A stretch of DNA of 64,000 bases, from the NCBI GenBank assembly GCA_937997955.1, contig CALLDR010000202.1, positions 2,413 to 66,412 of the forward strand. Reading direction: 5' to 3'. Under the pieces are notes generated by a model, which had not been told where the DNA came from, did not search any database, and saw only the letters and a program-made list of their open reading frames with translations. The position numbers and the translations under genes are program-made. The DNA comes from an uncultured Emergencia sp. Its GTDB lineage: Bacteria; Bacillota; Clostridia; Peptostreptococcales; Anaerovoracaceae. Shown here in pieces: positions 1 through 64,000 of the stretch; position 1 is the first letter of the stretch; every line of letters begins with the position of its first letter.

Positions 1-180
1 AGAATTCTCATCTCCGTTGAACTTTCCCTTATATATCAGCTTCATGCTTCGTTCGTCCTCTCCTTTCCGTTCGCGCTCCGCAGCAAGACCATGGCATCGG
101 TGCAGGCCGCTTTCAGGGCCTTGTCGATGCAGTCCATCCAGCTCCTGCTCCCGCCGATCAAGCATCTCGCACGCAGCACG

Positions 181-208
181 CACAAAGCGGCGCCCCACAG
201 GGCGCCGC
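181..208 (-). terminator. Putative rho-independent terminator after the surface-protein gene
   Basis: Minus-strand GCGGCGCCC-tgtg-GGGCGCCGC hairpin (plus 187-208) followed by TTTGTG. It sits about 30 nt after the stop at 238. The T-run is weak. Confidence 0.45.
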
Positions 209-237
209 ATCTGCTTCTCAATCTTCAGTTATCTCTT

Positions 238-1536
238 CTATTTCTTCTCGGTCTTTCGATATGCCGCAGCAGCGCCCGCAGCGCCAATTGCTGTGATCAG
301 CAGCGCGATATACATGCCGATCGGCGCGTCATCGCCGGTCTTCGGAGCGGTTTCACCGGACGCAGGGTCGGTCTGACCGCTTCCGTTTCCGCCGTTTCCG
401 CCGTTTCCGTTGCCGCCGGTCGTACCCTTGTCGATGACATAGCGAAGTACCAGTCCGTAGGTACCCATGCCGTCGTCAGCATCGACTACGAAGGAATCCA
501 TCTTGTAGTCGCTCCACTTAAACGATTCGCCCCAGTCCTCTAAAAGCAGCACGTCGGAATCGTAGCTGCCCAGATACTCGTAGGTCTTGCCCTTGTAGAC
601 CGGGTTGACGTAGTCAGAAGCCTTTACCAGATCGCCGGACTTGGCCGGAATATAGTAATCTCCCCAGACCTCGTCATACTCGCCTTCATAGACCGTTCCC
701 ACCAGCTTCATTTTTCCGTTCACCTTCTCATAATATCTGTGAACGATCTCAAACTCGGACAATTCCGGGCAGTCACAGGTCAGATACGCGCCGGCGATGA
801 GGACGCCGGTAAACTCGTCACTGCACAGATAGTCGATGACCTGATCGATGTTGACGACCAGCTCTTTCAGCTGATCCATGGTCTCTTTGGTGATGCCCAT
901 ATCAGCCAGATCGGCCCAGTCTTCCTCCGTCATGTCTGACGTGTCGAAGAGGTCGTCCAGCGTCATGCCCGCGTCAGCCAGCATTTTTTCAATCAGCTCG
1001 GAAAAGCTGTTAAACTCCATGCCTTCTTCTTTCAGCGCCTGGCGGACGATGTCAATAGACTGTTTGTAGATCTCGTTGGTGATGACCAGCGCGCCGCCCT
1101 GGCTCACATAGTGGCCCTCCGGCAGTCCCTGGACCTCCACCTGGAACCTGTTCAGCAGCTTCTCCACGTCTTCCAGAGTGTCGCCGATCTCCTGCAGGTC
1201 GATCTTGCCCTGGATCTCAGCCAGCTTCTTCATCATTTCGTCGCTGATCCTCTCCTCAGGCACGCCCAGCCACATGCAGAGATAATCATCTGTACCGGAC
1301 ATCTTCTGTACCGGAACGCTGATGTCGATCCCCACCTCTGCGGAGGAGATACGCACCGTCAGGTCGCCGATCTCCGGCAGCTTTTCACAATCCGGATTTT
1401 CCACCATGACCACCGCCATGGCGTTATTGCCGGTCTTCATTTCATCTAGAATTCCCGCGAAGGCCGGAGCCGTCGTCACAGAAAATACCAGAGCCAGGGC
1501 CAGAATCCCGGCCAATACCTTTTTCAATCTTTTCAT
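238..1536 (-). CDS. Secreted, cell-wall-anchored surface protein (sortase substrate), function unknown
   Basis: N-terminal signal peptide MKRLKKVLAGILALALVFSVTTAPAFA. The C-terminus has a GGNGNGGNGGNGSG linker, APKTGD (an LPXTG/(S/P)PxTG-like motif), a hydrophobic segment and a YRKTEKK tail. Confidence 0.8.
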   Translation of the reverse strand: MKRLKKVLAGILALALVFSVTTAPAFAGILDEMKTGNNAMAVVMVENPDCEKLPEIGDLTVRISSAEVGIDISVPVQKMSGTDDYLCMWLGVPEERISDEMMKKLAEIQGKIDLQEIGDTLEDVEKLLNRFQVEVQGLPEGHYVSQGGALVITNEIYKQSIDIVRQALKEEGMEFNSFSELIEKMLADAGMTLDDLFDTSDMTEEDWADLADMGITKETMDQLKELVVNIDQVIDYLCSDEFTGVLIAGAYLTCDCPELSEFEIVHRYYEKVNGKMKLVGTVYEGEYDEVWGDYYIPAKSGDLVKASDYVNPVYKGKTYEYLGSYDSDVLLLEDWGESFKWSDYKMDSFVVDADDGMGTYGLVLRYVIDKGTTGGNGNGGNGGNGSGQTDPASGETAPKTGDDAPIGMYIALLITAIGAAGAAAAYRKTEKK

Positions 1537-1537
1537 A

Positions 1538-2524
1538 TCACAGTTCTCCTATCGCACGGGCCAGTTCCTCTGCGTCCTCAATCTGATTGACCCTGCCGCG
1601 CAGCGCCGCGCTGCCAGGCAGCCCCTTCAGATACCAGCCCATGTGCTTGCGCATTTCACGGACTGCCACATACTCGCCCTTTAGCTGTATTATATCATGA
1701 AAGTGCCGCAGCATCATCTCTTTTTTTTCGGAAATATCTGGGAGAGGCGGCGGCGCTTCTCCCCGCCAGGCTGCCGCAAGCTCCCGGAAGATCCACGGGT
1801 TTCCCAGCGCGGCTCTCCCCACCATGACGAAGTCGCATCCGGTTTCGGACATCATGGCCATGGCCGATGAAGCGTCGACCACGTCCCCGTTGCCGATGAC
1901 GGGAATGGAGACCGCCTCCTTCACGGCCCGGATCTGGCCCCAGTCCGCCTTTCCGCTGTAATACTGCTCCCGGGTCCGACCGTGCACAGCTACCGCCGCC
2001 GCGCCGCCGGCCTCTATGGCCTTTGCCGTCTCCACCGCGTTGACAGATGACGCGTCAAAGCCGATGCGTATCTTGGCGGTCACCGGTTTGGAGGTGTTCT
2101 TCACCATGGCGCAGATCAGGTCATAGACCAGATCCAGATTCCGCAGAAGCGCCGAGCCTTCCCCGTTTTTGACGATCTTCGGCACCGGACAGCCCATGTT
2201 GATGTCCAGCACCGCGTTTTCGCAGGATTCCAGTTCTCTGGCGGCAAAGGCCAGGATCGGCGGTTCGCTGCCGAATACCTGGAACGCCACCGGCTTTTCC
2301 TCCTCATACAGAAACAGCAGCTCCCGGGTCCTTCGGGCGTTGTAGTACAGACCCTTGCCGCTGACCATTTCCGAATATACCAAAGCCGCTCCCATCTCGC
2401 GGCAGATCCGGCGAGTGGGAGCGTCTGTGATGCCTGCAAGGGGAGCCAGCAGGAAAGGATTTTCCAGCTGGACGTTTCCGATTCTCAGGTCTTTATTATG
2501 CATGCTCTTTCTTTCCCTTTCCAC
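1538..2524 (-). CDS. dusB: tRNA-dihydrouridine synthase
   Basis: Dus-family hallmarks: LAPLAGITDAPTRRICREMGA, NMGCPVPKIV and VHGRTREQYYSG. The start may instead be the ATG at 2503 (MHNKDL). Confidence 0.9.
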   Translation of the reverse strand: MERERKSMHNKDLRIGNVQLENPFLLAPLAGITDAPTRRICREMGAALVYSEMVSGKGLYYNARRTRELLFLYEEEKPVAFQVFGSEPPILAFAARELESCENAVLDINMGCPVPKIVKNGEGSALLRNLDLVYDLICAMVKNTSKPVTAKIRIGFDASSVNAVETAKAIEAGGAAAVAVHGRTREQYYSGKADWGQIRAVKEAVSIPVIGNGDVVDASSAMAMMSETGCDFVMVGRAALGNPWIFRELAAAWRGEAPPPLPDISEKKEMMLRHFHDIIQLKGEYVAVREMRKHMGWYLKGLPGSAALRGRVNQIEDAEELARAIGEL

Positions 2525-3320
2525 AAGGCCGGGGCGCTTTCTTGTTCTTCTGATAGATCAGCTCCAGGCCCTCCAGCGTCAGCATCTTGTCCACGTAATC
2601 GATGCAGTCTACGCCGCCGTCGATCAAAGTGGACAGCCCTCCTGTGGCAACTACTGTAACCGGCTTATCCGACTGGGTGATGGCCTCCAGCTCCTTCTTC
2701 ATCATGCGGACGATGTAGTCCACCATGCCCATGTGGCCGTATACCAGGCCGGACTGCATGCTCTGAATGGTGTTCTTGCATATGGTCTGTCCCGGTTCCT
2801 CCAATTCCACCTTCGGCAGCTTGGAAGTCTTCTCAAAGAGGGCTTCCGACGAGATCTTCAGCCCCGGCGCGATGGAGCCGCCCAGGTATTCCGCCTTTTC
2901 CGTCACGGCGCAGAAGGTGGTCGCCGTACCAAAGTCGATGATGATCAGCGGCCCGCCGTACTTGTGGTAGGCGGCGACAGCGTTGACGATGCGGTCCGCG
3001 CCCACCTGCTTGGGATTATCGTACTTTACGATGAGGCCGGTCTTGACGCCGGACTCTACGGTAATAGCCCGCTTGTGAAAATATTTCTGCGACAGATGCT
3101 GCAGTGTGAACAGCACCGACGGCACTACGGTGGATATGATGACGTCCTCGACGTCAGAGGTCTTCAGCCCTTCGTACTGGAAGAGCTGGTTTACGATCAT
3201 GCCGTACTCGTCGGCACTTTTGTTGGTGTCAGTCTTGATTCTCCAGTTGGTGATCAGCTTACCGTCTCGGAAAAGTCCCAGTACGATGTTGCTGTTTCCA
3301 ACGTCAAAAGCTAAAAGCAT
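2496..3320 (-). CDS. coaX: Type III pantothenate kinase
   Basis: N-terminus MLLAFDVGNSNIVLGLF, then IIDFGTATTF and VVATGGL, all typical of CoaX. Confidence 0.9.
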   Translation of the reverse strand: MLLAFDVGNSNIVLGLFRDGKLITNWRIKTDTNKSADEYGMIVNQLFQYEGLKTSDVEDVIISTVVPSVLFTLQHLSQKYFHKRAITVESGVKTGLIVKYDNPKQVGADRIVNAVAAYHKYGGPLIIIDFGTATTFCAVTEKAEYLGGSIAPGLKISSEALFEKTSKLPKVELEEPGQTICKNTIQSMQSGLVYGHMGMVDYIVRMMKKELEAITQSDKPVTVVATGGLSTLIDGGVDCIDYVDKMLTLEGLELIYQKNKKAPRPCGKGKKEHA

Positions 3321-3342
3321 TGTCTTGTCTCCAAATCTGTTT

Positions 3343-4926
3343 TTACTTTACTACCCGGTCCAGCCGTTTCAGGGCCAGAGCCATGGTCAGGCCCGGAATG
3401 ACCCGGTTCCCGGTGATCTCAGCGCCCAGCACCTCGTTGATCCGCTTCAGGCGGTACTGGACGGTATTGGTGTGGATTCCCATGAACTCGCTGGTCTTGC
3501 CGCTGTTCATGCCCGCGTCCAGAACAAAGGTCTCCAGGGTTTCCAGCAGCTGCTTGGCCTTGTTCTCGCCCATCTCTCTGCGGAAAGGCTCCAGCAGGTC
3601 CATGTAATTCTTCTTCAGATAACCGCCCTGTACCTGCAGGTTGATGCAGTTGGACACCAGGGCCAGCTCATATTTTGTAAACACCCTCTTATACGGGAAT
3701 ACGTTTTCTACAAAGGTCCAGGTCTCGCTGATCAGGCGGAAGGCGTCTCCCGCGCCCTCGATGCCGTCCACGCCTGTGGCGTGGAAAATGCGGACCGTCT
3801 TGCTGCCCTCCTTCAGCTTGTCGAAAAGGTGAAGACAGCTGGTCTTCTGGGAAATTTCGTCGTCTTCCTTCTTCTCGCCGTTCTTCAGGATCATGCCGTA
3901 GGTTTCCTCACCCTCCGTGATCCGGAGCACCTCGATGCTCTCCTTCTTCTCGAAGGCGCTGATGACCGAATTTCCCTGGTTGTTCTCGATGCCCTTGGCG
4001 TAGAACACGCTGAGGATATTGTCAGCTTTGATGTTCATCTCATCTTTCAGGGAGTAAGCCAGAGATTTGTTGCCGCGGATCAGGGCCTTGATCAGCTCAG
4101 CCCGCACGTCCCGCTCCGGCGTGTACTTCCACATACCCATGGCCAGTTCGATGATCTCTGCCAGCTTGGTGATCTCCCCGGCGGAATAATTGTCCTCGTT
4201 GTCCACGATGAACAGGAAGTACTTCTCTTTGTTGATGGTGATCGGACCCCAATAGGTCAGGACGCCGTTAACGTCGATAAAGGTATAGATACCGGCCTTC
4301 TCTACGTCCCGCTCCTTACCCAGACGGATGGCGTCGGCAATCGTCGTCCGCTGTCTGGTCTCGATGGACAGGATCGGATTGAAATCCTTTGACAGCAGCA
4401 CCACCTGGAAGTCGTTGCTCACCGCGGCTTCCCGCAGCGCCGAGTGGAAGGTCTTGTACTTCTCGAAGTTGAGCAGATGGTAGATGGTATTGTTGATCAG
4501 GCTGTTTTTAAAGTTGTCGCCGTACAGCAGCTTATCCATAATCTGCTCGATGGCGTCGCTGTATTCTGCTTTGTTGTTTTTCGGAATGACGATGAGAGGC
4601 AGTCCTACCTGCTCCGCCGTCTCTATGACCTCGCCGTCGGCGCCGGTCAGTCCCTTTTCCACGTGAAATACCACCAGGGCGCTGACGCCGGCCTTGGCCA
4701 GGCCTTTGACCACTTCGCACTGCAGTTTTTCGCGGCCCGTCATTCCGTAGAAGGATGTGAGGACGATCTGCTCTCTCACACCGTTGTTCTTCAGGGCAGT
4801 TTCCACATTGGACGCGTCCATAACCGAAACGGAACGGACCCGGTTTCCAATGTTTCTCTTTCCTGCCGCCAGAATGCTGGGGCTGAACGCTTCCAAACCC
4901 AAACAGTCATTTACCGTTACTTTCAT
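3343..4926 (-). CDS. PucR/CdaR-family transcriptional regulator
   Basis: 527 aa with a C-terminal PucR-type HTH (GKTSEFMGIHTNTVQYRLKRINEVLG). It is inserted between ftsH and coaX. Confidence 0.75.
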   Translation of the reverse strand: MKVTVNDCLGLEAFSPSILAAGKRNIGNRVRSVSVMDASNVETALKNNGVREQIVLTSFYGMTGREKLQCEVVKGLAKAGVSALVVFHVEKGLTGADGEVIETAEQVGLPLIVIPKNNKAEYSDAIEQIMDKLLYGDNFKNSLINNTIYHLLNFEKYKTFHSALREAAVSNDFQVVLLSKDFNPILSIETRQRTTIADAIRLGKERDVEKAGIYTFIDVNGVLTYWGPITINKEKYFLFIVDNEDNYSAGEITKLAEIIELAMGMWKYTPERDVRAELIKALIRGNKSLAYSLKDEMNIKADNILSVFYAKGIENNQGNSVISAFEKKESIEVLRITEGEETYGMILKNGEKKEDDEISQKTSCLHLFDKLKEGSKTVRIFHATGVDGIEGAGDAFRLISETWTFVENVFPYKRVFTKYELALVSNCINLQVQGGYLKKNYMDLLEPFRREMGENKAKQLLETLETFVLDAGMNSGKTSEFMGIHTNTVQYRLKRINEVLGAEITGNRVIPGLTMALALKRLDRVVK

Positions 4927-4929
4927 ATA

Positions 4930-7026
4930 TTACCTCTGTTCTTCCTTATCCCCGTCACGGTCTTCAGACTCGGCCGACTCTTCGTCAGCGTCATCTTCCC
5001 GCGGCGCGGCGTCTTCACCAATAGCTTCTTTTCCCTCTCCGCCTTTGGTGTCGTCTTCCTCGGAATCATCGTCCATATAATCCGTATCGTATCTCGCAAG
5101 CTCCTCGGCCAGCTGCGCTTCTTCCTCCTTGCGGAGTCTCTCGTATTCCGCTGCTTCTTCCGCGTTGATCTTCTGGATCTCGGCATCCTTCTGACGAACC
5201 TGTTCCGCCAGTCCCTGAGCGTCGATCTCGCCGGTGTACAGAGCCTCGAACTGCTCTCCGTCCAGCGTCTCTACCTCCAGCAAAGCCTGTGCTACCCGTT
5301 CCAGCTTATCCATGTTCTCTGTCAGGATGCGGACAGTCTCCTCATAGGCGTCCTCGATGATGGATCTCACCTCATGGTCGATCTCAGAAGCGACGCCCTC
5401 CGAATAGTTCTTCCTGGTGGAAAAGTCCTTGCCCAGGAACACCTCGTCGGAATCGCTGTAGTTGACAGGACCGATCTTGTCGCTGAAGCCGTACTTGGTC
5501 ACCATGCCTCTGGCGATCTCCGTCGCACGCATGATGTCGTTGCTTGCGCCTGTGCTGATATCGTCCAGGGTCAGCTGCTCTGCCACACGTCCGCCCAGCA
5601 GATGCTTGATGGCGTTGAGCATGCCCTTCTTTGTCTCGTATGCCTTATCCTTCTCCGGCAGTGCCATGGTAAAGCCGCCGGCGCTGCCTCTCGGAATGAT
5701 GGTGATCTGATGCACCGGATCGGAATTAGGCAATGTACGCATGACCACGGCGTGGCCCGCTTCGTGATAGGCCGTCAGCTTCCGTTCCTCCGGACTGATG
5801 ACCCGGCTCTTCTTGGCAGGTCCTGCCATAACCTTGGTCGCCGCCTCTTCGATCTCCGCCATGCGGATCTTCCGTCCGTTTCGTCTCGCCGTGATCAGAG
5901 CCGCCTCGTTGAGCAGGTTCTCCAGATCCGCAGGGGTAAAGCCCGGCGTCCGTCTGGCCAGGATCTTCGGTGAAACCTCGTCGGACAGCGGTTTGTTCTT
6001 GGAGTGGACCTTGATGATCTCCTCTCTGCCTTTGATGTCAGGCACGCCGATGACGATCTGCCGGTCAAAACGTCCCGGTCTGAGCAAAGCCGGGTCCAAA
6101 ACGTCCGGCCGGTTGGTGGCAGCCAAAATGATGATGCCGGAATTCTCGCCGAAACCGTCCATCTCCACCAGCAGCTGGTTCAGGGTCTGCTCTCTCTCGT
6201 CGTTGCCGCCGCCCAGGCCAGCGCCTCTCTTGCGGCCTACGGCGTCGATCTCGTCGATGAACACGATACAAGGCGCGTTCTTCTTGGCCTGCTCGAACAG
6301 GTCTCTGACACGGGACGCGCCGACGCCGACGAACATCTCTACGAAGTCAGAACCGCTGATGGTAAAGAACGGCACGCCGGCCTCGCCGGCTGTCGCCTTG
6401 GATACATAGGTCTTACCAGTGCCCGGAGGGCCTACCAGCAGGATACCCTTCGGAATCCTGGCGCCCACCTCGTTGTATTTTCTCGGATCCTTCAGGAAGT
6501 CCACGACTTCCTCCAGTTCCTCTTTTTCTTCATCTAATCCGGCCACGTCGTCAAAGGTGATCTTCTTCCCTTCACCCTTGTACATTCTGGCCTTGCTCTT
6601 TCCAAAGGAAAACGCCTTGCCGTTGCCGCCCTGGTTCATCATCAGATAGAACAGGAAGCCCAGCGCCACCACCATGATCAGGGTCGGCAGCAGGCTGAGG
6701 ATCGTAGATCCCGAGCTTGGCGGCGGCGTCTCCACCGTCAGCGTCTTCTCATCCATCTGCGGGAAGATATACTTATCCTCCAGGTAATTGATCTCCACCA
6801 CGGAGGACGCCCACGCGTACACGTAAGAATCCGCTCCCACCTTACCGGTCAGCTTGTTGCCGTCGATGGTGATCTCACTGATCTTCTCCTGCTCCAAATA
6901 ATTGGCAAAGGTCGAGAACTTGACCTGCTTGTATTCCCCGTCAGCGCCCTTATAGAAGAAGGCCGCCGCAAGGACCAGAGCAAAGATGATTAAGTAAATA
7001 CTTACATTCTTCGCAAATTTTTTCAA
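4930..7026 (-). CDS. ftsH: ATP-dependent zinc metalloprotease FtsH
   Basis: N-terminal TM helix, Walker A GPPGTGKT, zinc motif HEAGHA, acidic C-terminal tail. Confidence 0.97.
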
Positions 7027-7101
7027 TTCTTATCTTTCCTCCCATATATATTTTCAGTCTTGCTGGAATTTGTTCTTTCTTAACAAAACAGTCGTATTAT
7101 T

Positions 7102-8523
7102 TTAGCACATATCACAAATTTTTTCAATATATATCACCTTTTTTGTGCTTGCCTCCACAGAATATTTTCCGCTGTACCGGCTCCATCCCTGTACGGGCAG
7201 TACCCACAGGACCTCGCTGCCTACTGCGGCAAGGAGGATCCGGTCCCGGTCATCCCTCGGCACCTTGCGGTCCACGAAGAGATCCTGCAGCTTCTTCCTG
7301 CCTCCTCCGCCCAGGGCGATGAAATCTCCCTGCTGCCGGGTCCTGATGCACAGCAGTCCGGCGGCGTGTTCCCCATACACCGCCTCCAGAGCGTCCAGAT
7401 CAAAAGCCGCGCGGCCCCCTTTCCTCGCCGGAAGCCGGCTGTATTCCTCCGCCGTCACGACGCGGATCCGCACCTCCGACGGCTCAGCCTCCCCCGACGC
7501 GTACGCCTTTGATGCAACGCGCACGTCGCCGTAGACGCGGACAAAACGGTATCCGTCCGGCAGATCACAGCCTGCTGACGGTCCGGCGTGAAACACGATG
7601 GCTTCACAGCTCTCGTAATGGGCGTAGCTGACGTCCTCGGTCAATCCGACCTGCTGAAAGGCCAGCGACAGAACCCGCTGCCGCAGCGCCGGATCCAGCT
7701 CCCTGAGCCCGTCTCCCTCCAGGGTCACCATGGCCGGAGTCTGCTCCAGGCAGAGGCGGTCATAAGCCTGCTTCGCCTGTGACCAGAGAAACTGGCTGTC
7801 CCGGGCCGCGATTTTTCCCATCCTATTCAGTGTATCCTTTATATTGGCATTGTATTCCTGCTCCAGCAACGGGATCAACTGCAGCCGCAGCCGGTTCCTG
7901 GTATACAGCGGCTCCTGGTTGGTGGCGTCCACACAGGGCCGCAGCTGGTTTTCACGGCAATACGCCAAAATTTCTTCCTTATATATGTCCAGCAGAGGGC
8001 GGACGATCCGATTCTCCTCCTCATCAAAGCGGCTGTAGCTGATGCCGGAAAGTCCGTCTGTGCCCGCGCCCCGCAAGACGCGGAACAAAATCGTCTCCGC
8101 CTGGTCGTCGGCGTTCTGCGCTACGGCGATGCGGATATCCTCCGGCCTGACGCCCTTTGACCGGAGCTCCGCGGCTTCTCTGGCAAAGGCTTCATAGCGG
8201 ACCTTGCGGCCGGCCTCCTCGCTGGTCAAGCGCTCCTTTGCCGCGATGGCGCTGCAGTCATAGACGTACACCCTGGCCGGGAATCCCGCCTGAAGGCAGA
8301 AATCCTCCACAAAGCGCTGGTCCGCCTCGGCCGCGCCGGGCCGCAGCTTATGATTGACGTGGACCGGATAGACGGTCAGGTCCCAGTCCTCCGCCAGCCG
8401 CAGGAGTATATGAAAAAGGCACAGCGAATCTGGGCCTCCGGAGAGTCCCAGTACGATGTGCTGATGTTTTTCGATCAATTGATGGTCTCTGATCGTCTTC
8501 AGTACCTTTTCAAATGTGGTCAT
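7102..8523 (-). CDS. tilS: tRNA(Ile)-lysidine synthetase
   Basis: PP-loop LGLSGGPDSLCL; 473 aa; positioned next to ftsH as in Bacillus and Clostridium. Confidence 0.92.
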   Translation of the reverse strand: MTTFEKVLKTIRDHQLIEKHQHIVLGLSGGPDSLCLFHILLRLAEDWDLTVYPVHVNHKLRPGAAEADQRFVEDFCLQAGFPARVYVYDCSAIAAKERLTSEEAGRKVRYEAFAREAAELRSKGVRPEDIRIAVAQNADDQAETILFRVLRGAGTDGLSGISYSRFDEEENRIVRPLLDIYKEEILAYCRENQLRPCVDATNQEPLYTRNRLRLQLIPLLEQEYNANIKDTLNRMGKIAARDSQFLWSQAKQAYDRLCLEQTPAMVTLEGDGLRELDPALRQRVLSLAFQQVGLTEDVSYAHYESCEAIVFHAGPSAGCDLPDGYRFVRVYGDVRVASKAYASGEAEPSEVRIRVVTAEEYSRLPARKGGRAAFDLDALEAVYGEHAAGLLCIRTRQQGDFIALGGGGRKKLQDLFVDRKVPRDDRDRILLAAVGSEVLWVLPVQGWSRYSGKYSVEASTKKVIYIEKICDMC

Positions 8524-8538
8524 AGTCTGTCTCTTTTT

Positions 8539-9288
8539 CTATTTCTTCCGTATCAGGATCTGTTTGTTGTTGGGGCCGGCCCGGTGCACCCGAATCTCGA
8601 AGACGTTCAGGGACCGGATAAACGGCGTCAGCTTGGTATAGCCGAAGTTCCGCACGTCGAAATCGGGATACCGCTTGGACAAGATGGTTCCCAAAGCGCC
8701 GGTGGTCATCCAGCCGTCGTCGTCGGAGTTCTCCTCCACCATGTCCACGATGGAGGATTTCAGGGCTTCCAGGTTGTCCTGGACGCTGGCCTTCTTGCTC
8801 TCCTTTACCTCTTCATCTGCCTTGGCCAGCTCCTTCTTCTCTGAATAGATCAGATCCAGATATTTGAACCGGTTGCAGGCCGCGATAAAGGCTCTCGGCG
8901 TCTTTTGCTCGCCCATGCCGATGACGTCCATGCCGGATTCCCGCAGCCGCGCCGCCAGCCTGGTAAAGTCGCTGTCGCTGGTCACCAGGCAGAAGCCGTC
9001 CACGTTCTCTGAATACAGGATATCCATGGCATCGATGATCATGGCCGCGTCTGTGGAGTTCTTTCCCGTGGTATAGCCGTACTGCTGGACCGGAATGATG
9101 GAGTTTTCCAGCAGGTTTTTCTTCCAGCCTTCCAGGTTGGGATTGGTCCAGTCTCCGTAGATCCTCCGGTACGTGGCCGTCCCGTAGGTGGACACCTCGT
9201 CCATGATGGTCTTGATGTATTTGCCCGCGATATTGTCGGCGTCGATGAGCACCGCGTATCGCATGTCCATATTTTTGTCTTCCGTCAT
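8539..9288 (-). CDS. NYN-domain (LabA-like) protein with C-terminal OST-HTH/LOTUS-like domain
   Basis: The N-terminal part (YAVLIDADNI...CLVTSDSDFTRLA) is typical of NYN/LabA. The C-terminal roughly 70 aa resemble OST-HTH. Confidence 0.7.
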   Translation of the reverse strand: MTEDKNMDMRYAVLIDADNIAGKYIKTIMDEVSTYGTATYRRIYGDWTNPNLEGWKKNLLENSIIPVQQYGYTTGKNSTDAAMIIDAMDILYSENVDGFCLVTSDSDFTRLAARLRESGMDVIGMGEQKTPRAFIAACNRFKYLDLIYSEKKELAKADEEVKESKKASVQDNLEALKSSIVDMVEENSDDDGWMTTGALGTILSKRYPDFDVRNFGYTKLTPFIRSLNVFEIRVHRAGPNNKQILIRKK

Positions 9289-9360
9289 ATTTATATCGTT
9301 TTCCTCTCTGCTTTTATTTGCTTCTAACTACTGTCCTTTTTCTTCTGTTTTTTGCTTCTC

Positions 9361-9480
9361 TTAGTCTTTGCTGCCTTTAGTCTTTGGCTGCCTTTGATCT
9401 TTTTCCTTTCTTTGGTCTTCTGCTTTCCTTGGACTTTTGGTTTCCTTGGACTTTTGATTTCCTTATTTTTTGATTTTGAT
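9361..9480. repeat. Imperfect 16-17-nt tandem repeats in the 5' spacer of the NYN gene
   Basis: AGTCTTTG(G)CTGCCTTT occurs twice (9363, 9379). TTTCCTTGGACTTTTG occurs twice (9424, 9441) plus a degenerate third copy. The region is purine-rich on the coding (minus) strand. Confidence 0.8.
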
Positions 9481-9534
9481 GACAGCCTTTCATGATGATC
9501 CGCTGGGCTCCCCTTCTGCCCGCTTCGCCCGCCT

Positions 9535-10917
9535 CTATCTCAGGAACATTCTGAGCCAGCGAAGGCTGTCTCCGTAAGGAGGATACCGCAGAGGCACATC
9601 CAAGCGGAGGCTTTTGCGGAGCACGCTCTTTTGATGGCTGAAGGTCCGAAAGCTCTGTTTGCCGTGATAGCTTCCCATGCCGCTCTCTCCCACGCCGCCA
9701 AAGGGCAGGCCGGGCGCGGCCAGATGCATGATCGTATCGTTGACACAGCCGCCGCCAAAGGACAGGCTTCCCGTCACATATCTGATATTCTGTTCCGAAC
9801 GGCTGAACATATACAGCGCCAGCGGCCGCGGTCTTTTTTCGATCTCGCTCTTCGCCTCATCTAATCGGTCATAGGCGATGACCGGCAGGATCGGTCCGAA
9901 TATCTCATCTTCCATGGCGGGGCTTTCCCAGCTGGCGTCCTCCAGGATCACCGGCTCGATCTTCAGCCGGTTCCGGTCTGTATACCAGGTCCGCGCCGGA
10001 GGCTCCGCTTCCAGCAGGCCGCACAGCCTGTCAAAGTGCTTCTCATTGATGATCTTTCCGTAATCCTTGCTCTCCATGGGATCGTCCCCGTACAGCGCGC
10101 GGATATTTCGATCCATGGCGCTGACCAGCTCTTCCTTTACCGAGCTGTGGACCAGCACATAATCAGGCGCTACGCAGGTCTGTCCGCAGTTGAGGAATTT
10201 GCCCCAGACGATCCGTCTGGCGGACATGGCGATATCCGCCGTTTCGTCTACGATACACGGGCTTTTGCCGCCCAGCTCCAGAGTTACCGGCGTCAGACGC
10301 TCCGCTGCCGCCGCCATCACCTGTCTGCCCACGGCCTTGCCGCCGGTAAAAAAGATGTAGTCGAAGGGCTGCCGCAGCAGATCCTGGTTGGCCTCTCTGC
10401 CCCCGGTCACCGTATACACGTAAGACTCGTCAAAAGCCTCGGCCAGAATCCCTTTGATCGCCTCTGAAACCTTTGGCGAATAGGCCGACGGTTTGACGAC
10501 GGCGCAGTTGCCGGCAGCCAGGGCTCCCGCCAGAGGCGTCAGGGTCAGCTGCACGGGGTAGTTCCACGGCGACATGATCAGAACGCTGCCATAGGGCTCC
10601 TGCAGGAGCTTTCCGCTGGAAGGGAAGTTGGCAAGGCCCGTCCTGGCCCGCCTCGGCAGCGCCAGCTGTTTCAGATGCCGGAGCAGATAGCTGATCTCGC
10701 TGTACACGATGCCCAGCTCCGTGGCGTAGGCTTCATAGGCGGATTTACCCAGATCTGCCCGAAGCGCCGAGAAGAGCTCTTCCTCATGGGCGCGGATCGT
10801 CTCCCGCAGCCGGATCAGCCCATACCTGCGGTATGCCAGATCCCTGGTGGCGCCGCCGCGAAACAGCTGGCGCTGCCGGTCCAGGACCTGCTTGATATCC
10901 GAATAAAATTCCTTCAT
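9535..10917 (-). CDS. Aldehyde dehydrogenase (class-3-like ALDH family)
   Basis: 460 aa with ELGGKSPCIVD and the catalytic-Cys motif FLNCGQTCVAPDY. Confidence 0.9.
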   Translation of the reverse strand: MKEFYSDIKQVLDRQRQLFRGGATRDLAYRRYGLIRLRETIRAHEEELFSALRADLGKSAYEAYATELGIVYSEISYLLRHLKQLALPRRARTGLANFPSSGKLLQEPYGSVLIMSPWNYPVQLTLTPLAGALAAGNCAVVKPSAYSPKVSEAIKGILAEAFDESYVYTVTGGREANQDLLRQPFDYIFFTGGKAVGRQVMAAAAERLTPVTLELGGKSPCIVDETADIAMSARRIVWGKFLNCGQTCVAPDYVLVHSSVKEELVSAMDRNIRALYGDDPMESKDYGKIINEKHFDRLCGLLEAEPPARTWYTDRNRLKIEPVILEDASWESPAMEDEIFGPILPVIAYDRLDEAKSEIEKRPRPLALYMFSRSEQNIRYVTGSLSFGGGCVNDTIMHLAAPGLPFGGVGESGMGSYHGKQSFRTFSHQKSVLRKSLRLDVPLRYPPYGDSLRWLRMFLR

Positions 10918-11143
10918 ATGTATCCCCCTCTGTGTTCTGTTTCACTGCATTTCACGCTTTACATTTCACTCTTTTCATTATATCAACCCAGCCGCTTTCA
11001 CGCAAGCATCAAAAGCGGACAAAAAGGGCCGCGCACACATAATAACTTTGCAGTTATATTTTCCGGTGCGTCAGCCCTATCTTTGACCGATCAGAGTGGA
11101 ATCAAACTCTGATGGGTTTCACGTATAAATTTGATTTTATTAT

Positions 11144-12760
11144 TTATTTTTGACAAACCATATTTTTGAAGTTCCAATCCCATGCCGATCCAATGCTCAT
11201 ATCGCCATAATCGTAATCGTTGCTGATAACTGCAAAGTTTCTCGTGTAATTGTAAACATAGTACGGTTCATCTTCTGTAATGATATCGCAAACCTCAAAC
11301 AGCAGGTCCATTCTCTCGGTGTTGTCTACTGTAACACTTGCTTTTGACAAGAGCTCGTCTACAGTTTTATTGCTGTAGGATGCGCAGTTATATCCGCCTG
11401 CTCCGATATTGCTCGTAGTGTACAGCGGGTACAGGTTTCCTGATGGATCTGGATAATCTGCGCCCCAAGTCGCTACCAGCATATCGTAGTCTCTGACACC
11501 GTCTTTGTCCAAGATGTTGCCAAACTGATAGGAATACAACTCATCGCTGGTTACTGATACAACTTCGACGTCAATTCCAATTTGACTCAACGACTGCTGC
11601 AGCACAAGTGCCACGTCATATCTCTGTGAATCCGCCTGGCTGACTAAAACATTGCACGAGAAGCCTTCCGGTACACTGGACTTTGCCATATACTCCTTTG
11701 CTTTCTCCAGATCATATACGTGCCCTGGCAAGCTTTCCACATATTCCTGCCATCTTTCTGGTTCCACTGTAAACAGGGAATCCGTCATTGGCAGCTGACC
11801 TCCCTTGGTTCCAGTTTCTTTTACAATATTATCACTGATCGAGTCGATATCAATTGCATAAGAAATTGCTTTTCTCACGTTTATATCATCAAAAGGCTCT
11901 CTTGCAGTGTTGAATGCGATATAGTGGATTCCCATTCCCGGATTATCGCAAACGGTCACATTGTCATAACCATGCAAAGTATCTAACAGATTCGTGGAGA
12001 AGTTCGCCGCCATATCGATCTGTCCGCTCTTCAGCGCGGTGGAAAGTGTCGTGTCGTCAGAAATAATGGAGAAGTCAATCTCATCAACATTAGTTTTAGC
12101 GCTGCTATCCCAATAATTTTCATTTTTTGTCAGCACAACTTTAGAACCAGAAGTCCAGCTTTCATATTTAAACGGACCAGTACCGATGATTCCGCCATCT
12201 GCCGAACCGAAATCCTCTCCCTTTTCCTCTGCATAGTCCTTCTTTACGATCATACCGGCCGATGTAGCCAATACATACTGCCAATTTGCGTCTGGCTGAG
12301 AAAGCTTCACGGTTACCTCATAATCGCCAGTCGCTTCGATAGATTCGACATTTTCAAAAAACCAATTCATATATGAACCCAGGTTCTCGTCCATATGCCT
12401 CTGTAAAGAATATACCACATCATCAACCGTCATATCCGACCCGTCTGAAAATTTAACATCCTGTCTAAGATGATAAACATATGTCGTAGGGTCTGCAGCT
12501 TCCCAGGATTCCGCGAGATTACACTTCAGCGCATTGTTCTCATCATGACATAGCAGGCCTTCACATATATTATCGATCACGATGCTCGTGTCATTATCAT
12601 ATGCAAATGCCGGGTCGAGACGGACAATGTCCCCTGCCAAAGCCACATTCATGACTACTTTTCCATCTCCTCCATTGTCACCGCCGCCGCAGGCAGTAAA
12701 TGCAGTTGCGATCATGAGTACAGCCAGCAATATTGCAGCATACTTTTTTGCCTTCTTCAT
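11144..12760 (-). CDS. ABC peptide/nickel-type substrate-binding lipoprotein (family 5, Opp/Dpp-like)
   Basis: The start was moved to ATG 12760, which follows AGGAGG. Lipobox LMIATAFTAC-GG. SBP_bac_5-like length and sequence. The ORF-track extension (MWHAIV...) has no RBS. Confidence 0.85.
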   Translation of the reverse strand: MKKAKKYAAILLAVLMIATAFTACGGGDNGGDGKVVMNVALAGDIVRLDPAFAYDNDTSIVIDNICEGLLCHDENNALKCNLAESWEAADPTTYVYHLRQDVKFSDGSDMTVDDVVYSLQRHMDENLGSYMNWFFENVESIEATGDYEVTVKLSQPDANWQYVLATSAGMIVKKDYAEEKGEDFGSADGGIIGTGPFKYESWTSGSKVVLTKNENYWDSSAKTNVDEIDFSIISDDTTLSTALKSGQIDMAANFSTNLLDTLHGYDNVTVCDNPGMGIHYIAFNTAREPFDDINVRKAISYAIDIDSISDNIVKETGTKGGQLPMTDSLFTVEPERWQEYVESLPGHVYDLEKAKEYMAKSSVPEGFSCNVLVSQADSQRYDVALVLQQSLSQIGIDVEVVSVTSDELYSYQFGNILDKDGVRDYDMLVATWGADYPDPSGNLYPLYTTSNIGAGGYNCASYSNKTVDELLSKASVTVDNTERMDLLFEVCDIITEDEPYYVYNYTRNFAVISNDYDYGDMSIGSAWDWNFKNMVCQK

Positions 12761-12791
12761 TGTAATTACCTCCTTGTTAATTTTATTGAAT

Positions 12792-13757
12792 TTATCTATA
12801 ACGATGGCATGCCACATAATGACCTTCCTCCACCATTACTAGCTCCGGTTCTTCCTCCCTGCAGCATTGCATGCATACTGAACATCGGGAGGCAAAACGA
12901 CATCCCTTCGGGACATCAACCGCGGTAGGAATGTCTCCTGTCAAAAGGATTCGTTTACTTCCTTCTCCCATAGGATCTATCACAGGAATAGCTGACATCA
13001 GCGCTTGAGTGTATGGATGCAGCAAGTTGCGGAACAAAATATTTGTCTTACCTGACTCAACGACACGTCCCAGATACATCACGGCCACTTCATCGCAGAT
13101 ATGCTCTACTACCGTCATATCGTGTGAAATGAACAGCATCGTCGTATGGAAGGCTTCTTTTAAATCCAGAATCAGATTCAGGATCTGCGCTTGAACAGAT
13201 ACGTCCAATGCCGAAACCGGCTCATCTGCTACTATGAATCCAGGTTTCAACAGCAACGCTCTCGCAATAGCAAGCCGCTGCAGCTGTCCTCCCGACAGCT
13301 CGTGCGGAAATCGATCCAGTTCATTTTCCGTCAAACTGATATAAGAGAGGAGCTCCTGTATTCTGTTTTCAATCTCTTCTTTTTTCATGCCATTGATCCT
13401 GCATGGCTCCCGCAGCGAATATCCAAGCTTTAACTTAGGATTAAAGCTTGAATAAGGATTCTGAAAGACCATTTGCATTTGGGAGAGCAATGGCCGCAGT
13501 TCCTTTCTGCTCTGATGGGAAATATCCTGCCCCCGAAAGAACACTTTTCCATCTGTCAAAGTCTGAAGGCGCATCATACACTTTCCTAAGGTGCTCTTTC
13601 CACAGCCCGACTCGCCTACAATACCATAGACGACGCCTTCCTTCACTTCAATTGACACGCCGTCCAGCGCTTTCAACGTTTTATTGCCTTGAAAAGGGTA
13701 ATACCTTTTTATATTTTTTGTCTCAATGCATATGTTGCTTTGTTCCTGTCTGCTCAT
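12792..13757 (-). CDS. Oligopeptide/dipeptide ABC transporter ATP-binding protein (OppF/DppF-like)
   Basis: Walker A GESGCGKST, signature LSGGQLQR, and an Opp C-terminal Cys-rich tail. ATGA overlap with the upstream gene. Confidence 0.9.
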   Translation of the reverse strand: MSRQEQSNICIETKNIKRYYPFQGNKTLKALDGVSIEVKEGVVYGIVGESGCGKSTLGKCMMRLQTLTDGKVFFRGQDISHQSRKELRPLLSQMQMVFQNPYSSFNPKLKLGYSLREPCRINGMKKEEIENRIQELLSYISLTENELDRFPHELSGGQLQRLAIARALLLKPGFIVADEPVSALDVSVQAQILNLILDLKEAFHTTMLFISHDMTVVEHICDEVAVMYLGRVVESGKTNILFRNLLHPYTQALMSAIPVIDPMGEGSKRILLTGDIPTAVDVPKGCRFASRCSVCMQCCREEEPELVMVEEGHYVACHRYR

Positions 13758-14743
13758 TTCTCCTCACACTCCTCCGCAAAATGACATGCCGCCATATGGC
13801 CGGGACCAAACTCCGACTTGCAGGAGATCAGCAGAGGCTTCTCGATACTGCAACGTTCTGCAGCAAGTTCACATCGAGGTGCAAAAGGACAACCCTCTAC
13901 CAGATCGAAAAGTTCCGGCGGATTTCCCTTGATGGTGGTCAATTTTTCTCCAGCAAAGCCGCGCTTTGGGATGCTGGCGATCAATGCCCTGCTGTAAGGA
14001 TTCATCGTATTTAAAAAGATGTCCTTTTTACTGCCCGTCTCCAATACCGTTCCAGCATACATAACTGAAACCTGATCGCAGATTTCTGACACAATTCCAA
14101 AGTTATGCGTAATCACCAGAATTGCGACGCCAAGTTCCTTCTGAAGGTCCTTAAGAAGTTCCAAAATCTGGGCCTGAATCGTCACATCCAGCGCCGTCGT
14201 CGGCTCATCTGCTATGATCAGATCCGGCTTTGCTGCGATGGCCATTGCGATTACAACCCGCTGCAGCATTCCACCCGAGAATTCAAACGGGTACTGCTCA
14301 TACCTCACCTCCGGAGGAAAGATCCCCACCTGCTCCAGTAAAGCCATGGTTTTTTGCTTAGCCGTCTTCTTGTTGTCATGAAAATGACGGATGAATACTT
14401 CGTCGATCTGCTCTCCCACAGTAAAAAGGGGATTTAATGCGGACATCGGATCCTGGAAAATCATGCTGATCTTCCTCCCTCTGATAGCCTGCATCTCCTT
14501 TTCAGAAAGCTGCAGAAGATCTCTTCCCTGAAGATTGATTTCTCCCCGCATCCGCACCAGCCGTTTATTATGCAGTCCCATCACAGCCTTAGCTGTAACG
14601 CTCTTGCCGCAGCCTGATTCGCCCACGATTCCATGAATAGAACCCTTCTCTACAGTTAAGTTTACCCCTCTTACCGCATGTATCAGTCCTCGCGTCGACA
14701 TAATATCCACGGACAGGTTCTTTATTTCTAAGAGTGCTGACAT
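13754..14743 (-). CDS. Oligopeptide/dipeptide ABC transporter ATP-binding protein (OppD/DppD-like)
   Basis: Walker A GESGCGKSV, signature FSGGMLQR, and an oligopeptide-type C-terminal domain. Confidence 0.9.
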   Translation of the reverse strand: MSALLEIKNLSVDIMSTRGLIHAVRGVNLTVEKGSIHGIVGESGCGKSVTAKAVMGLHNKRLVRMRGEINLQGRDLLQLSEKEMQAIRGRKISMIFQDPMSALNPLFTVGEQIDEVFIRHFHDNKKTAKQKTMALLEQVGIFPPEVRYEQYPFEFSGGMLQRVVIAMAIAAKPDLIIADEPTTALDVTIQAQILELLKDLQKELGVAILVITHNFGIVSEICDQVSVMYAGTVLETGSKKDIFLNTMNPYSRALIASIPKRGFAGEKLTTIKGNPPELFDLVEGCPFAPRCELAAERCSIEKPLLISCKSEFGPGHMAACHFAEECEEK

Positions 14744-15699
14744 GACTGCGACCTCCCATTCACATCTTGATTCTTCGCTTTCTGCGCTTCCAGCTTTCTA
14801 ACCCTTCTTTCGTAAGCTCTGTCATATTTCCTAAACGAAGGAAGCTTTCTCTGTCTTGGTTCCAAATACCTATATAATCCATCACTGAAAATATTGATCG
14901 CAACAACCAACAGTATGATACATAGTCCCGGCAGCAGTGCCAGTAAAGGATTCTGCATCAGATAGGATCTTCCTTCATTCAGCATATTCCCCCAATCAGC
15001 TGTAGGCGCCTGCACACCAAAACCTAAAAAGCTCATGCCCGCCAGATCCAATATCGCATAGCCAAGATTCAATGTCAGCTGTACAATCACACTCGAGACG
15101 CAATTGGGAATGATGTGTACGAACATGATTCGTATATCAGAATAGCACATGGAATGCAGCGCCTCGACATACAGCTTGTTCTTTTCTACCATTGTCAGAG
15201 AACGGACCAGTCTTGCAATTCCCGGAATATACACGATACCTAACGCGAGGATGGCATTGCTCATATTTCTTCCCAAGCCCGCAACTAATACGAAAGCCAA
15301 TAAGAGCGACGGAAAGGATAGTATAATATCGCAAATTCTCATAAAGAACGCATCCGTCTTTCCTCCATAATATCCACATACAAGGCCTACCGGTACGCCT
15401 ATGACGATGGAAAGAAAAACAATTGCCAATCCTCCAAAGATCGTCGTTCTCCCACCATAAAACAACCTCGTCAGAATATCTCGTCCTACGGAATCTGTCC
15501 CCGCAACATGTGCGCTCGTCGGTCCGCTCAGCGTAGCGCCCATATCCTGCACGTACGGATCATACGGTGAAATCAGCGGAGCGAATACACTGCAAAAAAG
15601 TATGATGCCCAATATGATAAGTGAAACAATAACGGGTATGGTAAATAAAGTACCTGTCTTCCCTTTCGATGAAAGGCTCAGTTCTTTTTTACGAAACAT
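14728..15699 (-). CDS. ABC peptide transporter permease (OppC/DppC-like)
   Basis: Multi-TM BPD_transp_1-type permease in operon context. Confidence 0.85.
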   Translation of the reverse strand: MFRKKELSLSSKGKTGTLFTIPVIVSLIILGIILFCSVFAPLISPYDPYVQDMGATLSGPTSAHVAGTDSVGRDILTRLFYGGRTTIFGGLAIVFLSIVIGVPVGLVCGYYGGKTDAFFMRICDIILSFPSLLLAFVLVAGLGRNMSNAILALGIVYIPGIARLVRSLTMVEKNKLYVEALHSMCYSDIRIMFVHIIPNCVSSVIVQLTLNLGYAILDLAGMSFLGFGVQAPTADWGNMLNEGRSYLMQNPLLALLPGLCIILLVVAINIFSDGLYRYLEPRQRKLPSFRKYDRAYERRVRKLEAQKAKNQDVNGRSQSCQHS

Positions 15700-15712
15700 A
15701 ATATTTCTCCTT

Positions 15713-16651
15713 CTATTCCAATCTGATTCTTGGATCTAATACTGCGTATAAAACATCCACCAGTAAATTACAGAGCAGGAACACCACTACCATCAGCAGT
15801 GTTAAACTCTGTATAACCGGATAGTCCGACTTGCTTATACTATCCGCTAATAAGGAGCCTACGCCGTTTAAAGAGAACACCTTTTCTACTAAGACAGATC
15901 CTCCAAGCATGCCCGCAATCTCCAGGCTTGTCACAGTCAGCACAGGTATTGCTGCGTTTTTCAGAGCGTGTTTATATACAACCTGCCACCGCTTCAAACC
16001 TTTCGCAGTTACTGTTTCAATGTAATTAGATGTCAGCTGCTCCACCATATTGCTTCGAGTAATCCTCATAATCAGTGCCATCCTGCCAAAAGCCAGCGAC
16101 ACAGCTGGCAGGATCAGGTATCGTATATTGCTGATCCAGTCGGTTCCTGTTCCAAATGTAGGAAATATCGGAATAACCATCGTAAATAACAGCATCAACA
16201 AAATACCGGTAAAGAACGACGGCGACGAAACAAGCACCAATGAAGTAACCGTTAACGTCTGATCCACCATGCTGTTCATCTTAGAGGCGCTCAGCACCCC
16301 TAACGGTATGCCGATGAATATCATCAGTATTGAGCTCATCAATACTAACTCGACAGTTATAGAAATTCTCGTACCCAGCAGTGATGCAACGGATTCTCTG
16401 AATTGATAGCTTTTCCCAAAATCGCCGTGGAACATCCCGCTGATCCAGGTCACATATTGTTCCGGCAAAGACTTGTCCAGATTATATTCCACCCTAAGAG
16501 CCGCTATCGTGTCTTCACTCATCGCTTTTCCCTTTGTGATAGATGCAATCGGATCTAACGGCGTGATCCGGACTACTAAAAAGATCAGGATCGATACGAT
16601 AAACACCGTAATAATCAGCTGCAGAATACGTTTAGAAATATATTTTGCCAT
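15713..16651 (-). CDS. ABC peptide transporter permease (OppB/DppB-like)
   Basis: N-terminus MAKYISKRILQLIITVF is typical of OppB/DppB. Six predicted TM segments. Confidence 0.85.
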   Translation of the reverse strand: MAKYISKRILQLIITVFIVSILIFLVVRITPLDPIASITKGKAMSEDTIAALRVEYNLDKSLPEQYVTWISGMFHGDFGKSYQFRESVASLLGTRISITVELVLMSSILMIFIGIPLGVLSASKMNSMVDQTLTVTSLVLVSSPSFFTGILLMLLFTMVIPIFPTFGTGTDWISNIRYLILPAVSLAFGRMALIMRITRSNMVEQLTSNYIETVTAKGLKRWQVVYKHALKNAAIPVLTVTSLEIAGMLGGSVLVEKVFSLNGVGSLLADSISKSDYPVIQSLTLLMVVVFLLCNLLVDVLYAVLDPRIRLE

Positions 16652-16678
16652 TTTGCGCCTCCCATCGCTCCTCGTTTC

Positions 16679-17527
16679 TCACAAATAAAGATCTGCATCG
16701 TCGCGGAAGATGCCCGCCAAAGTGGTCCCGTTCAAGAATGCCCGATACACTGTCAAATAGTCCGTTCCACTGTATCTGACCGTATTCTCATCCAGGCGAA
16801 TCGTTCCCGCGATACCCATAGCCATCGCAGCCTGCGCCTCTGCCGTATAGCGAACATCTAACTCAATCTGTCCATCAATTTTCATAGGTTTGATGCCATC
16901 ATCTTTATAACTTCTCAACGCTTTTTCAACTGTATTTGTTATATTCTCTGCGTTCCTCTTCGGGTGATGACAGAGCGCAGCATTATTGCTGATAGCAATC
17001 TTTGTTTCCACCGTGTAAATACCGGGAATACTCTTTTTTGCATCCTCAATGACTTGATCATCGCCAGATAAGAATACTACCGGCACGTCATATGCGCCTA
17101 TGCATAACCCCACTAAATCGTGTTCTGAAATCAGGGTTCCATTTAATCTCATTTCGACCATAGTTCCATACGCATAGCTATGACTCGCGACCCCTTTTCC
17201 CCCTTTTCTCTTGTGATATCCAATAAACAGCGCAGCATCACAGCCCAGATCACAGCCTTCAGCCATACCCAATGGGCGAATTCCACCAGAAATCAAATCG
17301 ACTCGTTCATCCAACTGGTCAATCAACAGATTATTTCCTGCATTGTGCGCATCATTTACGATAACCTGCGTTGCGCCTGCCCGATATGCACCCTCCACAG
17401 CGGCATTCACATCATTAGCCATCATCCTCTGCGCCCAAGGATACAAAGTCTGATGGCTGGGCATCACTTGTCCTAATTTATAAATACCTGAGATTCCCTC
17501 AGCATCCATTGAAATATATATTCTCAT
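16679..17527 (-). CDS. dppA: M55-family D-aminopeptidase (DppA-like)
   Basis: MRIYISMDAEGISGI matches the DppA N-terminus. The start is set at ATG 17527, which follows AGGAGG-N5. The longer ORF-track start at 17587 has no SD. Confidence 0.85.
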   Translation of the reverse strand: MRIYISMDAEGISGIYKLGQVMPSHQTLYPWAQRMMANDVNAAVEGAYRAGATQVIVNDAHNAGNNLLIDQLDERVDLISGGIRPLGMAEGCDLGCDAALFIGYHKRKGGKGVASHSYAYGTMVEMRLNGTLISEHDLVGLCIGAYDVPVVFLSGDDQVIEDAKKSIPGIYTVETKIAISNNAALCHHPKRNAENITNTVEKALRSYKDDGIKPMKIDGQIELDVRYTAEAQAAMAMGIAGTIRLDENTVRYSGTDYLTVYRAFLNGTTLAGIFRDDADLYL

Positions 17528-17586
17528 GTTTCCTCCTATTTCATCATTTACAAAAAAGTTCTTATCAGTCAATTGATCCTTTAGCA

Positions 17587-19053
17587 TTAATTCCGTTTTC
17601 GAAAAAGAATCGGGGCAACCATCGGTTCATACCGGATGCTTACGCCGTCGATATTTCCATCCTTATCATCCTGCCCATTTACGGGAACCTTCATGGTTAA
17701 AATATCTTCTTTGACACCATCCAGCCAAAATGAGGATCTGCCCCAATGATGCAGTGGAAGCGTCTGATCCCGATATTGAAGATAGAGCTGACCGTTTCTC
17801 ATTTCTATCGTTACAGTTCCATATCCCGGTTCAAAATACTCTCCAACATAGTCGCCAAACGGATGCTCCGACAGCTCCCCTTTGGCGTCATTGCTCAAGT
17901 AGCCGGTTGTCAAATCCTCTTCACAATCGTCGTATCTCTCTATCGGCGCTTCTTCCTGCTGATCCCGAAACCGCTTTTCCCAATGCGCATCTGGATATCC
18001 TAAAGCCCTGTCGAGAATTCTGTACAGCATAGTATAAAATACGGGGGTCGACGGCGAATGCAGATTCATCAAAATAGCGACGCCAATCTGATCATCCGGC
18101 AAATATACCTGCAAAGTGCTGTACCCTTCTATTTTTCCAGAATGCTTCTGAAATCTATGGCCACGATAATCACCGCATTGCCAGCCCATGCAATAGCCTT
18201 TGCCTGGATAGCAGTCTTCGGCCAGACCTGCGCTGTCTACATAATCCATCTGTTTTTCATGCATCTGCCGAAAGTTTTTTTCCGAAATAAGCACCTCGCC
18301 GGACGGTCCTTTTCCACCGTCAATATGGAAATGAAGCCATTTAGCCATATCCTTCGGCGTGCTGTTTACTGACGCTGCCGGCCCGGCTAAATCTACGTTC
18401 CAAAATGGAAGTCTGGTCAACGTACTGCCGACAAATTTATAAGGCACAGCATGATTATCATCTGACAAAATTTCCTGTGCCGTGCAGGTTGTTCTCTCCA
18501 TCTTTAAAGGAGCGAGAAGATAATTGCGAAGCAAAACATCCCAAGACTCACCCGAAACGGCTTCTGTCACATATCCTGCAAGCGCGTAAATCAGATTGCT
18601 GTACTGAGCCTTCTGACGAAACGGCAGATTTGGTTCAAGATAACGCAGCCTCTGTGCAAGTTCTTTCCTTGTAATTGAGCCAGGCCACAATGCATCGTGC
18701 CCCCCGAGACCCGTCCTGTGGCATAACATATCACGAATCGTCATTTCATCATTCGCAGTTTTATCCTTCATCATCAAATCAGGAACCATATCTTTTATCG
18801 GCTTGTCAAAACTGAGTTGATCCAGGTCAACTAGTTTGGCAACCAAAGCAGCTGTCATGGACTTTGAGCAAGACGCAATGCAGAATTGGGTATCCTCATC
18901 TACCGGTAATTTGTTTTCCACATCTCTATAGCCCAGGCATAATATCTGATCTTCCTGTCCCGGTTGGATTAACACAACTGCTAATCCTGGTATCCGCCAA
19001 TAATTCTTTTCTCTTTGAATATAATCTTTATCTAATTGAATTGATCGTACCAA
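17587..19053 (-). CDS. S12 serine hydrolase (beta-lactamase/D-aminopeptidase/DD-carboxypeptidase fold) with extra C-terminal domain
   Basis: SxxK motif CSKSMTA after IPGLAVVLI, plus a C-terminal beta-rich domain. The start is proposed at TTG 19053 (GAGAGGAG-N6-TTG), because a sigma-54 promoter lies inside the longer ORF-track version. ATG 19089 is an alternative start. Confidence 0.8.
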   Translation of the reverse strand: MVRSIQLDKDYIQREKNYWRIPGLAVVLIQPGQEDQILCLGYRDVENKLPVDEDTQFCIASCSKSMTAALVAKLVDLDQLSFDKPIKDMVPDLMMKDKTANDEMTIRDMLCHRTGLGGHDALWPGSITRKELAQRLRYLEPNLPFRQKAQYSNLIYALAGYVTEAVSGESWDVLLRNYLLAPLKMERTTCTAQEILSDDNHAVPYKFVGSTLTRLPFWNVDLAGPAASVNSTPKDMAKWLHFHIDGGKGPSGEVLISEKNFRQMHEKQMDYVDSAGLAEDCYPGKGYCMGWQCGDYRGHRFQKHSGKIEGYSTLQVYLPDDQIGVAILMNLHSPSTPVFYTMLYRILDRALGYPDAHWEKRFRDQQEEAPIERYDDCEEDLTTGYLSNDAKGELSEHPFGDYVGEYFEPGYGTVTIEMRNGQLYLQYRDQTLPLHHWGRSSFWLDGVKEDILTMKVPVNGQDDKDGNIDGVSIRYEPMVAPILFRKRN

Positions 19054-19114
19054 TTTATGCTCCTCTCTTTGAACCTTCACATAAAACATTTTCCGAAACT
19101 TAATATATTTAATA

Positions 19115-19130
19115 CGCAAATTCCATGCCA
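19115..19130 (-). promoter_or_regulatory. Sigma-54 (-24/-12) promoter P1
   Basis: The minus strand reads TGGCAT-ggaat-TTGCG with canonical GG/GC spacing. It is oriented toward the hydrolase/dppA/opp operon, and a divergent sigma-54 activator is adjacent. Confidence 0.75.
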
Positions 19131-19287
19131 TCGTTTCGGCATTTTTCATATTTTTTCGTCATATCTGTATTCTTGAAAAATTGGCACTTTTGGCGTCAGA
19201 ATTTTTCCTCAAGCCTATTCATTTCAGACATAGGCGTCCATCAAAAGCCATTAAAAACCATTTAAAACCATTTATCTTGATTTTTCT

Positions 19288-19315
19288 TTGACCTTCATCT
19301 ATAATAAAATATATT
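19288..19315 (+). promoter_or_regulatory. Putative sigma-70 promoter of the activator gene
   Basis: TTGACC-16 nt-TATATT, about 25 nt upstream of the start codon at 19340. Confidence 0.45.
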
Positions 19316-19339
19316 TACGTAGAAAAGGCGGACACGAAA

Positions 19340-21376
19340 ATGGAAACAAAAACAATAGCCATCATATATGACAGCTGTACAAACCTTCCCGCAATTAAGC
19401 ATAATCAGCACACTTTGGAAGAACTCTTTGAGGGATATGTGCGCACGATCAACTACTATTTTGACGAATTAACTGATAATACGATTATCGAAGGCGACGC
19501 CTTTTTGCTTTCTAACGAAACGCTGCTCGCCCCATTACGTCCTTATATTTCGGATTTTAAAAAAATCATTTTGATGAAGAGAAGTATTCAGAAAGCGGCC
19601 ATGTCCTCAATCATGGACATTCCCGATGGATCGGACGTTTTAATGGTGAACGACTCCTTTGATTCCTCTGTTCATACTGCGCACGCCTTGTATGAGCTGG
19701 GAATCAGTCATTTGAACTTAATTCCTTATAATCCCGCATTGGAAGACCAAGGCATCTACCGACACCTTCAATATGCCCTGACACCAGGAGAAGGTCACCT
19801 TGTTCCTCCGTACATTTCCCATGTCATCGATTTTCTTTACCGCGTTATCAGCTTCGATACACTGCTTCAGCTATCAGAAACACTGCATCTTACCAACGAT
19901 ATAATTTCCAGAAATCTGATCCGACACTTAAATTCTATCGCAGAACGGGGCAGTAACTCGCCGGCCAGCTTTTTAAGCAGCCATTTAAAAACACAGATCA
20001 TCAATCTTGTCGTCAGAGATCTTTCCTCTGCTATTTTCGTTGTAAATACGGAATTCCAACCAATCTATAGTAACGAACAGGCAGATCGCCTGCTTCAGTC
20101 AAAAGACCCAGCGCGAACATCCGGCGCAAAACTGCAAGCCGAAATAGCGGAATTTTTAAAGAGTATAAAAACCGACACCATCATTGAATTAAATGAAAGC
20201 CGTTATATGGTCGAGAAGGTCCCCCTCATGTTTATGGACCAATTAATGGGCCATTGCTTTACGTTCCACAGTGAAAACAGCATCCGCGAAATGGAATTGA
20301 ATCTAAGTAAGCAATTACGTCAGAACGGTCTTTTCGCAAGATATCACTTTCAAGATATTTTGCACGTGTCGCCTGTCATGGATGAAGCCATCATAATTGC
20401 AAAACACGCTGCCGACACAGACCATACCGTGCTGCTGCACGGCGAAAGCGGCACCGGTAAAGAACTGCTCGCCCAATCAATTCACAATTATTCCCGCAGA
20501 AAAAACTATCCTTTCGTCGCAATCAACTGCAGTACCTTACCAGAATCATTGCTGGAAAGCCAATTATTTGGCTATGAAGGCGGCTCCTTTACGGGTGCTC
20601 AAAAAAACGGAAGACCGGGTCTTTTCGAACAGGCCAATCACGGAACCATCTTTCTGGACGAAATTGGGGATATTTCCCCAAATTTGCAGGCCCAGTTATT
20701 ACGAGTGCTGCAAGAGCGGCAGGTTATGCGTATAGGAAGCGGCAAGATCATAGATCTTGATGTGCGCATTATTGCCGCCAGCAATCAAAATCTCGAAGAG
20801 CTTATCCGCCGCGGAGAATTTCGCAGCGATCTGTTTTACCGTCTCAGCGTTATCCCTATCGAGATCCCGCCTCTCCGAGAACGCAAAGAGGATATTCTCC
20901 CCATTATATCTGTTTTCCTGGGCGATCTGTACGCAGAGATCTCTGATGAGCAAAAGAGAATCCTCTGCGCTTACAATTGGCCAGGCAACATCCGCCAATT
21001 AGAGAATGCCGCAAAGTACTACGAGACACTGCATACCTTCCCAAGCTATCTGCATACTTCTGAATTCGTCCAAGTTCACTCCCGGCCAGAAGTCTTTTCA
21101 CAAAGAATACAGAAGAACGAGAATTATGATGCAGCGCATAAGCTTAATACATTGATTCTGGCATTGATTTCCGCCTCGACTGAACCCTTTCATGGAATCG
21201 GCCGCGGAGTCATCTTAACCAAACTCAAAGAACAAAACATCCACATCAGCGACGGAAAACTTCGTCAGCTGCTGACACAATTCGAGGCAGATGGCCTGGT
21301 TACCATCGCAAAAGGACGCGGTGGCTGCAGAATCACGCAGAAAGGAAAGCAATACTTAAAAGAGCAAAGCCTTTAG
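19340..21376 (+). CDS. Sigma-54-dependent transcriptional activator (bacterial enhancer-binding protein)
   Basis: AAA+ core with Walker A GESGTGKE, sigma-54 contact loop GSFTGA (GAFTGA type), and FLDEIGD. It has a PrpR_N-like N-terminal sensory region and a C-terminal winged-helix-like segment. Confidence 0.9.
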   Translation: METKTIAIIYDSCTNLPAIKHNQHTLEELFEGYVRTINYYFDELTDNTIIEGDAFLLSNETLLAPLRPYISDFKKIILMKRSIQKAAMSSIMDIPDGSDVLMVNDSFDSSVHTAHALYELGISHLNLIPYNPALEDQGIYRHLQYALTPGEGHLVPPYISHVIDFLYRVISFDTLLQLSETLHLTNDIISRNLIRHLNSIAERGSNSPASFLSSHLKTQIINLVVRDLSSAIFVVNTEFQPIYSNEQADRLLQSKDPARTSGAKLQAEIAEFLKSIKTDTIIELNESRYMVEKVPLMFMDQLMGHCFTFHSENSIREMELNLSKQLRQNGLFARYHFQDILHVSPVMDEAIIIAKHAADTDHTVLLHGESGTGKELLAQSIHNYSRRKNYPFVAINCSTLPESLLESQLFGYEGGSFTGAQKNGRPGLFEQANHGTIFLDEIGDISPNLQAQLLRVLQERQVMRIGSGKIIDLDVRIIAASNQNLEELIRRGEFRSDLFYRLSVIPIEIPPLRERKEDILPIISVFLGDLYAEISDEQKRILCAYNWPGNIRQLENAAKYYETLHTFPSYLHTSEFVQVHSRPEVFSQRIQKNENYDAAHKLNTLILALISASTEPFHGIGRGVILTKLKEQNIHISDGKLRQLLTQFEADGLVTIAKGRGGCRITQKGKQYLKEQSL

Positions 21377-21415
21377 CCGGCAGCAAACGCATTGCATTTT
21401 TAAAATAATAAAAAC

Positions 21416-21461
21416 AACAGGACAAGCCCCATTTTGAGACTTGTCCTGTTGCTTTATTTTT
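21416..21461 (+). terminator. Rho-independent (bidirectional) terminator
   Basis: AACAGGACAAG-13 nt-CTTGTCCTGTT followed by GCTTTATTTTT, with an A-rich tract upstream. It lies between the convergent activator gene and the Rpn remnant. Confidence 0.85.
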
Positions 21462-21464
21462 CCT

Positions 21465-21797
21465 CTACAATTCTTCCATCTCCTCGACATCCAGCCCTGT
21501 CGCCTTTGCTATCTCGGCAAGAGTCATACCAGACGCCTTCAGATTTGCGGCAACCTCTCTTTTGCCTTCGTCGCGGCCAGCCCGCAGGCCGTCTTCCCTC
21601 GCCACATATTTTTCATGCCTGATGTGTTCTTCTAACGTCATCTGCATCCGCCTCCGCTCCGAACCATTGTACTTGTCCACCATATCATCGATTTTCTCTA
21701 TCAACGCATCGCCCATCTTATTCTTCGGGTCGTTGATGTAAGCGTACAAGGCTTTCAAATTCTCCGGAACCCTTGCCGCATCGCAGCTGGTGTTCAA
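21465..21797 (-). pseudogene. C-terminal remnant of an Rpn/YhgA-like PD-(D/E)XK recombination-promoting nuclease (putative transposase)
   Basis: The 110-aa frame ends with ...EGKREVAANLKASGMTLAEIAKATGLDVEEMEEL, which is typical of Rpn-family C-termini. There is no nuclease domain and no ATG, only a TTG. Confidence 0.55.
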
Positions 21798-21920
21798 GAT
21801 TATTATATTTTATTAGCCACTACTGTTACAACTTTGTTATAGCGCTTCAACTGGACGGGTTTCGTATTCAGCAGAAATCTGCACAGAAAATGGTCTTAAA
21901 ATCCATGAGGCGCCCTGACC

Positions 21921-23666
21921 TCATATCGCCGCCACCATAACCGTCAGATCGTCCCGCTCCCGAATACCGTACTTCTCCGCGGCCTTATTGACGATCAGCT
22001 CCGCCACCGTTTCCGGGTCCCTGCTGCCGATCTCCGAAAGCCGCTGTCTCAGCCACTGGCATTCCGGGTCCTGCCTGTCGCAGTCAGTAACACCGTCAGA
22101 AACCATGACCAGAAGCTCCCCTTTCTTCAGCTTCACATCGATATATTCCAGCTTTACGCCGTCCAAAATGCCCACCGGCGGCGCGGGCCGCTTCAGGGCA
22201 GAAACCCGTCCCTCATGCTTGACGAAGGTCGACGCCGCTCCCATCTTGAAAATCTGCGCCCTGCCGCTTTCCTTGTCGATGATGGCAAGATCCACGGTCG
22301 CGAACATATCTCCCTGATTTCCCGCCATCAAAACGGCATTGACCGTTTTCATCGCCACATCCACGTCGAACCCGGCCTCCAGCAGTCTGGCCAGGGTCAC
22401 TACTACCAGCCGGCTTTCCGCCTGGGCCCGGCTGCCCTTTCCCATGCCATCGCTGATGATCAGTGCCTGCTTATTGTGCCCAAAGGAGAAGGACAGACAG
22501 CTGTCGCCGGACACCGCCTCGAAGGCATAGGAGGCGCTGCCGACAGGCACCGGCGGGAGCCCCTTTGATTCCGCGGAAGCGTTTCTCCCCGCCAGATCCT
22601 CCAGGAGGCCGTCTACCACCCGGGCCATGCCCTGAAACTGATAGGAGATGATCTGTCGGTGATCAAAGCCCGCGCTGTACATCTTTGCCAGGGAATTGAA
22701 AGCTTCCCTCTTCTTGCGCAGATCCCGCCTGATCGCGAAGAGCTGCACGTCCTTCTCCCCGCAGGCCTCCGGCATCAGCTTTGACGAAAGGCTGCACCAC
22801 ATCCGCGTCAGCAGATGAGCCGGAACCGCGGTCAGCACCGCCATGGCCGCCGCCGCGCCGTAAACAGCTTCAGGCAGAGAGACTGCCGTCGCCGCGAAGA
22901 TGATCAAAGCCAGCACCGTCTTGCGATACCGCCCCTCCAGCAGGCCCGCGCCGTACCAGCCTATGATCAAAGCGGCAAAGACCGCCACAAAAGCTTCTTC
23001 ATCGCTGCTGCCCTGGCACCACCAGAACACACAGCCCATGACGGCTGTCACCAGAGCCGGCTGCAGCCCCTTGCAGTAGCACACCGCGGCAAAGAGCAGC
23101 AGCCACAGCGGAAATACGATCTGGCCGATCCCGATCCCTCCGATCAGCGACACCCCGAAGACGGACAGGGATATCCCGATTTTCTCCGCAGGTATCCGAT
23201 CCGCTCCCTGACCCGCGAACAGCACCCGCGCCAGCGTATTGAAAACTCTTATGTAGATGACCAGCGCCACCGCCTCCTTGATCAAAGTCTGCGGGCTCAG
23301 CAGATACAGCATGTCCTTCGCGCCATAATAAAGGCAGCTGCACAGAATCACCGCCGCGGCCGCCACCGCCGTCCGCTGATTGATGGTAAACCTCTGCTTG
23401 TGAAAGAAGAGGAAGAATACCCCGCAGAATACCATAGCCATCAGATCTCCATAGAAATCCAGCCCCTGCCCGCTGAAGGTCAGCATACCCGCGGCCATGA
23501 CCGGCACCAGGTAGATGTACACCGTAGACACCGCCGCCATAACCGTGATCAAAGCTATCGCCGCCGGAAACGTCCCGTCAAAAAGCTGGATTCTTCCCAC
23601 AAAAAAAGCCACTGTCAAAGTGGCGAGCACAGATTTCAGGTTGATTTGATTTCCTACAAATTCCAT
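21921..23666 (-). CDS. spoIIE: Stage II sporulation protein E (membrane PP2C phosphatase)
   Basis: Polytopic N-terminal half plus a C-terminal PP2C domain (ISDGMGKG, VMVSDGV). Synteny with tilS/ftsH. A Spo0A box lies upstream. Confidence 0.8.
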   Translation of the reverse strand: MEFVGNQINLKSVLATLTVAFFVGRIQLFDGTFPAAIALITVMAAVSTVYIYLVPVMAAGMLTFSGQGLDFYGDLMAMVFCGVFFLFFHKQRFTINQRTAVAAAAVILCSCLYYGAKDMLYLLSPQTLIKEAVALVIYIRVFNTLARVLFAGQGADRIPAEKIGISLSVFGVSLIGGIGIGQIVFPLWLLLFAAVCYCKGLQPALVTAVMGCVFWWCQGSSDEEAFVAVFAALIIGWYGAGLLEGRYRKTVLALIIFAATAVSLPEAVYGAAAAMAVLTAVPAHLLTRMWCSLSSKLMPEACGEKDVQLFAIRRDLRKKREAFNSLAKMYSAGFDHRQIISYQFQGMARVVDGLLEDLAGRNASAESKGLPPVPVGSASYAFEAVSGDSCLSFSFGHNKQALIISDGMGKGSRAQAESRLVVVTLARLLEAGFDVDVAMKTVNAVLMAGNQGDMFATVDLAIIDKESGRAQIFKMGAASTFVKHEGRVSALKRPAPPVGILDGVKLEYIDVKLKKGELLVMVSDGVTDCDRQDPECQWLRQRLSEIGSRDPETVAELIVNKAAEKYGIRERDDLTVMVAAI

Positions 23667-23680
23667 AGCTTGTCCCCTTT

Positions 23681-23743
23681 GCTTACATGATATATATGTT
23701 CTTGCCCCATTCTATCATGTAAGCAGAGGCGAATGCTGTCGAA
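23681..23743 (-). promoter_or_regulatory. spoIIE promoter region: Spo0A box, extended -10 and a 12-bp perfect inverted repeat
   Basis: On the minus strand: TTCGACA (0A box, plus 23737-23743), 22 nt, then TGATAGAAT (-10 at 23709-23714). The inverted repeat GCTTACATGATA (23681-23692) / TATCATGTAAGC (23713-23724) overlaps the -10. Confidence 0.55.
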
Positions 23744-23765
23744 AGGCGGAAGGAGAAGGAAAAAT

Positions 23766-24350
23766 TCAGGAGCAGGTTTTGTGCATATATACTGCCATAT
23801 TGATATACATGACCGCAGTACCCAGCGAAAAGAAACTGCTCAGTGTCTCCCAATCGAAGTCCCAACTGGCGATACCGGCGAGCAGTAAACTGCCGTCAAA
23901 GACCCCAAGCACGCCGCGAATCACCGCTGCCAGAAAAATCATCGCTTTTGACGCAGGCGTGATCCCTTTGCCCCCGGCCAAAAGGCCCGCAATCGCGCAA
24001 AGGGCAGAAGGGATCCCGAGAAAAAGGAGCGAAGACGGCGGCAGATCTTCGCCGAACAGGCAGTAGTCGGCAAGCAGCGCGAAAATCATACCCATGGCCA
24101 CGGCAGCAAGAAAATTCGCGATACGGAACAGGAGAAGATTTCTCCGCAGTAAAAAAATCAGAAATACTCCTGTCGCTGCCAAAAAGAGCAAGTCCGAAAT
24201 CAATTCCACAGATATTTTTTCATTCCAACTCATAAGCTCTCCGATTCCGCCTAATAGTCCCGCCGCTGTCATCAGAAACGAAACGATCTGCGCAGTGATC
24301 ATCTTTCTCACGTCTTTCCCTGTGTCCCTCCATTTGTCCTTCTGTTCCAT
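23766..24350 (-). CDS. Hypothetical polytopic membrane protein
   Basis: The start is set at ATG 24350, which follows AGGAGAG. About five hydrophobic helices. No recognisable family. Confidence 0.65.
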   Translation of the reverse strand: MEQKDKWRDTGKDVRKMITAQIVSFLMTAAGLLGGIGELMSWNEKISVELISDLLFLAATGVFLIFLLRRNLLLFRIANFLAAVAMGMIFALLADYCLFGEDLPPSSLLFLGIPSALCAIAGLLAGGKGITPASKAMIFLAAVIRGVLGVFDGSLLLAGIASWDFDWETLSSFFSLGTAVMYINMAVYMHKTCS

Positions 24351-24715
24351 CGCTTTCTCTCCTTTCATGTTTAGTGTAATTTTACACTTTTTATTCCAAT
24401 TTGTCAAGTTTGATGATCAAAAGATCAGAAACAGATAAAAAGCCAAATAAAGCCAAATATAATATCCACAGATAAAAACTCGCAGGGAAGCGTCCACAGA
24501 AGGAAAAATTCAAAAGTCATTCACAAGAGACGCCGCGCGAAAAAAAGAAAAAGCGCTGCAGCCTTTGCAACGTCGGTAAACCAGCTGTTACATTTCGGCA
24601 GCGCAGCGCTTCTCAATATTCGTTTACGAAATCAAAACAAAATCAACGCTTTCCTTCAGCAATTTGCTCCAAGACTCTGCCTCAGGGCTTTGCTTCAAGA
24701 TTTCGCTTCATGGCT

Positions 24716-25903
24716 TTAGAAATATTCTTTTGCCAGTTCCGCGAATCTAGGCAGGGAGTTTACAATCTTCTCCTCGGATACGCAGTAAGCCATTCTCACA
24801 TAGCCAGGGCCGGCGAAGGAGCTTCCCGGTACCAGAAGCAGATTGTGCTTCTTTGCCGCGGCGACAAATTCCTTCTCGTCTTCTACCGGTGACTTCATCC
24901 ACAGATAGAAAGCGCCTTCCGGCTTGACGCACTCGAAGCCCAGCTTGGTCAGGCCATCGTACAGCAGGTTCGCGTTTTTCTCATAATAAGAAACATCGCA
25001 CTGCGCGTCTACGCATCTTTCGATAACCAGCTGCATCAGGGACGGCGCGTTGGTGAAGCCGCCGACGCGGTTAGCTACTGTAGCTGCCGTGATAAATTCT
25101 TCCGCGTTGTCGGACTCGTCCGGAATGACTACATAGCCGATTCTTTCGCCCGGCAGGGACAGAGACTTGCTGTAGGAGTATGCCACTACAGTGTTGTCAT
25201 AGTATTTGGTCAGATACGGAACATCTACGCCGCCGAAGGCCAATTCTCTGTACGGTTCGTCAGAGAGCAGATAGATCACTGTTCCATATTCTTCCTGCTT
25301 CTTTTTCAGGATCTCCGTCAGCCCTTTGATGACTTCCTCTGAGTAAACAGCGCCGGTCGGGTTGTTCGGGTTGTTGACGATGACGGCCTTTGTCTTCGGC
25401 GTGATCTTTTCCTCGAACTCGTCCAGCTTCGGCATGAAACCGCCTTCTGGATTTGGAGATACCGCAACGGTAACGCCGCCGTATGTCTTGATGTAGTTGC
25501 CGTATTCCAGGAAGTACGGCGCAAATACGATCACTTCGTCACCTTCATTGATCATCGTTCTCAGCAGAACGTTCAGAGCGCTGCCTGCGCCGACGGTCAT
25601 GATGATGTTGTTCATGTTAAAATGAGTACCAAACCGTCTGTTCAGATTCTCAGCGACCGCAGTCCTCGTTTCAGGGAATCCCGCGTTGCTCATGTAGCCA
25701 TGTACATAAAGAGGATCTTCATTCTGAATAATATCGATGATGGCGTTCTTAACTTCCTCCGGAGCCGGTACGCTCGGGTTGCCTACGCTGAAGTCAAATA
25801 CGTTTTCAGCGCCGAACTGTTCAGCCATTCTCTTACCTTCTTCAAACATGGCCCTTACTACAGAACTGTTTGCTACTAATGGTTCCATCTTTTTTGAAAT
25901 CAT
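24716..25903 (-). CDS. PLP-dependent aminotransferase, class I (aspartate/aromatic type)
   Basis: 395 aa with NPNNPTG and the PLP-lysine motif YSYSKSLSLPGERIGY. Confidence 0.9.
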   Translation of the reverse strand: MISKKMEPLVANSSVVRAMFEEGKRMAEQFGAENVFDFSVGNPSVPAPEEVKNAIIDIIQNEDPLYVHGYMSNAGFPETRTAVAENLNRRFGTHFNMNNIIMTVGAGSALNVLLRTMINEGDEVIVFAPYFLEYGNYIKTYGGVTVAVSPNPEGGFMPKLDEFEEKITPKTKAVIVNNPNNPTGAVYSEEVIKGLTEILKKKQEEYGTVIYLLSDEPYRELAFGGVDVPYLTKYYDNTVVAYSYSKSLSLPGERIGYVVIPDESDNAEEFITAATVANRVGGFTNAPSLMQLVIERCVDAQCDVSYYEKNANLLYDGLTKLGFECVKPEGAFYLWMKSPVEDEKEFVAAAKKHNLLLVPGSSFAGPGYVRMAYCVSEEKIVNSLPRFAELAKEYF

Positions 25904-26183
25904 CTTTCTTTACCTACCTTTTCATAATCTGGTCATAATCTGATATGTCTATTTTACTGCAATTGGACCGAAATGAAAAGGGGAATCTTTCAGAAAATTA
26001 GTTTTTGTTTTTTTGGATTCCCGATTTGCCTGTGTTTAAGCCATTTCTAAGCGATCCCCAAGCGCTTCCTGCACCCTCTATACACCGTCCGAATACCCGG
26101 TCCGCGCAAAAAAATCCCTTGACTTTCCTCCGTTTTTATGATAAAAAGATAGTAGTCGTGTAGCGCATGATATGCAACGCAAA

Positions 26184-26233
26184 GCGTATAATATTCCTTT
26201 ACTTTATGAGGAATACTATGCGCTTCTTTTTTT
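26184..26233 (+). terminator. Intrinsic terminator inside a 5' leader (attenuator)
   Basis: A 15-bp stem GCGTATAATATTCCT / AGGAATACTATGCGC (one mismatch, one G-U), a 10-nt loop, then TTCTTTTTTT. It lies downstream of a candidate promoter (TTGACT 26119, TGaTAAAAA 26139) and upstream of the gene at 26302. Confidence 0.75.
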
Positions 26234-26254
26234 GTGAATCGCTGCTGCCGGACA

Positions 26255-26286
26255 ATTAAAGTTACACATCATTAAAGTTACACATC
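26255..26286 (+). repeat. Perfect 16-bp tandem duplication ATTAAAGTTACACATC x2 abutting the RBS
   Basis: Read directly from the sequence at 26255-26270 and 26271-26286. It is followed by ATAATGGAGGtaagcATG. Confidence 0.9.
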
Positions 26287-26301
26287 ATAATGGAGGTAAG
26301 C

Positions 26302-26895
26302 ATGATTAAAACAAAAACACAGGGAATTATATTCGGGATCCTCATGTCCTATACAATGGCATATGGCATGGAGGTCTATAACATAGCTATTAAAATGGCT
26401 TTCAATCTTCAGGCTGGCGGATTCAGCAATATGACCAACATCGTATTCTGGGAAGCGTTGAAGGAAGCCGCCTATATGGGAGCCTTTGTATTCCTGTTTT
26501 CCAACCTTTGGGGCAACCGCCTGGGCGCGCGCTTTGCCGAGCGCCGCTGCGATCCGAAAAAGGACAATCCTTATTTTTGCACGCTGATGCGCCAGGGAGG
26601 TACCGTCGCCGTCATGTGCCCGACCATGAGCCTGGTGGCAACCATTCTGTTCAACATCGTTCTGGGCGGAGACGCCTGGATCAACCTGCCTGCCATCTGG
26701 ATCGGCACCCTTATGAAGAACTTCCCGATGGCCTTCTTCTGGAACTTCTTCGCCGCGGCTCCGTTTTCACACTGGCTGTTCAGCAAGCTGTTCCCGGCAA
26801 AGAACCAGCGCGTTCAGATAGCGAAGAAGACAGAAAGAGCCGCCGCGATCGCAGACGCGAAGGCATATGACAAGGACGAAGAAAAATACGCGTAA
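26302..26895 (+). CDS. Small polytopic membrane protein (DUF2798-like)
   Basis: The start is set at ATG 26302 (GGAGG-N6). Four hydrophobic segments. MIKTKTQGIIFGILMSYTMAYGMEVYN resembles DUF2798 proteins. Confidence 0.7.
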   Translation: MIKTKTQGIIFGILMSYTMAYGMEVYNIAIKMAFNLQAGGFSNMTNIVFWEALKEAAYMGAFVFLFSNLWGNRLGARFAERRCDPKKDNPYFCTLMRQGGTVAVMCPTMSLVATILFNIVLGGDAWINLPAIWIGTLMKNFPMAFFWNFFAAAPFSHWLFSKLFPAKNQRVQIAKKTERAAAIADAKAYDKDEEKYA

Positions 26896-27018
26896 CCGTA
26901 TAAGACATCGTGCAAAGCCATTTAAAATCCTCGCACGAAACCATCGTACAAGACCATCATACAAGACCATCATACAAAACTATTTAAGCCCCTCATATTA
27001 ATCATATAAAACTGAACC

Positions 27019-27053
27019 AAAAAAAGCCACGGGCTGCGGGATCACCCGCAGCC
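27019..27053 (-). terminator. Rho-independent terminator of iorAB
   Basis: GGGCTGCGGG-tgat-CCCGCAGCCC followed by GTGGCTTTTTTT on the minus strand. Confidence 0.88.
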
Positions 27054-27080
27054 CGAAACTTTGTGAAAAGCAAAAGGATT

Positions 27081-27659
27081 TTATTTTACCGCATCCGCTC
27101 CGACCTGAAAAGCCTTCAGGTTCAGATCGATGAATTTTTCTTTTACATTTTTTCTGATGATATCTTCCCAGTCGATGTCGTCCAGGCCCATCAGCTTGAC
27201 CAGAGCCCCCAGCAGAATGACGTTGGCCGCCTTTACGTTGCCCAGCTCGCCGGCCATTTTGGTCGCGTCCATGGTATGTACTCTGCTCGCGGCTTTTTTG
27301 ATCTCGTCGATGACGTCATCGGCATACTCTTCTGCGCCTGTCAGCACGGTCATAGATGGGATTCTCTCGGTGTTGACGACCACGGCTCCATCTGGTTTCA
27401 GATAGTCCAGGGTTCTCAGGGCCTCCATCTCCTCAAAGGAAACGACGATGTCCGCCGTGCCCTTCTCGATCACAGGGGAGAAAACCTTTTCTTTGCTGTA
27501 TCTTACCTGAGACACCACGTCGCCGCCTCTCTGGCTCATTCCGTGAATCTCACTCATCTTTACGTCATAACCTGCTTCCATCAGGCCAAAGGTCAGCATC
27601 TTCGCCGCGGTGATGGTACCCTGTCCACCAACGCCAGATAACAAAATATTCTTCGTCAT
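27081..27659 (-). CDS. iorB: Indolepyruvate:ferredoxin oxidoreductase subunit beta
   Basis: N-terminus MTKNILLSGVGGQGTITAAK; 192 aa; sits directly after iorA. Confidence 0.9.
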   Translation of the reverse strand: MTKNILLSGVGGQGTITAAKMLTFGLMEAGYDVKMSEIHGMSQRGGDVVSQVRYSKEKVFSPVIEKGTADIVVSFEEMEALRTLDYLKPDGAVVVNTERIPSMTVLTGAEEYADDVIDEIKKAASRVHTMDATKMAGELGNVKAANVILLGALVKLMGLDDIDWEDIIRKNVKEKFIDLNLKAFQVGADAVK

Positions 27660-27660
27660 T

Positions 27661-29439
27661 TTATTTCTCCTCCTTTACGATGGCATCTACAGGGCAAACC
27701 TGTGCACAAACATCGCAGCCTACGCAGTCCGCTCTGTTGATATGTACTTTCTTCGTTTCTTTGTCAAAGATCAGCGCCGGACATCCGGTCTTCTGGCATG
27801 CCTTGCAGCCGATGCACTTGTCCGTGTCTACCACATCTTTGGTCTGGAACAGGCCTGGGAACTCTTCCAGGTCAGCCGGTGAGAACTTCTTCAGGACGCA
27901 CGGCCATCTGGTGATGATGACGGACGGTTCGTCCAGATCCCAGAATTCATCAAAGGCTGCGTCGACGGCCTTCAGGTCGTTCGGGTTGATGGTCTTCACG
28001 TGCTTGATACCCATGGCTTTGACCAGCGCTTCGATATCAACCATGTTGGCCTCTTCCCCTTTGACCGTGTAACCGGTTCCCGGATTCTGCTGATGGCCGG
28101 TCATGCCCGTGATACGGTTGTCCAGGATCACGTTAATGGTGTTGCTGTTGTTGTAAACCGTGTTCATCAGGGAGTTGACGCCGGTGTGGAAGAAGGTGGA
28201 GTCACCCAGCACGGTAACGACCTTTTTCTTGATGCCCTCTCTGTTGAAGGTCTGCTGCGCGCCGTGTCCCATGGAGATGGAAGCGCCCATGCAGATAGCG
28301 GCGTCCATGGCGTTGTAAGGAGCCCCGTATGCCAGGGTGTAGCATCCGATATCGCCGGTGATCATCACGTCTTTTCTCTTGCCCAGTCTGTAGAACAGGC
28401 CTCTGTGCGGACATCCCGCGCACAGGCTTGGCGGACGCTTGATGACTTTCTCCTTGGCGTACTCGATTTGCGGCAGCGCTTCGCCGGAAAGAGCCTTTCT
28501 CAGCACGTCCGTAGTCATTTCCCCGTATGGAGGGAAGGTGTCCTTGCCGTGACACGCGAAGCCCAGTCGCTGCACGAATTCTTCAATATATGGATCGTCT
28601 TCCTCGACGATATAGACGGTTTCAACCTTGCTGCAGAAGTCTTTGATCATCTCTGCAGGCAGCGGATATGTAAAGCCCAGCTTCAGATAGGACGCGTCCT
28701 CTCCGAATACTTCCTTCGCGTAATAGAAGGACGGACCGGAGGCGATAACGCCGACCTTCGTGCCGTTCATCTCCGCAAAGTTGAACTTGGACTTCTCGGA
28801 GTACTCAGCCAGCTTCTTGGTTCTCTCCTCCACGTTGACTCTGTTGACTCTGGCGTTGGCCGGCACACAGACGAATCTGGCCAGATCCTTTTCCCACGGT
28901 CTGTTAGGAACTTCCACTCTCTCGCCCACTTCTACCAGGGACTTGGAATGACAGACACGGGTTACCATTCTCATCAGCACCAGCGCGCCGAAGGTTTCAG
29001 AAACCTCGTAGGCTTCCTTCATCATGTCCAGACATTCCTGAGAATCCGCCGGCTCGAACATCGGCATCTTGGCCATTTTGGCAAAGTTTCTGTTGTCCTG
29101 CTCGTTCTGGGAGGAGAACATGCCCGGCTCGTCCGCGGTTACCAGAACAGATCCTCCGTTAACTCTCATGGTAGCGAAGGTCATCATAGGGTCCGCCGCC
29201 ACGTTGACGCCTACATGCTTCATGGAAGCCATGCTTCTTGCCCCTGCCATGGACGCCCCTGCCGCGGATTCCATAGCTACTTTTTCATTCGGCGCCCATT
29301 CGGCGTAGATCTCTTTATATTTTGCTACGTTTTCCAGAATTTCGGTACTCGGTGTGCCCGGGTATGCAGATGCGTGCGTAACGCCTGCTTCGTACGCGCC
29401 TCTTGCGATGGCTTCATCGCCTGTCAGTAATCTCTTCAT
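27661..29439 (-). CDS. iorA: Indolepyruvate:ferredoxin oxidoreductase subunit alpha
   Basis: TPP-binding domains plus a C-terminal 2x[4Fe-4S] motif (CIGCKACQKTGCP, CVGCDVCAQVCP). The start is set at ATG 29439, which follows AGGAGG. The ORF-track start is a TTG without SD. Confidence 0.9.
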   Translation of the reverse strand: MKRLLTGDEAIARGAYEAGVTHASAYPGTPSTEILENVAKYKEIYAEWAPNEKVAMESAAGASMAGARSMASMKHVGVNVAADPMMTFATMRVNGGSVLVTADEPGMFSSQNEQDNRNFAKMAKMPMFEPADSQECLDMMKEAYEVSETFGALVLMRMVTRVCHSKSLVEVGERVEVPNRPWEKDLARFVCVPANARVNRVNVEERTKKLAEYSEKSKFNFAEMNGTKVGVIASGPSFYYAKEVFGEDASYLKLGFTYPLPAEMIKDFCSKVETVYIVEEDDPYIEEFVQRLGFACHGKDTFPPYGEMTTDVLRKALSGEALPQIEYAKEKVIKRPPSLCAGCPHRGLFYRLGKRKDVMITGDIGCYTLAYGAPYNAMDAAICMGASISMGHGAQQTFNREGIKKKVVTVLGDSTFFHTGVNSLMNTVYNNSNTINVILDNRITGMTGHQQNPGTGYTVKGEEANMVDIEALVKAMGIKHVKTINPNDLKAVDAAFDEFWDLDEPSVIITRWPCVLKKFSPADLEEFPGLFQTKDVVDTDKCIGCKACQKTGCPALIFDKETKKVHINRADCVGCDVCAQVCPVDAIVKEEK

Positions 29440-29848
29440 AAGACTTTTTCCTCCTTTTTTATCTGCCAAGCTGCTGCAGCCGGGTCATCAAAAGGTCTGC
29501 AGCGGCACTATCGATTCAAGTTGGCAGCCATATCGGCTTTTTTCTCTTGATGGCTTTATTTTAATCCAAGAAAAAAAAATGTCAATTCGTTTTGCTAAAT
29601 TTTATTCAAAAAACACTAAAAAATTCAAAAATATGTTTTTAAACACAAATTTTATTAATTTTTTATGTTAATTTTAACAAAATATTTTTCTGTGCACAAT
29701 GCCCGCGCCGCCTCTGAATATTCTCAGTATTTTCAACATTTCTAAGAGATTTTTACCAGCTTTTTCTGCCGTTTTAAAATATTTTCCGAAAAATGCTTCG
29801 TGTTTTAGATATTTTTCATTATTTTCAGTTTATTTTTGAATCTAATAC

Positions 29849-29878
29849 TTGACAAGGCGGCCCTTTCTGTCATAAAAT
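29849..29878 (+). promoter_or_regulatory. Putative sigma-70 promoter of the GntR gene
   Basis: TTGACA-18 nt-TAAAAT. A 7-bp inverted repeat CTTTCTG/CAGAAAG (29863-29895) overlaps the -10 region and could be an operator. Confidence 0.5.
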
Positions 29879-29906
29879 ATTGTATAATCAGAAAGCGAGG
29901 TGGCCC

Positions 29907-30563
29907 ATGAAGCAAGATCTCAGAAAAGCTCCCATCCGTGAGCAGATATACGGTATTATCAAAGGCAACATCCTGAACCGCAGATATGATTTTGGCAGCC
30001 GTCTGTCCATCACCGCGATCTCAAAGGAGCTCAATGTCAGCAATACACCTGTCCGCGAAGCCCTTTCCATGCTGGAGCGTGACGGACTCATCGAAATCTA
30101 CCCAAACGCTGGACCATTCGTCATTTCCTTTTCAAAGAAACGGCTCGAGGCCGTAGCGCAGGCCATTCTCAGCATGCTGCTGGGCGCGTTGGAGCTCTGT
30201 CAATACACCAACCGGATCGAAAAACTGATCCCCATGCTGCAGAACGCTTTAAAAGAGCAGATCCTCCATCAGGACGCCGACAGCGAGCAGGAATACGCCC
30301 GCTGCTCCATCGCCTTCGAGAGCGCTTTTATCCAGTGCTGCGACAACGCCTATCTGTCAAAGCAGTACAGCGAGATCGAGGATCTCTTCTATCTGACGGT
30401 CATGTACGATCAGCTGTACATCGATACCGTCCGCAAACGGGCCGTCATGGAGCATCAACAGATCCTGAGCGCTATCATGACCGGAGATTTCGACATGGCA
30501 AAACGCCTGCTGAAGGCGCACTACGACCGTTTCGGCCAGGAACGTCAGGAAGCCGACGCATAA
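29907..30563 (+). CDS. GntR-family transcriptional regulator (FadR/FCD subfamily)
   Basis: N-terminal wHTH (ITAISKELNVSNTPVREALSMLERDGLI) plus a helical FCD-like C-terminal domain. The start is ATG 29907, which follows GAGGTG. Confidence 0.88.
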   Translation: MKQDLRKAPIREQIYGIIKGNILNRRYDFGSRLSITAISKELNVSNTPVREALSMLERDGLIEIYPNAGPFVISFSKKRLEAVAQAILSMLLGALELCQYTNRIEKLIPMLQNALKEQILHQDADSEQEYARCSIAFESAFIQCCDNAYLSKQYSEIEDLFYLTVMYDQLYIDTVRKRAVMEHQQILSAIMTGDFDMAKRLLKAHYDRFGQERQEADA

Positions 30564-30776
30564 CCGTTTATCAAAGGGTGTCCGCCCCGCTGTCACACGC
30601 CGTCAGGCTGTGCGGCGTGAAGGACGCTCTTTTTTCATGCGCCTGGCAGCCTTATCCCATTCGTCCAGCCATCTCGGAAGTTTGGCATTTCGTTTGGCAT
30701 CTGAGAAGAAATCCTCAATTTTGCCAAACCGGGCCGCCGTTCACCTCCGCCGGTCAACGCCAAGCTCCGCCTCCGG

Positions 30777-31898
30777 TCAACGTTCACCACCGTTCGCATC
30801 GTTCCATTTCCGCCTGCGCAGGCGGTACCGCGCAAGGCAGGCCAGCAAGACCATGCCCAGATAGCCGGTATAGGGATAGATGGCCCCTACCAGCCGGTCG
30901 AAAGGCAGCTGTCCCAGTATCAGCGAATCCAGGCTGATGAGCAGCGCCAAGATCAAAGCGCCTTTTCCCGGCTTTGCCAGGCTGTCGCAGATGGTCCAAA
31001 GCATGGGAGCGGCTGTAGAGAAGATGCCCAGAAGCATGACACCCACAAAGATCACGGCCACAGCCGGCGAAACGGCCTTGGCCAGCTCTAAGGCGGGCAC
31101 GACGCTGCCTGCCGCGTCCTCCAGATGCAGCCCCAGCGCAAGATCCATGAAGATCACCGTCACCATGAGCATAACGCCTCCCAGAATACCTCCCGCTCTG
31201 GCCTCTCTGGCCGACGAGGCGTCCCGTCCCAGGGCCATGAGAAAGGCGACGGAGCTGACGATGTTGTAGGCCACATAGAGGATTCCGCTCATCCACCACT
31301 GCCCAGCGGGCCTCATGTCTCTAAGACCGGCAACCCCCGCATCGTCGAAAAAGCCCTGACTGACACCCTTTGATGAAAAGATGGAGCAGAGAGCGACGAA
31401 AATCGTAAAACCTATGATCAGGGGTCCCATGGCGCCTACCAGGTCGATGAGCCGGGACAGGCCGAAAGCGAAGGCGAGGAAGACCAGCAGGGCCATGAGC
31501 AGGCCCCCGATGTAATACGGCACGCCGAAGTAGGCCTGGATGGACGCCCCCGCTCCGGAGACCATGACGGCCAGCACGGCGAAGAGGTAGCAGATGACGA
31601 AGTACTCAAAGAAAGTCCCGACGACGCGCCCGCACAGCCTTTGATAGGGTTTCTCCACGGCGCTTCCGGAAGAAAGCCCGCCCTGCCGCCAGCCTGCCTC
31701 CATGAGGGTGGAGCCGACCCACGCGAACAGGGCCATGCTGATCAGGGCCGCGCCGATGCTGTAGATTCCGTACGATGTGTAAAACTGCAGGATCTCCTGT
31801 CCCGTGGCGAAACCGGAGCCGATCTCAAAGGCGATGTAGGCTCCGGCGTATTTGATGACCCTGATCGGGCTGACTGTCTCTTTCTGTTTCACGTTCAT
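30777..31898 (-). CDS. YkvI-family membrane protein (APC-superfamily-like putative amino-acid permease)
   Basis: AYIAFEIGSGFATGQEILQFY is typical of the YkvI family. About 11 TM segments. Confidence 0.75.
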   Translation of the reverse strand: MNVKQKETVSPIRVIKYAGAYIAFEIGSGFATGQEILQFYTSYGIYSIGAALISMALFAWVGSTLMEAGWRQGGLSSGSAVEKPYQRLCGRVVGTFFEYFVICYLFAVLAVMVSGAGASIQAYFGVPYYIGGLLMALLVFLAFAFGLSRLIDLVGAMGPLIIGFTIFVALCSIFSSKGVSQGFFDDAGVAGLRDMRPAGQWWMSGILYVAYNIVSSVAFLMALGRDASSAREARAGGILGGVMLMVTVIFMDLALGLHLEDAAGSVVPALELAKAVSPAVAVIFVGVMLLGIFSTAAPMLWTICDSLAKPGKGALILALLISLDSLILGQLPFDRLVGAIYPYTGYLGMVLLACLARYRLRRRKWNDANGGER

Positions 31899-32014
31899 GC
31901 TGCACGCACCCCCCTGTCTTGATCCTAGCCATCTTGGTCCTAGCTTCCTAGCTGTCCCGGTCCTATCTGTCTTGGCCCTGGCTGTCCTGGTCCTATCCTA
32001 TGCCGGCGCGCCGG

Positions 32015-32044
32015 AAAAAATGACCCCGGAACAACCGTCCGGGG
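32015..32044 (-). terminator. Terminator-like hairpin between IS200 and the YkvI-like gene
   Basis: The minus strand reads CCCCGGA-cggttgt-TCCGGGG followed by TCATTTTTT. Confidence 0.65.
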
Positions 32045-32195
32045 CCATATTTGCTATATTTGCTATGTTTGTCAGTTCTGCCATGCCTGCCAGCCTTGCC
32101 ATGTCTGTCATGCGCACGTGATTTAAAGCATAAAGCTCCGCACGCCGATCTTTGTCGGTTTTCAGGGCTGCAGCGGGACAGCGGCGGGCAAAAAA

Positions 32196-32890
32196 CCAGC
32201 CACGCGTCAAACGCGTGGTTTTCAATTGACGGGCATAGCCCTCTATTCCTCGCGGACACGTCAAACGTGTAAAAAGAAATCTGCCAGCTGCGGGTGCTAT
32301 AACTTACTTTCTCTTTTGCTTAAACGGACCGACTTCGCTCATCGTCAGCTGCTTTCACAGCTGGTCTTCTTCAAGCTGTTTCTTTATGTACTCCGCAATT
32401 CTGGCTTCATTTTTTCCTACGGTATCAACATAATACCCCCTTGCACCAAAACTCACGGTTCCTGTATTTATACTTCAGCCCGCCGAATTGCTCGTACAGC
32501 ATTGTGCTGCTCTTCCCCTTGAGATATCCCATGAACTTGGAAACTGCATATTTAGGCGGTATTTCTACCAACATGTGGATATGATCAGGGCACACTTCCG
32601 CGGCAACGATATGCACGCCTTTCCATTCGCAAAGCTGTCTTAAAATCTGGCCAATTGCTTTCTTATGCTCCCCATAAAATGCTTTCCTTCTGTACTTTGG
32701 GGCGAAAACAATGTGATACTTGCAATTCCACTTGGAATGCGATAAACTGTTAATGTCATTCATGCTCATGAATGTCCTCCTTCTCTTTTTTTGATTGCAG
32801 CTGGCAGACCGCATTCCAAGTATAGCAGAAGGAGTTTTTCTGTTCAACGGTGAAACCTTTTTGGAACCACGCGTCAAACGCGTGGTTTTA
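32196..32890 (-). mobile_element. IS200/IS605-family insertion sequence (IS200/IS1541-like), decayed
   Basis: A Y1-transposase gene is flanked by two identical hairpins CCACGCGT-caa-ACGCGTGG (32200-32218 and 32867-32885). A related hairpin ACACGT-caa-ACGTGT lies at 32256-32270. The overall size is about 0.7 kb. Confidence 0.85.
32304..32769 (-). pseudogene. tnpA: IS200-type Y1 transposase TnpA, inactivated (+1 frameshift and in-frame TGA)
   Basis: MSMNDINSLSHSKWNCKYHIVFAPKYRR...HIHMLVEIPPK...YRNREFWCKG matches IS1541-like TnpA. The frame is lost at a G5 run (plus C5 at 32436-32440). With one G removed it continues YYVDTVGKNEARIAEYIKKQLEEDQL, then TGA, then KQLTMSEVGPFKQKRK. Confidence 0.85.
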
Positions 32891-32896
32891 CTTATA

Positions 32897-32928
32897 CAAG
32901 AAAACCTGCCGGCATTTCTGTCGACAGG
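32897..32928 (-). terminator. Putative terminator of hydABC operon 1
   Basis: The minus strand reads CCTGTCG-10 nt-CGGCAGG followed by TTTTCTTG, about 25 nt after the hydA stop. Confidence 0.6.
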
Positions 32929-32953
32929 CTCTCCCAAAATATATGTCACTATA

Positions 32954-34711
32954 TTATCTTGCTTTATAGTGGGTATGCAGCAGGTGATGTGCCTTTTCGC
33001 TGCCCGGCTCGCCAAGGTATGTCTTGTACAGCTCCTTGATGACCGGATTCTTGTGAGACTTTCTGATGAAATTCTCATGGTCGCTCTTGTAGAGGGCTTT
33101 GGCTCTCTCGTTGCCCAGGTTCATCCAGTTGCGCACGGATGACGGCTGCTGCGGCTGTCCTCCGCCGTTGACGCAGCCTCCCGGGCAGGCCATGATTTCC
33201 ACGAAATCAAAGTGCTCGCCGCCTTTGATGCGCTCCATCAGCGCTCTGGCGTTTCCAAGACCGTGGGCCGCGGCCGCTTTGACGGTCACATCTCCGATCT
33301 TGATCTCGGCTTCCTTGATGCCCTGCTCCTGTCCGCGAACCTGCATATAGTCGATGGAATCGGAGCTCTCTCCGGTGACGATATCCGCCACGGTACGCAG
33401 AGCCGCTTCCATAACGCCGCCGGTGGCACCGAAGATGGTAGCAGCGCCGGTGGAGATGCCCAGCGGATGATCAAAGTCGCTGTCAGGCAGCGCCGGGAAG
33501 TCGATACCGAAGGCCTGAATCGCCTTTGCCAGCTCTCTGGTCGTCAGCACCAGATCCACATCTTGATAGCCAGTAGCCGCCAGTTCCTCTCTCTGCGCCT
33601 CGAACTTCTTCGCCGTGCAAGGCATGACGGAGATCACGATGATGTCCGCAGGGTCCAGCCCTTCCTTCTCAGCGTAATAGGTCTTGATCATGGCGCCCAG
33701 CATTTCGTGCGGTGATTTGCAGGACGAAAGGTTATCCAGCATATCCGGGAAGAAGTGCTCGCAGAACTTGATCCAGCCCGGTGAGCAGGACGTGATCAAA
33801 GGCAGATTCTCGCCGGTCTTCAGGCGGTGCAGAAGCTCGGTTCCCTCTTCCATGATGGTCAGGTCCGCGCCGGTATCGGTGTCAAAGACCTTGGCAAAGC
33901 CGATCATGCGCAGGGCTGTTACCATCTTTCCGGTTACGTCGGTGCCGAACGGCATGCCGAACTCTTCTCCCAGAGCCGCTCTGACCGCAGGGGCGGTCTG
34001 GACGACGATGTGCTTTCCAGGCAGCTTCATCAGAGCCCAAAGCTCGTCGAGGCTGGAGTGTTCCTGCAGGGCGCCGGTCGGACAGACGTTGATGCACTGG
34101 CCGCAGTTGACGCACTTTGATTCGTCGATCGGACGGTTAAAGGTGGTGCCTACCACGGTGCTGAAGCCTCTGTTGATGACGTCGATGGCTCCTACTGTCT
34201 GCACGTTATGGCAGACGCTGATACATCTTCTGCACAAAATACATCTGTTCGGGTCTCTCATGATGGAGATGCCGTTGTCTATTGCCATGACCTGGTTGGC
34301 TGTAACCACTTCCTGGTTCTTGGCGTAGTTGGCGAACTCGGTGTCCATGGTGTTGGCCAGGGTCTTCAGCTCGCAGCCTGTGGAACCTCTGTTGCAGCTC
34401 TGACACATGGCCGGATGGTTGGACAGTATCAGCTCCAGGTTCTTCTTTCTAAAGTTGAGGATGTCAGGGGTGTGGGTTTTGACCACCATGCCCTCGGCAA
34501 CCTTCTGCACACAGGAGGCCTGCCAGTTCTTCGCGCCTTCCACTTCTACCAGACACATACGGCAGCAGCCGATCTCGCAGACGTCCTTCAGGAAGCAAAG
34601 GGTCGGAATCTTGATGTTGACTTCTTTTGCTGCCTGTAATATGGTGTAATCCTCTGGCACGTTAACGTCCATGCCATCTATGGTTAACTGTACTCTTTTC
34701 TTATTCTTCAT
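32954..34711 (-). CDS. hydA: [FeFe]-hydrogenase catalytic subunit (HydA, trimeric NuoE/NuoF-associated type) with variant H-cluster motif
   Basis: N-terminal 2Fe-2S, His-ligated and 2x[4Fe-4S] domains, then an H-domain with MPCTAKKFE and EIMACPGGCVNGGGQP. Motif 1 reads TSCSPGW rather than TSCCPxW. Confidence 0.9.
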   Translation of the reverse strand: MKNKKRVQLTIDGMDVNVPEDYTILQAAKEVNIKIPTLCFLKDVCEIGCCRMCLVEVEGAKNWQASCVQKVAEGMVVKTHTPDILNFRKKNLELILSNHPAMCQSCNRGSTGCELKTLANTMDTEFANYAKNQEVVTANQVMAIDNGISIMRDPNRCILCRRCISVCHNVQTVGAIDVINRGFSTVVGTTFNRPIDESKCVNCGQCINVCPTGALQEHSSLDELWALMKLPGKHIVVQTAPAVRAALGEEFGMPFGTDVTGKMVTALRMIGFAKVFDTDTGADLTIMEEGTELLHRLKTGENLPLITSCSPGWIKFCEHFFPDMLDNLSSCKSPHEMLGAMIKTYYAEKEGLDPADIIVISVMPCTAKKFEAQREELAATGYQDVDLVLTTRELAKAIQAFGIDFPALPDSDFDHPLGISTGAATIFGATGGVMEAALRTVADIVTGESSDSIDYMQVRGQEQGIKEAEIKIGDVTVKAAAAHGLGNARALMERIKGGEHFDFVEIMACPGGCVNGGGQPQQPSSVRNWMNLGNERAKALYKSDHENFIRKSHKNPVIKELYKTYLGEPGSEKAHHLLHTHYKAR

Positions 34712-34729
34712 TACTTGCCCTCCATTCTT

Positions 34730-36565
34730 TTATGCGTTCTTCATGATGGCCTTGAACGGACATTTTTCCATGCAGACGCCGCACTTGAGACATTTTTCGT
34801 TGTCGATGACATAAGGCGTAGTCTTGCTGCCTGAGATACACTGTGCAGGACAGTTTCTCGCGCAAAGTCCGCAGTGCTTGCACAGCTCGTCGTGAACCAC
34901 GAATCTGAGCATGGAAACACAGACGCCGGCAGGACACTTCTTGTCGACAACGTGAGCTTCGTATTCATCTCTGAAGTATTTCATAGTGGAGAGTACCGGG
35001 TTCGGAGCCGTCTGGCCCAAGCCGCAGAGAGCACCCTTCTTGATGTTTTTCGCCAGGTATTCCAGATCGTCCAGATCCTCCAGCGTGCCCTTGCCGTCGG
35101 TGATCTTGGTCAGGATCTCAAGCATTCTCTTGGTTCCGATTCTGCAAGGAGGACATTTGCCGCAGGATTCGTCTACGGTAAATTCCAGATAGAATTTGGC
35201 GATATCCACCATACAGGTATCCTCGTCCATGACGATCATGCCGCCGGAACCCATCATAGACTGCAGCTCCAGCAGGGAGTCGTAATCGATCGGGCTGTCG
35301 AGGAATTCAGCAGGAATACAGCCGCCGGAAGGTCCGCCGGTCTGAACCGCCTTAAACTTCTTGCCCTTCGGGATGCCGCCGCCGATCTCGTAGATGATCT
35401 CGCGAAGCGTGGTTCCCATCGGCACCTCTACCAGGCCTGTATTGTTGATCTTGCCGCCCAGGGCGAAGACCTTTGTTCCGTGGGACTTCTCTGTGCCGAT
35501 GCCGGCAAACCAGTCAGCGCCGTTGATGATGATCTGCGGCACGTTGGACAGGGTTTCCACGTTGTTGATGATCGTCGGTTTCGCGAAGAGACCTTCTACT
35601 GCCGGGAACGGCGGTTTCAGTCTCGGCTCGCCTCTGTTGCCCTCGATGGACGTCAGCAGAGCGGTTTCTTCACCGCAGACAAAAGCGCCCGCACCCAGTC
35701 TGATCTCCAGGTTGAACTTGAAGTGGAGGCCCAGGACGTTGTCGCCCAGCAGGCCGTATTCCTTCGCCTGGTCGATGGCGATCTGCAGTCTCTGCACCGC
35801 GATCGGGTACTCTGCTCTGACGTAGACATAGCCCTGGGACGCGCCGATGGCGTAGCCCGCGATGGCCATAGCCTCGATGACGGAATGAGGGTCGCCTTCC
35901 AGAACGGATCTGTCCATGAACGCGCCCGGGTCGCCTTCGTCGGCGTTACAGACTACGTACTTTTCCTTCTGCTGCTGATCCGCGGCAAACTGCCACTTGA
36001 CGCCGGTCGGGAATCCGCCGCCGCCTCTGCCGCGCAGCCCCGCGTCCTTCATGGTTTTGATCACGTCTTCCGGCTCCATCTCTGTCAAAACCTTTGCCAG
36101 AGCTTCGTATCCGCCGTAAGCGATATATTCGTCGATATTTTCCGGGTCGATCCTGCCGCAGTTACGCAGGGAGATTCTCATCTGCTTGGAGAAAAAGTCC
36201 AGCTCGTTCTCGGAACGCAGACGTTCTACCACTCTGCCGTTTCTGATGTGAGCTTCCCAGATCTCGTTGATATCGTCCGGCGTTACGTTGGTGTACATCA
36301 CGTTTTCCGGATAGACCATCAAGATCGGACCTTCCGCGCACAGGCCGAAGCAGCCGGTCTGTACAATGTGTACACGGTCGTGCAGGCCGTCTCTGTCCAT
36401 CAGCTCGTTGAGCTTTTCTCTGTTTTTGATGGCGCCTGATGAGGTACAGCCTGTACCACAGCATGTCATTATGTAAATTCTGTTGTCGTCATTTCCAATT
36501 CTATTGCCAAAAGATTCCAGGGTAGCCTCTTTGATCTTCTGGATATCACTTATCGTCTTTACCAT
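34730..36565 (-). CDS. hydB: NuoF-like FMN/NAD(H)-binding hydrogenase subunit (HydB)
   Basis: N-terminal thioredoxin-like 2Fe-2S domain, GRGGGGFPTGVKW FMN site, SLBB, [4Fe-4S] motif ESCGKCPPCR, and a C-terminal 2x[4Fe-4S] ferredoxin domain. Confidence 0.92.
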   Translation of the reverse strand: MVKTISDIQKIKEATLESFGNRIGNDDNRIYIMTCCGTGCTSSGAIKNREKLNELMDRDGLHDRVHIVQTGCFGLCAEGPILMVYPENVMYTNVTPDDINEIWEAHIRNGRVVERLRSENELDFFSKQMRISLRNCGRIDPENIDEYIAYGGYEALAKVLTEMEPEDVIKTMKDAGLRGRGGGGFPTGVKWQFAADQQQKEKYVVCNADEGDPGAFMDRSVLEGDPHSVIEAMAIAGYAIGASQGYVYVRAEYPIAVQRLQIAIDQAKEYGLLGDNVLGLHFKFNLEIRLGAGAFVCGEETALLTSIEGNRGEPRLKPPFPAVEGLFAKPTIINNVETLSNVPQIIINGADWFAGIGTEKSHGTKVFALGGKINNTGLVEVPMGTTLREIIYEIGGGIPKGKKFKAVQTGGPSGGCIPAEFLDSPIDYDSLLELQSMMGSGGMIVMDEDTCMVDIAKFYLEFTVDESCGKCPPCRIGTKRMLEILTKITDGKGTLEDLDDLEYLAKNIKKGALCGLGQTAPNPVLSTMKYFRDEYEAHVVDKKCPAGVCVSMLRFVVHDELCKHCGLCARNCPAQCISGSKTTPYVIDNEKCLKCGVCMEKCPFKAIMKNA

Positions 36566-36577
36566 TACAACCTCCCG

Positions 36578-37063
36578 CTATTCCATGAGTTCATACTGGT
36601 TCATGATTTCGTCCACCTGTTCAGGGGTCAGTCTTCCATAAACCTCATCATTGATCGTGACTACCGGCGCCAGTCCGCAGGCTCCGATGCATCTGCAGGA
36701 GTCCAAAGAGAACTTTCCGTCGGACGTACACTCGCCAACCTCGATGGACAGACGTTCCAGGAACTTGCCCAAAATATCGTTGGCTCCTTTTACATAGCAG
36801 GCAGTACCCATACAGACATTGATCTTGTACTTGCCCTTTTTCTTCAGTGAAAACTGGGAATAGAAGGTTACCACCCCGTAGACCTTCGCCATGGAAATTC
36901 CAAGGCCTTCAGCGATTCTTTCCTGTACCTCGTAAGGCAGGTAACCGAAGACCTCCTGCGCCTCGTGAAGTATAGGAATCAGTGCACCTCTTTCTTCCTT
37001 GTGCTTCGCGATGATCTCGTCAAGCTGCGCAAATTTGTCAGCCATTTCTTTGCAGTTACACAT
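36578..37063 (-). CDS. hydC: NuoE-like [2Fe-2S] hydrogenase subunit (HydC)
   Basis: Thioredoxin-like 2Fe-2S motifs (VCMGTACYVKG, CRCIGACGLAP). The start is set at ATG 37063, which follows AAGGAGAG. The ORF-track start is a TTG. Confidence 0.88.
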   Translation of the reverse strand: MCNCKEMADKFAQLDEIIAKHKEERGALIPILHEAQEVFGYLPYEVQERIAEGLGISMAKVYGVVTFYSQFSLKKKGKYKINVCMGTACYVKGANDILGKFLERLSIEVGECTSDGKFSLDSCRCIGACGLAPVVTINDEVYGRLTPEQVDEIMNQYELME

Positions 37064-37118
37064 GTTTCTCTCCTTCAATAAATTTAGAATATAGTGACTT
37101 TTGTTAATAGTTTAACCA

Positions 37119-37147
37119 ATTGTAACACAAAAAGTTTGAAGTATCAA
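37119..37147 (-). promoter_or_regulatory. Putative sigma-70 promoter of hydCBA operon 1
   Basis: The minus strand reads TTGATA-17 nt-(TGt)TACAAT, about 55 nt upstream of the start. Confidence 0.6.
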
Positions 37148-37343
37148 CTATTAGTTTGATTTTCGACAAATTTTTTAACGAATTAAATTGTTTTTTGTTT
37201 CGTGCATCAAAAAATAACCGGCATAATTCGTTTTTTTGTACAAACTAGGTTTTCCGCTCCCTTTGTCCCGGAAAAGGCATAGGAAGAAACATGGAAAAAC
37301 ATAGAAGAGGCGCAGAAAAAGCATGGAAGAAACACAGAAAAAG

Positions 37344-37379
37344 CAGAGCCCTGTTCCCGGCGTTTCCGCCTGAAACAGG
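37344..37379 (-). terminator. Hairpin terminator of the ABC exporter operon; copy A of a dispersed 36-nt hairpin repeat
   Basis: CAGAGCCCTGTTCCCGGCGTTTCCGCCTGAAACAGG. On the minus strand the hairpin is followed by GCTCTGCTTTTT. A near-identical copy lies at 45035-45070. Confidence 0.7.
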
Positions 37380-37442
37380 ATCCTGCTCCGCTGTCAATAA
37401 AGCCGGCCCAACCGTATTCATTTCTTCCGGATCAAAGCTCCG

Positions 37443-39206
37443 TCACTGCCGCAGCCTCCATCCGATGGCCGCTTCTCTCTGTCTCCAGAACCTGCGGTAG
37501 ATGCCATCTTCCTGTATCAGCTTGCTGTGGGTTCCCAGCTGTACGATCCGCCCTCCATCTACGACCGCGATCTGCTCCGCGTCCCGCACGGTGGTCAGAC
37601 GATGGGCGATGGAGATCAGCGTCTTTTCCCTGGTCAGCTCTTTGATGGCCGCCAGCAGCTGATGCTCGTTTTCCGGGTCTACGCTGGAAGTAGCCTCGTC
37701 CAGTATGACGATAGGCGCGTCTTTTAGGATAGCCCTGGCGATGGAAATCCTCTGCTTTTCTCCGCCGGACAGGGTGGAGCCGCCCTCCCCTACCACAGTG
37801 GCATAGCCCTCCGGCAGAGCTGAGATGAAATCGTGGCACTGGGCGCGCCGGGCCGCCTCCACGATCTCCTCGTGGGTCGCGTCAGGATTTCCAAACCGGA
37901 TATTGTTCTCAATGGTATCGTTGAAGAGATAGACGTTCTGGAAGACCATGCTGATGTATCCCATCAAGCTGTCTGCTGTGTAATCCTTCACGTCCAGACC
38001 TCCGATCAGGACCTGTCCCTCCTGCACGTCCCAGAATCTGGCGATCAGATTGCACAGGGTAGTCTTGCCTGAGCCGGACGGTCCTACGATGGCGCAGGTC
38101 GTCCCCTGCGGCACCCGCAGAGACACGTCGTCGATGATTTTCCTGCCGCCGGTTCCCGCTTCCCCGTCCTTTCCCGCCGCGTCATAGGAAAAGGTCACGT
38201 GCTTCAGCTCGATATCAAAGTTTTTCGGAGCCATGGCCTGTCTGCTGGTATCCATCTCCGGCATATCCGTGACAGCTTCCAGCCGGTTCAGCTCCGTGAT
38301 GATCTTTCTGGCCAGAAAAGCGCCGTCCCCCATCTGCTCCATCTCAGAATAGACGATGAAGGAGCAGACGATAAACATCAGGCAGTAGGACAGCGACAGC
38401 TCACCATCTAGAAACATGGCCGCCGCCGTGAACATCATGACACAGCCGGTCACCTTGTAGACAGCCTGGTAGACCTTCAGAAGGGGCAGAGACGCGTACT
38501 CCTGGTCCAGGTCTGCCTGCCGCTTTTGTTCAAAGGCCTCATAGACGGCGTTTTCGCTGCCGCCGCCCTGCGAAAACGCCCGGAGCACCGAGATCCCCCG
38601 TATGTATTCCAGAGCCTGGATGGTCATATTTTCCTGGGCCGCCAGCACCTTCGGCGTATGCTTTGCCGCCGCCTTCTGGATCACGTGGAGCACCGCCATG
38701 CCGGCGCACAGGCCCACAAGGGTGATCAGGGCGAAGACCGGCGCGAAGAACAGGAAGTAGACCATCATGACCAGAGTCATCAGCACGCCGCCGGTCAGAT
38801 CTGTCACCGCCAGCATGGAGTACTGCTCCAGTTCCGTCACCGTGGACGTCAGCACCGTCTGGATACTCCCCAGCTTCTGTTCGGAGAAATACCCCATGGG
38901 CGCTTTCCGCATCCGCTCCCCGATCTGCAGTCTGTAATCCCGGAACATATCAAAGCCCTTTGCGCTCATGGAGATGTCCATGAGCCACTGAAACAGGAAA
39001 CGCCCCGCCACGCTGACGACGAGAACGCCAAGGGCTTTCCAGATCACGGAGAAAGTCAGGTGATCCAGATTTTCCACTACGATATAGATAGCGAAGATCA
39101 TCAGACCCATGGAAACCGTCTTTAAAAAGTTCAGGAAAATACCCAAGATGATCTTCGTCCTATGCCGTCCCGACAGTTCCAAAATCCGCCTCAACATATT
39201 CAGCAT
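37443..39206 (-). CDS. ABC exporter, fused permease/ATPase (type I exporter, multidrug/lipid-like)
   Basis: Six-TM domain plus an NBD (GPSGSGKTT, LSGGEKQR, ILDEATS). Overlaps the upstream partner gene. Confidence 0.9.
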   Translation of the reverse strand: MLNMLRRILELSGRHRTKIILGIFLNFLKTVSMGLMIFAIYIVVENLDHLTFSVIWKALGVLVVSVAGRFLFQWLMDISMSAKGFDMFRDYRLQIGERMRKAPMGYFSEQKLGSIQTVLTSTVTELEQYSMLAVTDLTGGVLMTLVMMVYFLFFAPVFALITLVGLCAGMAVLHVIQKAAAKHTPKVLAAQENMTIQALEYIRGISVLRAFSQGGGSENAVYEAFEQKRQADLDQEYASLPLLKVYQAVYKVTGCVMMFTAAAMFLDGELSLSYCLMFIVCSFIVYSEMEQMGDGAFLARKIITELNRLEAVTDMPEMDTSRQAMAPKNFDIELKHVTFSYDAAGKDGEAGTGGRKIIDDVSLRVPQGTTCAIVGPSGSGKTTLCNLIARFWDVQEGQVLIGGLDVKDYTADSLMGYISMVFQNVYLFNDTIENNIRFGNPDATHEEIVEAARRAQCHDFISALPEGYATVVGEGGSTLSGGEKQRISIARAILKDAPIVILDEATSSVDPENEHQLLAAIKELTREKTLISIAHRLTTVRDAEQIAVVDGGRIVQLGTHSKLIQEDGIYRRFWRQREAAIGWRLRQ

Positions 39207-40966
39207 ACACCTTCACTCCCTTCTCCTGTACGATCCGCCGCGCCGACGTGCTGCTCCCACATCCTCCGATACAGCGGGCAATCCCGCAGCAGCTGCTCCT
39301 GGGTGCCGCTGGCGGCGATCCTTCCCTGATCCACGACCAAAATCTGATGGGCGTTCTGAATGGTGGCCAGCCGGTGGGCTACGACGACCAGCGTCTTTCC
39401 CTGTACCAGCCTGCTGACCGCTTCCTGAATCTGCGCTTCACTCTCTGGATCAGCAAAGGCTGTAGCCTCATCTAAAATAACCATGGACGCGCCCTTCAAA
39501 ATGGCCCTGGCGATGGTAATCCTCTGCCGTTCTCCGCCGGACAGCCGGTCGCCCGCGTCTCCCGCCGGCGTGTCGTAGCCCTGAGGAAGCTGCAGGATAA
39601 AGTCGTGGCAATTGGCGGCTTTCGCGGCAGCCTCTACCTCCTCGTCTGTCGCTTTTGGCTTTCCCATGCGGATATTCTCCGCGATGGACTTGTCGAAGAG
39701 AAAATTATCCTGAGCCACGTAGCTGATCTCTCCCATCATCTGATCAAAGGGGATCTGGCGGATATCCCTGCCGCCGTAATAGACGGTTCCTCCATCGGCG
39801 TCCCAAAAACCCGCCATCAGCTTGGCGATAGTGGATTTTCCCGAGCCGGACGGGCCTACGATGGCCGTCATGGTCCCCGGTTTCGTTTCAAAGCTGATGC
39901 CGTGCAGCACCTCCTTTGATCCGTTATAGGAAAAATGTACGTCGTCGAAAACGTACGCGCTGCCGTCAAGCTCCGCCTCCTCCGACGGCCGCTCCTGCTC
40001 CGGCGTATCCAGAAACTCCCGGATCGGCTTCAGATTGGCCGCGATGGTGGTCAGCTGCTCACTGCCGAAGGCGAGCTTCATCAAGGGCCCGATAAATCCG
40101 ATGGGTATGACGATGCAGGCCACGAAAATCGGCAGGCTGATCTTCCCGTTCATCAAAAGCCATGCGCCAACCGGCAGACTTCCCAGAAAGGTAGACGGAA
40201 TGATGGCCTTGACCGCCGCCATCCAGAACCAGCACTGCCGCCACCAATCCAGCGTACTGTCGTGAAAAAAGTTGACCGCGTCAGAAAACTTGCCGAAGGA
40301 CGCTCCCGTCCTGCCAAAGGCTTTGATAACCTGAATACCGCCGACGTATTCCACCAAGGCTCCGTTCATCTCGTTGCCCGCCCGCAGATACGTGGCCATT
40401 TTCTCTCCATAGCCCTGCATCATGCCGATGATAAAGGGAATGGACAGAGGCAGGGTGATCAGGGAAGCCAGCCCCATGCGCCAGTCCAGCACGAAGATCA
40501 AAAGGATACAGGCCAGCGGCGCGGCAATCTGGGAAGGGGCCTCCGGCACCACGTGGGCGATGGAATCCTCCAGCTTCCCCACGTTGTCTACCATCAGGGT
40601 CTTGTGGACGCCGGAAGGTGTCTCCAGCATGACGCCCAGGGGAACCCGCTGCATTTTATCGGCGACAGCTCTCCGCATGTTCTTCAGTATGGTAAAGGCG
40701 ATGCTGTGGCTTCTGGCCGACGACAGAGTGCAGAGCACCGCACGCAGCACGATGCCAAGGGCTGCGCCTCCCGACCACAGCAGGGCCTGTTTCATGCTGG
40801 CCGTTCCCGCGTAAATCCCGTTGGCGAGAGCCGCCGCTGCCAGAAACGGCAGCATCCCGAAGCACTCCCCAACGATAGCCAGAAAGACAGCGAGGGGCAT
40901 CTTCCCCTTGGCCTCACCGGCAAAGCTGAACAGAACCCTGATCGGATTCTCTCGTTTTTCCTTCAT
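39200..40966 (-). CDS. ABC exporter, fused permease/ATPase (heterodimer partner)
   Basis: NBD with GPSGSGKST, LSGGERQR and ILDEATA. The start is set at ATG 40966, which follows GAGGAGG. The 42-codon ORF-track extension is translated purine-rich repeat DNA. Confidence 0.88.
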   Translation of the reverse strand: MKEKRENPIRVLFSFAGEAKGKMPLAVFLAIVGECFGMLPFLAAAALANGIYAGTASMKQALLWSGGAALGIVLRAVLCTLSSARSHSIAFTILKNMRRAVADKMQRVPLGVMLETPSGVHKTLMVDNVGKLEDSIAHVVPEAPSQIAAPLACILLIFVLDWRMGLASLITLPLSIPFIIGMMQGYGEKMATYLRAGNEMNGALVEYVGGIQVIKAFGRTGASFGKFSDAVNFFHDSTLDWWRQCWFWMAAVKAIIPSTFLGSLPVGAWLLMNGKISLPIFVACIVIPIGFIGPLMKLAFGSEQLTTIAANLKPIREFLDTPEQERPSEEAELDGSAYVFDDVHFSYNGSKEVLHGISFETKPGTMTAIVGPSGSGKSTIAKLMAGFWDADGGTVYYGGRDIRQIPFDQMMGEISYVAQDNFLFDKSIAENIRMGKPKATDEEVEAAAKAANCHDFILQLPQGYDTPAGDAGDRLSGGERQRITIARAILKGASMVILDEATAFADPESEAQIQEAVSRLVQGKTLVVVAHRLATIQNAHQILVVDQGRIAASGTQEQLLRDCPLYRRMWEQHVGAADRTGEGSEGVC

Positions 40967-41050
40967 TTCATTCCTCCTCTTCTCTTCCTTGTTTCTCTTC
41001 TTCATGTCTCGCTCTCTCATTTTCGCGCCCTCATTCTTCTCCATCACACT

Positions 41051-41173
41051 TCTGCCTTTTGCCTTTTGTTCCGCCTTGCTTCTTCGCCGCATTTCTCTTT
41101 TCGCCTTTTGTTCCCCCTTGCTTCTTCACGATTCTCTTCTTTGCCTTTTGTTCCACCCCGTTCTTCTTCGAGT
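41051..41173. repeat. Three imperfect tandem repeats with a period of about 41 nt
   Basis: The core GCCTTTTGTTCCnCC(TT/CC)G(C/T)TTCTTC occurs at 41061, 41103 and 41143. The region is purine-rich on the coding strand, between the tetR stop and the ABC start. Confidence 0.85.
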
Positions 41174-41230
41174 ACCGCTTCTTTAGAGCGGGTTAGTTTA
41201 GCCTAACCACACTCCCAGAAAATAGGGCTG

Positions 41231-41845
41231 CTACAGCCCTAAGACAGCCCTCCATCCGGAACAGAAAAAATCCTGAAAGGTCTTCATATAGTGCACCGCG
41301 TCCTCCATGGGAAAATCGTGAACGACCACCTCAAAGAGAGCCGTCACATAAGCGCTCATCAGCAGATGCATCTCTTCCTCCCGCATCTCCTTCACCTCGA
41401 TGCCCTTTTTCTTGGCAGCCTCCATAAAGGCGATGGTCTCCCGCTGTTCCAGCAGAACCAGCTGATGGAGATAATCGGCATAGCGTGTTCCCTCGGAACG
41501 GCAGATCAGCAGCTTAAACGCGTCAAAATTAGGATAGACCACATTGACGATCAGCCCGGTATCCGCTCCGCTCTCCCACATCTGATCCAGATCATTCCGC
41601 TCCAGCATCTCATAGTCGAAGTCCTTATGTGCCTGATACCACTCCTCCACCGCCGTCAGCGCCGGCTCCACCAGAGCCGTAAACAGTGCCTCCTTGTCAG
41701 CGAAGTGTCGATAGAGGCCGGCGGCGCTCATACCCACCTTTCCCGCGATGCTCCGCATGGAAGCCTGTTCAAAACCCTTTTCCAGAAATTCTTCCCTGGC
41801 CGCGGGCAGAATCCTCTCATATGTTTCCGTTTTACTCTTTGGCAT
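41231..41845 (-). CDS. TetR/AcrR-family transcriptional regulator
   Basis: N-terminal HTH (GFEQASMRSIAGKVGMSAAGLYRHFADKEALF); 204 aa; upstream of the ABC exporter pair. Confidence 0.9.
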   Translation of the reverse strand: MPKSKTETYERILPAAREEFLEKGFEQASMRSIAGKVGMSAAGLYRHFADKEALFTALVEPALTAVEEWYQAHKDFDYEMLERNDLDQMWESGADTGLIVNVVYPNFDAFKLLICRSEGTRYADYLHQLVLLEQRETIAFMEAAKKKGIEVKEMREEEMHLLMSAYVTALFEVVVHDFPMEDAVHYMKTFQDFFCSGWRAVLGL

Positions 41846-41976
41846 ACTTCCTCCTCTTTACGCACGATGTCGGCTGTCCGCATCAACTGGCGATATTGGC
41901 AAATGATATCAGCGAGCGGCGTTTGCAATTGATATCAGCGAGCGGCATCAGCGAATGGCGTGAGTAAACGTTATGA

Positions 41977-42004
41977 GTAAACACCGTTAGCTAACATCGT
42001 TTAC
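41977..42004. promoter_or_regulatory. Palindrome, candidate TetR operator
   Basis: GTAAAC-acc-GTTAGCTAAC-atc-GTTTAC: a perfect 10-bp core palindrome nested in a 6-bp outer inverted repeat, about 130 bp upstream of tetR. Confidence 0.35.
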
Positions 42005-42419
42005 ATTATACAATGCGATTTACATCACGTCAAGGGTTATTTCCATCAAAGCGAGGCCGCCGGGGGTTCATTCGGGCAGGCAGCGACACAGCAGTTCCAT
42101 CAAAGTTGGGCTAAATCCCCTGATTTTCTGCAAAAAGCCTAACCCCAGGCTGCGGCAGTGGCTGTGGGGGCTGTGGCAGTAATTGCGGCAGTGGCTGTTG
42201 TGGTGCAGCTGAACCACATAAGAACCATCGACCAAATCGGGCTTATGAACTTGCGTTGCAATAGAAACCGGCTTCCTGCTTGGCTCTGCTTAAATATGCT
42301 CGTCCCATCTTTAAAACAAAAGGCGGAACCTCTGCTTCCGTTTCGGTTTCAAGGGCACGCCCTGATTTCGGGCGATGGTTTTTCAATCGTATCCGATGAT
42401 GTTCTCAGGTATGATATAG

Positions 42420-42460
42420 AAAAAAGCCACCGCATCAGAATTTTCTCTGACCGCGATGGC
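42420..42460 (-). terminator. Putative terminator of the LRR surface-protein gene
   Basis: An imperfect 13-bp hairpin GCCATCGCGGTCAG/CTGATGCGGTGGC followed by TTTTTT on the minus strand, directly after the stop. Confidence 0.6.
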
Positions 42461-42467
42461 TTTCGCA

Positions 42468-44678
42468 CTATTTAGCAGTTCTCCAGGCTTTCAAGGAATA
42501 TTCAGTATAAATCTTCTTTCTATCGATCACCTTGTAACCGCGAACTTTATAATAGTATTTATTGCCTTTTTTGACAGCGGTATTGAAATACCGTTCCTTT
42601 GTCGTCTTGAAAATCGGAGTCTTTCCGTAGCCGCTGTTCCTCTTCAAGGACCGGTATACCTCATAACCGTCAAAATCCAGTTCGCTGCCGTCTTTGTTGA
42701 ACCAGTAAACCTTGATGGATTTCTTTCCGCTCGGCGCTGTGGCGTACATACTGCGCGCGACCAGTCTGGTATTCTTCACAGCCTCGATCAAAGCGGCGTT
42801 GTCATCAGGCGCTTCCATCTTCCTCGCGGTGACAACCACCTTATCACCGGTCTTCAGTCCGGTCAGAGTGGTGACAGCTCCCTTCGACACGCCGTTGACC
42901 GTTACGTCTGCCAGTTCATAGCCGTCGTCAACGGTGATAGTCGCAATCGTGCCGGTGCTGTTCAGCGTGACAGTTGCGCCTTCTGAAGCTTCAATCGTCG
43001 GTTTCTGTGGACTGGAGACAGATGGGAAGGAACTGTTGGAGCCGCTTGTAACGTCAACCACACAGGAAACGGTCTTCAATACGATGTCCCCTATTTTTGC
43101 TGTAACGGTAATTGTTGCACTGCCTTGAGCGACACCTGTAACAACACCATTTTCAACCTTCGCAACGTTTGCATCACTGGTCGACCATTCGAGCGCAACA
43201 GCTTCTGGTATATCTGCTAACGACAAGTTAAGCGAAGCTCCAATATTCACGCGGCTTGTCTGCGGAAGTTCTAGTCCAGCAACCTGACTGCTGTCAGAAT
43301 CAAGTTTAGCAATACCAGAAAAGGCCCCCTCTCCAACTGTCTTTACCGTAGATGGAATTGTAACGGAGGTCACATTGGAACAGCCCGCAAAGGCGCGTTC
43401 GCCTATTTCCGTCACGCCTTCCGGAATGACCAGACTCGTCAATCCTGTATTGCCTACAAAAGCTTCAGTTCCAATTTTCTCCAGGGTTGTTGGGAAGGTA
43501 ATAGATTTCAAAGTATCATCGGTGGTGCCTCCAGGGGATACTTTGAACGCGCTGTCTCCGATGTATTTGATACCTTTAGGCACGGTGACGTTTTCCTGGA
43601 TTTCCAGGGTATTCATTAAGGTATCCTCGTCATAGAGGACGCCGTCCTGAATCTGGTATACACTTTCTTCTTTGAAGAATACATTTCCTTCACCGTCATT
43701 TGCGGAGCTGTTATAATATGAATTGAATGTGCCCGGTTCGATCACTGTATTCGCAGGGACGGTAACACTAGGCAGGGAGGTGCAGTACGCAAAGGCAGAA
43801 GGACCGATATAGGTTACAGAATCCGGCACGTTCAGCTCTGTTAAACCACTGCACCGCGCAAAAGTAAATCTGCTTATCGTTTCCAGCTTGCTGTTCTCCG
43901 CAAAGGTCACATTCTGGAGTTTAGACCCGGAAAAGCTCTCGCCGTCCCATTCTCCATTACCGATCGCCGTCACCGACGCAGGAATCGTAATGGAGGTAAT
44001 AGCGCAGTTGCTAAAAGCACGAGGGCCAACAGTAGTAAACGCTTCGCTGTTGGAAGGCATGGTCACCGAAGTAACCTGAGTATTTTTAAACGCGCTATCA
44101 TCAATCCCTATGACAGTGTACGATTTATTTTCATACGTTACTTCCGCCGGAATTGTTTTGGCTCCCGTATAAGCATAACGATAAGATGTATTACCATAGC
44201 CGTTTTGTCCTCTTTCATAGTAAGGCGCCACCATGACTGTGTCGTTATCTTTAATCTCATAGGCCAGACCGCTCTGTTCATCGTAGAAATCATAAAACTG
44301 CGTTTGCCATTCCCATTGGAATTCGTTAGGATCAGGTTTGGTGCTTCCACCATTTCCCGAATCCAATTCTTCTTTCTTCTCCTCAATTATTACTGACTTT
44401 TCATCGAAAGCTCCGAAAATCGCCAACTGTTCATCTGTAATGTTATCCCACGATGATTGTTCAAAAGTATCAAGCTGCGCAATGATTGGAGCATACCTAT
44501 CATTATAGAATGTCAGGAACTCCTCGTCCTCCATAGCTTCGATTTCTTCTGCTGTTGGAAATTTTGAAAGCTGTTGAAAGAATTCATCAAATGTCATACT
44601 CTCCGCTGCCCACGCCATGCCCGGCATAAAGCACACGATCATCACTACGCACAGCAGCGATATTAAAATTTTTTTCAC
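42468..44678 (-). CDS. Secreted BspA-type leucine-rich-repeat surface protein with Ig-like (Big_2) and FN3-like C-terminal domains
   Basis: Signal peptide MKKILISLLCVVMIVCFMPGMAWA (GTG start). Repeated LRR_5-type units (AFxxCxxLTSVTIPxSVTxIG). Big_2-like ATITVTAK segment. No LPXTG motif. Confidence 0.85.
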   Translation of the reverse strand: MKKILISLLCVVMIVCFMPGMAWAAESMTFDEFFQQLSKFPTAEEIEAMEDEEFLTFYNDRYAPIIAQLDTFEQSSWDNITDEQLAIFGAFDEKSVIIEEKKEELDSGNGGSTKPDPNEFQWEWQTQFYDFYDEQSGLAYEIKDNDTVMVAPYYERGQNGYGNTSYRYAYTGAKTIPAEVTYENKSYTVIGIDDSAFKNTQVTSVTMPSNSEAFTTVGPRAFSNCAITSITIPASVTAIGNGEWDGESFSGSKLQNVTFAENSKLETISRFTFARCSGLTELNVPDSVTYIGPSAFAYCTSLPSVTVPANTVIEPGTFNSYYNSSANDGEGNVFFKEESVYQIQDGVLYDEDTLMNTLEIQENVTVPKGIKYIGDSAFKVSPGGTTDDTLKSITFPTTLEKIGTEAFVGNTGLTSLVIPEGVTEIGERAFAGCSNVTSVTIPSTVKTVGEGAFSGIAKLDSDSSQVAGLELPQTSRVNIGASLNLSLADIPEAVALEWSTSDANVAKVENGVVTGVAQGSATITVTAKIGDIVLKTVSCVVDVTSGSNSSFPSVSSPQKPTIEASEGATVTLNSTGTIATITVDDGYELADVTVNGVSKGAVTTLTGLKTGDKVVVTARKMEAPDDNAALIEAVKNTRLVARSMYATAPSGKKSIKVYWFNKDGSELDFDGYEVYRSLKRNSGYGKTPIFKTTKERYFNTAVKKGNKYYYKVRGYKVIDRKKIYTEYSLKAWRTAK

Positions 44679-44731
44679 GTTCTTTTATCTCCTTTCGTAA
44701 TTATAATAGGTCCCCTTGTTGAACGCTAAAT

Positions 44732-44885
44732 TAGACTTTTTCGTTCGGATATATTATAATAAAAAGGGACATATCCCCTATGCCACTTATCCGCTGTTAA
44801 CGTTGAAATTCAGCACTTTCTTAGTTTACAATCGCCTATGATTTCTGGTAATTATTACCTGAAATCCTGTGAACGAAAAAGTCTA
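44732..44885. promoter_or_regulatory. Candidate invertible DNA switch: perfect 15-bp inverted repeats flanking a 124-bp promoter-bearing segment
   Basis: TAGACTTTTTCGTTC (44732-44746) and its exact reverse complement GAACGAAAAAGTCTA (44871-44885). The internal plus-strand promoter TTGAAA (44803)-18 nt-TACAAT (44827) currently points away from the LRR gene. Confidence 0.5.
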
Positions 44886-44980
44886 CTTTTTCCTTCACAT
44901 TCCCCAAGTTCTCCGCATAAAAGCATCGCGCCATCTCCGCAAATTCCCGCAAATTAAAAATTCGGACCGATTGCCGGAAT

Positions 44981-45009
44981 TTGCACATAAAAATAAACTT
45001 GTCTATAAT
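44981..45009 (+). promoter_or_regulatory. Orphan near-consensus sigma-70 promoter with no plus-strand gene downstream
   Basis: TTGCAC-17 nt-TATAAT. It faces two hairpins and then the 3' end of hydA operon 2, in antisense. Confidence 0.5.
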
Positions 45010-45034
45010 GAGCTCGCCCTTAACACCACAACAA

Positions 45035-45075
45035 CAGAGCCCTGTTCCCGGCGTATCCGCCAGAAACAGGGCTCT
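45035..45075 (-). terminator. Hairpin after hydA (operon 2); copy B of the dispersed 36-nt hairpin repeat
   Basis: CAGAGCCCTGTTCCCGGCGTATCCGCCAGAAACAGGGCTCT is 34/36 identical to copy A. A second hairpin GACTGAC-agcag-GTCAGTC lies at 45089-45107. Confidence 0.6.
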
Positions 45076-45119
45076 TCTGCAAACGGCTGACTGACAGCAG
45101 GTCAGTCCGCCGCTCCTAT

Positions 45120-46814
45120 CTATTTTTCATTATGCAGCAGCTTGTGTTCTTTTCCTTTCAGGATACCGTCGTACAGGCTCAGGGCCACCGGGTTCTGCCC
45201 GGAGGACTTGATCTGGGAACGGCTGTCGAAACGGTACAGACCGTTCTGCCGCGCCACCTTTGTCTCGTTTTCCAGGCCCAGGCCCACAGGCTGGCCGCCG
45301 CCGTTGACGCAGCCGTAGCGGCAGGTCATGACCTCTACGAAGTCGTAGTGAACCTCACCGGCTTCGATCTGGTCGAGCACCTTTGCAGCGTTGCCCAGTC
45401 CGTTGATCACCGCGATGCGCACCTCTCTTCCGTTGAGGTCCACGACGGCCTCTTTGACCGCGTCGTTGCCGCGGACGCCGGAAAATTTGATCTCGTCCAT
45501 ATCGCTGGACTTGGTGCTGTTCTTCAGATAACGCAGCGCCGCTTCTGTCACGCCGCCGGTGGTTCCGAAAATAGCGCCGGCGCCGGAGGACATACCGAAC
45601 GGCATATCCAGCGCTTCCGGAGTGATATCGGCCAGGTCGATGCCGGCCATTTTGATCATATCCGCCATCTCAGTAGTGGTCAGAACATAGTCCACGTTCT
45701 GTTCGCCGTCGGTGTAGTGCTCCGGACGCAGGATCTCCGCCTTCTTCGCGGTGCAAGGCATGATGGAAACCACCACGGTCCGTCTGCCGTCCTTTTCCTT
45801 GTTCATTCTGGCTTCTTCCTTGATCAGAGCGCCGAACATCTGCTGCGGGCTGCGGCAGGTGGAAATATTCTTGGCGAACTGCGGATACCTGTCCTCGCAG
45901 AACTTGACCCACGCAGGACAGCAGGAGGTAAACAGAGGCAGGTTGTCTCCCGCTTCCAGCCTCTCTACCAGCTCGTTGGCCTCTTCGATGATGGTCAGGT
46001 CCGCGCCGAAATCGGTATCATAAACCTCTTCAAAGCCCATGTAGCGCATGGCTGCCACCAGATGCCCCAGGGCGTTGGTGCCCTTTTCCAGATCAAAAGA
46101 GTCGCCTATGGCCACGCGGACCGCCGGAGCGATCTGCGCTACGACGCGGACGTCTTTGTCCTCCAAAAGCTCCCATACCGGGTTGATATCCTGATTGATG
46201 GTGATGGCGCCAGTCGGACATACCACGCGGCACTGTCCGCAGCCGACGCAGTTGGTATCGGCCAGATCCCGCTTAAACGGCGTCGTGATCATCATCTTTG
46301 AGCCTCTCCGCGCGAAACCGAGAACGCCTACGCCTTCGATCTCATGGCAGACCCGCACGCAGTCTCCGCAGAGAATGCATTTGTTCAGGTCTCTGACCAC
46401 ACACGGAGATGTACGGTCCAGAGGGAACCGCTCTTTGTAGTTGTCAAATCTGACTTCCCGCACGCCCAGACGCTTGGACAGCTCCTGCAGGTTGCAGATG
46501 CCGTTGGCCGGCGCGCAGGTGGTGCAGTCTCTGCAGTGGGCCGCCAGCAGCAGCTCTATGATCATCTTTCTGTGATGCTGCAGTCTGCGGGTGTTGGTGT
46601 AGATCACCATGCCGTCCCGCGGCCGTTCGGAACAGGACGCGAAGACCTTTCCCTTTTCATCTTCCACCACGCACAGGCGGCACGCGCCGAACGTTGAAAG
46701 CTCAGAATGATAGCAGAAGGTCGGCAAATCGATGCCCGCATTCCGGATGACCGCCAGGACGTTCTTCTCATCAGTAAATTCCACTTTTCTGTTGTTGATT
46801 GTCATATATCCCAT
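45120..46814 (-). CDS. hydA: [FeFe]-hydrogenase catalytic subunit (HydA, trimeric type), canonical H-cluster motifs
   Basis: TSCCPAW, MPCTAKKAE and EVMTCRYGCVNGGGQP, with N-terminal 2Fe-2S, His-ligated and 2x[4Fe-4S] domains. The start is set at ATG 46814, which follows AGGAGG-N7. Confidence 0.92.
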   Translation of the reverse strand: MGYMTINNRKVEFTDEKNVLAVIRNAGIDLPTFCYHSELSTFGACRLCVVEDEKGKVFASCSERPRDGMVIYTNTRRLQHHRKMIIELLLAAHCRDCTTCAPANGICNLQELSKRLGVREVRFDNYKERFPLDRTSPCVVRDLNKCILCGDCVRVCHEIEGVGVLGFARRGSKMMITTPFKRDLADTNCVGCGQCRVVCPTGAITINQDINPVWELLEDKDVRVVAQIAPAVRVAIGDSFDLEKGTNALGHLVAAMRYMGFEEVYDTDFGADLTIIEEANELVERLEAGDNLPLFTSCCPAWVKFCEDRYPQFAKNISTCRSPQQMFGALIKEEARMNKEKDGRRTVVVSIMPCTAKKAEILRPEHYTDGEQNVDYVLTTTEMADMIKMAGIDLADITPEALDMPFGMSSGAGAIFGTTGGVTEAALRYLKNSTKSSDMDEIKFSGVRGNDAVKEAVVDLNGREVRIAVINGLGNAAKVLDQIEAGEVHYDFVEVMTCRYGCVNGGGQPVGLGLENETKVARQNGLYRFDSRSQIKSSGQNPVALSLYDGILKGKEHKLLHNEK

Positions 46815-46825
46815 AACGCTTCCTC

Positions 46826-48709
46826 CTACCATTCAATGTGTATCGCATCAAAAGCGCAGTCGGACAGACATGCACCGCACTTGATACAGGTGTTAAAATC
46901 GATTTCATAGGCCTTGCGAAGCTGCCCTTTGATAGCGTGAGCAGGACAGTTTCTCGCGCACTTGGAACAGCCTCTGCACTTATCCGGATTGATGACGAAC
47001 TTGCGCAGGGCTTCACAGTTGCGGGACGGACAGCGCTTTTCTACCACGTGCTGTTCGTATTCCTCCCGGAAGAACTTCAGGGTGCTCATGACAGGCTGCG
47101 CCGCGCACTTGCCCAGGCCGCACAGGGCCGTGTCCGTAATGGTCTGCGACAGCTCCTCCAATACGTCCAGGTCCTCAAGCTCTCCTTTGCCGCTGACGAT
47201 CCGCTCCAGGATTTCCAGCATTCTCTTGGTGCCCTCCCGGCACGGCACACACTTGCCGCAGCTCTCGTTCTGCGTGAAGTTCATGAAGAAGCGGGCCACC
47301 TCTACCATGCAGGTATTGTCGTCCATGACTACCATGCCGCCGGAGCCGATCATGGCGCCGATCTTCTTCAGGGAATCAAAGTCCAGCTTCATGTCCAGAT
47401 GCTGCTCGGTCAGACAGCCGCCGGACGGTCCGCCGATCTGCACTGCCTTGAAAGCGCGGTCGTTTTTGATGCCGCCGCCGATCTCAAAGATGACTTCCCG
47501 CAGGGTCGTGCCCATCGGCACCTCGATGAGGCCGGTGTGCTTCACGCTGCCGGTCAGGGCAAAGGCCTTTGTTCCCGCGTTCTTGTCCGTACCGATGCTC
47601 TTGAACCAGTCCGCGCCCTGTTCGATGATCATCGGCACGTTGGCGTAGGTTTCTACGTTGTTCAGCACGGTCGGCTTATCAAAGAGGCCCTGCTCCACGG
47701 TTCTCGGCGGTTTTACCCTCGGCATGCCCCGGTTTCCTTCGATGGAGGCGGTCAGAGCGCTGCCTTCGCCGCAGACAAAGGCGCCCGCGCCCCGGCTGAT
47801 ATGTAAGCGGAAGCTGAAGCCGGTTCCCAGGATATTGTCACCCAGCAGGCCCCATTCCTCCGCCTGGGCGATGGCGTTTTTCAGACGGCTGATGGCCAGA
47901 GGGTATTCAGCCCGGACGTAGATGTAGCCCTCGTCGGCGCCGACCGCGTAGGCGGCCAGAGCCATGCCCTCGATCATCTTGTGCGGGTCGCCTTCCATGA
48001 TACTTCTGTCCATGAAAGCGCCCGGATCGCCTTCGTCGCCATTACAGACAACGTACCGCTTCTTCTCTTTCTGTCCCGCTACCTGGCTCCACTTCTTGCC
48101 GGTAGGGAAACCCGCGCCGCCTCTGCCGCGAAGGCCGGAATCGGCTACGACGTCGATGACCTCCTGCGGGGTCATTTCAAAGAGGGCCTTTGCCAGGGAC
48201 TGATACCCTCCGATGGCTATGTACTCCTGAATATGCTCCGCGTCGATGTGTCCGCAGTTTTTCAGCACGTTACGGGTCTGCTTTTTGTAAAAGCTGATCT
48301 CCTCCTGCTTTGGCTTCTCCACGCCGTTTTCCTTGAACAGCAGTCTCGGGATCAGATGTCCGTTTTTGATGGTTCTCTCGAAGATTTCTTCGCAGTCCTC
48401 TTCTTTGACCTTGGTATACAGGACGCCGTGAGGCTCGATGCGCATCAGCGGTCCCATTTCGCAGAAGCCGTGACAGCCGCTCTTTCTCACCGCGATGCCT
48501 TCGCCGTGGGCGATCTCCTCGCCGAAGTGCACCTCAACCTCTGGGTGCAGCTCTGCCAGCTGGCACATCTTTTCATATATTTCGCCTGAACCGCCGGCCA
48601 TACAGCCGGTACCGGCACAGATTAAAACTCTGCATTTACTGCTCTCGATCTCTCGTTCAAAGTCTTTGCGCGCCGCTTCAAGAGATGCTCTGTCTTTCAT
48701 TTTCTCCAT
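46826..48709 (-). CDS. hydB: NuoF-like FMN/NAD(H)-binding hydrogenase subunit (HydB)
   Basis: GRGGAGFPTGKKW, ESCGKCVPCR, an N-terminal 2Fe-2S domain and a C-terminal 2x[4Fe-4S] domain. Confidence 0.92.
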   Translation of the reverse strand: MEKMKDRASLEAARKDFEREIESSKCRVLICAGTGCMAGGSGEIYEKMCQLAELHPEVEVHFGEEIAHGEGIAVRKSGCHGFCEMGPLMRIEPHGVLYTKVKEEDCEEIFERTIKNGHLIPRLLFKENGVEKPKQEEISFYKKQTRNVLKNCGHIDAEHIQEYIAIGGYQSLAKALFEMTPQEVIDVVADSGLRGRGGAGFPTGKKWSQVAGQKEKKRYVVCNGDEGDPGAFMDRSIMEGDPHKMIEGMALAAYAVGADEGYIYVRAEYPLAISRLKNAIAQAEEWGLLGDNILGTGFSFRLHISRGAGAFVCGEGSALTASIEGNRGMPRVKPPRTVEQGLFDKPTVLNNVETYANVPMIIEQGADWFKSIGTDKNAGTKAFALTGSVKHTGLIEVPMGTTLREVIFEIGGGIKNDRAFKAVQIGGPSGGCLTEQHLDMKLDFDSLKKIGAMIGSGGMVVMDDNTCMVEVARFFMNFTQNESCGKCVPCREGTKRMLEILERIVSGKGELEDLDVLEELSQTITDTALCGLGKCAAQPVMSTLKFFREEYEQHVVEKRCPSRNCEALRKFVINPDKCRGCSKCARNCPAHAIKGQLRKAYEIDFNTCIKCGACLSDCAFDAIHIEW

Positions 48710-48713
48710 ACTC

Positions 48714-49190
48714 TTACGCTCCTCTCAACTCGTTGATCAATGCGATGGCTGACTCCGGCGTCATGGTCGGATATACTTTGTCGTTGACGGTCAGCACTGG
48801 CGCTAACCCGCAGGCGCCCAGGCAGGATACCGTCTCCAGCGTAAACATCATGTCCTCTGTGGTATGCTGTTCATGGGAAAGTCCAAGCTCCGCATAAAGG
48901 GCTTCCAGAATCGGAATGGATTTGCGCACATGACAGGCAGTGCCGTCACAGACTTTGATCAGATATTTTCCCTTTGGCTCAAAGGAAAAGTTCTCATAAA
49001 AAGTCGCTACACTGTAGGCCTGGGACTCTGGGATATGCAGCTTCTTTGCCACATAGCTCAAAAGTTCCGGCGGAAGGTAGCGATATTCTTCCTGAATCTC
49101 CTGAATGATCGGGATCAGATCGGCTTGAGTACGCCCATGACAGGCAATAATCTCATCCGCTTTGTCATAATATTCTTTTTCCAGCATCAT
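48714..49190 (-). CDS. hydC: NuoE-like [2Fe-2S] hydrogenase subunit (HydC)
   Basis: VCDGTACHVRKS and CLGACGLAP motifs. The start was trimmed to ATGATG (49190/49187) by alignment with the paralogue at 36578. Confidence 0.85.
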   Translation of the reverse strand: MMLEKEYYDKADEIIACHGRTQADLIPIIQEIQEEYRYLPPELLSYVAKKLHIPESQAYSVATFYENFSFEPKGKYLIKVCDGTACHVRKSIPILEALYAELGLSHEQHTTEDMMFTLETVSCLGACGLAPVLTVNDKVYPTMTPESAIALINELRGA

Positions 49191-49261
49191 ACACCTTGTA
49201 TCGCTGCCGCTGGGCCGGCGATACGCTCCTTTCCTCAATTTGCTAGTCACTCTTTCTCCAT

Positions 49262-49289
49262 TCTATACTGTATCCCGTATCCATGTCAA
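49262..49289 (-). promoter_or_regulatory. Putative sigma-70 promoter of hydCBA operon 2
   Basis: The minus strand reads TTGACA-16 nt-TATAGA(AT), about 70 nt upstream of the start. Confidence 0.6.
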
Positions 49290-49597
49290 TAGGCAGATGT
49301 ACGCAAAAAAGCAACAACTTTTTTCCTTTAATATAGGTTTTTTTAATACAGGATTGAGGAGCCGGAGGGGCAGCGCAGGCAGGCGCAGCAAAGTCCCAGC
49401 CGCGGACGCGGCAAGAGTGGGCGTCCCTGCTGGGCCCACCGTAAGAGCAGCCGCCGCAAGATCAGGACGCCGCAAGATCAGGGCACGGGCGGGCGCGGCA
49501 AAACCCCTCCCGATCTCGCCGCAGGGTGCAGGTCCAAGAGGCGGGATCAAAAGGGGCTTTAAGGGACTTTGTTCACGACAGACCGCTTTCTTCTCCG

Positions 49598-50602
49598 TCA
49601 GTCACGCTTCAGCCTGAGCCAGGCGTATGCCAGCATACAGAAGACGAAAAATGCCAGAATCGGCGCGGCCTGCCAACAGATCATCAGTTGCTCCTGCTCA
49701 GGGCAATAGCTGTGGGACGGATAAAGCCCTCCGTCGCTCAGAAAGGCCGACGCCAGGTATGCCGATGGAATCAGGCAGAAATATCTGAACAGCACGCCGA
49801 GCTTTGCCCTGCGGAACACCAGCCAGAGCAGCAAAAGCGCCGCGGCGCAGGCTGACGCCAGCTTCACATGGCGGTCCAGCTCCATGCGGCCCTGCAGCTT
49901 GCCTTCCTCCAGCAGCTCGGTATCTCCATCAAAGGATTCGCCGTAGATCAGGGTCAGCTGGCCGGTAGCCATGTTGCGGTAATAGACCGCGTCCGTTTTC
50001 GGGCTTGGCCACGAGAGCAGCTCATCGCACTGATAAAACGCCTCTTGGAGAACCTCGTTCTCCGTTTCCCCGTCATCGTTCACCGTTCCCAGCCCTTCCG
50101 TGAAGGTGACCTCATGCTGCCGTCTCTGGCCGGAAAGCAGATCCCAATTGCTGTGCCACGCCAGGATTTCTCTGACTCTCTTACCGTCTTTGTCATAGTA
50201 CTGGCTGGTGAAATTGGTCGCCTCTTCATCTAGATCGGCCAGCACAAAGCCTTCCTTTGTTTCCGTGATCTCAAACAGGTCATCGTCGTAGTCGACGGCT
50301 CTCATAGCCGTCTGATAAGCAAAGACAGCCGTCAGCACGCACGCCGCCAAAGCGCAGCCGCACAGCACGGAGAGTACCCGCTCCAGCCGCAGCCTTTTTT
50401 TCAGCAGCATCAAAGGCGCTTTCTGGGACTCCGCCTCATCGACAACCGTCTCCTTTGCCGAGCTTTCCAGCGTCTCCCGTTCCCGGCTGCATGCCGGACA
50501 CGCCTCCAGATGCTCTCTGACTGCCTCTGCCGACGATCCGCTGATCATGTCCTCCACGTACAGCGGAAGCAGATCCTTTACGATGTCACAGGATAAATTC
50601 AT
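49598..50602 (-). CDS. Anti-sigma factor (zf-HC2 N-terminal domain) with extracytoplasmic domain and extra C-terminal TM helices
   Basis: MNLSCDIVKDLLPLYVEDM...HLEACPACSRE is a zf-HC2 motif. It sits directly downstream of the ECF sigma gene. The start is ATG 50602, which follows GGAGGAG. Confidence 0.8.
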   Translation of the reverse strand: MNLSCDIVKDLLPLYVEDMISGSSAEAVREHLEACPACSRERETLESSAKETVVDEAESQKAPLMLLKKRLRLERVLSVLCGCALAACVLTAVFAYQTAMRAVDYDDDLFEITETKEGFVLADLDEEATNFTSQYYDKDGKRVREILAWHSNWDLLSGQRRQHEVTFTEGLGTVNDDGETENEVLQEAFYQCDELLSWPSPKTDAVYYRNMATGQLTLIYGESFDGDTELLEEGKLQGRMELDRHVKLASACAAALLLLWLVFRRAKLGVLFRYFCLIPSAYLASAFLSDGGLYPSHSYCPEQEQLMICWQAAPILAFFVFCMLAYAWLRLKRD

Positions 50603-50624
50603 GCCTTCTCCTCCTTTTCCGTTC

Positions 50625-51113
50625 CTATTTCTCCACTTCTTCCCGAATGTGCTTTCTCGCCCGATGATAGGTGACACAGGCCCAGTTCTCCGACTTTCCG
50701 AAAATATCTCCGATCTGCCGAAAGCTCAGCTCTCCCAGCGCCCGCAGCAGGAACACCTCTTTGTACGGCTCTTTCAGATCGTGGAGCAGTCCGTAGATCT
50801 GCGCCGCGGCCTCTTTGTCCTCAAGCTGCGCCTCCACAGAGGTCTGATCAAAGTCCGCTTCCGACAACCGCGACTGCGAAATCTCCGACTTTCGCCTTCG
50901 CAGATAGCTGTAATAGCAGTTTTTGGCGATCTGGCAAAGCCAGCTGCTGATATGGCAGTCGCCGCGAAACCCGTCGATATGCTTCAGCGCCCTGAAAAAC
51001 GTTTCACTGCAGAGTTCCTCCGCCACATGCTCATCACCGCACAGCTTCAGCAAATATCGGTATACCTGATCGAAGTACATCTGGTAGATCTTCTCAAACT
51101 GCCGCTGTGTCAC
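50625..51113 (-). CDS. ECF-type RNA polymerase sigma-70 family factor
   Basis: 162 aa with region 2 (FDQVYRYLLKLCGDEHVAEEL) and region 4 (LSFRQIGDIFGKSENWACVTYHRARKHI). GTG start after GGAGGTG. Confidence 0.88.
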   Translation of the reverse strand: MTQRQFEKIYQMYFDQVYRYLLKLCGDEHVAEELCSETFFRALKHIDGFRGDCHISSWLCQIAKNCYYSYLRRRKSEISQSRLSEADFDQTSVEAQLEDKEAAAQIYGLLHDLKEPYKEVFLLRALGELSFRQIGDIFGKSENWACVTYHRARKHIREEVEK

Positions 51114-51259
51114 CTTCTCACCTCCTCCATTCGTTCTCTTGATCCGTTTTCTTAATCCCTTCTTCTGTCTATTAGACCCGCTCAGAGCGAATATCTTACA
51201 AAGTTTTTATTCTTTAATCAATATTATTCAATATTGTTTTTAATTGATCAAGTCTTTCC

Positions 51260-51305
51260 AAACAGAAAACAACGAGCTGCCAAAATCCACTTTCGTCAGC
51301 TCGTT
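51260..51305 (-). terminator. Rho-independent terminator of the transporter/reductase operon
   Basis: The minus strand reads AACGAGCTG-17 nt-CAGCTCGTT followed by GTTTTCTGTTT. Confidence 0.8.
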
Positions 51306-51324
51306 CGTAAAAATTATTAAAATG

Positions 51325-53367
51325 TTAAATTTGCAGTGATGCTGCATATGCAGTTCTGGTCGCGTTCTCTATATTCGCTACTTCTCTTTTATCTCCTACA
51401 TAAATAACCGTTTGAGCCAAATGGTCAAAATCGGATGTATGCAGGCGGTTTCTTAACCCTGTTGACAGAATCACAGTATCGGCGGGAATAAACCGTTCAC
51501 AGCCGTTTTCATCTGCATAATACACTCCTGTTTCCGTGATCTCACTACACATGGCGTTAAGATGTACACAAACATTATCTACTGCTTTTAAGTCGTCAAA
51601 GCTTTTCAAGTCCGGCCTGTATTCATGATACAGGAAAAACTCTGTAAACACCTTATCTTCCCAGAAACCCTTAGAAAATTTCATAAGCCTGTCGGCCGCC
51701 TCAATCAAATGTACCTTTTTCCCCATGGTCTGCAGCTGGATCGTTAATTCGCAACCAACGTCTCCGCCGCCGATGACAACGACACGCTCCCCGATTTCAT
51801 CTGTACGTTTAAATACATCTGACGCATGAATTACAATATCGCAGTCTACGCCTTTAATATCCGGAATGAACTTTTCTGCACCAGTCGCCACGATAATTAC
51901 ATCCGGCACAATAGACGCAATAGCAGCTTCTGTTGCGGTAATCCCAAGGCGTATCTCTATGTTTTCCCTTTTTTCTACTTGGCGGATCAGATAGTCTCTA
52001 AATCTCTTAACACCTTGTTTAAACTGAATGAAATCAGCAAATTCCAGCCTTCCGCCTAACTTCTTTTCTCTCTCAAAAAGTATCACCTGATGTCCTCTGT
52101 CTGCGATTTCTATTGCTGACAGCATGCCGCTTGGCCCGCCGCCAATGACAGCTACCCGCTTCGCTTTGCCATCACCGATGACCGCCGGCATTTCCTTAAT
52201 AAAGGCTCTTCTCGGATTAACACTGCAATAGCTCATACTCCCTGCAGAATCCAGTGGCTCGCAGAAATCGAGACAATGCAGACATCTGATGCACGGCCTG
52301 ATATCCTCCGGAACATCCTTCCTTGCTTTTTCTGCCCAGTCAGGGTCGGCAATAAAGGCTCTTGCCATTCCCACCAGATCCGCACCGCCAGTCTTTATCA
52401 ATTCATTGGCAAATGCTGGATCATCTATACCTCCTACGGTTTCAATAAGGCACTTTCGTTCCTTCTTTTTGATCTCTCTAGCAAGATGGCTGTTGCATCC
52501 CTGCCGCATGTATTGTGATGGAAAAGTAAACGCTTCTGTAAAAGAATCATGAATCTTGCCCGCAGAACACTGGACGATATCGACAGTTTCAGACATGATG
52601 TCGATGATCTGGCTGACGTCCTCAATGGTAATCCCGCCTTTTTGCACTTCTGTTCCACTAATCCTCATTGCAATGATCATATCATCTCCGACCCTTTTGC
52701 GGATCCTGTCCACCACCATCTTAGGGAACCTCGCCCGATTCTCTACAGAACCTCCATATTTGTCCGTTCGTCTGTTCTCAATCGGCGAAAAAAATTCTCC
52801 TAACAGCCAGTTATGCGCTGCATGAACATTCACAACATCAAAACCAGCTCGTTTCCCGATAAACGCTGCCTCAGCAAAGCAATCCGCAACATATTCCATT
52901 TCCTCTTCAGTCATCGGTTCTACGATGAATCCATCATCCTTCTCCAGATAGCTCGGTCCGATAAGGCGGTTGCCTTCTACCGGCGTGCACCACTGCCCGC
53001 CGTGATTCAATTCTATACTTGCCAGTGCGCCATATGCGTGAATTCGCTCTACAACGCGATGCATTGGCGGCAGTAAATAGGCATTTACAAACTGCTTATC
53101 AAAGAAATCAAAGTACTCTCTATGGGCACCTAAATAGAATCTCGGATCCACTCCTAAATGTCCGGTATTAACGATAGCTGCCCCGCCTCTGGCGATATTG
53201 CCGTAATAAATTGCCGCTTCTTCGCTGAATACAGCCATTCCATTTCTGTCTGCTTCGAGCATTCTTGGATCTCCGTGTGGTGAGGAGACCACTCTATTTT
53301 TGACGATTTTATTTCTAATGACCAAAGGCTGAAACAATTCTGGATACATCCTCTGAAAACTAGCCAT
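51325..53367 (-). CDS. Enoate-reductase / 2,4-dienoyl-CoA-reductase-family flavoprotein (OYE-like FMN domain + [4Fe-4S] + FAD/NAD(P) domain)
   Basis: 680 aa with an OYE TIM-barrel N-terminal half, a Cys cluster CIRCLHC...C, and a Rossmann motif VAVIGGGPSGMLSA. Confidence 0.88.
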   Translation of the reverse strand: MASFQRMYPELFQPLVIRNKIVKNRVVSSPHGDPRMLEADRNGMAVFSEEAAIYYGNIARGGAAIVNTGHLGVDPRFYLGAHREYFDFFDKQFVNAYLLPPMHRVVERIHAYGALASIELNHGGQWCTPVEGNRLIGPSYLEKDDGFIVEPMTEEEMEYVADCFAEAAFIGKRAGFDVVNVHAAHNWLLGEFFSPIENRRTDKYGGSVENRARFPKMVVDRIRKRVGDDMIIAMRISGTEVQKGGITIEDVSQIIDIMSETVDIVQCSAGKIHDSFTEAFTFPSQYMRQGCNSHLAREIKKKERKCLIETVGGIDDPAFANELIKTGGADLVGMARAFIADPDWAEKARKDVPEDIRPCIRCLHCLDFCEPLDSAGSMSYCSVNPRRAFIKEMPAVIGDGKAKRVAVIGGGPSGMLSAIEIADRGHQVILFEREKKLGGRLEFADFIQFKQGVKRFRDYLIRQVEKRENIEIRLGITATEAAIASIVPDVIIVATGAEKFIPDIKGVDCDIVIHASDVFKRTDEIGERVVVIGGGDVGCELTIQLQTMGKKVHLIEAADRLMKFSKGFWEDKVFTEFFLYHEYRPDLKSFDDLKAVDNVCVHLNAMCSEITETGVYYADENGCERFIPADTVILSTGLRNRLHTSDFDHLAQTVIYVGDKREVANIENATRTAYAASLQI

Positions 53368-53384
53368 TTAAAACACCTTCCCTT

Positions 53385-54755
53385 CTATATCATTGGAATT
53401 CCCAGCACAAACCGGATTACCGGCGTCGCTACCAATAAAATGATAATGGTTCTCTCCAAAAATATCAGCACCAGATCTCTGAATCTAACTGGAATTGACG
53501 TACTTAAAATCATAGAACCAGTCTCAGAAATGAAAATTAACTGACACACAGACAGTACAGCAACCAGCATCTTTGTAAAAGTAGAGGAAATCTGTGCTCC
53601 TGCAATAGCCGCAGGAATAAACATATCTGCAAATCCCGCAAGCAGTGTGGTGGATGCTGCCTGTGCTTCCGGTATATGAAGCAGGTTCAGTAAAGGCATA
53701 AAAGGAACTCCCAGCCAGTTAAATACAGGTGTATAATATGCAATAACCAGAGTAACTGTACCGATTGCCATAACTGTAGTATTCAGCGTAAAGAGAATCA
53801 TGCACGCATTCTTTCCCCACTGATACAAAAACTCCTTGGCGGTCAAATTATTGTTATTTGCCTTATTTGTCGCCTGAATTGCTGCCCACTTTGACAAAGA
53901 TACGCCTTCCGGATGCAGTTTTCCGTCATAATTGCATCTGCCGCCGCAATATTCATCCTTTTTCAAAGAGAGCGGCGGTATTCTTGGCATGATGACTGCA
54001 CATGCAATGTACGTAATCAGCAAGGCCAGCAAATAAGGAAAAAACATATCTGACAATCCAACCTGCTCAATAATGACCAGCATAAAAGTGATTGAAACAG
54101 AAGTAAATGTAGTAATGATGACCGCAGCTTCTCTCGCATTGTAATAGCCATTCTCATACTGGTTATTAGTCATGATGACTCCAATAGCTGTATCACCCAC
54201 AAAAGAAGTCAGGCAGTCTATGGCCGCACGGCCTGGAATTCTGAACAGCCTATGAAAAAATTTGCTGCAAAATGTGCCTACAAACTCCATAAGGCCAAAC
54301 TCCAGCATAAGAGGCAACAGTCCTGTCGCAATGAAAGCGATCGGCACAATGCCAGAAATCAAGTCCACCAGTACAAAAGTTCCCGTATCCGGCGATATGA
54401 GCCACTCTGGGCCAAATCCAAACATAACTGGTACTGCCAAAATTCCCCCTATGACCCTGACGATTACCCAATACCATTCAGTCACAAAGGTCGCATTTAA
54501 TACCTTGTTGTTAACAATAAATTTCGGCTTAAACACGCTGCCGATAAATGACAGCAGGGCCCCGCTGGTGATGAAAAAAAACGCGGCCCAAAGCAATACT
54601 GTGGGTCCCAGAATTTTCTTTACGATGTTTAGGATCACAGTAATGCAGATCGTCATTTGCCCCTCATATGGCAGCGGCGTCAAAAATAGAAGTACGCCAA
54701 TCAGCGAAGGAATAACGAAACGCAAAACCTTTTTTGCCGTTAGATTGTTTTCCAT
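53385..54755 (-). CDS. YjiH/nucleoside-recognition (Gate) domain membrane transporter, substrate unknown
   Basis: 456 aa, polytopic. The N-terminus KKVLRFVIPSLIGVLLFLTPLP is typical of YjiH-like proteins. Confidence 0.7.
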   Translation of the reverse strand: MENNLTAKKVLRFVIPSLIGVLLFLTPLPYEGQMTICITVILNIVKKILGPTVLLWAAFFFITSGALLSFIGSVFKPKFIVNNKVLNATFVTEWYWVIVRVIGGILAVPVMFGFGPEWLISPDTGTFVLVDLISGIVPIAFIATGLLPLMLEFGLMEFVGTFCSKFFHRLFRIPGRAAIDCLTSFVGDTAIGVIMTNNQYENGYYNAREAAVIITTFTSVSITFMLVIIEQVGLSDMFFPYLLALLITYIACAVIMPRIPPLSLKKDEYCGGRCNYDGKLHPEGVSLSKWAAIQATNKANNNNLTAKEFLYQWGKNACMILFTLNTTVMAIGTVTLVIAYYTPVFNWLGVPFMPLLNLLHIPEAQAASTTLLAGFADMFIPAAIAGAQISSTFTKMLVAVLSVCQLIFISETGSMILSTSIPVRFRDLVLIFLERTIIILLVATPVIRFVLGIPMI

Positions 54756-54941
54756 GTCAAACCTCCTTAAAAATAATTTATATTCAAATTATAGTCCGCA
54801 TTACGATTAAGTCAATTTAGTTTTTTTAAAATCGTTTAAATTTTGGTAGATCACTTTACATTTCGGCTAAAATCAACTAAAATATACCATAAATATGATT
54901 TTAAATTTGCTTAATCGTTTATCAAAAGGAGAACACTATCC

Positions 54942-56054
54942 ATGATAATATCAAAGAACATTGCCAAGATGCCCCAGTCCACACCTTACGACATTAACTG
55001 CACCATCAGCTATTCGGCTCCGCTGGAACAGCTTTTTTGTTTGAATGCCCTTGTGGATCCCGAATCTCATCCCGACTGCAAATTCTGGGCAAAGGATCGA
55101 TTCTCTTATCTGTCAAAAGAACTGCAGGATGAAGTCATGTTCTTCGCCAAACACTATGCAAAATGGATCTTCGCAACAGATGTCGTCGAGCATCTTTCCG
55201 TTGGCCTGACTCCAGCTGAATGTACAATCGCGAATATCTCCAAATTAATCAAAGAAATGGACCCTATTGAATTTGCTTATATTTTTCTCGGCTTTTCCGC
55301 GTTTGACCACAGCAAAACCAGACTTGCCGACTGGTTTGCAGATCCAAAATCATTCAAACCCGAAGATCTGGGTGAACAGCGTTTTTTCCTGAAAACCGAG
55401 GATGTTATCTTCTTCTTTGAGAACAGCACTTCTATAAAGCATCGTCTTTCATGGGTCATGGAAGAATACTGGCATCAAAGTTTTCAGTATGATTGGGAAT
55501 ATATTGAGCCCTATATGCGTTCTTTTATCAATAAGGAATATTCTAAGGTTGCACAGAAAGGTGCATTTCAATATGTCAAAGAAATGCATCCCAATATAAC
55601 ATTTAAGGACGGATTCCTCACATTCCAGAAGGAACCTGATTTTTCTATAAACATCAAAAATATCAGTGAGGTCAGTATCAATCTGTCAGTGTTCATAGGT
55701 TCCTCTCTCGCCGTCAACATTATCGGCAGCAAGCTTTATCTGACAAAAAATCTCGGATTCCAGTCTGCCATCACTGCATCGCCCGTTCCTACAGACTTGG
55801 TTAATATCACAAAAGCCTGCAGTGATGAAACCCGGCTGAAAATGCTGAAGATATTTTGGAACGGACAGGCTACAACTCAAAGCCTGTCAGAAATCCTGCA
55901 TTTATCACCCAGCGCTATTTCTCTTCATATAAAACAACTGAAGGCAGCCAACCTCATTGACAGCTATAAAGACGGAAAATTTGTATATTACTATATCAAT
56001 GCTTCCGCGATTCAAGGGATACATCAAATTCTGATCAGCTATTTAAAGAAATAG
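54942..56054 (+). CDS. ArsR-type wHTH regulator with a large uncharacterised N-terminal domain (DUF5937-like architecture)
   Basis: The C-terminal 90 aa (ETRLKMLKIFWNGQATTQSLSEILHLSPSAISLHIKQLKAANLI) form an ArsR HTH. The roughly 270-aa N-terminal domain is unassigned. It is divergent from the transporter/reductase operon. Confidence 0.75.
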   Translation: MIISKNIAKMPQSTPYDINCTISYSAPLEQLFCLNALVDPESHPDCKFWAKDRFSYLSKELQDEVMFFAKHYAKWIFATDVVEHLSVGLTPAECTIANISKLIKEMDPIEFAYIFLGFSAFDHSKTRLADWFADPKSFKPEDLGEQRFFLKTEDVIFFFENSTSIKHRLSWVMEEYWHQSFQYDWEYIEPYMRSFINKEYSKVAQKGAFQYVKEMHPNITFKDGFLTFQKEPDFSINIKNISEVSINLSVFIGSSLAVNIIGSKLYLTKNLGFQSAITASPVPTDLVNITKACSDETRLKMLKIFWNGQATTQSLSEILHLSPSAISLHIKQLKAANLIDSYKDGKFVYYYINASAIQGIHQILISYLKK

Positions 56055-56222
56055 AAACGAAAAAAGGCGCTTCCCGGCTCATCTTTTGAAACCAGAAAAC
56101 ACCTTTTTTCAAGGATTTAAGTAGTATATATAAATTTGGTAACTGCACATAAAATTTCCCGCAGCCTGTTCCGCAGACAGACCAACCAGCCTGGCCCCAC
56201 GTCCCGGGCAATCTGCCAGCGC

Positions 56223-57137
56223 CTAAAAGATGCTCAGCTTCTGGCTTTTGCTCAAAGCCTCCAGCATACGGATGCCCGCTACGCTGTTTCCTTTTTTGTC
56301 CAGGGCCGGTGAATAGATGCCGATGCCCATGCGGCCCGGGCAGTCTGCCATGATGCCGCCGCCGACGCCGCTCTTTGCCGGAATACCTACCGTAGTAGCA
56401 AATTCGCCGCTGCCGTCGTACATGCCGCTGGTGGTCAGCACCGCGTTCATGAACACAGCGTCCTCTTCCGGAATCACCTGCTCGCCGGTGTGGATATTCT
56501 TTCCATGGTAGGCCAGAATCAAGGCCATTCTCGCCAGATCCTGACAGTTCACTTTGACAGAGCACATGGCGAAGTACACGTCCAGCAGTTCTTCCACGCT
56601 CCCGTAGATCATGCCGGAATTTTTCAGCAGATAAGCCAGCGCCCTGTTTTTGTTGCCGGTCTTCTTCTCGGAGGCATAGACCTCCTCGTCGATCTGCAGG
56701 CTGTCGTTTTCCGTGATCCTGCGGGTAAAATCCATCAGCCGCCGAAATCGTTCCTCGTTGTTCACGGCCTTGACCATGCCGCAGACAGCGATGGCTCCGA
56801 TGTTGACCATGGGATTGATATGTTCTTTCAGAAGCAGCGGCTCCGCGTAGTCGATGGCGTTGAACGGTTTTCCCGTCGCCTCCACGCCCACGTGGGCTTT
56901 CACGAAATCGATGCCGTTGTCCTTGGCGGCCAGCATCAGAAAGATGGTCTTGACGATGCTTTGAATGGTAAAGGTCTTCTCCCAGTCTCCCGCAGAAAAG
57001 TCCCCGTCCTTCGTCGCGACATAGATGCCGATCTCTTCCCGATTGGCTTTCGACAGCTCAGGAATGTAGCTGGCAACCTCGCCGTCAAGGGTGTGTCTCC
57101 GACAGTTTTCCAGAATTTCTTCAATGCAAGCCTGCAT
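56223..57137 (-). CDS. glsA: Glutaminase A
   Basis: 304 aa with YIPELSKA, the serine-beta-lactamase-like glutaminase fold (QSIVKT) and PAKSGVGGGI. Confidence 0.9.
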   Translation of the reverse strand: MQACIEEILENCRRHTLDGEVASYIPELSKANREEIGIYVATKDGDFSAGDWEKTFTIQSIVKTIFLMLAAKDNGIDFVKAHVGVEATGKPFNAIDYAEPLLLKEHINPMVNIGAIAVCGMVKAVNNEERFRRLMDFTRRITENDSLQIDEEVYASEKKTGNKNRALAYLLKNSGMIYGSVEELLDVYFAMCSVKVNCQDLARMALILAYHGKNIHTGEQVIPEEDAVFMNAVLTTSGMYDGSGEFATTVGIPAKSGVGGGIMADCPGRMGIGIYSPALDKKGNSVAGIRMLEALSKSQKLSIF

Positions 57138-57378
57138 AAGTCCAAGTCCGCTCCTCTCAACAATATTTCACCTCATCTAGTATACCATTGATTTTGAGAA
57201 TGTAAACCCCCAGTTTTTCTCACAGCAGGGCATACGCATGAAAAACAAGATTCCCACTCACGTAATTTAAAAGGTAAAGATCCAAACGCCACTTTTTGTT
57301 GGTTTTCAAAGTCGAAGTGGCGCCCGCCATCAAAGGACAGCCGTCAAAACGCCACGGCCATCAAAAACACGCCAACAG

Positions 57379-57409
57379 AAAAACGGGGCATACCTCGCCG
57401 CACGCCCCG
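57379..57409 (-). terminator. Putative terminator after the B3/4-domain gene
   Basis: The minus strand reads CGGGGC-14 nt-GCCCCG followed by TTTTT. Confidence 0.55.
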
Positions 57410-57429
57410 CCTCGCATTTCGATCAAAGA

Positions 57430-58134
57430 TTATTCAGCGTCGAAGACCCGGTTGTCCTTATCGATAAATCCAACCTTCGCATCTACGCCAAAGTATTTCT
57501 TAGCCAGCTCCGCCAGCTCCGCGGCAGCTTCCTCTACCTGCTCTTTGTTCAGATCGGTAAAGCCGTCGATCGGGAACAGCACATCGCTGGTCTCCTCGGT
57601 GATCTTGCCGATCTCGCTCTGTCTCCAGGTCCAGCGGCGGGTTCTCACCTCGTGGCCGGAAACGTAGACAACTTCCTTGTCCTCAGGCTTTTCCATTTCG
57701 CCGTTGCCAAACGGAATGAAGGTATCATCGGCATCTGCGTAACGAACTTCCAAGGCTTCGTCGATGGTCGCCATGTCGTGGGCGCCGATCGGCAGATGAT
57801 ATTTGATGGATACAGCATTTCCAAGGTCTACTACCGCGTTGATATGAGGAAAGCCTTTTCCCTTGGCGATACGGTCCAGCAGCGCTTCGATAGAGCACAT
57901 GTAACGGTTCGGGTTGATGCCGATGGCACGGAACGCTTCTCTGTACGGTACGATATCGTCGGCGTTCTTCACTTTGATGCCGTCAAAGTCCTTCTCGCAC
58001 TGGGTAATGTTCGCCTGCAGCATTTCTTCCAGTTCCGGGATTTCCTTGGTGTTGTCCATGCCTCTGACAGCGACGACGCCAAAGTACGCGTTTGGAAGAA
58101 GATCAAATACTTCTTTTGCGATTTCAAATTTCAT
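57430..58134 (-). CDS. B3/B4 tRNA-binding-domain protein (PheT B3/4-like, stand-alone)
   Basis: 234 aa. MKFEIAKEVFDLLPNAYFGVVAVRGMDN is typical of stand-alone B3_4 domain proteins. Confidence 0.75.
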   Translation of the reverse strand: MKFEIAKEVFDLLPNAYFGVVAVRGMDNTKEIPELEEMLQANITQCEKDFDGIKVKNADDIVPYREAFRAIGINPNRYMCSIEALLDRIAKGKGFPHINAVVDLGNAVSIKYHLPIGAHDMATIDEALEVRYADADDTFIPFGNGEMEKPEDKEVVYVSGHEVRTRRWTWRQSEIGKITEETSDVLFPIDGFTDLNKEQVEEAAAELAELAKKYFGVDAKVGFIDKDNRVFDAE

Positions 58135-58310
58135 AGGTTTGTCTCCTTTACATTTGTTTTCTGCTTTTGCCCTAATTACCTCCCGGCGAACCGTCCAGTC
58201 CCTCGCCGCAGGAGGCGGAAACCCTGTAAAGCATGTTTAGACGCCTCTTACTAACACATTATTTTACCACATAATCACACTGAAATGTAGCTTTTTTTTG
58301 CTTAGAAAAA

Positions 58311-58348
58311 GAAAAAACCCTGCAGTCCGTTCCTCGCGCTGACTGCAG
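58311..58348 (-). terminator. Rho-independent terminator of the rubredoxin gene
   Basis: The minus strand reads CTGCAGTC-13 nt-GACTGCAG followed by GGTTTTTTC. Confidence 0.75.
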
Positions 58349-58359
58349 AGTCCCATAGA

Positions 58360-58518
58360 TTAGTTTTCTTCGGAAAACATGTCTTTTCCAACGCCGCAAA
58401 GCGGGCATTCGAAATCATCTGGCAGGTCCTCAAACTTTGTGCCTGGCTTAATGCCTTTATCCGGGCAGCCTGCTGCTTCGTCATATTCCCAGCCGCAAGC
58501 GTCACATACGTATTTCAT
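58360..58518 (-). CDS. Rubredoxin (52 aa), absent from the ORF track (below the size cutoff)
   Basis: Hand translation gives [52 protein letters not shown], with CxxCG...CPxCG motifs. It has an RBS GGAAGGAGG, its own promoter and its own terminator. Confidence 0.92.
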
Positions 58519-58549
58519 TTCAGTTGCCTCCTTCCCTCATAATAACCCT

Positions 58550-58577
58550 ATTATATCAAACTGGTTTTTTTCGTCAA
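58550..58577 (-). promoter_or_regulatory. Sigma-70 promoter of rubredoxin
   Basis: The minus strand reads TTGACG-16 nt-(TGa)TATAAT. Confidence 0.7.
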
Positions 58578-58793
58578 TATGATTTGCAAAAAACTCTTAC
58601 TTGATTTTAACAGATATCGACGATGTTTTCACGATCGCGCAAATGCGGCTTCCATAGGAACGCCATAAATATAAACAGGACAAAAGCGGTTTCAGCTTTC
58701 CTGGAATTGCTTTTGTCATATTTCCTGCATCTTCCTGTCTTCTCTGAAACCGCTTCTGTCAAGGTATAAGCGTTTGTCTAAGTATGGGATTTT

Positions 58794-59720
58794 CTATCTT
58801 TCCACCTCAAATATGATTGATTTGGTTTCCGTATCCATCTTGCACACAGCGCCCATCGGCAGAGTGATCATCGGAAATCCATGACCGGACTGAACGTTGT
58901 ACATGACCGGAATATCCATATCCCCGATGGCGTCCAGCACCACGCGGGTCATGTCAAATCCCTCTTCGTCCACGTTACAGCGGGTGAACTGTCCCAGGAT
59001 AATGCCCTTCACCTGATCCAGCAGTCCGGCGTTCTTCAGCTGATATACATGTCTGTCCAGATTGCCGATGTGTTCTCCGATCTCTTCGATAAAGAGGATC
59101 TTCCCTTTGGTATCGATTTCATACGGCGTTCCCACCGACGCGCACAGCACCGTCAGATTGCCTCCGGTGATCTCACCTACAGCACAGCCCTCTCTGGCCA
59201 CGCCGATCGGAAACCCTTCCGGCGCGCAGTAGGCATAAGTCTTGTCTGCCGTCAGGCTCTCAAAAAAGCCCTGCTTTGTCTCATCGTCGAACTGATCTAC
59301 CACATTGGAAGAGATCATCGGCCCGTGAAAGGTCACTAAACCGCACTTCTGATTGAACAGAAGATGCAGGCTGGTGATATCACTGTATCCCTGGAAGATC
59401 TTCGGGTTATTTCTGACCACATCCAGGTCTATATATGGAATGATGCGATTGGCTCCATCGCCGCCTCTGATACAGAAGATGGCTTCGACCTCCGGATCCG
59501 CAAACATCCGGTTGATCCACTCGCCTCTTGCCTTCTCTTCGCCAGCCATGTAGCCGCCCTTGGATGCCGAAATATTATCCGCCTTCTTTATGCGAAAGCC
59601 CAGAGCCCTCATGGCCTTGCAGCATTGTTCCTGCCGTTCTTCCGATACGGGGGAGCTTGGGCTGACAAGGCCAATCACCGAGCCAGCCCTTAACTTTTCA
59701 GGATATTTCATGATATTCAC
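58794..59720 (-). CDS. ldcA: LD-carboxypeptidase (S66, muramoyl-tetrapeptide carboxypeptidase)
   Basis: 308 aa with LVSPSSPV, the nucleophile motif GYSDITSLH, and a C-terminal SGHGFP. Confidence 0.88.
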   Translation of the reverse strand: MNIMKYPEKLRAGSVIGLVSPSSPVSEERQEQCCKAMRALGFRIKKADNISASKGGYMAGEEKARGEWINRMFADPEVEAIFCIRGGDGANRIIPYIDLDVVRNNPKIFQGYSDITSLHLLFNQKCGLVTFHGPMISSNVVDQFDDETKQGFFESLTADKTYAYCAPEGFPIGVAREGCAVGEITGGNLTVLCASVGTPYEIDTKGKILFIEEIGEHIGNLDRHVYQLKNAGLLDQVKGIILGQFTRCNVDEEGFDMTRVVLDAIGDMDIPVMYNVQSGHGFPMITLPMGAVCKMDTETKSIIFEVER

Positions 59721-59752
59721 CTCTCAATTCTTTAGTTATTTTAACTATGTGT

Positions 59753-60292
59753 TTAATAACCCCACATAATATTGACAATTACCGCTGACATGATCAAAGA
59801 GAACAGGTCGCCAATGATGCCTGCAAACGGTGCCTGCCTTGCATTGGTGATGCCTACCGCTCCAAAGTATACAGCCAATACATAGAAAGTCGTTTCAGTG
59901 GAACCCATAGCTACAGATGCGATACGTCCGATCTGCGACTGTGTTCCATAGGTCTCCAGCAGTTCAGCCAGCATACCCTGCGCGCCGCCGCCAGACAGAG
60001 ACCGCATGATACCCATCGGCAGAACTTCGCCAGGAAGACCTACAATATGAGTAATAGGATCCAAAATAGATACCAACCAGTCCATTCCGCCGGATGCTCG
60101 GAACATACCGATGGCGCATAGCATAGCTACCAGATAAGGGATAATCATAACACCTGTGGTGAAACCCTCCTTTGCTCCTTCAGTAAAGGAACTGTATACT
60201 GGAACCTTTCTGACGAACAATGCATAAACAGCCACAACCATGACCAATACAGGAATGGCGTATAAGGAAATAAAATTTAATACCGCTGCCAA
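59753..60292 (-). CDS. spmB: Spore maturation protein B-like nucleoside-recognition (Gate) membrane protein
   Basis: 179 aa polytopic protein that directly abuts the spmA-like gene. Confidence 0.75.
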   Translation of the reverse strand: MAAVLNFISLYAIPVLVMVVAVYALFVRKVPVYSSFTEGAKEGFTTGVMIIPYLVAMLCAIGMFRASGGMDWLVSILDPITHIVGLPGEVLPMGIMRSLSGGGAQGMLAELLETYGTQSQIGRIASVAMGSTETTFYVLAVYFGAVGITNARQAPFAGIIGDLFSLIMSAVIVNIMWGY

Positions 60293-60988
60293 TTAAATCG
60301 CCTCCTTTACATCTGCTGTGCTTGGGATCAGTGGATCGTCGCCAATATATTCTTCGTTGATCTGCAAGCGGCCAGCCGCTCTGTCTTTTTCTACCAGATA
60401 GTCATACCGGAAGATCTTGATCTTACCCAGCAGTTTTGTGGAGATAATGCAGACAAGGGCCGCAACTAAAGTTGTCAAAATTACAGGGCCGACAATCTCA
60501 GCCGCGCCAGCAGTTTCAACAGCGCTTCTCGTTGCGATGATGTTGGATGGGATTATGCAGATAGATCCAGTGGAAATTGCCATAACCATACACTGATCAT
60601 CTGTTGCGATGTTCTTGGTTTTGTTCAAAGTCTGCAGCTCCTGCATAGCTTTGATACCCAACGGTGTGCAAGCGTTGCCCAAACCCAAAATACTAGCAGC
60701 CATATACATGACAATAGCAGAGTTTGCTGGATGATCCTTTGGTACATTCGGGAACATGAATCTCAGCAAAGGCGCCAAAACCTTGCTCAGCTTCTCACAG
60801 AGACCTGCGTCTTCCATAACTTTCATCAGACCACAGAAAAAAGCCATAGAGCCAATGAGCCCGATAGCCAGTTCAACGGCAGTATCTGCAAATGCGAACA
60901 AATTGTCCTGCACGTCCTGGATAGTGCCGGTAAAGATTCCGGCAAGTACTGCGACAGCAACCAGTACTACCCAGATATAATTCATCAT
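60293..60988 (-). CDS. spmA: Spore maturation protein A-like nucleoside-recognition (Gate) membrane protein
   Basis: MMNYIWVVLVAVAVLAGIFTG...GLMKVMEDAGL...GLGNACTPLGIKAM resembles B. subtilis SpmA. Confidence 0.75.
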   Translation of the reverse strand: MMNYIWVVLVAVAVLAGIFTGTIQDVQDNLFAFADTAVELAIGLIGSMAFFCGLMKVMEDAGLCEKLSKVLAPLLRFMFPNVPKDHPANSAIVMYMAASILGLGNACTPLGIKAMQELQTLNKTKNIATDDQCMVMAISTGSICIIPSNIIATRSAVETAGAAEIVGPVILTTLVAALVCIISTKLLGKIKIFRYDYLVEKDRAAGRLQINEEYIGDDPLIPSTADVKEAI

Positions 60989-61048
60989 AAAAAACCACCT
61001 CCATTTTAGTTATATTGATGAATTGGAATAGATTACGTCCATAAATAT

Positions 61049-61064
61049 TGCAATTTTTGTGCCA
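61049..61064 (-). promoter_or_regulatory. Sigma-54 (-24/-12) promoter P2, exact consensus
   Basis: The minus strand reads TGGCAC-aaaaa-TTGCA. The -12 GC is about 62 nt upstream of the spmA start codon, in an intergenic region and in the correct orientation. Confidence 0.7.
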
Positions 61065-61121
61065 AAGAAAAAAAATAAAAAAAGCCGCATGTTGGCTTAG
61101 AATCTTCCTAAAAAAATCGTA

Positions 61122-61130
61122 CCCCCCCCC
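61122..61130. repeat. Homopolymeric C9/G9 tract
   Basis: ACCCCCCCCCAG read directly from the sequence. It lies 58-66 nt upstream of the -24 element of P2, in the divergent intergenic region. Confidence 0.9.
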
Positions 61131-61324
61131 AGTAAATTGGATTTAATATTTTTCATCCGATTTCATCCTTTTATTTCGTGGCTTTTTTGATGCCGTTCTC
61201 GCTATTACAAAAGTTCTGCCGCATTCATGTCAAAATGTTTCGGTTGTGCCGCCGAAAAAATTGTGCTATACTTACTTCTAAACTTATTTACCATATCCCA
61301 CTATTGAGACAGGAGTATACAAAA

Positions 61325-61927
61325 ATGAAAAAAATCCCCTATACTTTCAGCACAAAGTCCAAGCAGATCTTCTATTTTACCATCATGGCCTACTTCCTGC
61401 TGAGACTGGTCGTTATCGTTGAAATAAAGCTGTTTCGTCTGGATGGCTACGAAGTTTATCTGGGGCCGAGCCTGCTGTACTATCTCCTGATCTTTGCCGC
61501 CGTGACGTTTCTCTTCTTTGGTTACAAGCTTTTCTTCACAATGTACGACGACAAGTCCGTCACATATTATAATCAGATTACAAGAAAGTCCTATTCCATC
61601 CAGCTGTCAGACGTCCATTTCGCGCGTCTGGACACCCGCGGGATTCATCTGTATCGCGAAGCAGACCCACAGCCAGACGCTAAGGCAGATTTGTTCATTC
61701 CTTTTTTCCGTATGGGCGTTATTCGCGCGATTCCCGTCGACGGCTTTTTCCAACAGTTGATTGCTGCGCCACAGATACGAATTCAGAAGACGTTCAAGGT
61801 TCTTCCAGGATATACGAAGAAGTGGCAGTTGGTATCCATCATCTATGCATTTCTTGCAATCTGTATGCTGTTAGTCTGTATGACTCCACTATACACCGTC
61901 ATTGTCCTCTACCAAAGTCTCTCATAA
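61325..61927 (+). CDS. Hypothetical membrane protein (2 N-terminal TM, soluble domain, C-terminal TM)
   Basis: The start is set at ATG 61325, which follows AGGAG. No recognisable family. Confidence 0.6.
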   Translation: MKKIPYTFSTKSKQIFYFTIMAYFLLRLVVIVEIKLFRLDGYEVYLGPSLLYYLLIFAAVTFLFFGYKLFFTMYDDKSVTYYNQITRKSYSIQLSDVHFARLDTRGIHLYREADPQPDAKADLFIPFFRMGVIRAIPVDGFFQQLIAAPQIRIQKTFKVLPGYTKKWQLVSIIYAFLAICMLLVCMTPLYTVIVLYQSLS

Positions 61928-61985
61928 GATTTGCATGATTCTTGCATGTCTATATTCATATAGAGTATAAGGAGGGACACAATTT

Positions 61986-62450
61986 ATGAACAAGAAATTT
62001 CCAATGACGAACTACAGAGGCATGGCCTATCTTTTGATTCTGACCTGCCTTTTGTTGGGGCTGACAAGCCTGTTTTCCGTTTTTCTATTTTCCGGGCAAG
62101 GCACGCTTTGGCTCATCCCCACTGCTATTTGCTTCTTCCTCTTCATCGTTGCAATTATGGGATTTTTGACCACTATCTCTATTGGCATTGATGTAAAGGA
62201 CGGCGTAATTTGGCTTCCAGACCCGAATATGCCAAGGCGCAGTCTTCCTGTCTTTGAGCTGAATAAGCTGGCAGATGTCCACCTGGAAAATCAAGACGGG
62301 GAGATCGTTGCCACAGATGCTGAAGATTATACTGGCTGTCGTATCATTTTCACCTTAGATGACGGCGAAACCCACCAGTATTATCCAATGATTTTAAACA
62401 AGCGGCAATACAAACGGCTTCACGACGCTCTCACCGAGAGCCTGGCCTGA
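61986..62450 (+). CDS. Hypothetical membrane protein (2 TM + small soluble domain)
   Basis: RBS AAGGAGGG. Its architecture is similar to the preceding gene. Confidence 0.6.
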   Translation: MNKKFPMTNYRGMAYLLILTCLLLGLTSLFSVFLFSGQGTLWLIPTAICFFLFIVAIMGFLTTISIGIDVKDGVIWLPDPNMPRRSLPVFELNKLADVHLENQDGEIVATDAEDYTGCRIIFTLDDGETHQYYPMILNKRQYKRLHDALTESLA

Positions 62451-62507
62451 CAACTTTGATGACAACTTTGAAATTATATCAAGAACTGAATAAAAACAAC
62501 AGAAGAA

Positions 62508-62548
62508 GACCCGGCTTCATGCTGTTACGCATCCTGCCGGGTCTTTTC
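62508..62548. terminator. Bidirectional terminator between convergent genes
   Basis: GACCCGGC-20 nt-GCCGGGTC with T-rich tracts on both strands. Confidence 0.65.
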
Positions 62549-62570
62549 ACATGTTTAATATGCCTGTATC

Positions 62571-63521
62571 CTATTTCCCAAACACGTCTTTCATCACGCG
62601 AAGGGCGTTCTGGCTGCAGATCTTGTCGATCTCATCATCGGTGAAAACGCCTTCCATCTTCTCCAGAATTTTGATGTAGCCTTCGTAATTCTCGATCTCC
62701 CCTGCGTCGTCGATGCCGTCAAAATCAGAGCCCAGACCGACGCTCTCAATGCCTGCTTTGCTTACCATATACTGCATATGTTGGATCACCTGGTCGATCT
62801 CCGCGTACTCCGAGTCCTCCTTCAGGAAAAACGGCGCAAAATTGACGCCGACCATACCGCCTTTGTTGCCCAAGGTCTGCAGCTGATGGTCCGTCAGGTT
62901 TCTGCGGTGATTGCACAGGGCTCTCGCGCAGGAATGGCTCGCCACAAAAGGCGTTTTGCTGTGCTGTGCCACGTCGTAAAAGCCTCCCTCGGACAGATGG
63001 GAAACGTCGACGATCATGCCCAGCTGGTTCATCAGCTCTACAGCCTCGATGCCCATGGGCTTCAGTCCCCGGTTGTGTTCCTGGCGGATATCGCTGGACG
63101 GATAACCCAGCGAATTCTCAAAATTCCAGAGCAGGGTGATCAGTCTGACCCCTTTGTCATAGACCTCCTGGATACGCTCGATGTGGTCCTCTACGAACAC
63201 GCCGTCCTCGATGGTCAGGATAGAGGATATCCTGCCCTCCGCCTGATTCTTCATCACGTCCTCACAGCAATACGCCGGCCGGACGATATCAGAATTCTGC
63301 TCCATCTGCTTCAGATACAGCTGGTACATCTCCTCAAACAGGCTGTACGGCCCGTTTTCTTCGATTTCCGGACGCATCAGATAGATGGCGAAGAACTGGG
63401 CGAGAGCCCCGGCCTTCTGCATCATCTGCAGGTTCAGATGGCCTTTTCTGTCCAAAAGATTCTCTTCCCGGTTGTAATAATGACTCATGATCGTGTCACA
63501 GTGCATATCGATAATTTTCAT
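62571..63521 (-). CDS. M19-family membrane (renal-type) dipeptidase
   Basis: MKIIDMHCDT (HxD metal site), VDVSH and GLGSDFDG motifs; 316 aa. Confidence 0.9.
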   Translation of the reverse strand: MKIIDMHCDTIMSHYYNREENLLDRKGHLNLQMMQKAGALAQFFAIYLMRPEIEENGPYSLFEEMYQLYLKQMEQNSDIVRPAYCCEDVMKNQAEGRISSILTIEDGVFVEDHIERIQEVYDKGVRLITLLWNFENSLGYPSSDIRQEHNRGLKPMGIEAVELMNQLGMIVDVSHLSEGGFYDVAQHSKTPFVASHSCARALCNHRRNLTDHQLQTLGNKGGMVGVNFAPFFLKEDSEYAEIDQVIQHMQYMVSKAGIESVGLGSDFDGIDDAGEIENYEGYIKILEKMEGVFTDDEIDKICSQNALRVMKDVFGK

Positions 63522-63561
63522 GGTTTTGCTCCTCTCGTCTGTCGTTTACAAAGAAAATATA

Positions 63562-63577
63562 TGCAAATCTCGTGCCA
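63562..63577 (-). promoter_or_regulatory. Sigma-54 (-24/-12) promoter P3, exact consensus
   Basis: The minus strand reads TGGCAC-gagat-TTGCA. The -12 GC is about 42 nt upstream of the dipeptidase ATG, which has the RBS GAGAGGAG. Confidence 0.72.
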
Positions 63578-63613
63578 TTTTGAACTCCCCTCTGCCCCCG
63601 CCCCTGCTCCCGC

Positions 63614-63665
63614 GCCGCGCCAGGATCGCGTCAGAGCCGCCCCAGGATCCCCCGCGCCCCAGGCT
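63614..63665. repeat. GC-rich direct repeats upstream of P3
   Basis: GCCGCGCCAGGATC (63614), GCCGCCCCAGGATC (63636) and CGCGCCCCAGGCT (63653), lying 40-90 nt upstream of the -24 element. Confidence 0.75.
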
Positions 63666-63804
63666 GCGGTTCCCCGGCATACCCTTTGTTTTCATGCGCA
63701 AGCTTTGTTCACTTATTTATACCCCCTTGTTCTTTTCGCTTAACTCGTGGTATACTATATAAATCAACGGTTAATCAAAATTCATCAATGATCAGGAGGA
63801 ATCA

Positions 63805-64000
63805 ATGGAATACACGACTTTTAAAGAGATGAAAATTTCACGCCTGGGCTTCGGCACCATGCGTCTGCCGATGGATCAGGACGGAAAGATCGACTACGCC
63901 GCCGGCCAGGAGATGATGGACTACGCTCTGGCCAACGGCATCAACTACATAGACACCGCCTACAAGTACCACGACGGCGAATCCGAGAATTTTGTGGGCG
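63805..64000 (+). CDS. Aldo/keto reductase (5' partial, runs off the window)
   Basis: RBS AGGAGGA. MEYTTFKEMKISRLGFGTMRLP...GINYIDTAYKYHDGESE is typical of AKR proteins. Confidence 0.85.
   Translation, partial: MEYTTFKEMKISRLGFGTMRLPMDQDGKIDYAAGQEMMDYALANGINYIDTAYKYHDGESENFVG

Follow-up and report, generated by a model that had tools for sequence, protein, structure and literature searches.

The 64-kb stretch of DNA analysed here, referred to as the window, belongs to a Senimuribacter-like gut anaerobe of the family Anaerovoracaceae and raises the question of whether the sigma-54 promoters scattered over it serve one programme for the salvage of D-amino-acid-containing, peptidoglycan-type peptides, as an earlier note on this DNA had proposed. 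Both strands were searched with the pattern TGGCAY-N5-TTGC, and the expectation was obtained from 100 shuffles. Exactly three matches were found in the window, in comparison with 0.39 ± 0.60 in the shuffles, none of which (0/100) reached at least three, and the stricter pattern TGGCAC-N5-TTGCW gave two matches with 0.07 expected. When two mismatches were allowed, 34 sites were obtained with 34.5 expected; this relaxed pattern is not enriched, so further promoter candidates do not emerge. The matches are P1, the -24/-12 promoter of an S12-M55-Dpp operon (19115–19130, minus strand; TGGCATGGAATTTGCG), P2, the predicted promoter of an operon encoding SpmA/SpmB-like proteins and an S66 peptidase (61049–61064, minus strand; TGGCACAAAAATTGCA), and P3, that of a monocistronic M19 gene (63562–63577, minus strand; TGGCACGAGATTTGCA). 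All three are intergenic, lie on the same strand as the downstream gene and are located 41–62 nt from start codons that are preceded by Shine-Dalgarno sequences. The longest open reading frame call, from an ATG at 19149, would enclose P1; the conserved S12 start is a TTG at 19053, giving a protein of 488 aa that matches the length of its orthologues. The earlier count of three promoters is thus upheld, and so is their position ahead of the named genes, since Pfam confirms each gene call. The glutaminase, aminotransferase and IorAB genes also mentioned in that note are indeed in the window, but they have no -24/-12 site and fall outside the system. The gene for sigma-54 itself, rpoN, is absent from the 64 kb.

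Downstream of P1, the S12 serine hydrolase with a DUF3471 domain (17587–19053, minus strand; Pfam Beta-lactamase) has the penicillin-binding/beta-lactamase fold and the motifs SxxK (SCSK), YSN and HSG, and no signal peptide was found in it. Its nearest solved relatives are Pab87 (2qmi), D-amino acid amidase, alkaline D-peptidase and ClbP. The neighbouring gene (16679–17587, minus strand) encodes an M55 DppA-type D-aminopeptidase (Pfam Peptidase_M55, 1.2e-82) which matches B. subtilis DppA (PDB 1hi9) at 1e-42 and scores 200 bits with the NCBIfam DppA model, under the cut-off of 430. A peptide ABC importer, identified by translations, Pfam and PDB relatives, occupies 11144–16651 on the same strand, comprising permeases (15713–16651 and 14728–15699), ATPases (13754–14743 and 12792–13757) and a family-5 lipoprotein substrate-binding protein (11144–12817; Pfam SBP_bac_5, 2e-95), whose PDB relatives are peptide-binding proteins, including DppE. 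In this unit the lipoprotein-dependent importer would take up peptides, with the S12 protein acting as a D-peptidase or DD-carboxypeptidase-like hydrolase and the M55 protein as a D-aminopeptidase.

The sigma-54 activator gene at 19340–21376 (plus strand) encodes an enhancer-binding protein of 678 aa (Pfam Sigma54_activat, 1.5e-66), referred to here as 19340. No second gene of this kind was found in the 64-kb window by tblastn, in line with the earlier statement that a single activator is visible. Pfam and AlphaFold models delineate an alpha/beta N-domain (residues 1–200), a PAS-like domain (about 230–311), an AAA+ domain with a GSFTGA loop, and a C-terminal winged helix. The N-domain belongs to no Pfam family, and a fold search gave at most weak periplasmic-binding/LacI-like matches; this two-lobed domain is the likely ligand sensor. 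A candidate enhancer for P1 (19234–19275, minus strand; ATAAATGGTTTTAAATGGTTTTTAATGGCTTTTGATGG) consists of four tandem AAATGG-type repeats with 10–11 bp spacing, located 105–145 bp upstream of the -24 element and abutting the sigma-70-like promoters of the activator gene (19277–19315, plus strand). Equivalent repeats are present in four related loci (L071, L072, L075 and L096), and the P1 dimer score of 30.4 exceeds all AT-rich background windows, whose maximum of 29.3 comes from unmasked S12 sites in L073/L074. It would be to such AAAYGGWTTT repeats, in tandem about 105–145 bp upstream of P1, that 19340 binds, its AAA+ domain then remodelling sigma-54 RNA polymerase to switch on the unit. 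Orthologues of 19340 (83–55% identity) always flank S12, M55, S58 or peptide-ABC genes; each is divergent from an S12 gene and/or a peptide ABC operon with a -24/-12 site, and they would act through tandem repeats of this AAAYGGWTTT type.

The unit behind P2 begins with two SpmA/SpmB-like Gate-domain membrane proteins (60293–60988 and 59753–60292, minus strand; Pfam Gate twice), a putative transporter of the substrate or product, and continues with an S66 peptidase of the LD-carboxypeptidase family (58794–59720, minus strand; about 305 aa, Pfam S66 N- and C-terminal domains), whose gene always follows the Gate-domain pair in relatives. This enzyme would strip the terminal D-Ala off tetrapeptides. 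A hairpin with a 17-bp stem (58679–58717, minus strand) is probably the end of the P2 transcript; downstream of it, a rubredoxin gene (about 58360–58518) has its own strong sigma-70-like promoter (58577–58550). Divergent from P2 are two small membrane proteins of unassigned family (61325–61927, 200 aa, and 61986–62450, 154 aa, plus strand), which are conserved companions of the SpmAB-LdcA-M19 cluster; the M15 D-Ala-D-Ala dipeptidase gene found between them in relatives is missing in the window. Behind P3, a cytoplasmic M19 dipeptidase of the renal-dipeptidase family (62571–63521, minus strand; Pfam Peptidase_M19, 8.7e-88 along its full length), with Listeria 3neh and 3lu2 and Sco3058 (3id7) as PDB relatives, would cleave L-Xaa-D-Xaa dipeptides such as L-Ala-D-Glu.

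A Gate-domain gene pair adjoining a peptidoglycan carboxypeptidase is also known from dacB-spmA-spmB of B. subtilis, and the organism encodes SpoIIE. The P2 unit could accordingly serve spore-cortex-type wall maturation or, given that the best solved S66 matches are MccF proteins (2e-42, with weaker matches of 3e-30 to 3e-24 to solved LdcA), an MccF-like immunity against peptidyl-nucleotide antibiotics, and not catabolism. Such a role appears very improbable. P2 is of the sigma-54 type rather than the sporulation-sigma type. The S66 protein aligns end to end, in one stretch, with the NCBIfam muramoyltetrapeptide carboxypeptidase model (151 bits, cut-off 378), whereas MccF proteins (336–371 aa) align in two stretches. 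In relatives, moreover, the operon is fused to or adjoins DAP decarboxylase, M19, M55, M15 and alanine racemase. The unit also differs from dacB-spmA-spmB in its carboxypeptidase, which is S66 LD-type and not S11 DD-type, in its promoter type and in the catabolic enzymes that surround it in relatives; the SpmA-like protein matches no NCBIfam model.

The co-occurrence of these genes with the promoter across genomes, suggested in the earlier note, was found for P1, P2 and P3, all of which recur at orthologous genes. P1-type elements lie upstream of orthologous S12 genes in L071–L074, L076, L096 and L097, and in L075 ahead of the SBP-Opp operon. Three -24/-12 sites occur in L071–L074 at the activator orthologue and the divergent S12 and/or peptide ABC operon, while L075 and L076 have one each, adjoining the activator gene. 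In Aminipila butyrica (L097) S12 has the activator gene as a neighbour, and two divergent sigma-54 promoters face S12 on one side and AA_permease-S58-M55 on the other. A P2-type site stands 65–82 nt upstream of SpmA in 7/7 orthologous loci with upstream DNA (L077, L078, L080–L084), and such a site occurs in L091, L093 and L095 too; M19 orthologues are preceded by -24/-12 sites in L090, L091, L093 and L095. The genes of the three units are reassorted among these loci. In L083/L084 one sigma-54 promoter precedes an operon of SpmA-SpmB-S66-DAP decarboxylase-M19, with M15, M20, alanine racemase and an activator as neighbours; in L090, an 84% relative, M19 lies next to S66, and both have a sigma-54 site of their own. 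L091/L092 have SpmAB-S66-activator, M19-M55 and alanine racemase units, with a sigma-54 site for each, as well as LysA-DapF. This gene set is joined by M55, MFS and PALP genes in L093–L095, and L093 has SpmAB-LdcA-LysA-M55 in one operon. M15 genes are found in L083, L093 and L095.

As these clusters hold M15, alanine racemase, DAP decarboxylase, DAP epimerase and M20, they point to stem peptides rather than generic peptides, and the set, together with S58, fits L-Ala-D-Glu-mDAP-D-Ala-D-Ala. The best explanation, taken as a whole and judged reasonably probable, is that the three units are real and sigma-54-dependent as predicted, that units 2 and 3 are fragments of a sigma-54 cluster contiguous in relatives, and that together the units would provide uptake and stepwise cytoplasmic hydrolysis of peptidoglycan-derived D-amino-acid peptides. 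The salvage theme of the earlier note is supported by the gene re-assortment and by the cell-wall enzymes in the sigma-54 clusters of relatives. M15, Alr, LysA, DapF and a gamma-D-Glu-DAP endopeptidase are missing in the 64-kb window, so the pathway as encoded there is incomplete. We infer the substrates, the inducer and the activator acting at P2 and P3, and likewise the D-stereospecificity of the enzymes, for which sequence speaks at family level.

It may be argued that the family names mislead, and that the units scavenge oligopeptides and amino acids in general, favouring neither D-residues nor peptidoglycan. No enzyme here attains an NCBIfam equivalog cut-off, members of the S12, M19 and S66 families act on other substrates (esterases, beta-lactamases, MccF and GliJ among them), the solved proteins closest to the substrate-binding protein bind glutathione, haem or ordinary peptides, and the sigma-54 regulons XcyR and YpdR, for ordinary peptide degradation, have been predicted in Clostridiales (PMC6615313). 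The claim that these families cleave bonds involving D-residues stands at family level, and among solved structures the S66 protein scores higher with MccF than with LdcA. General scavenging is nonetheless unlikely, because M15, Alr, DAP decarboxylase, DAP epimerase and an S58 DmpA-type aminopeptidase recur in the clusters, and the stem peptide is all that these enzymes have in common.

As to the salvage reading, the control of P2 and P3 is its less settled part. A candidate P2 enhancer (61134–61173, minus strand; AAAAGGATGAAATCGGATGAAAAATATTAAATCCAATTT), 65–108 bp upstream of the -24 element, contains GGATGAAA as a direct repeat (two copies, 11 bp apart) together with a single inverted AAATTGGATTT. 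Its dimer score of 10.8 is reached by 5.9% of AT-rich background, P2 is among eight non-P1 loci scoring at least 10 in 64 kb, and with a single-half-site PWM it is indistinguishable from other AT-rich intergenic DNA. A direct-repeat PWM trained on activator-adjacent promoters only placed the window-clade promoters of SpmA/LdcA above background, with individual background fractions of 0.059, 0.014, 0.12, 0.045 and 0.0095 (Fisher combined p = 2e-4). With the same PWM, HTH_8-linked promoters were at background (p = 0.43). That HTH_8 family, with a different N-domain, adjoins the SpmAB-LdcA-M19 cluster in most lineages, and pairs of TCC-N8-GGA dyads 21 bp apart are usual at its SpmA promoters (5/6 loci; L095 has one exact match). 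No such dyads were found at P2 of the window, and neither enhancer type occurs within 190 bp of P3 or of any other M19 promoter. Since the P2 repeats are of the P1 class, 19340, or else a close paralogue whose gene lies beyond the window, probably drives P2; the HTH_8 family beside the cluster in most lineages indicates that activators are exchanged, which makes such a paralogue quite possible.

Alternatively, 19340 could control S12-M55-Dpp alone, with P2 and P3 answering to one or two other activators outside the window and possibly to other signals, in which case the cell-wall peptide theme may hold without a single dedicated regulon. This arrangement is a tentative possibility. Activator genes normally lie beside their targets, and 19340 is 40 kb from P2 and P3; the SpmAB-LdcA unit of L091 encodes a distinct family member, a full-length homologue of 19340 with 43% identity over 671 aa; and a different HTH_8 orthogroup adjoins the cluster in L083, L093 and L095. 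Full-length homologues of 19340 are abundant in Anaerovoracaceae and allies, and with thousands in the family, paralogues within one genome are plausible. P1 and P2 have no long identical enhancer words in common, and P1-type repeats were not found at P3. Shared control is nevertheless favoured by the GGAT/AAAYGG repeats at P2, which lacks HTH_8 dyads and in this resembles the sites that orthologues of 19340 target (one of them the SBP enhancer of L071, with TTGGATGAAAAAG), by the fact that no activator gene was found near M19, SpmAB or LdcA in this species or L090, and by M55, which travels elsewhere with M19 or LdcA and has moved into the 19340-controlled operon. The proposal of one dedicated regulon is supported as to the shared theme and promoter type, and less so as to a single activator: the P2 repeats are borderline and P3 has none.

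A search of the literature returned no description of a sigma-54 system for D-amino-acid or cell-wall peptide catabolism, in agreement with the earlier note, which was aware of none in Clostridia. The dpp-ykf genes of B. subtilis are under CodY/AbrB-type sigma-A control, in contrast to the sigma-54 and enhancer-binding protein predicted here. The window M55 matches the DppA of dppABCDE-ykfABCD, but the YkfB/YcjG epimerase and the YkfC/MpaA endopeptidase of the B. subtilis and E. coli (LdcA/MpaA/YcjG/PepD) branches are missing in the window; M19, and M20 in relatives, would replace them, and S12, S58, M15 and Gate-domain proteins are extra in the window or its relatives. It is established for E. 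coli and B. subtilis that LdcA/YkfA acts first and that the dipeptide is cleaved afterwards (PMC2954226). The M15 genes of L083, L093 and L095, with no counterpart in the window, resemble a further system. In E. coli, ddpXABCDF couples a VanX-family M15 dipeptidase to peptide uptake, making cell-wall D-Ala-D-Ala a nutrient, under stationary-phase sigma S and not sigma-54.

The C-terminus of enhancer-binding proteins is usually a Fis-type HTH_8, and 19340, with its winged helix and its N-domain outside Pfam, differs in this from those of Clostridiales. Its best NCBIfam match is PrdR, and its GSFTGA is an accepted loop variant. As in the PrdR, OrdR, XcyR and YpdR regulons, a one-component activator gene lies beside an operon for amino-acid or peptide catabolism, whose TTGGCAT-N5-TTGCT promoter is likewise preceded by an enhancer (Nie et al. 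2019; PMC6615313). None of the 39 Clostridiales regulons listed contains S12, M55, S66, M19, M15, Alr, LysA or DapF (PMC6615313). The enhancer predicted for 19340 is a tandem direct repeat, whereas many clostridial activators use a TGT-N10-12-ACA dyad.

The three sigma-54 promoters that the earlier note had taken to form a regulon salvaging D-amino-acid-containing, peptidoglycan-type peptides were confirmed, with support from their -24/-12 spacing, position and conservation at orthologues. In the 64 kb window, TGGCAY-N5-TTGC has three exact matches, against 0.39 ± 0.60 in shuffled sequence (0 of 100 shuffles reached three), and the stricter TGGCAC-N5-TTGCW has two, against 0.07 expected. All lie on the minus strand: P1 (19130-19115, TGGCATGGAATTTGCG) ahead of an S12-M55-Dpp operon (unit 1), P2 (61064-61049, TGGCACAAAAATTGCA) ahead of an SpmA/SpmB-like-S66 operon (unit 2) and P3 (63577-63562, TGGCACGAGATTTGCA) ahead of an M19 gene (unit 3). 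Each is intergenic and reads in the direction of the next gene, whose start codon carries a Shine-Dalgarno sequence, and the -12 element is separated from that codon by 62 nt (S12), 61 nt (SpmA-like) and 41 nt (M19). The longest ORF call covers P1; the conserved S12 start is a TTG at 19053, giving a protein of 488 aa, as in the orthologues. When two mismatches were allowed the enrichment was gone (34 matches in the window against 34.5 expected), so there are no additional credible sites. The sequence TTGCATGATTCTTGCA at 61931-61946 (+) was rejected as a fourth site, as it is without the GG and, judging by its counterpart in L083, a locus 58%-related to the window, is perhaps a sigma-70 -35 box. 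The motif concerned, TTGCATGATTCTTGC, is sigma-54-like with a broken GG and is found at 61931-61946 (+) and at about 5760-5790 (-) of L083, both times ahead of small membrane-protein genes; the L083 copy fits sigma-70 better (TTGCAT-17-TATAAT). Another candidate, TGGCAGTATATATGCA at 23797-23782, ahead of spoIIE, was treated as a chance match. An Rfam scan of the window gave 0 matches, and a riboswitch or leader therefore does not account for these upstream regions. The rpoN gene was not found within the 64 kb.

Pfam bore out the gene calls made previously for the three units, all of them on the minus strand. Unit 1 starts with an S12 beta-lactamase-fold hydrolase carrying DUF3471 (17587-19053; PF00144, 1.8e-55), whose translation holds SCSK, YSN and HSG, the SxxK, YxN and H/KxG motifs expected of the penicillin-binding fold. 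Its nearest solved relatives are Pab87 (2qmi, the best), D-amino-acid amidase, alkaline D-peptidase and ClbP, and its NCBIfam matches are all far under their cut-offs. It is followed by a DppA-type M55 protein (16679-17587; PF04951, 1.2e-82, positions 1-262 of 264), which matches B. subtilis DppA (1hi9) at 1.2e-42 and scores 200 against an NCBIfam equivalog cut-off of 430, and by a pair of permeases, a pair of ATPases and a lipoprotein binding protein of family 5 (11144-16651). Unit 3 is monocistronic and encodes an M19 dipeptidase (62571-63521; PF01244, 8.7e-88, positions 6-318 of 319) with Listeria proteins and Sco3058 (3id7, 1.6e-32) as solved relatives. Sco3058, itself an M19 enzyme, is known to prefer a D-residue at the C-terminal position, a preference that at about 1e-32 is not transferable by sequence to the window protein.

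Unit 2 consists of two Gate-domain membrane proteins (59753-60988) and an S66 peptidase (58794-59720; PF02016, 1.8e-39, and PF17676, 1.2e-35, full length). The S66 protein is as long as LdcA, and its alignment with the muramoyltetrapeptide carboxypeptidase model NF008424 runs from one end to the other (14-302 to 5-296 of 308; 151 bits, cut-off 378), yet MccF proteins outscore LdcA, with solved MccF at 2e-42 in two stretches and LdcA 6uuk at 3e-30 in one. An MccF-type role, or a role in the spore cortex, could be considered on these grounds and from the Gate-domain pair; the promoter type, the neighbouring genes and the S66 protein length argue against both, and a place in the salvage of stem peptides is preferred. 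The unit probably ends after S66, since a hairpin with a 17-bp stem follows and the next gene, for rubredoxin, is served by a strong sigma-70-like promoter of its own.

None of the enzymes reached an NCBIfam equivalog cut-off, so all assignments hold at family level. The S12 N-terminus is devoid of a signal peptide, M55 matches the cytoplasmic B. subtilis DppA and the unit 1 binding protein has a lipobox; hydrolysis would thus be cytoplasmic and follow import. Genes for the importer, for S66 (LD-carboxypeptidase family) and for peptide-splitting enzymes are co-located in the window, with fuller sets in the related loci L083, L091, L093 and L095. [quoted passage not shown]

Orthologous genes in other genomes carry sigma-54 sites of all three types. 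P1-type sites were found at L071-L076, L096 and L097, where orthologues of the window activator (83-55% identity) always lie divergently to S12, a peptide ABC operon or both, each of which has a -24/-12 site. In L071-L074 three such sites precede S12, a gene for a 197-aa protein and an SBP-Opp operon; the unit is SBP-Opp-Amidohydro_3 in L075 and S12-SBP-Opp in L076, and L096 has one site, ahead of S12. Aminipila butyrica, whose genome is complete (L097; CP048649.1, 2306248-2328275), has an activator gene of the same family flanking S12 (locus coordinates 10001-17122), and a divergent pair of sites, 13570-13555 (-) and 13804-13819 (+), with AAAGGATT repeats between them, serves S12 and AA_permease-S58(DmpA-type)-M55. 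P2-type sites are present at L077, L078, L080-L084, L091, L093 and L095, and in 7 of 7 loci SpmA orthologues (76-56% identity) with upstream DNA have a -24/-12 site, lying 65-82 nt upstream of the ATG. P3-type sites precede the M19 orthologues of L090 (84%), L091 (63%), L093 and L095.

The families under P1, P2 and P3 are repeatedly fused into common operons elsewhere, as seen from the gene orders of several loci. In L083/L084 a sigma-54 promoter precedes SpmA-SpmB-S66-DAP decarboxylase-M19, the divergent side encodes a small membrane protein, M15 D-Ala-D-Ala dipeptidase, M20 and alanine racemase, and an activator gene adjoins. In L090, M19 and S66 are neighbours with a site each. L091/L092 have one sigma-54 promoter each for SpmA-SpmB-S66, which an activator gene follows, for M19-M55 and for alanine racemase; a site was looked for at LysA-DapF, divergent from the racemase gene, and none was found. 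In L093/L094 an activator is followed by M19, M15 is divergent and SpmA-SpmB-S66-LysA-M55 is a single operon, and L095, from an Anaerovoracaceae MAG, has activator-DapF-LysA, Alr-M20, M19-MFS and M15 in addition to SpmA-SpmB-S66-class-A-like beta-lactamase-M55-PALP-SDF. The additional enzymes, namely D-Ala-D-Ala dipeptidase, alanine racemase, DAP decarboxylase and DAP epimerase, have, by their families, one common denominator, L-Ala-gamma-D-Glu-mDAP-D-Ala-D-Ala. The three units might instead serve generic peptide scavenging, a reading against which these cell-wall-specific neighbours argue. Promoter conservation, cross-genome linkage and the same neighbours support the salvage interpretation. 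The window is a reduced, split form of the island of its relatives: M15, Alr, LysA and DapF are absent from it, M55 has moved into the S12-Dpp operon relative to the linked clusters, and two small membrane proteins that elsewhere flank M15 (61325-62450) are retained without it.

The window search also upheld the claim of a single visible activator: one sigma-54 activator gene is present, at 19340-21376 (+), divergent from unit 1 and here called 19340. Its 678-aa product has an AAA+ domain (PF00158, 1.5e-66) with GESGTGKE, FLDEIG and GSFTGA; this domain dominates the fold search with the full model, and FleQ, FlrC, NtrC1 and ZraR (1ojl) are among the structural matches (E about 1e-20). The C-terminus is without an HTH_8 domain and, scanned alone, matches the winged-helix HTH_12 (23.3 bits, cut-off 21.4), so that 19340 is a variant enhancer-binding-protein architecture without the Fis-type HTH_8. 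The match to PrdR (NF041552) reaches 319 bits, under the cut-off of 795, and is limited to residues 219-601. The family of 19340 (family B) is ordered as N-domain, PAS-like domain, AAA+ with GSFTGA and winged helix. The N-domain matched no Pfam family; its model (pLDDT 90) has weak, LacI/periplasmic-binding-like fold matches (best E 2.6e-3, TM at most 0.41), from which a sensor of that class may tentatively be proposed. An exact look-up of the translated activator gave no match, a near-identical protein (P0001) being in the collection, and a genome-collection scan returned one close relative (Senimuribacter MAG, 98%), the rest being generic AAA+ matches.

The candidate enhancer of family B consists of AAAYGGWTTT repeats in tandem, spaced 10-11 bp, exemplified by window P1 (ATAAATGGTTTTAAATGGTTTTTAATGGCTTTTGATGG), L096 (TAAACGGCTATAAACGGTTTTAAATGGTTTT) and L071 (TAAATGGTTTTAAATGGATTT), whose two other promoters have cores of this type, inverted. 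Two sigma-70-like promoters of the activator gene (19277-19315, +; TTGATT-17-TATAAT and TTGACC-16-TATATT) abut the repeats at 19234-19275, and 19340 could therefore autoregulate its own gene by binding beside them. A second activator family (family A), of about 620 aa with HTH_8, is found in L083, L093 and L095; these proteins share 46-51% identity over their full length, and have only the AAA+ domain in common with family B. SpmA promoters linked to family A usually carry two TCC-N8-GGA dyads precisely 21 bp apart at about -97/-118 (background 0.06 per 180 bp), located at L083:5818-5852, L093:13134-13168 and L095:14933-14946 (one exact match), and also in L081, L082 and L084. Other parts of these clusters have isolated dyads of similar sequence, at L083:4358, L093:10740 and L095:5264. 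Judged from these motifs and gene neighbourhoods, the same operon appears to have been wired to two unrelated enhancer-binding proteins, an apparent activator swap.

TCC-N8-GGA dyads were found neither near P2 or P3 in the window nor in L077, L078, L090 and L091, and an HTH_8 activator acting at P2 or P3 was rejected for their lack near both. A position weight matrix for a single half-site of the P1-type enhancer was unspecific, several unrelated AT-rich intergenic segments (37.0-37.2 kb, 54.7-54.8 kb) outscoring P2, and was replaced by a dimer model (10-11 bp spacing, AT-rich background) trained on activator-adjacent promoters only. With it the P1 repeats score clearly, at 30.4. The SpmA/LdcA promoters of the window's clade score 8.4-15.3, with background fractions of 0.059 (window P2), 0.014, 0.12, 0.045 and 0.0095 (Fisher p = 2e-4), and family-A-linked promoters are at background (Fisher p = 0.43). 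Window P2 by itself is borderline, with a score of 10.8 at that background fraction of 0.059, the site being one of 8 non-P1 window loci that score at least 10. Consistent with a family-B protein at unit 2, the activator encoded after S66 in L091 is a full-length member with 43% identity to 19340 over 671 aa. M19 promoters of every lineage, P3 included, have neither enhancer motif within 190 bp, and the three upstream regions share no meaningful common word of at least 9 nt. Separate activator regulons, with P2 and P3 perhaps driven by a paralogue encoded beyond the window, are the serious rival, to which we give a minority chance: the borderline P2 score and the bare P3 leave room for it, and the clade-wide dimer signal and the L091 activator point to family B at unit 2. 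The activator acting at P2 and P3 is one that we infer.

Several local features accompany these regions. A G-rich stretch of about 110 nt (63578-63700, -) lies between P3 and a conserved AT-rich upstream block, with G3-5 tracts, the quadruplex-like GGGAGCAGGGGCGGGGGCAGAGGGG and two GATCCTGG(G/C)GCGGC repeats separated by 21 bp; variation between strains of the species (substitutions and an indel of 12 bp) is confined to it. In L090, the 84% orthologue, it is missing and the intergenic region is 128 bp. The two repeats were rejected as a P3 enhancer, as they fall in this strain-variable stretch with its indel and are absent from L090. A G9 run is found upstream of P2 (61122-61130). The direct repeat TATTTGGCTTTATTTGGCTTT at 24439-24459 (-), with a dimer score of 15.0 and no sigma-54 promoter nearby, is either a coincidence or a site bound for a different role.

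For the system as a whole, the lipoprotein SBP would bind stem peptides or other D-residue peptides for import by the ABC system, and a related compound may be carried in or out by the Gate-domain pair. The activator would sense a ligand through its N-domain, assemble on the tandem repeats and, at the cost of ATP, bring the sigma-54 promoter complexes into the open state. In the cytoplasm, S12 and M55 would take off D-Ala or N-terminal D-residues, S66 would take D-Ala off the tetrapeptide and M19 would split L-Xaa-D-Xaa dipeptides such as L-Ala-D-Glu, the products passing to fermentation through racemase and DAP enzymes encoded elsewhere; these substrates, the stereospecificity and the inducer we infer. 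A bolder joint reading, which we hold to be possible though rather doubtful, is that asaccharolytic gut Anaerovoracaceae and their allies own a dedicated, widely conserved sigma-54 island feeding on exogenous DAP-type stem peptides, comprising uptake, LD-carboxypeptidase, D-Ala-D-Ala and L-Xaa-D-Xaa dipeptidases, D-aminopeptidases, alanine racemase and DAP decarboxylase. Two non-homologous activator families, each with its own kind of enhancer, would be wired to it; one of them would have an unclassified, Venus-flytrap-like N-domain as direct sensor of a D-peptide or D-amino acid from the cell wall, and its member 19340 would, in the Senimuribacter lineage, have gained control of all three of the split units.

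The gut is rich in peptidoglycan fragments, and innate receptors of the host have DAP-type stem peptides among their ligands; to our knowledge, which anaerobes consume such fragments, and how this use is regulated, is largely unknown. The pathway logic has a conceptual likeness to ddpXABCDF of E. coli. It also resembles B. subtilis dpp-ykf and the LdcA/MpaA/YcjG/PepD branch of E. coli (PMC2954226), and the regulation resembles clostridial sigma-54/EBP catabolic regulons (Nie et al., 2019; PMC6615313). The regulon catalogue of Nie and others has none with these genes (PMC6615313), Francke and others tied sigma-54 to cell-envelope precursors in general terms only (Francke et al., 2011; PMC3162934), and targeted literature searches gave nothing specific on such a sigma-54 system. 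We judge that this is not a new kind of system, the kinds already known being the catabolic operon under sigma-54/EBP control and the cluster for peptidoglycan-peptide salvage; the added interest lies in the unclassified activator family and the apparent swap, a natural case of one operon rewired between two unrelated enhancer-binding proteins. If the salvage interpretation is true, a sigma-54 promoter with S66, M19 and M55, and optionally M15, Alr, LysA, DapF and S12, would be a compact genetic marker for stem-peptide/D-peptide catabolism in amino-acid-fermenting Clostridia, physiological roles would follow for poorly understood Firmicutes families (M19, S12 with DUF3471, SpmAB-like Gate-domain pairs), and the sigma-54 repertoire would gain a new target class. 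Under the joint reading, such bacteria would be gut sinks for NOD1/NOD2-active muropeptide fragments. Aminipila butyrica, with its complete genome and a related S12/S58/M55 module that goes with a family-B activator and has two sigma-54 sites, is a possible experimental system.

Glutaminase, aminotransferase and IorAB genes, also listed in the earlier note, are indeed present in the window; a link to the sigma-54 units did not hold, as the aminotransferase and IorAB genes (24716-25903; 27081-29469) have no -24/-12 element and glutaminase lies outside the sigma-54 unit. For tyrB-iorAB of other Clostridia a sigma-54 (ZypR) regulon has been predicted (PMC6615313). Divergently from iorA lies the gene for a GntR/FCD regulator (29880-30563). 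The genes for rubredoxin, a stand-alone B3_4-domain protein and glutaminase (56223-58518) come after S66 in an order shared by the window and L090 and, given their own sigma-70-like promoter and the terminator, are conserved neighbours outside the sigma-54 unit. One more Gate-domain membrane protein, the third (53385-54755, 456 aa), stands beside a fused Oxidored_FMN/Pyr_redox enzyme (51325-53367), with a divergent 370-aa ArsR-type regulator (54942-56054) in the same block; this block (51325-56054) is missing from the syntenic L090, where glutaminase runs straight into hydrogenase-like genes. An IS200-like (Y1_Tnp) transposase ORF (32425-33078, -) overlaps the 3' end of an ORF of ABC-transporter size.

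Follow-up and report, generated by a model that had tools for sequence, protein, structure and literature searches.

Serine at the first [4Fe-4S]H ligand site of a HydABC-type [FeFe] hydrogenase from an uncultured Emergencia species

A HydABC-type operon and its paralogue

Within the window, the whole stretch of 64,000 nucleotides analysed here, an uncultured Emergencia species of the family Anaerovoracaceae carries a compact hydC-hydB-hydA operon, encoded on one strand with spacers of 12 nt and 18 nt and ending with hydA (Table 1). The hydA product passes the NCBIfam model NF040763 (NADH-dependent [FeFe] hydrogenase, group A6) with 874.8 bits against a cut-off of 765, as well as TIGR02512 with 536.6 bits against 405.95 over profile positions 1-374 of 375, and has the M3 architecture of N-terminal 2Fe-2S and 4Fe-4S domains plus the H-domain. 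The NuoF-like hydB product has a 2Fe-2S ferredoxin-like part at its N terminus (fdxn_Clost, residues 40-116) and a 2x[4Fe-4S] ferredoxin part at its C terminus (FdxA_fam, residues 556-606; both NCBIfam), extra parts that are typical of bifurcating enzymes, and its best PDB match is HydB of Acetobacterium woodii (7q4v_B, 911.1 bits). With HydA accompanied by a NuoF-like HydB and a NuoE-like HydC, the gene set is that of HydABC (HydDB group A3 type).

A second, paralogous hydC-hydB-hydA operon, not part of the Ser-type enzyme, lies in the same window. Its HydA finds its best PDB match in Thermoanaerobacter kivui HydA1 (8a6t_A, 521 bits) and reaches 690.5 bits on NF040763, below the cut-off of 765. 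As the earlier note on this DNA had reported, its translation reads TSCCPAW and aligns without gaps with the corresponding motif of the first hydA, the two proteins being 39% identical overall (BLASTP). The draft genome (212 contigs, 97% complete) contains four [FeFe] hydrogenase homologues in all: the Ser-type HydA, the TSCCPAW HydA, a TSCCPGW enzyme on another contig and a shorter SSCCPAF enzyme. The TSCCPGW enzyme, of about the length of CpI, adjoins a frame of ~1176 aa that weakly matches the beginning of the H-domain profile (66 bits), and the 485-aa SSCCPAF homologue has an L3 motif, CMGGCVGGSG, that is group B/C-like. The genome also encodes the maturase HydG (927.9 bits against a cut-off of 312), and a frame of 371 aa just upstream gives a weak radical-SAM match, with 57 bits on the model of HydG.

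A distance of 12.1 kb separates the two L1 motifs of the window, compared with 4.3-4.6 kb in six other relatives. In Anaerovoracaceae bacterium 42-11 (L013), a close relative, the operons are tandem, the Cys-type hydA ending ~530 nt before the Ser-type hydC (L013:1612-2142). The extra ~8 kb between the operons of the window holds two ABC exporter genes, a TetR regulator and an LRR surface protein, and looks like an insertion. Directly downstream of hydA is an IS200-like Y1 transposase, whose long frame overlaps the 3' end of hydA; its true start is probably further in, and the element itself is taken as lying outside the hydA ORF.

Table 1. Features of the hydrogenase locus, with related genes elsewhere in the genome
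Feature	Position	Strand	Evidence
hydA, HydABC-type [FeFe] hydrogenase catalytic subunit, 585 aa	32954..34711	-	translation; NCBIfam
L1 H-cluster motif, T307-S-C309-S310-P-G-W	33773..33793	-	translation; gapless alignment to CpI and A. woodii
Ser310 codon TCA, position of CpI Cys300 ([4Fe-4S]H ligand)	33782..33784	-	phmmer alignment
L2 motif, MPCTAKKFE; Cys365 = CpI Cys355, Lys368 = CpI Lys358	33599..33625	-	
L3 motif, EIMACPGGCVNGGGQP; Cys509 = CpI Cys499, Cys513 = bridging CpI Cys503	33152..33199	-	
hydB, NuoF-like flavoprotein subunit, 611 aa	34730..36565	-	NCBIfam nuoF_fam, 513 bits
hydC, NuoE-like 2Fe-2S subunit, 166 aa	36578..37078	-	NCBIfam nuoE_fam, 148.8 bits (cut-off 142.4)
IS200-like Y1 transposase	32425-33078	-	Pfam PF01797, 111 bits, residues 116-214
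Extra block between the operons	37079-45119		
ABC exporter gene	37443-39206		
ABC exporter gene	39200-41092		
TetR regulator	41231-41845		
LRR surface protein	42468-44678		
Second, paralogous hydC-hydB-hydA operon	45120..49250	-	
Paralogue hydA, LPLFTSCCPAW, T302 at 45929, motif 45909-45929	45120-46832	-	
485-aa SSCCPAF homologue, outside the window	G000:C163:34192-35646	-	
TSCCPGW enzyme, outside the window	G000:C169:15770-17542	+	

The residue replaced in the L1 motif

The hydA ORF is intact over its 585 codons. Its translation around L1 is NLPLITSCSPGWIKFCE, and the L1 stretch with Thr307, Cys309 and Ser310 reads ENLPLITSCSPGWIKFCEHF. On the minus strand the letters from 33793 to 33773 are ACG TCC TGC TCA CCG GGC TGG, preceded by ctg cct ttg atc, with the T307 codon at 33793-33791. 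The earlier note had read these codons as TSCSPGW and had described motifs 2 and 3 as intact, and both statements agree with the letters and with the translation of the whole ORF, in which L2 and L3 are complete.

The register of the motif was set by a phmmer search of the hydA product against all PDB chains, in which CpI, the monomeric group A1 enzyme of Clostridium pasteurianum, aligned over its full length with 485 bits. Two consecutive gapless blocks of 102 residues (211-312 on CpI 201-302 and 313-414 on CpI 303-404) keep a constant offset of 10, and in this HMMER alignment of query 211-414 with CpI 201-404 Cys309 falls on CpI Cys299 and Ser310 on CpI Cys300. We take Cys299 of CpI to be the proton-relay residue and Cys300 to be a ligand of the [4Fe-4S] subcluster. 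The register is regarded as unambiguous, being gapless at 45-53% identity, and it bears out the proposal in the earlier note that the substituted position is the cluster ligand rather than the relay cysteine that is altered in sensory types.

Cys365, Cys509 and Cys513 are the equivalents of CpI Cys355, Cys499 and Cys503. Thus, the pattern of four cysteine ligands to the H-cluster (TSCCPxW, MPCxxKxxE, ExMxCxxGCxxGGGQ) is kept at three of its four positions, the L1 ligand position being occupied by Ser310. The proton-transfer pathway of CpI runs through C299, E279, S319, E282 and R286, with further pocket residues including M353, M497 and K358. All of the CpI pathway and pocket residues checked are kept in the hydA product (E279, E282, R286, S319, C299, K358, M353, M497, C355, C499 and C503), and its own pathway residues, C309, E289, S329, E292 and R296, are all conserved. 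The hydA product therefore shares the H-cluster and proton-pathway residues of CpI except for the ligand Cys300, whereas CpI as a whole differs from the HydABC described here in being monomeric and ferredoxin-dependent, in having Cys300 and in lacking NuoE/NuoF partners. With serine at the CpI Cys300 position and the relay cysteine and the other three cysteines kept, the protein is a Ser-type HydA. Serine at the L1 ligand site is a natural variant accepted in the literature and does not exclude membership of group A.

The L1 motif also deviates in the sensory [FeFe] hydrogenases (HydS, groups C and D), but there both the relay cysteine (CpI Cys299) and the pocket methionines have given way to other residues, and the protein carries a PAS domain. 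We reject a sensory enzyme here: the hydA product has Cys309, Met363 and Met507, and no PAS domain is listed in the precomputed Pfam domains of its closest homologues or among the NCBIfam hits.

Serine in A. woodii HydA1 and across relatives

Among all PDB chains, the best match of the hydA product in the phmmer search is HydA1 of A. woodii (7q4v_A, 660.7 bits; also 7Q4W and 8A5E), to which it is about 53% identical (BLASTP). The A. woodii chain reads LPMITSCSPGWIKF, and its local ITSCSPGWIKF, numbered TSC300S301PGW, is identical to that of the hydA product, with Ser301 there corresponding to Ser310 here. The likeness extends to the complex as a whole (7Q4V, 7Q4W, 8A5E), including the M3 architecture of HydA (585 aa here and 583 aa there) and the same operon partners, a HydB that matches with 911 bits and a NuoE-like HydC. 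The organisms differ in that A. woodii is an H2-consuming acetogen of the Eubacteriaceae, whereas the host here, of the Anaerovoracaceae, is probably an H2-producing fermenter. The HydABC complexes of T. kivui (8A6T) and Thermotoga maritima (7P5H) have the same three-subunit bifurcating architecture, with HydA matches of 565 and 414 bits; however, the ligand in T. kivui HydA1 is the cysteine of a canonical TSCCP, and it is the second operon of the window, with TSCCPAW, that resembles T. kivui more closely.

In A. woodii HydA1, Ser301, described as the A1-cluster ligand, takes the place of the cysteine ligand of [4Fe-4S]H (Katsyv et al., JACS 2023, PMC10021017). The complex is an active bifurcating hydrogenase with normal catalytic activity and H/D exchange, the serine ligand is without effect on the FTIR signature, and the activities of Ser-type and Cys-type HydABC complexes are similar (PMC10021017). 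The A. woodii maps are from cryo-EM, in which the oxygen-iron bonding is modelled and not spectroscopically proven. About 20% of putative hydrogenase sequences have serine at the L1 ligand site (Kertess et al., Chem Sci 2017, PMC5855289), and the trimeric hydrogenases of Melainabacteria were described as having "TSCSPGW rather than TSCCPAW" (Di Rienzi et al., eLife 2013, PMC3787301). The Melainabacteria paper was the sole relevant match when the TSCSP motif was looked for in the literature, and wording on serine ligation or replacement returned nothing more specific. Thus, the variant is not new, since A. woodii HydA1 has the same TSCSPGW in an active enzyme and about 20% of sequences have serine at the site. 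The unusualness that the earlier note implied does not hold up; the note itself had named a widespread variant characterised as active as grounds for abandoning that view. Serine at this site has been reported before, is documented by a structure and occurs commonly, and the feature is real but ordinary.

Introduced at the equivalent ligand position of the Chlamydomonas enzyme, a change from cysteine to serine has a different outcome: the engineered C115S variant of CrHydA1 loses most of its [4Fe-4S] cluster and all activity, in contrast to the natural Ser-type HydA of A. woodii, which is active (PMC5855289; PMC10021017). Kertess et al. called the natural serine surprising because their C115S variant was inactive (PMC5855289). 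Since the algal variant lost its activity, tolerance of serine depends on context, and for the hydA product we assume this tolerance by homology.

The precedent also bears on which residue binds the cluster. If Ser310 were not a ligand, Cys309 might shift to the cubane, the canonical proton relay would be lost, and the enzyme would be slow or sensory-like. We consider this very improbable: Ser301 is modelled as the ligand in the structure from A. woodii, whose enzyme shows normal activity and H/D exchange (PMC10021017), and the hydA product retains the equivalents of M353 and M497 and an intact proton pathway, is encoded in a HydCBA operon and has no PAS or other sensory domain.

The earlier note had proposed a survey of orthologues for TSCSP, and the serine proves to be nearly invariant among close relatives. 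In a collection of 5.8 billion proteins, the best 120 clusters to the hydA product (69-97% identity) have TSCSPGW in 118 cases and TSSSPGW in one, the pattern not being found in the remaining one. Their named members belong to Emergencia, Anaerovoracaceae and 'Clostridiales Family XIII', and several of the clusters are annotated as 'NADH-dependent [FeFe] hydrogenase, group A6'. When one genome per species (GTDB) was searched, all of the 80 best loci (51-97% identity) had Cys-Ser at the ligand site, a single locus (L053) escaping the pattern only through masked bases. These loci come from at least four phyla, Bacillota, Thermodesulfobacteriota, Bdellovibrionota and Omnitrophota, and include Anaerovoracaceae, Christensenellales, Oscillospiraceae, Peptococcaceae and others in the Bacillota and Syntrophus buswellii, Desulfomonilia and Syntrophales in the Thermodesulfobacteriota. 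Farther out, 17 of the 140 H-domains closest to the hydA product among 50%-identity cluster representatives (1.84 billion proteins) combine Cys-Ser with retention of the other three cysteines.

All six serine codons are used across the 80 loci (AGC 20, TCA ~17, TCT ~17, TCG 12, AGT 9 and TCC 5), and the serine has therefore been held by selection through extensive synonymous change. Conservation of the residue together with turnover of its synonymous codons is the signature of purifying selection. The codon family follows lineage, with TCN in Anaerovoracaceae (L011-L024) and AGC/AGT in Clostridiaceae MAGs of 58-62% identity (L025-L037, L042, L043).

The same data bear on the idea that the gene is a paralogue in decay, redundant beside three other [FeFe] hydrogenase genes, or that its serine codon is an assembly error. 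The four HydA homologues of the genome, the degraded IS200-like element immediately downstream and the draft state of the assembly in 212 contigs could all be read in this direction, but the ORF is intact, the other motifs are perfect, the curated model is matched with 875 bits, and all 80 related species have the same serine, encoded by varying synonymous codons. This explanation is extremely unlikely and effectively refuted. The earlier note had likewise judged a sequencing error unlikely, and its conclusion stands because the serine codon is found in all relatives from 97% down to 51% identity, but its argument that TGC to TCA needs two base changes does not. The TCA codon alone is no argument against an error because a change from cysteine to serine needs only one base (TGC to TCC), and TCA is one synonymous step from TCC. 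The case against a sequencing error thus rests on the conservation of serine among relatives, the codon itself being weak evidence.

Function of the enzyme and Cys/Ser exchange in evolution

Very probably, the hydA product is the catalytic component of an ordinary and functional [FeFe] hydrogenase of the HydABC type (bifurcating or confurcating), a natural Ser-type enzyme of a Senimuribacter/Emergencia-like member of the Anaerovoracaceae. Directly observed are the gene's sequence, its register against the reference enzymes, its place in the operon, the conservation of the serine and a maturase encoded in the genome. Serine-oxygen ligation, activity and bifurcation are assigned by homology, at about 53% identity to the A. 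woodii enzyme. Among the four residues that ligate the [4Fe-4S] subcluster, the first would be Ser310 instead of a cysteine, with its oxygen bonded to an iron of the cubane as in the A. woodii cryo-EM model. The rest of the H-cluster would be typical; the relay cysteine, the three remaining cysteine ligands and the proton pathway are unchanged. By analogy with A. woodii HydABC, the enzyme would couple H2 with NAD(H) and ferredoxin in a reversible, flavin-based reaction. Its most likely function is that of A. woodii HydABC because of the operon, the HydB and HydA matches and the presence of HydG. In a member of the Anaerovoracaceae that ferments amino acids or sugars, the reaction probably proceeds in the direction of H2 formation, a direction and a cofactor that we infer.

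In annotation, TSCSPGW is not to be treated as the sign of a damaged or unusual H-cluster site: it is the mark of a large natural class of HydABC-type enzymes, one member of which has a solved structure and demonstrated activity. No new principle follows from the locus, although its genome, in which Ser-type and Cys-type HydABC are encoded next to each other, offers a convenient comparison. The novelty that is left is evolutionary and mechanistic, namely that cysteine and serine are freely swapped in HydABC-type scaffolds whereas the swap inactivates the algal enzyme.

The exchange could also be a form of functional tuning, in which oxygen ligation shifts the potential, the protonation or the oxidative robustness of [4Fe-4S]H and the Ser-type enzyme differs from the Cys-type in bias, direction or partner. 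That the genome keeps both types, with the operons directly tandem in close relatives (~530 nt in L013), speaks for such a division, as do the best matches of the Ser type to A. woodii (NAD-linked) and of the Cys type to T. kivui (NADP-linked), the strict retention of serine in the orthologue group through many synonymous changes, and the shifts in catalytic bias that ligand exchanges at other cluster positions cause in CrHydA1 (PMC5855289). On the other hand, the serine ligand has no FTIR effect and activities are similar in Ser-type and Cys-type complexes (Katsyv et al., PMC10021017), and the distribution of the two residues on a tree of 121 H-domains, described below, is near-random (14 changes against 16) and fits a near-neutral exchange better than a specialised adaptive state. 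We therefore regard tuning as possible but unlikely. The main text of the paper on the A. woodii structure gives no NAD versus NADP determinants that could be applied to the two HydB paralogues.

To follow the exchange beyond close relatives, we used a maximum-likelihood tree of 121 diverged H-domains, a quick, single-domain tree with many weak branches on which counts of change are approximate. On the best tree there are 14 changes between cysteine and serine, compared with a mean of 16 for shuffled labels, and at least 6 are forced by well-supported branches alone. Ser forms are interspersed with Cys forms almost randomly among these 121 H-domains, and we reject the Ser type as a monophyletic group; a single origin is not supported. 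In raw counts, Gly312 is enriched with serine (15/17 against 35/104), as are Ala372, Val259 and Ile/Leu/Val in place of Phe at 306. In the search for second-sphere residues that co-vary with serine, supported branches gave 6 phylogenetically independent pairs, a number with which the sign test could not reach significance.

Alongside the preferred reading of an ordinary HydABC, a more speculative idea, which we hold to be doubtful, is that the first [4Fe-4S]H ligand of NuoE/NuoF-associated [FeFe] hydrogenases acts as an evolutionary toggle, its two states differing in cluster potential, catalytic bias or oxidative robustness. HydABC scaffolds would then carry a permissive context, since the same change kills the algal enzyme. 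If this were true, the Ser-type and Cys-type operons that this genome has in tandem would provide naturally paired enzymes for a test. Single-step routes between the TCN and AGY codon families lead through cysteine (TGY) or through threonine, and the cysteine route would fit repeated Cys/Ser exchange on the tree.

Some diverged representatives depart further from the pattern. Three of them have lost the relay cysteine as well (P0173, SSSSPAW; P0177, SSASPAW; P0206, TSYSPGW), and P0206 is also without the L2 and L3 cysteines; the three may be non-catalytic hydrogenase-like proteins. The top match of the representative search, P0124, is a protein of 4122 aa with seven separate H-domain matches (1927 bits) in which the L1 pattern was not found; it may stem from a metagenomic gene call that was mis-assembled or concatenated, or may represent a fusion of several hydrogenases.
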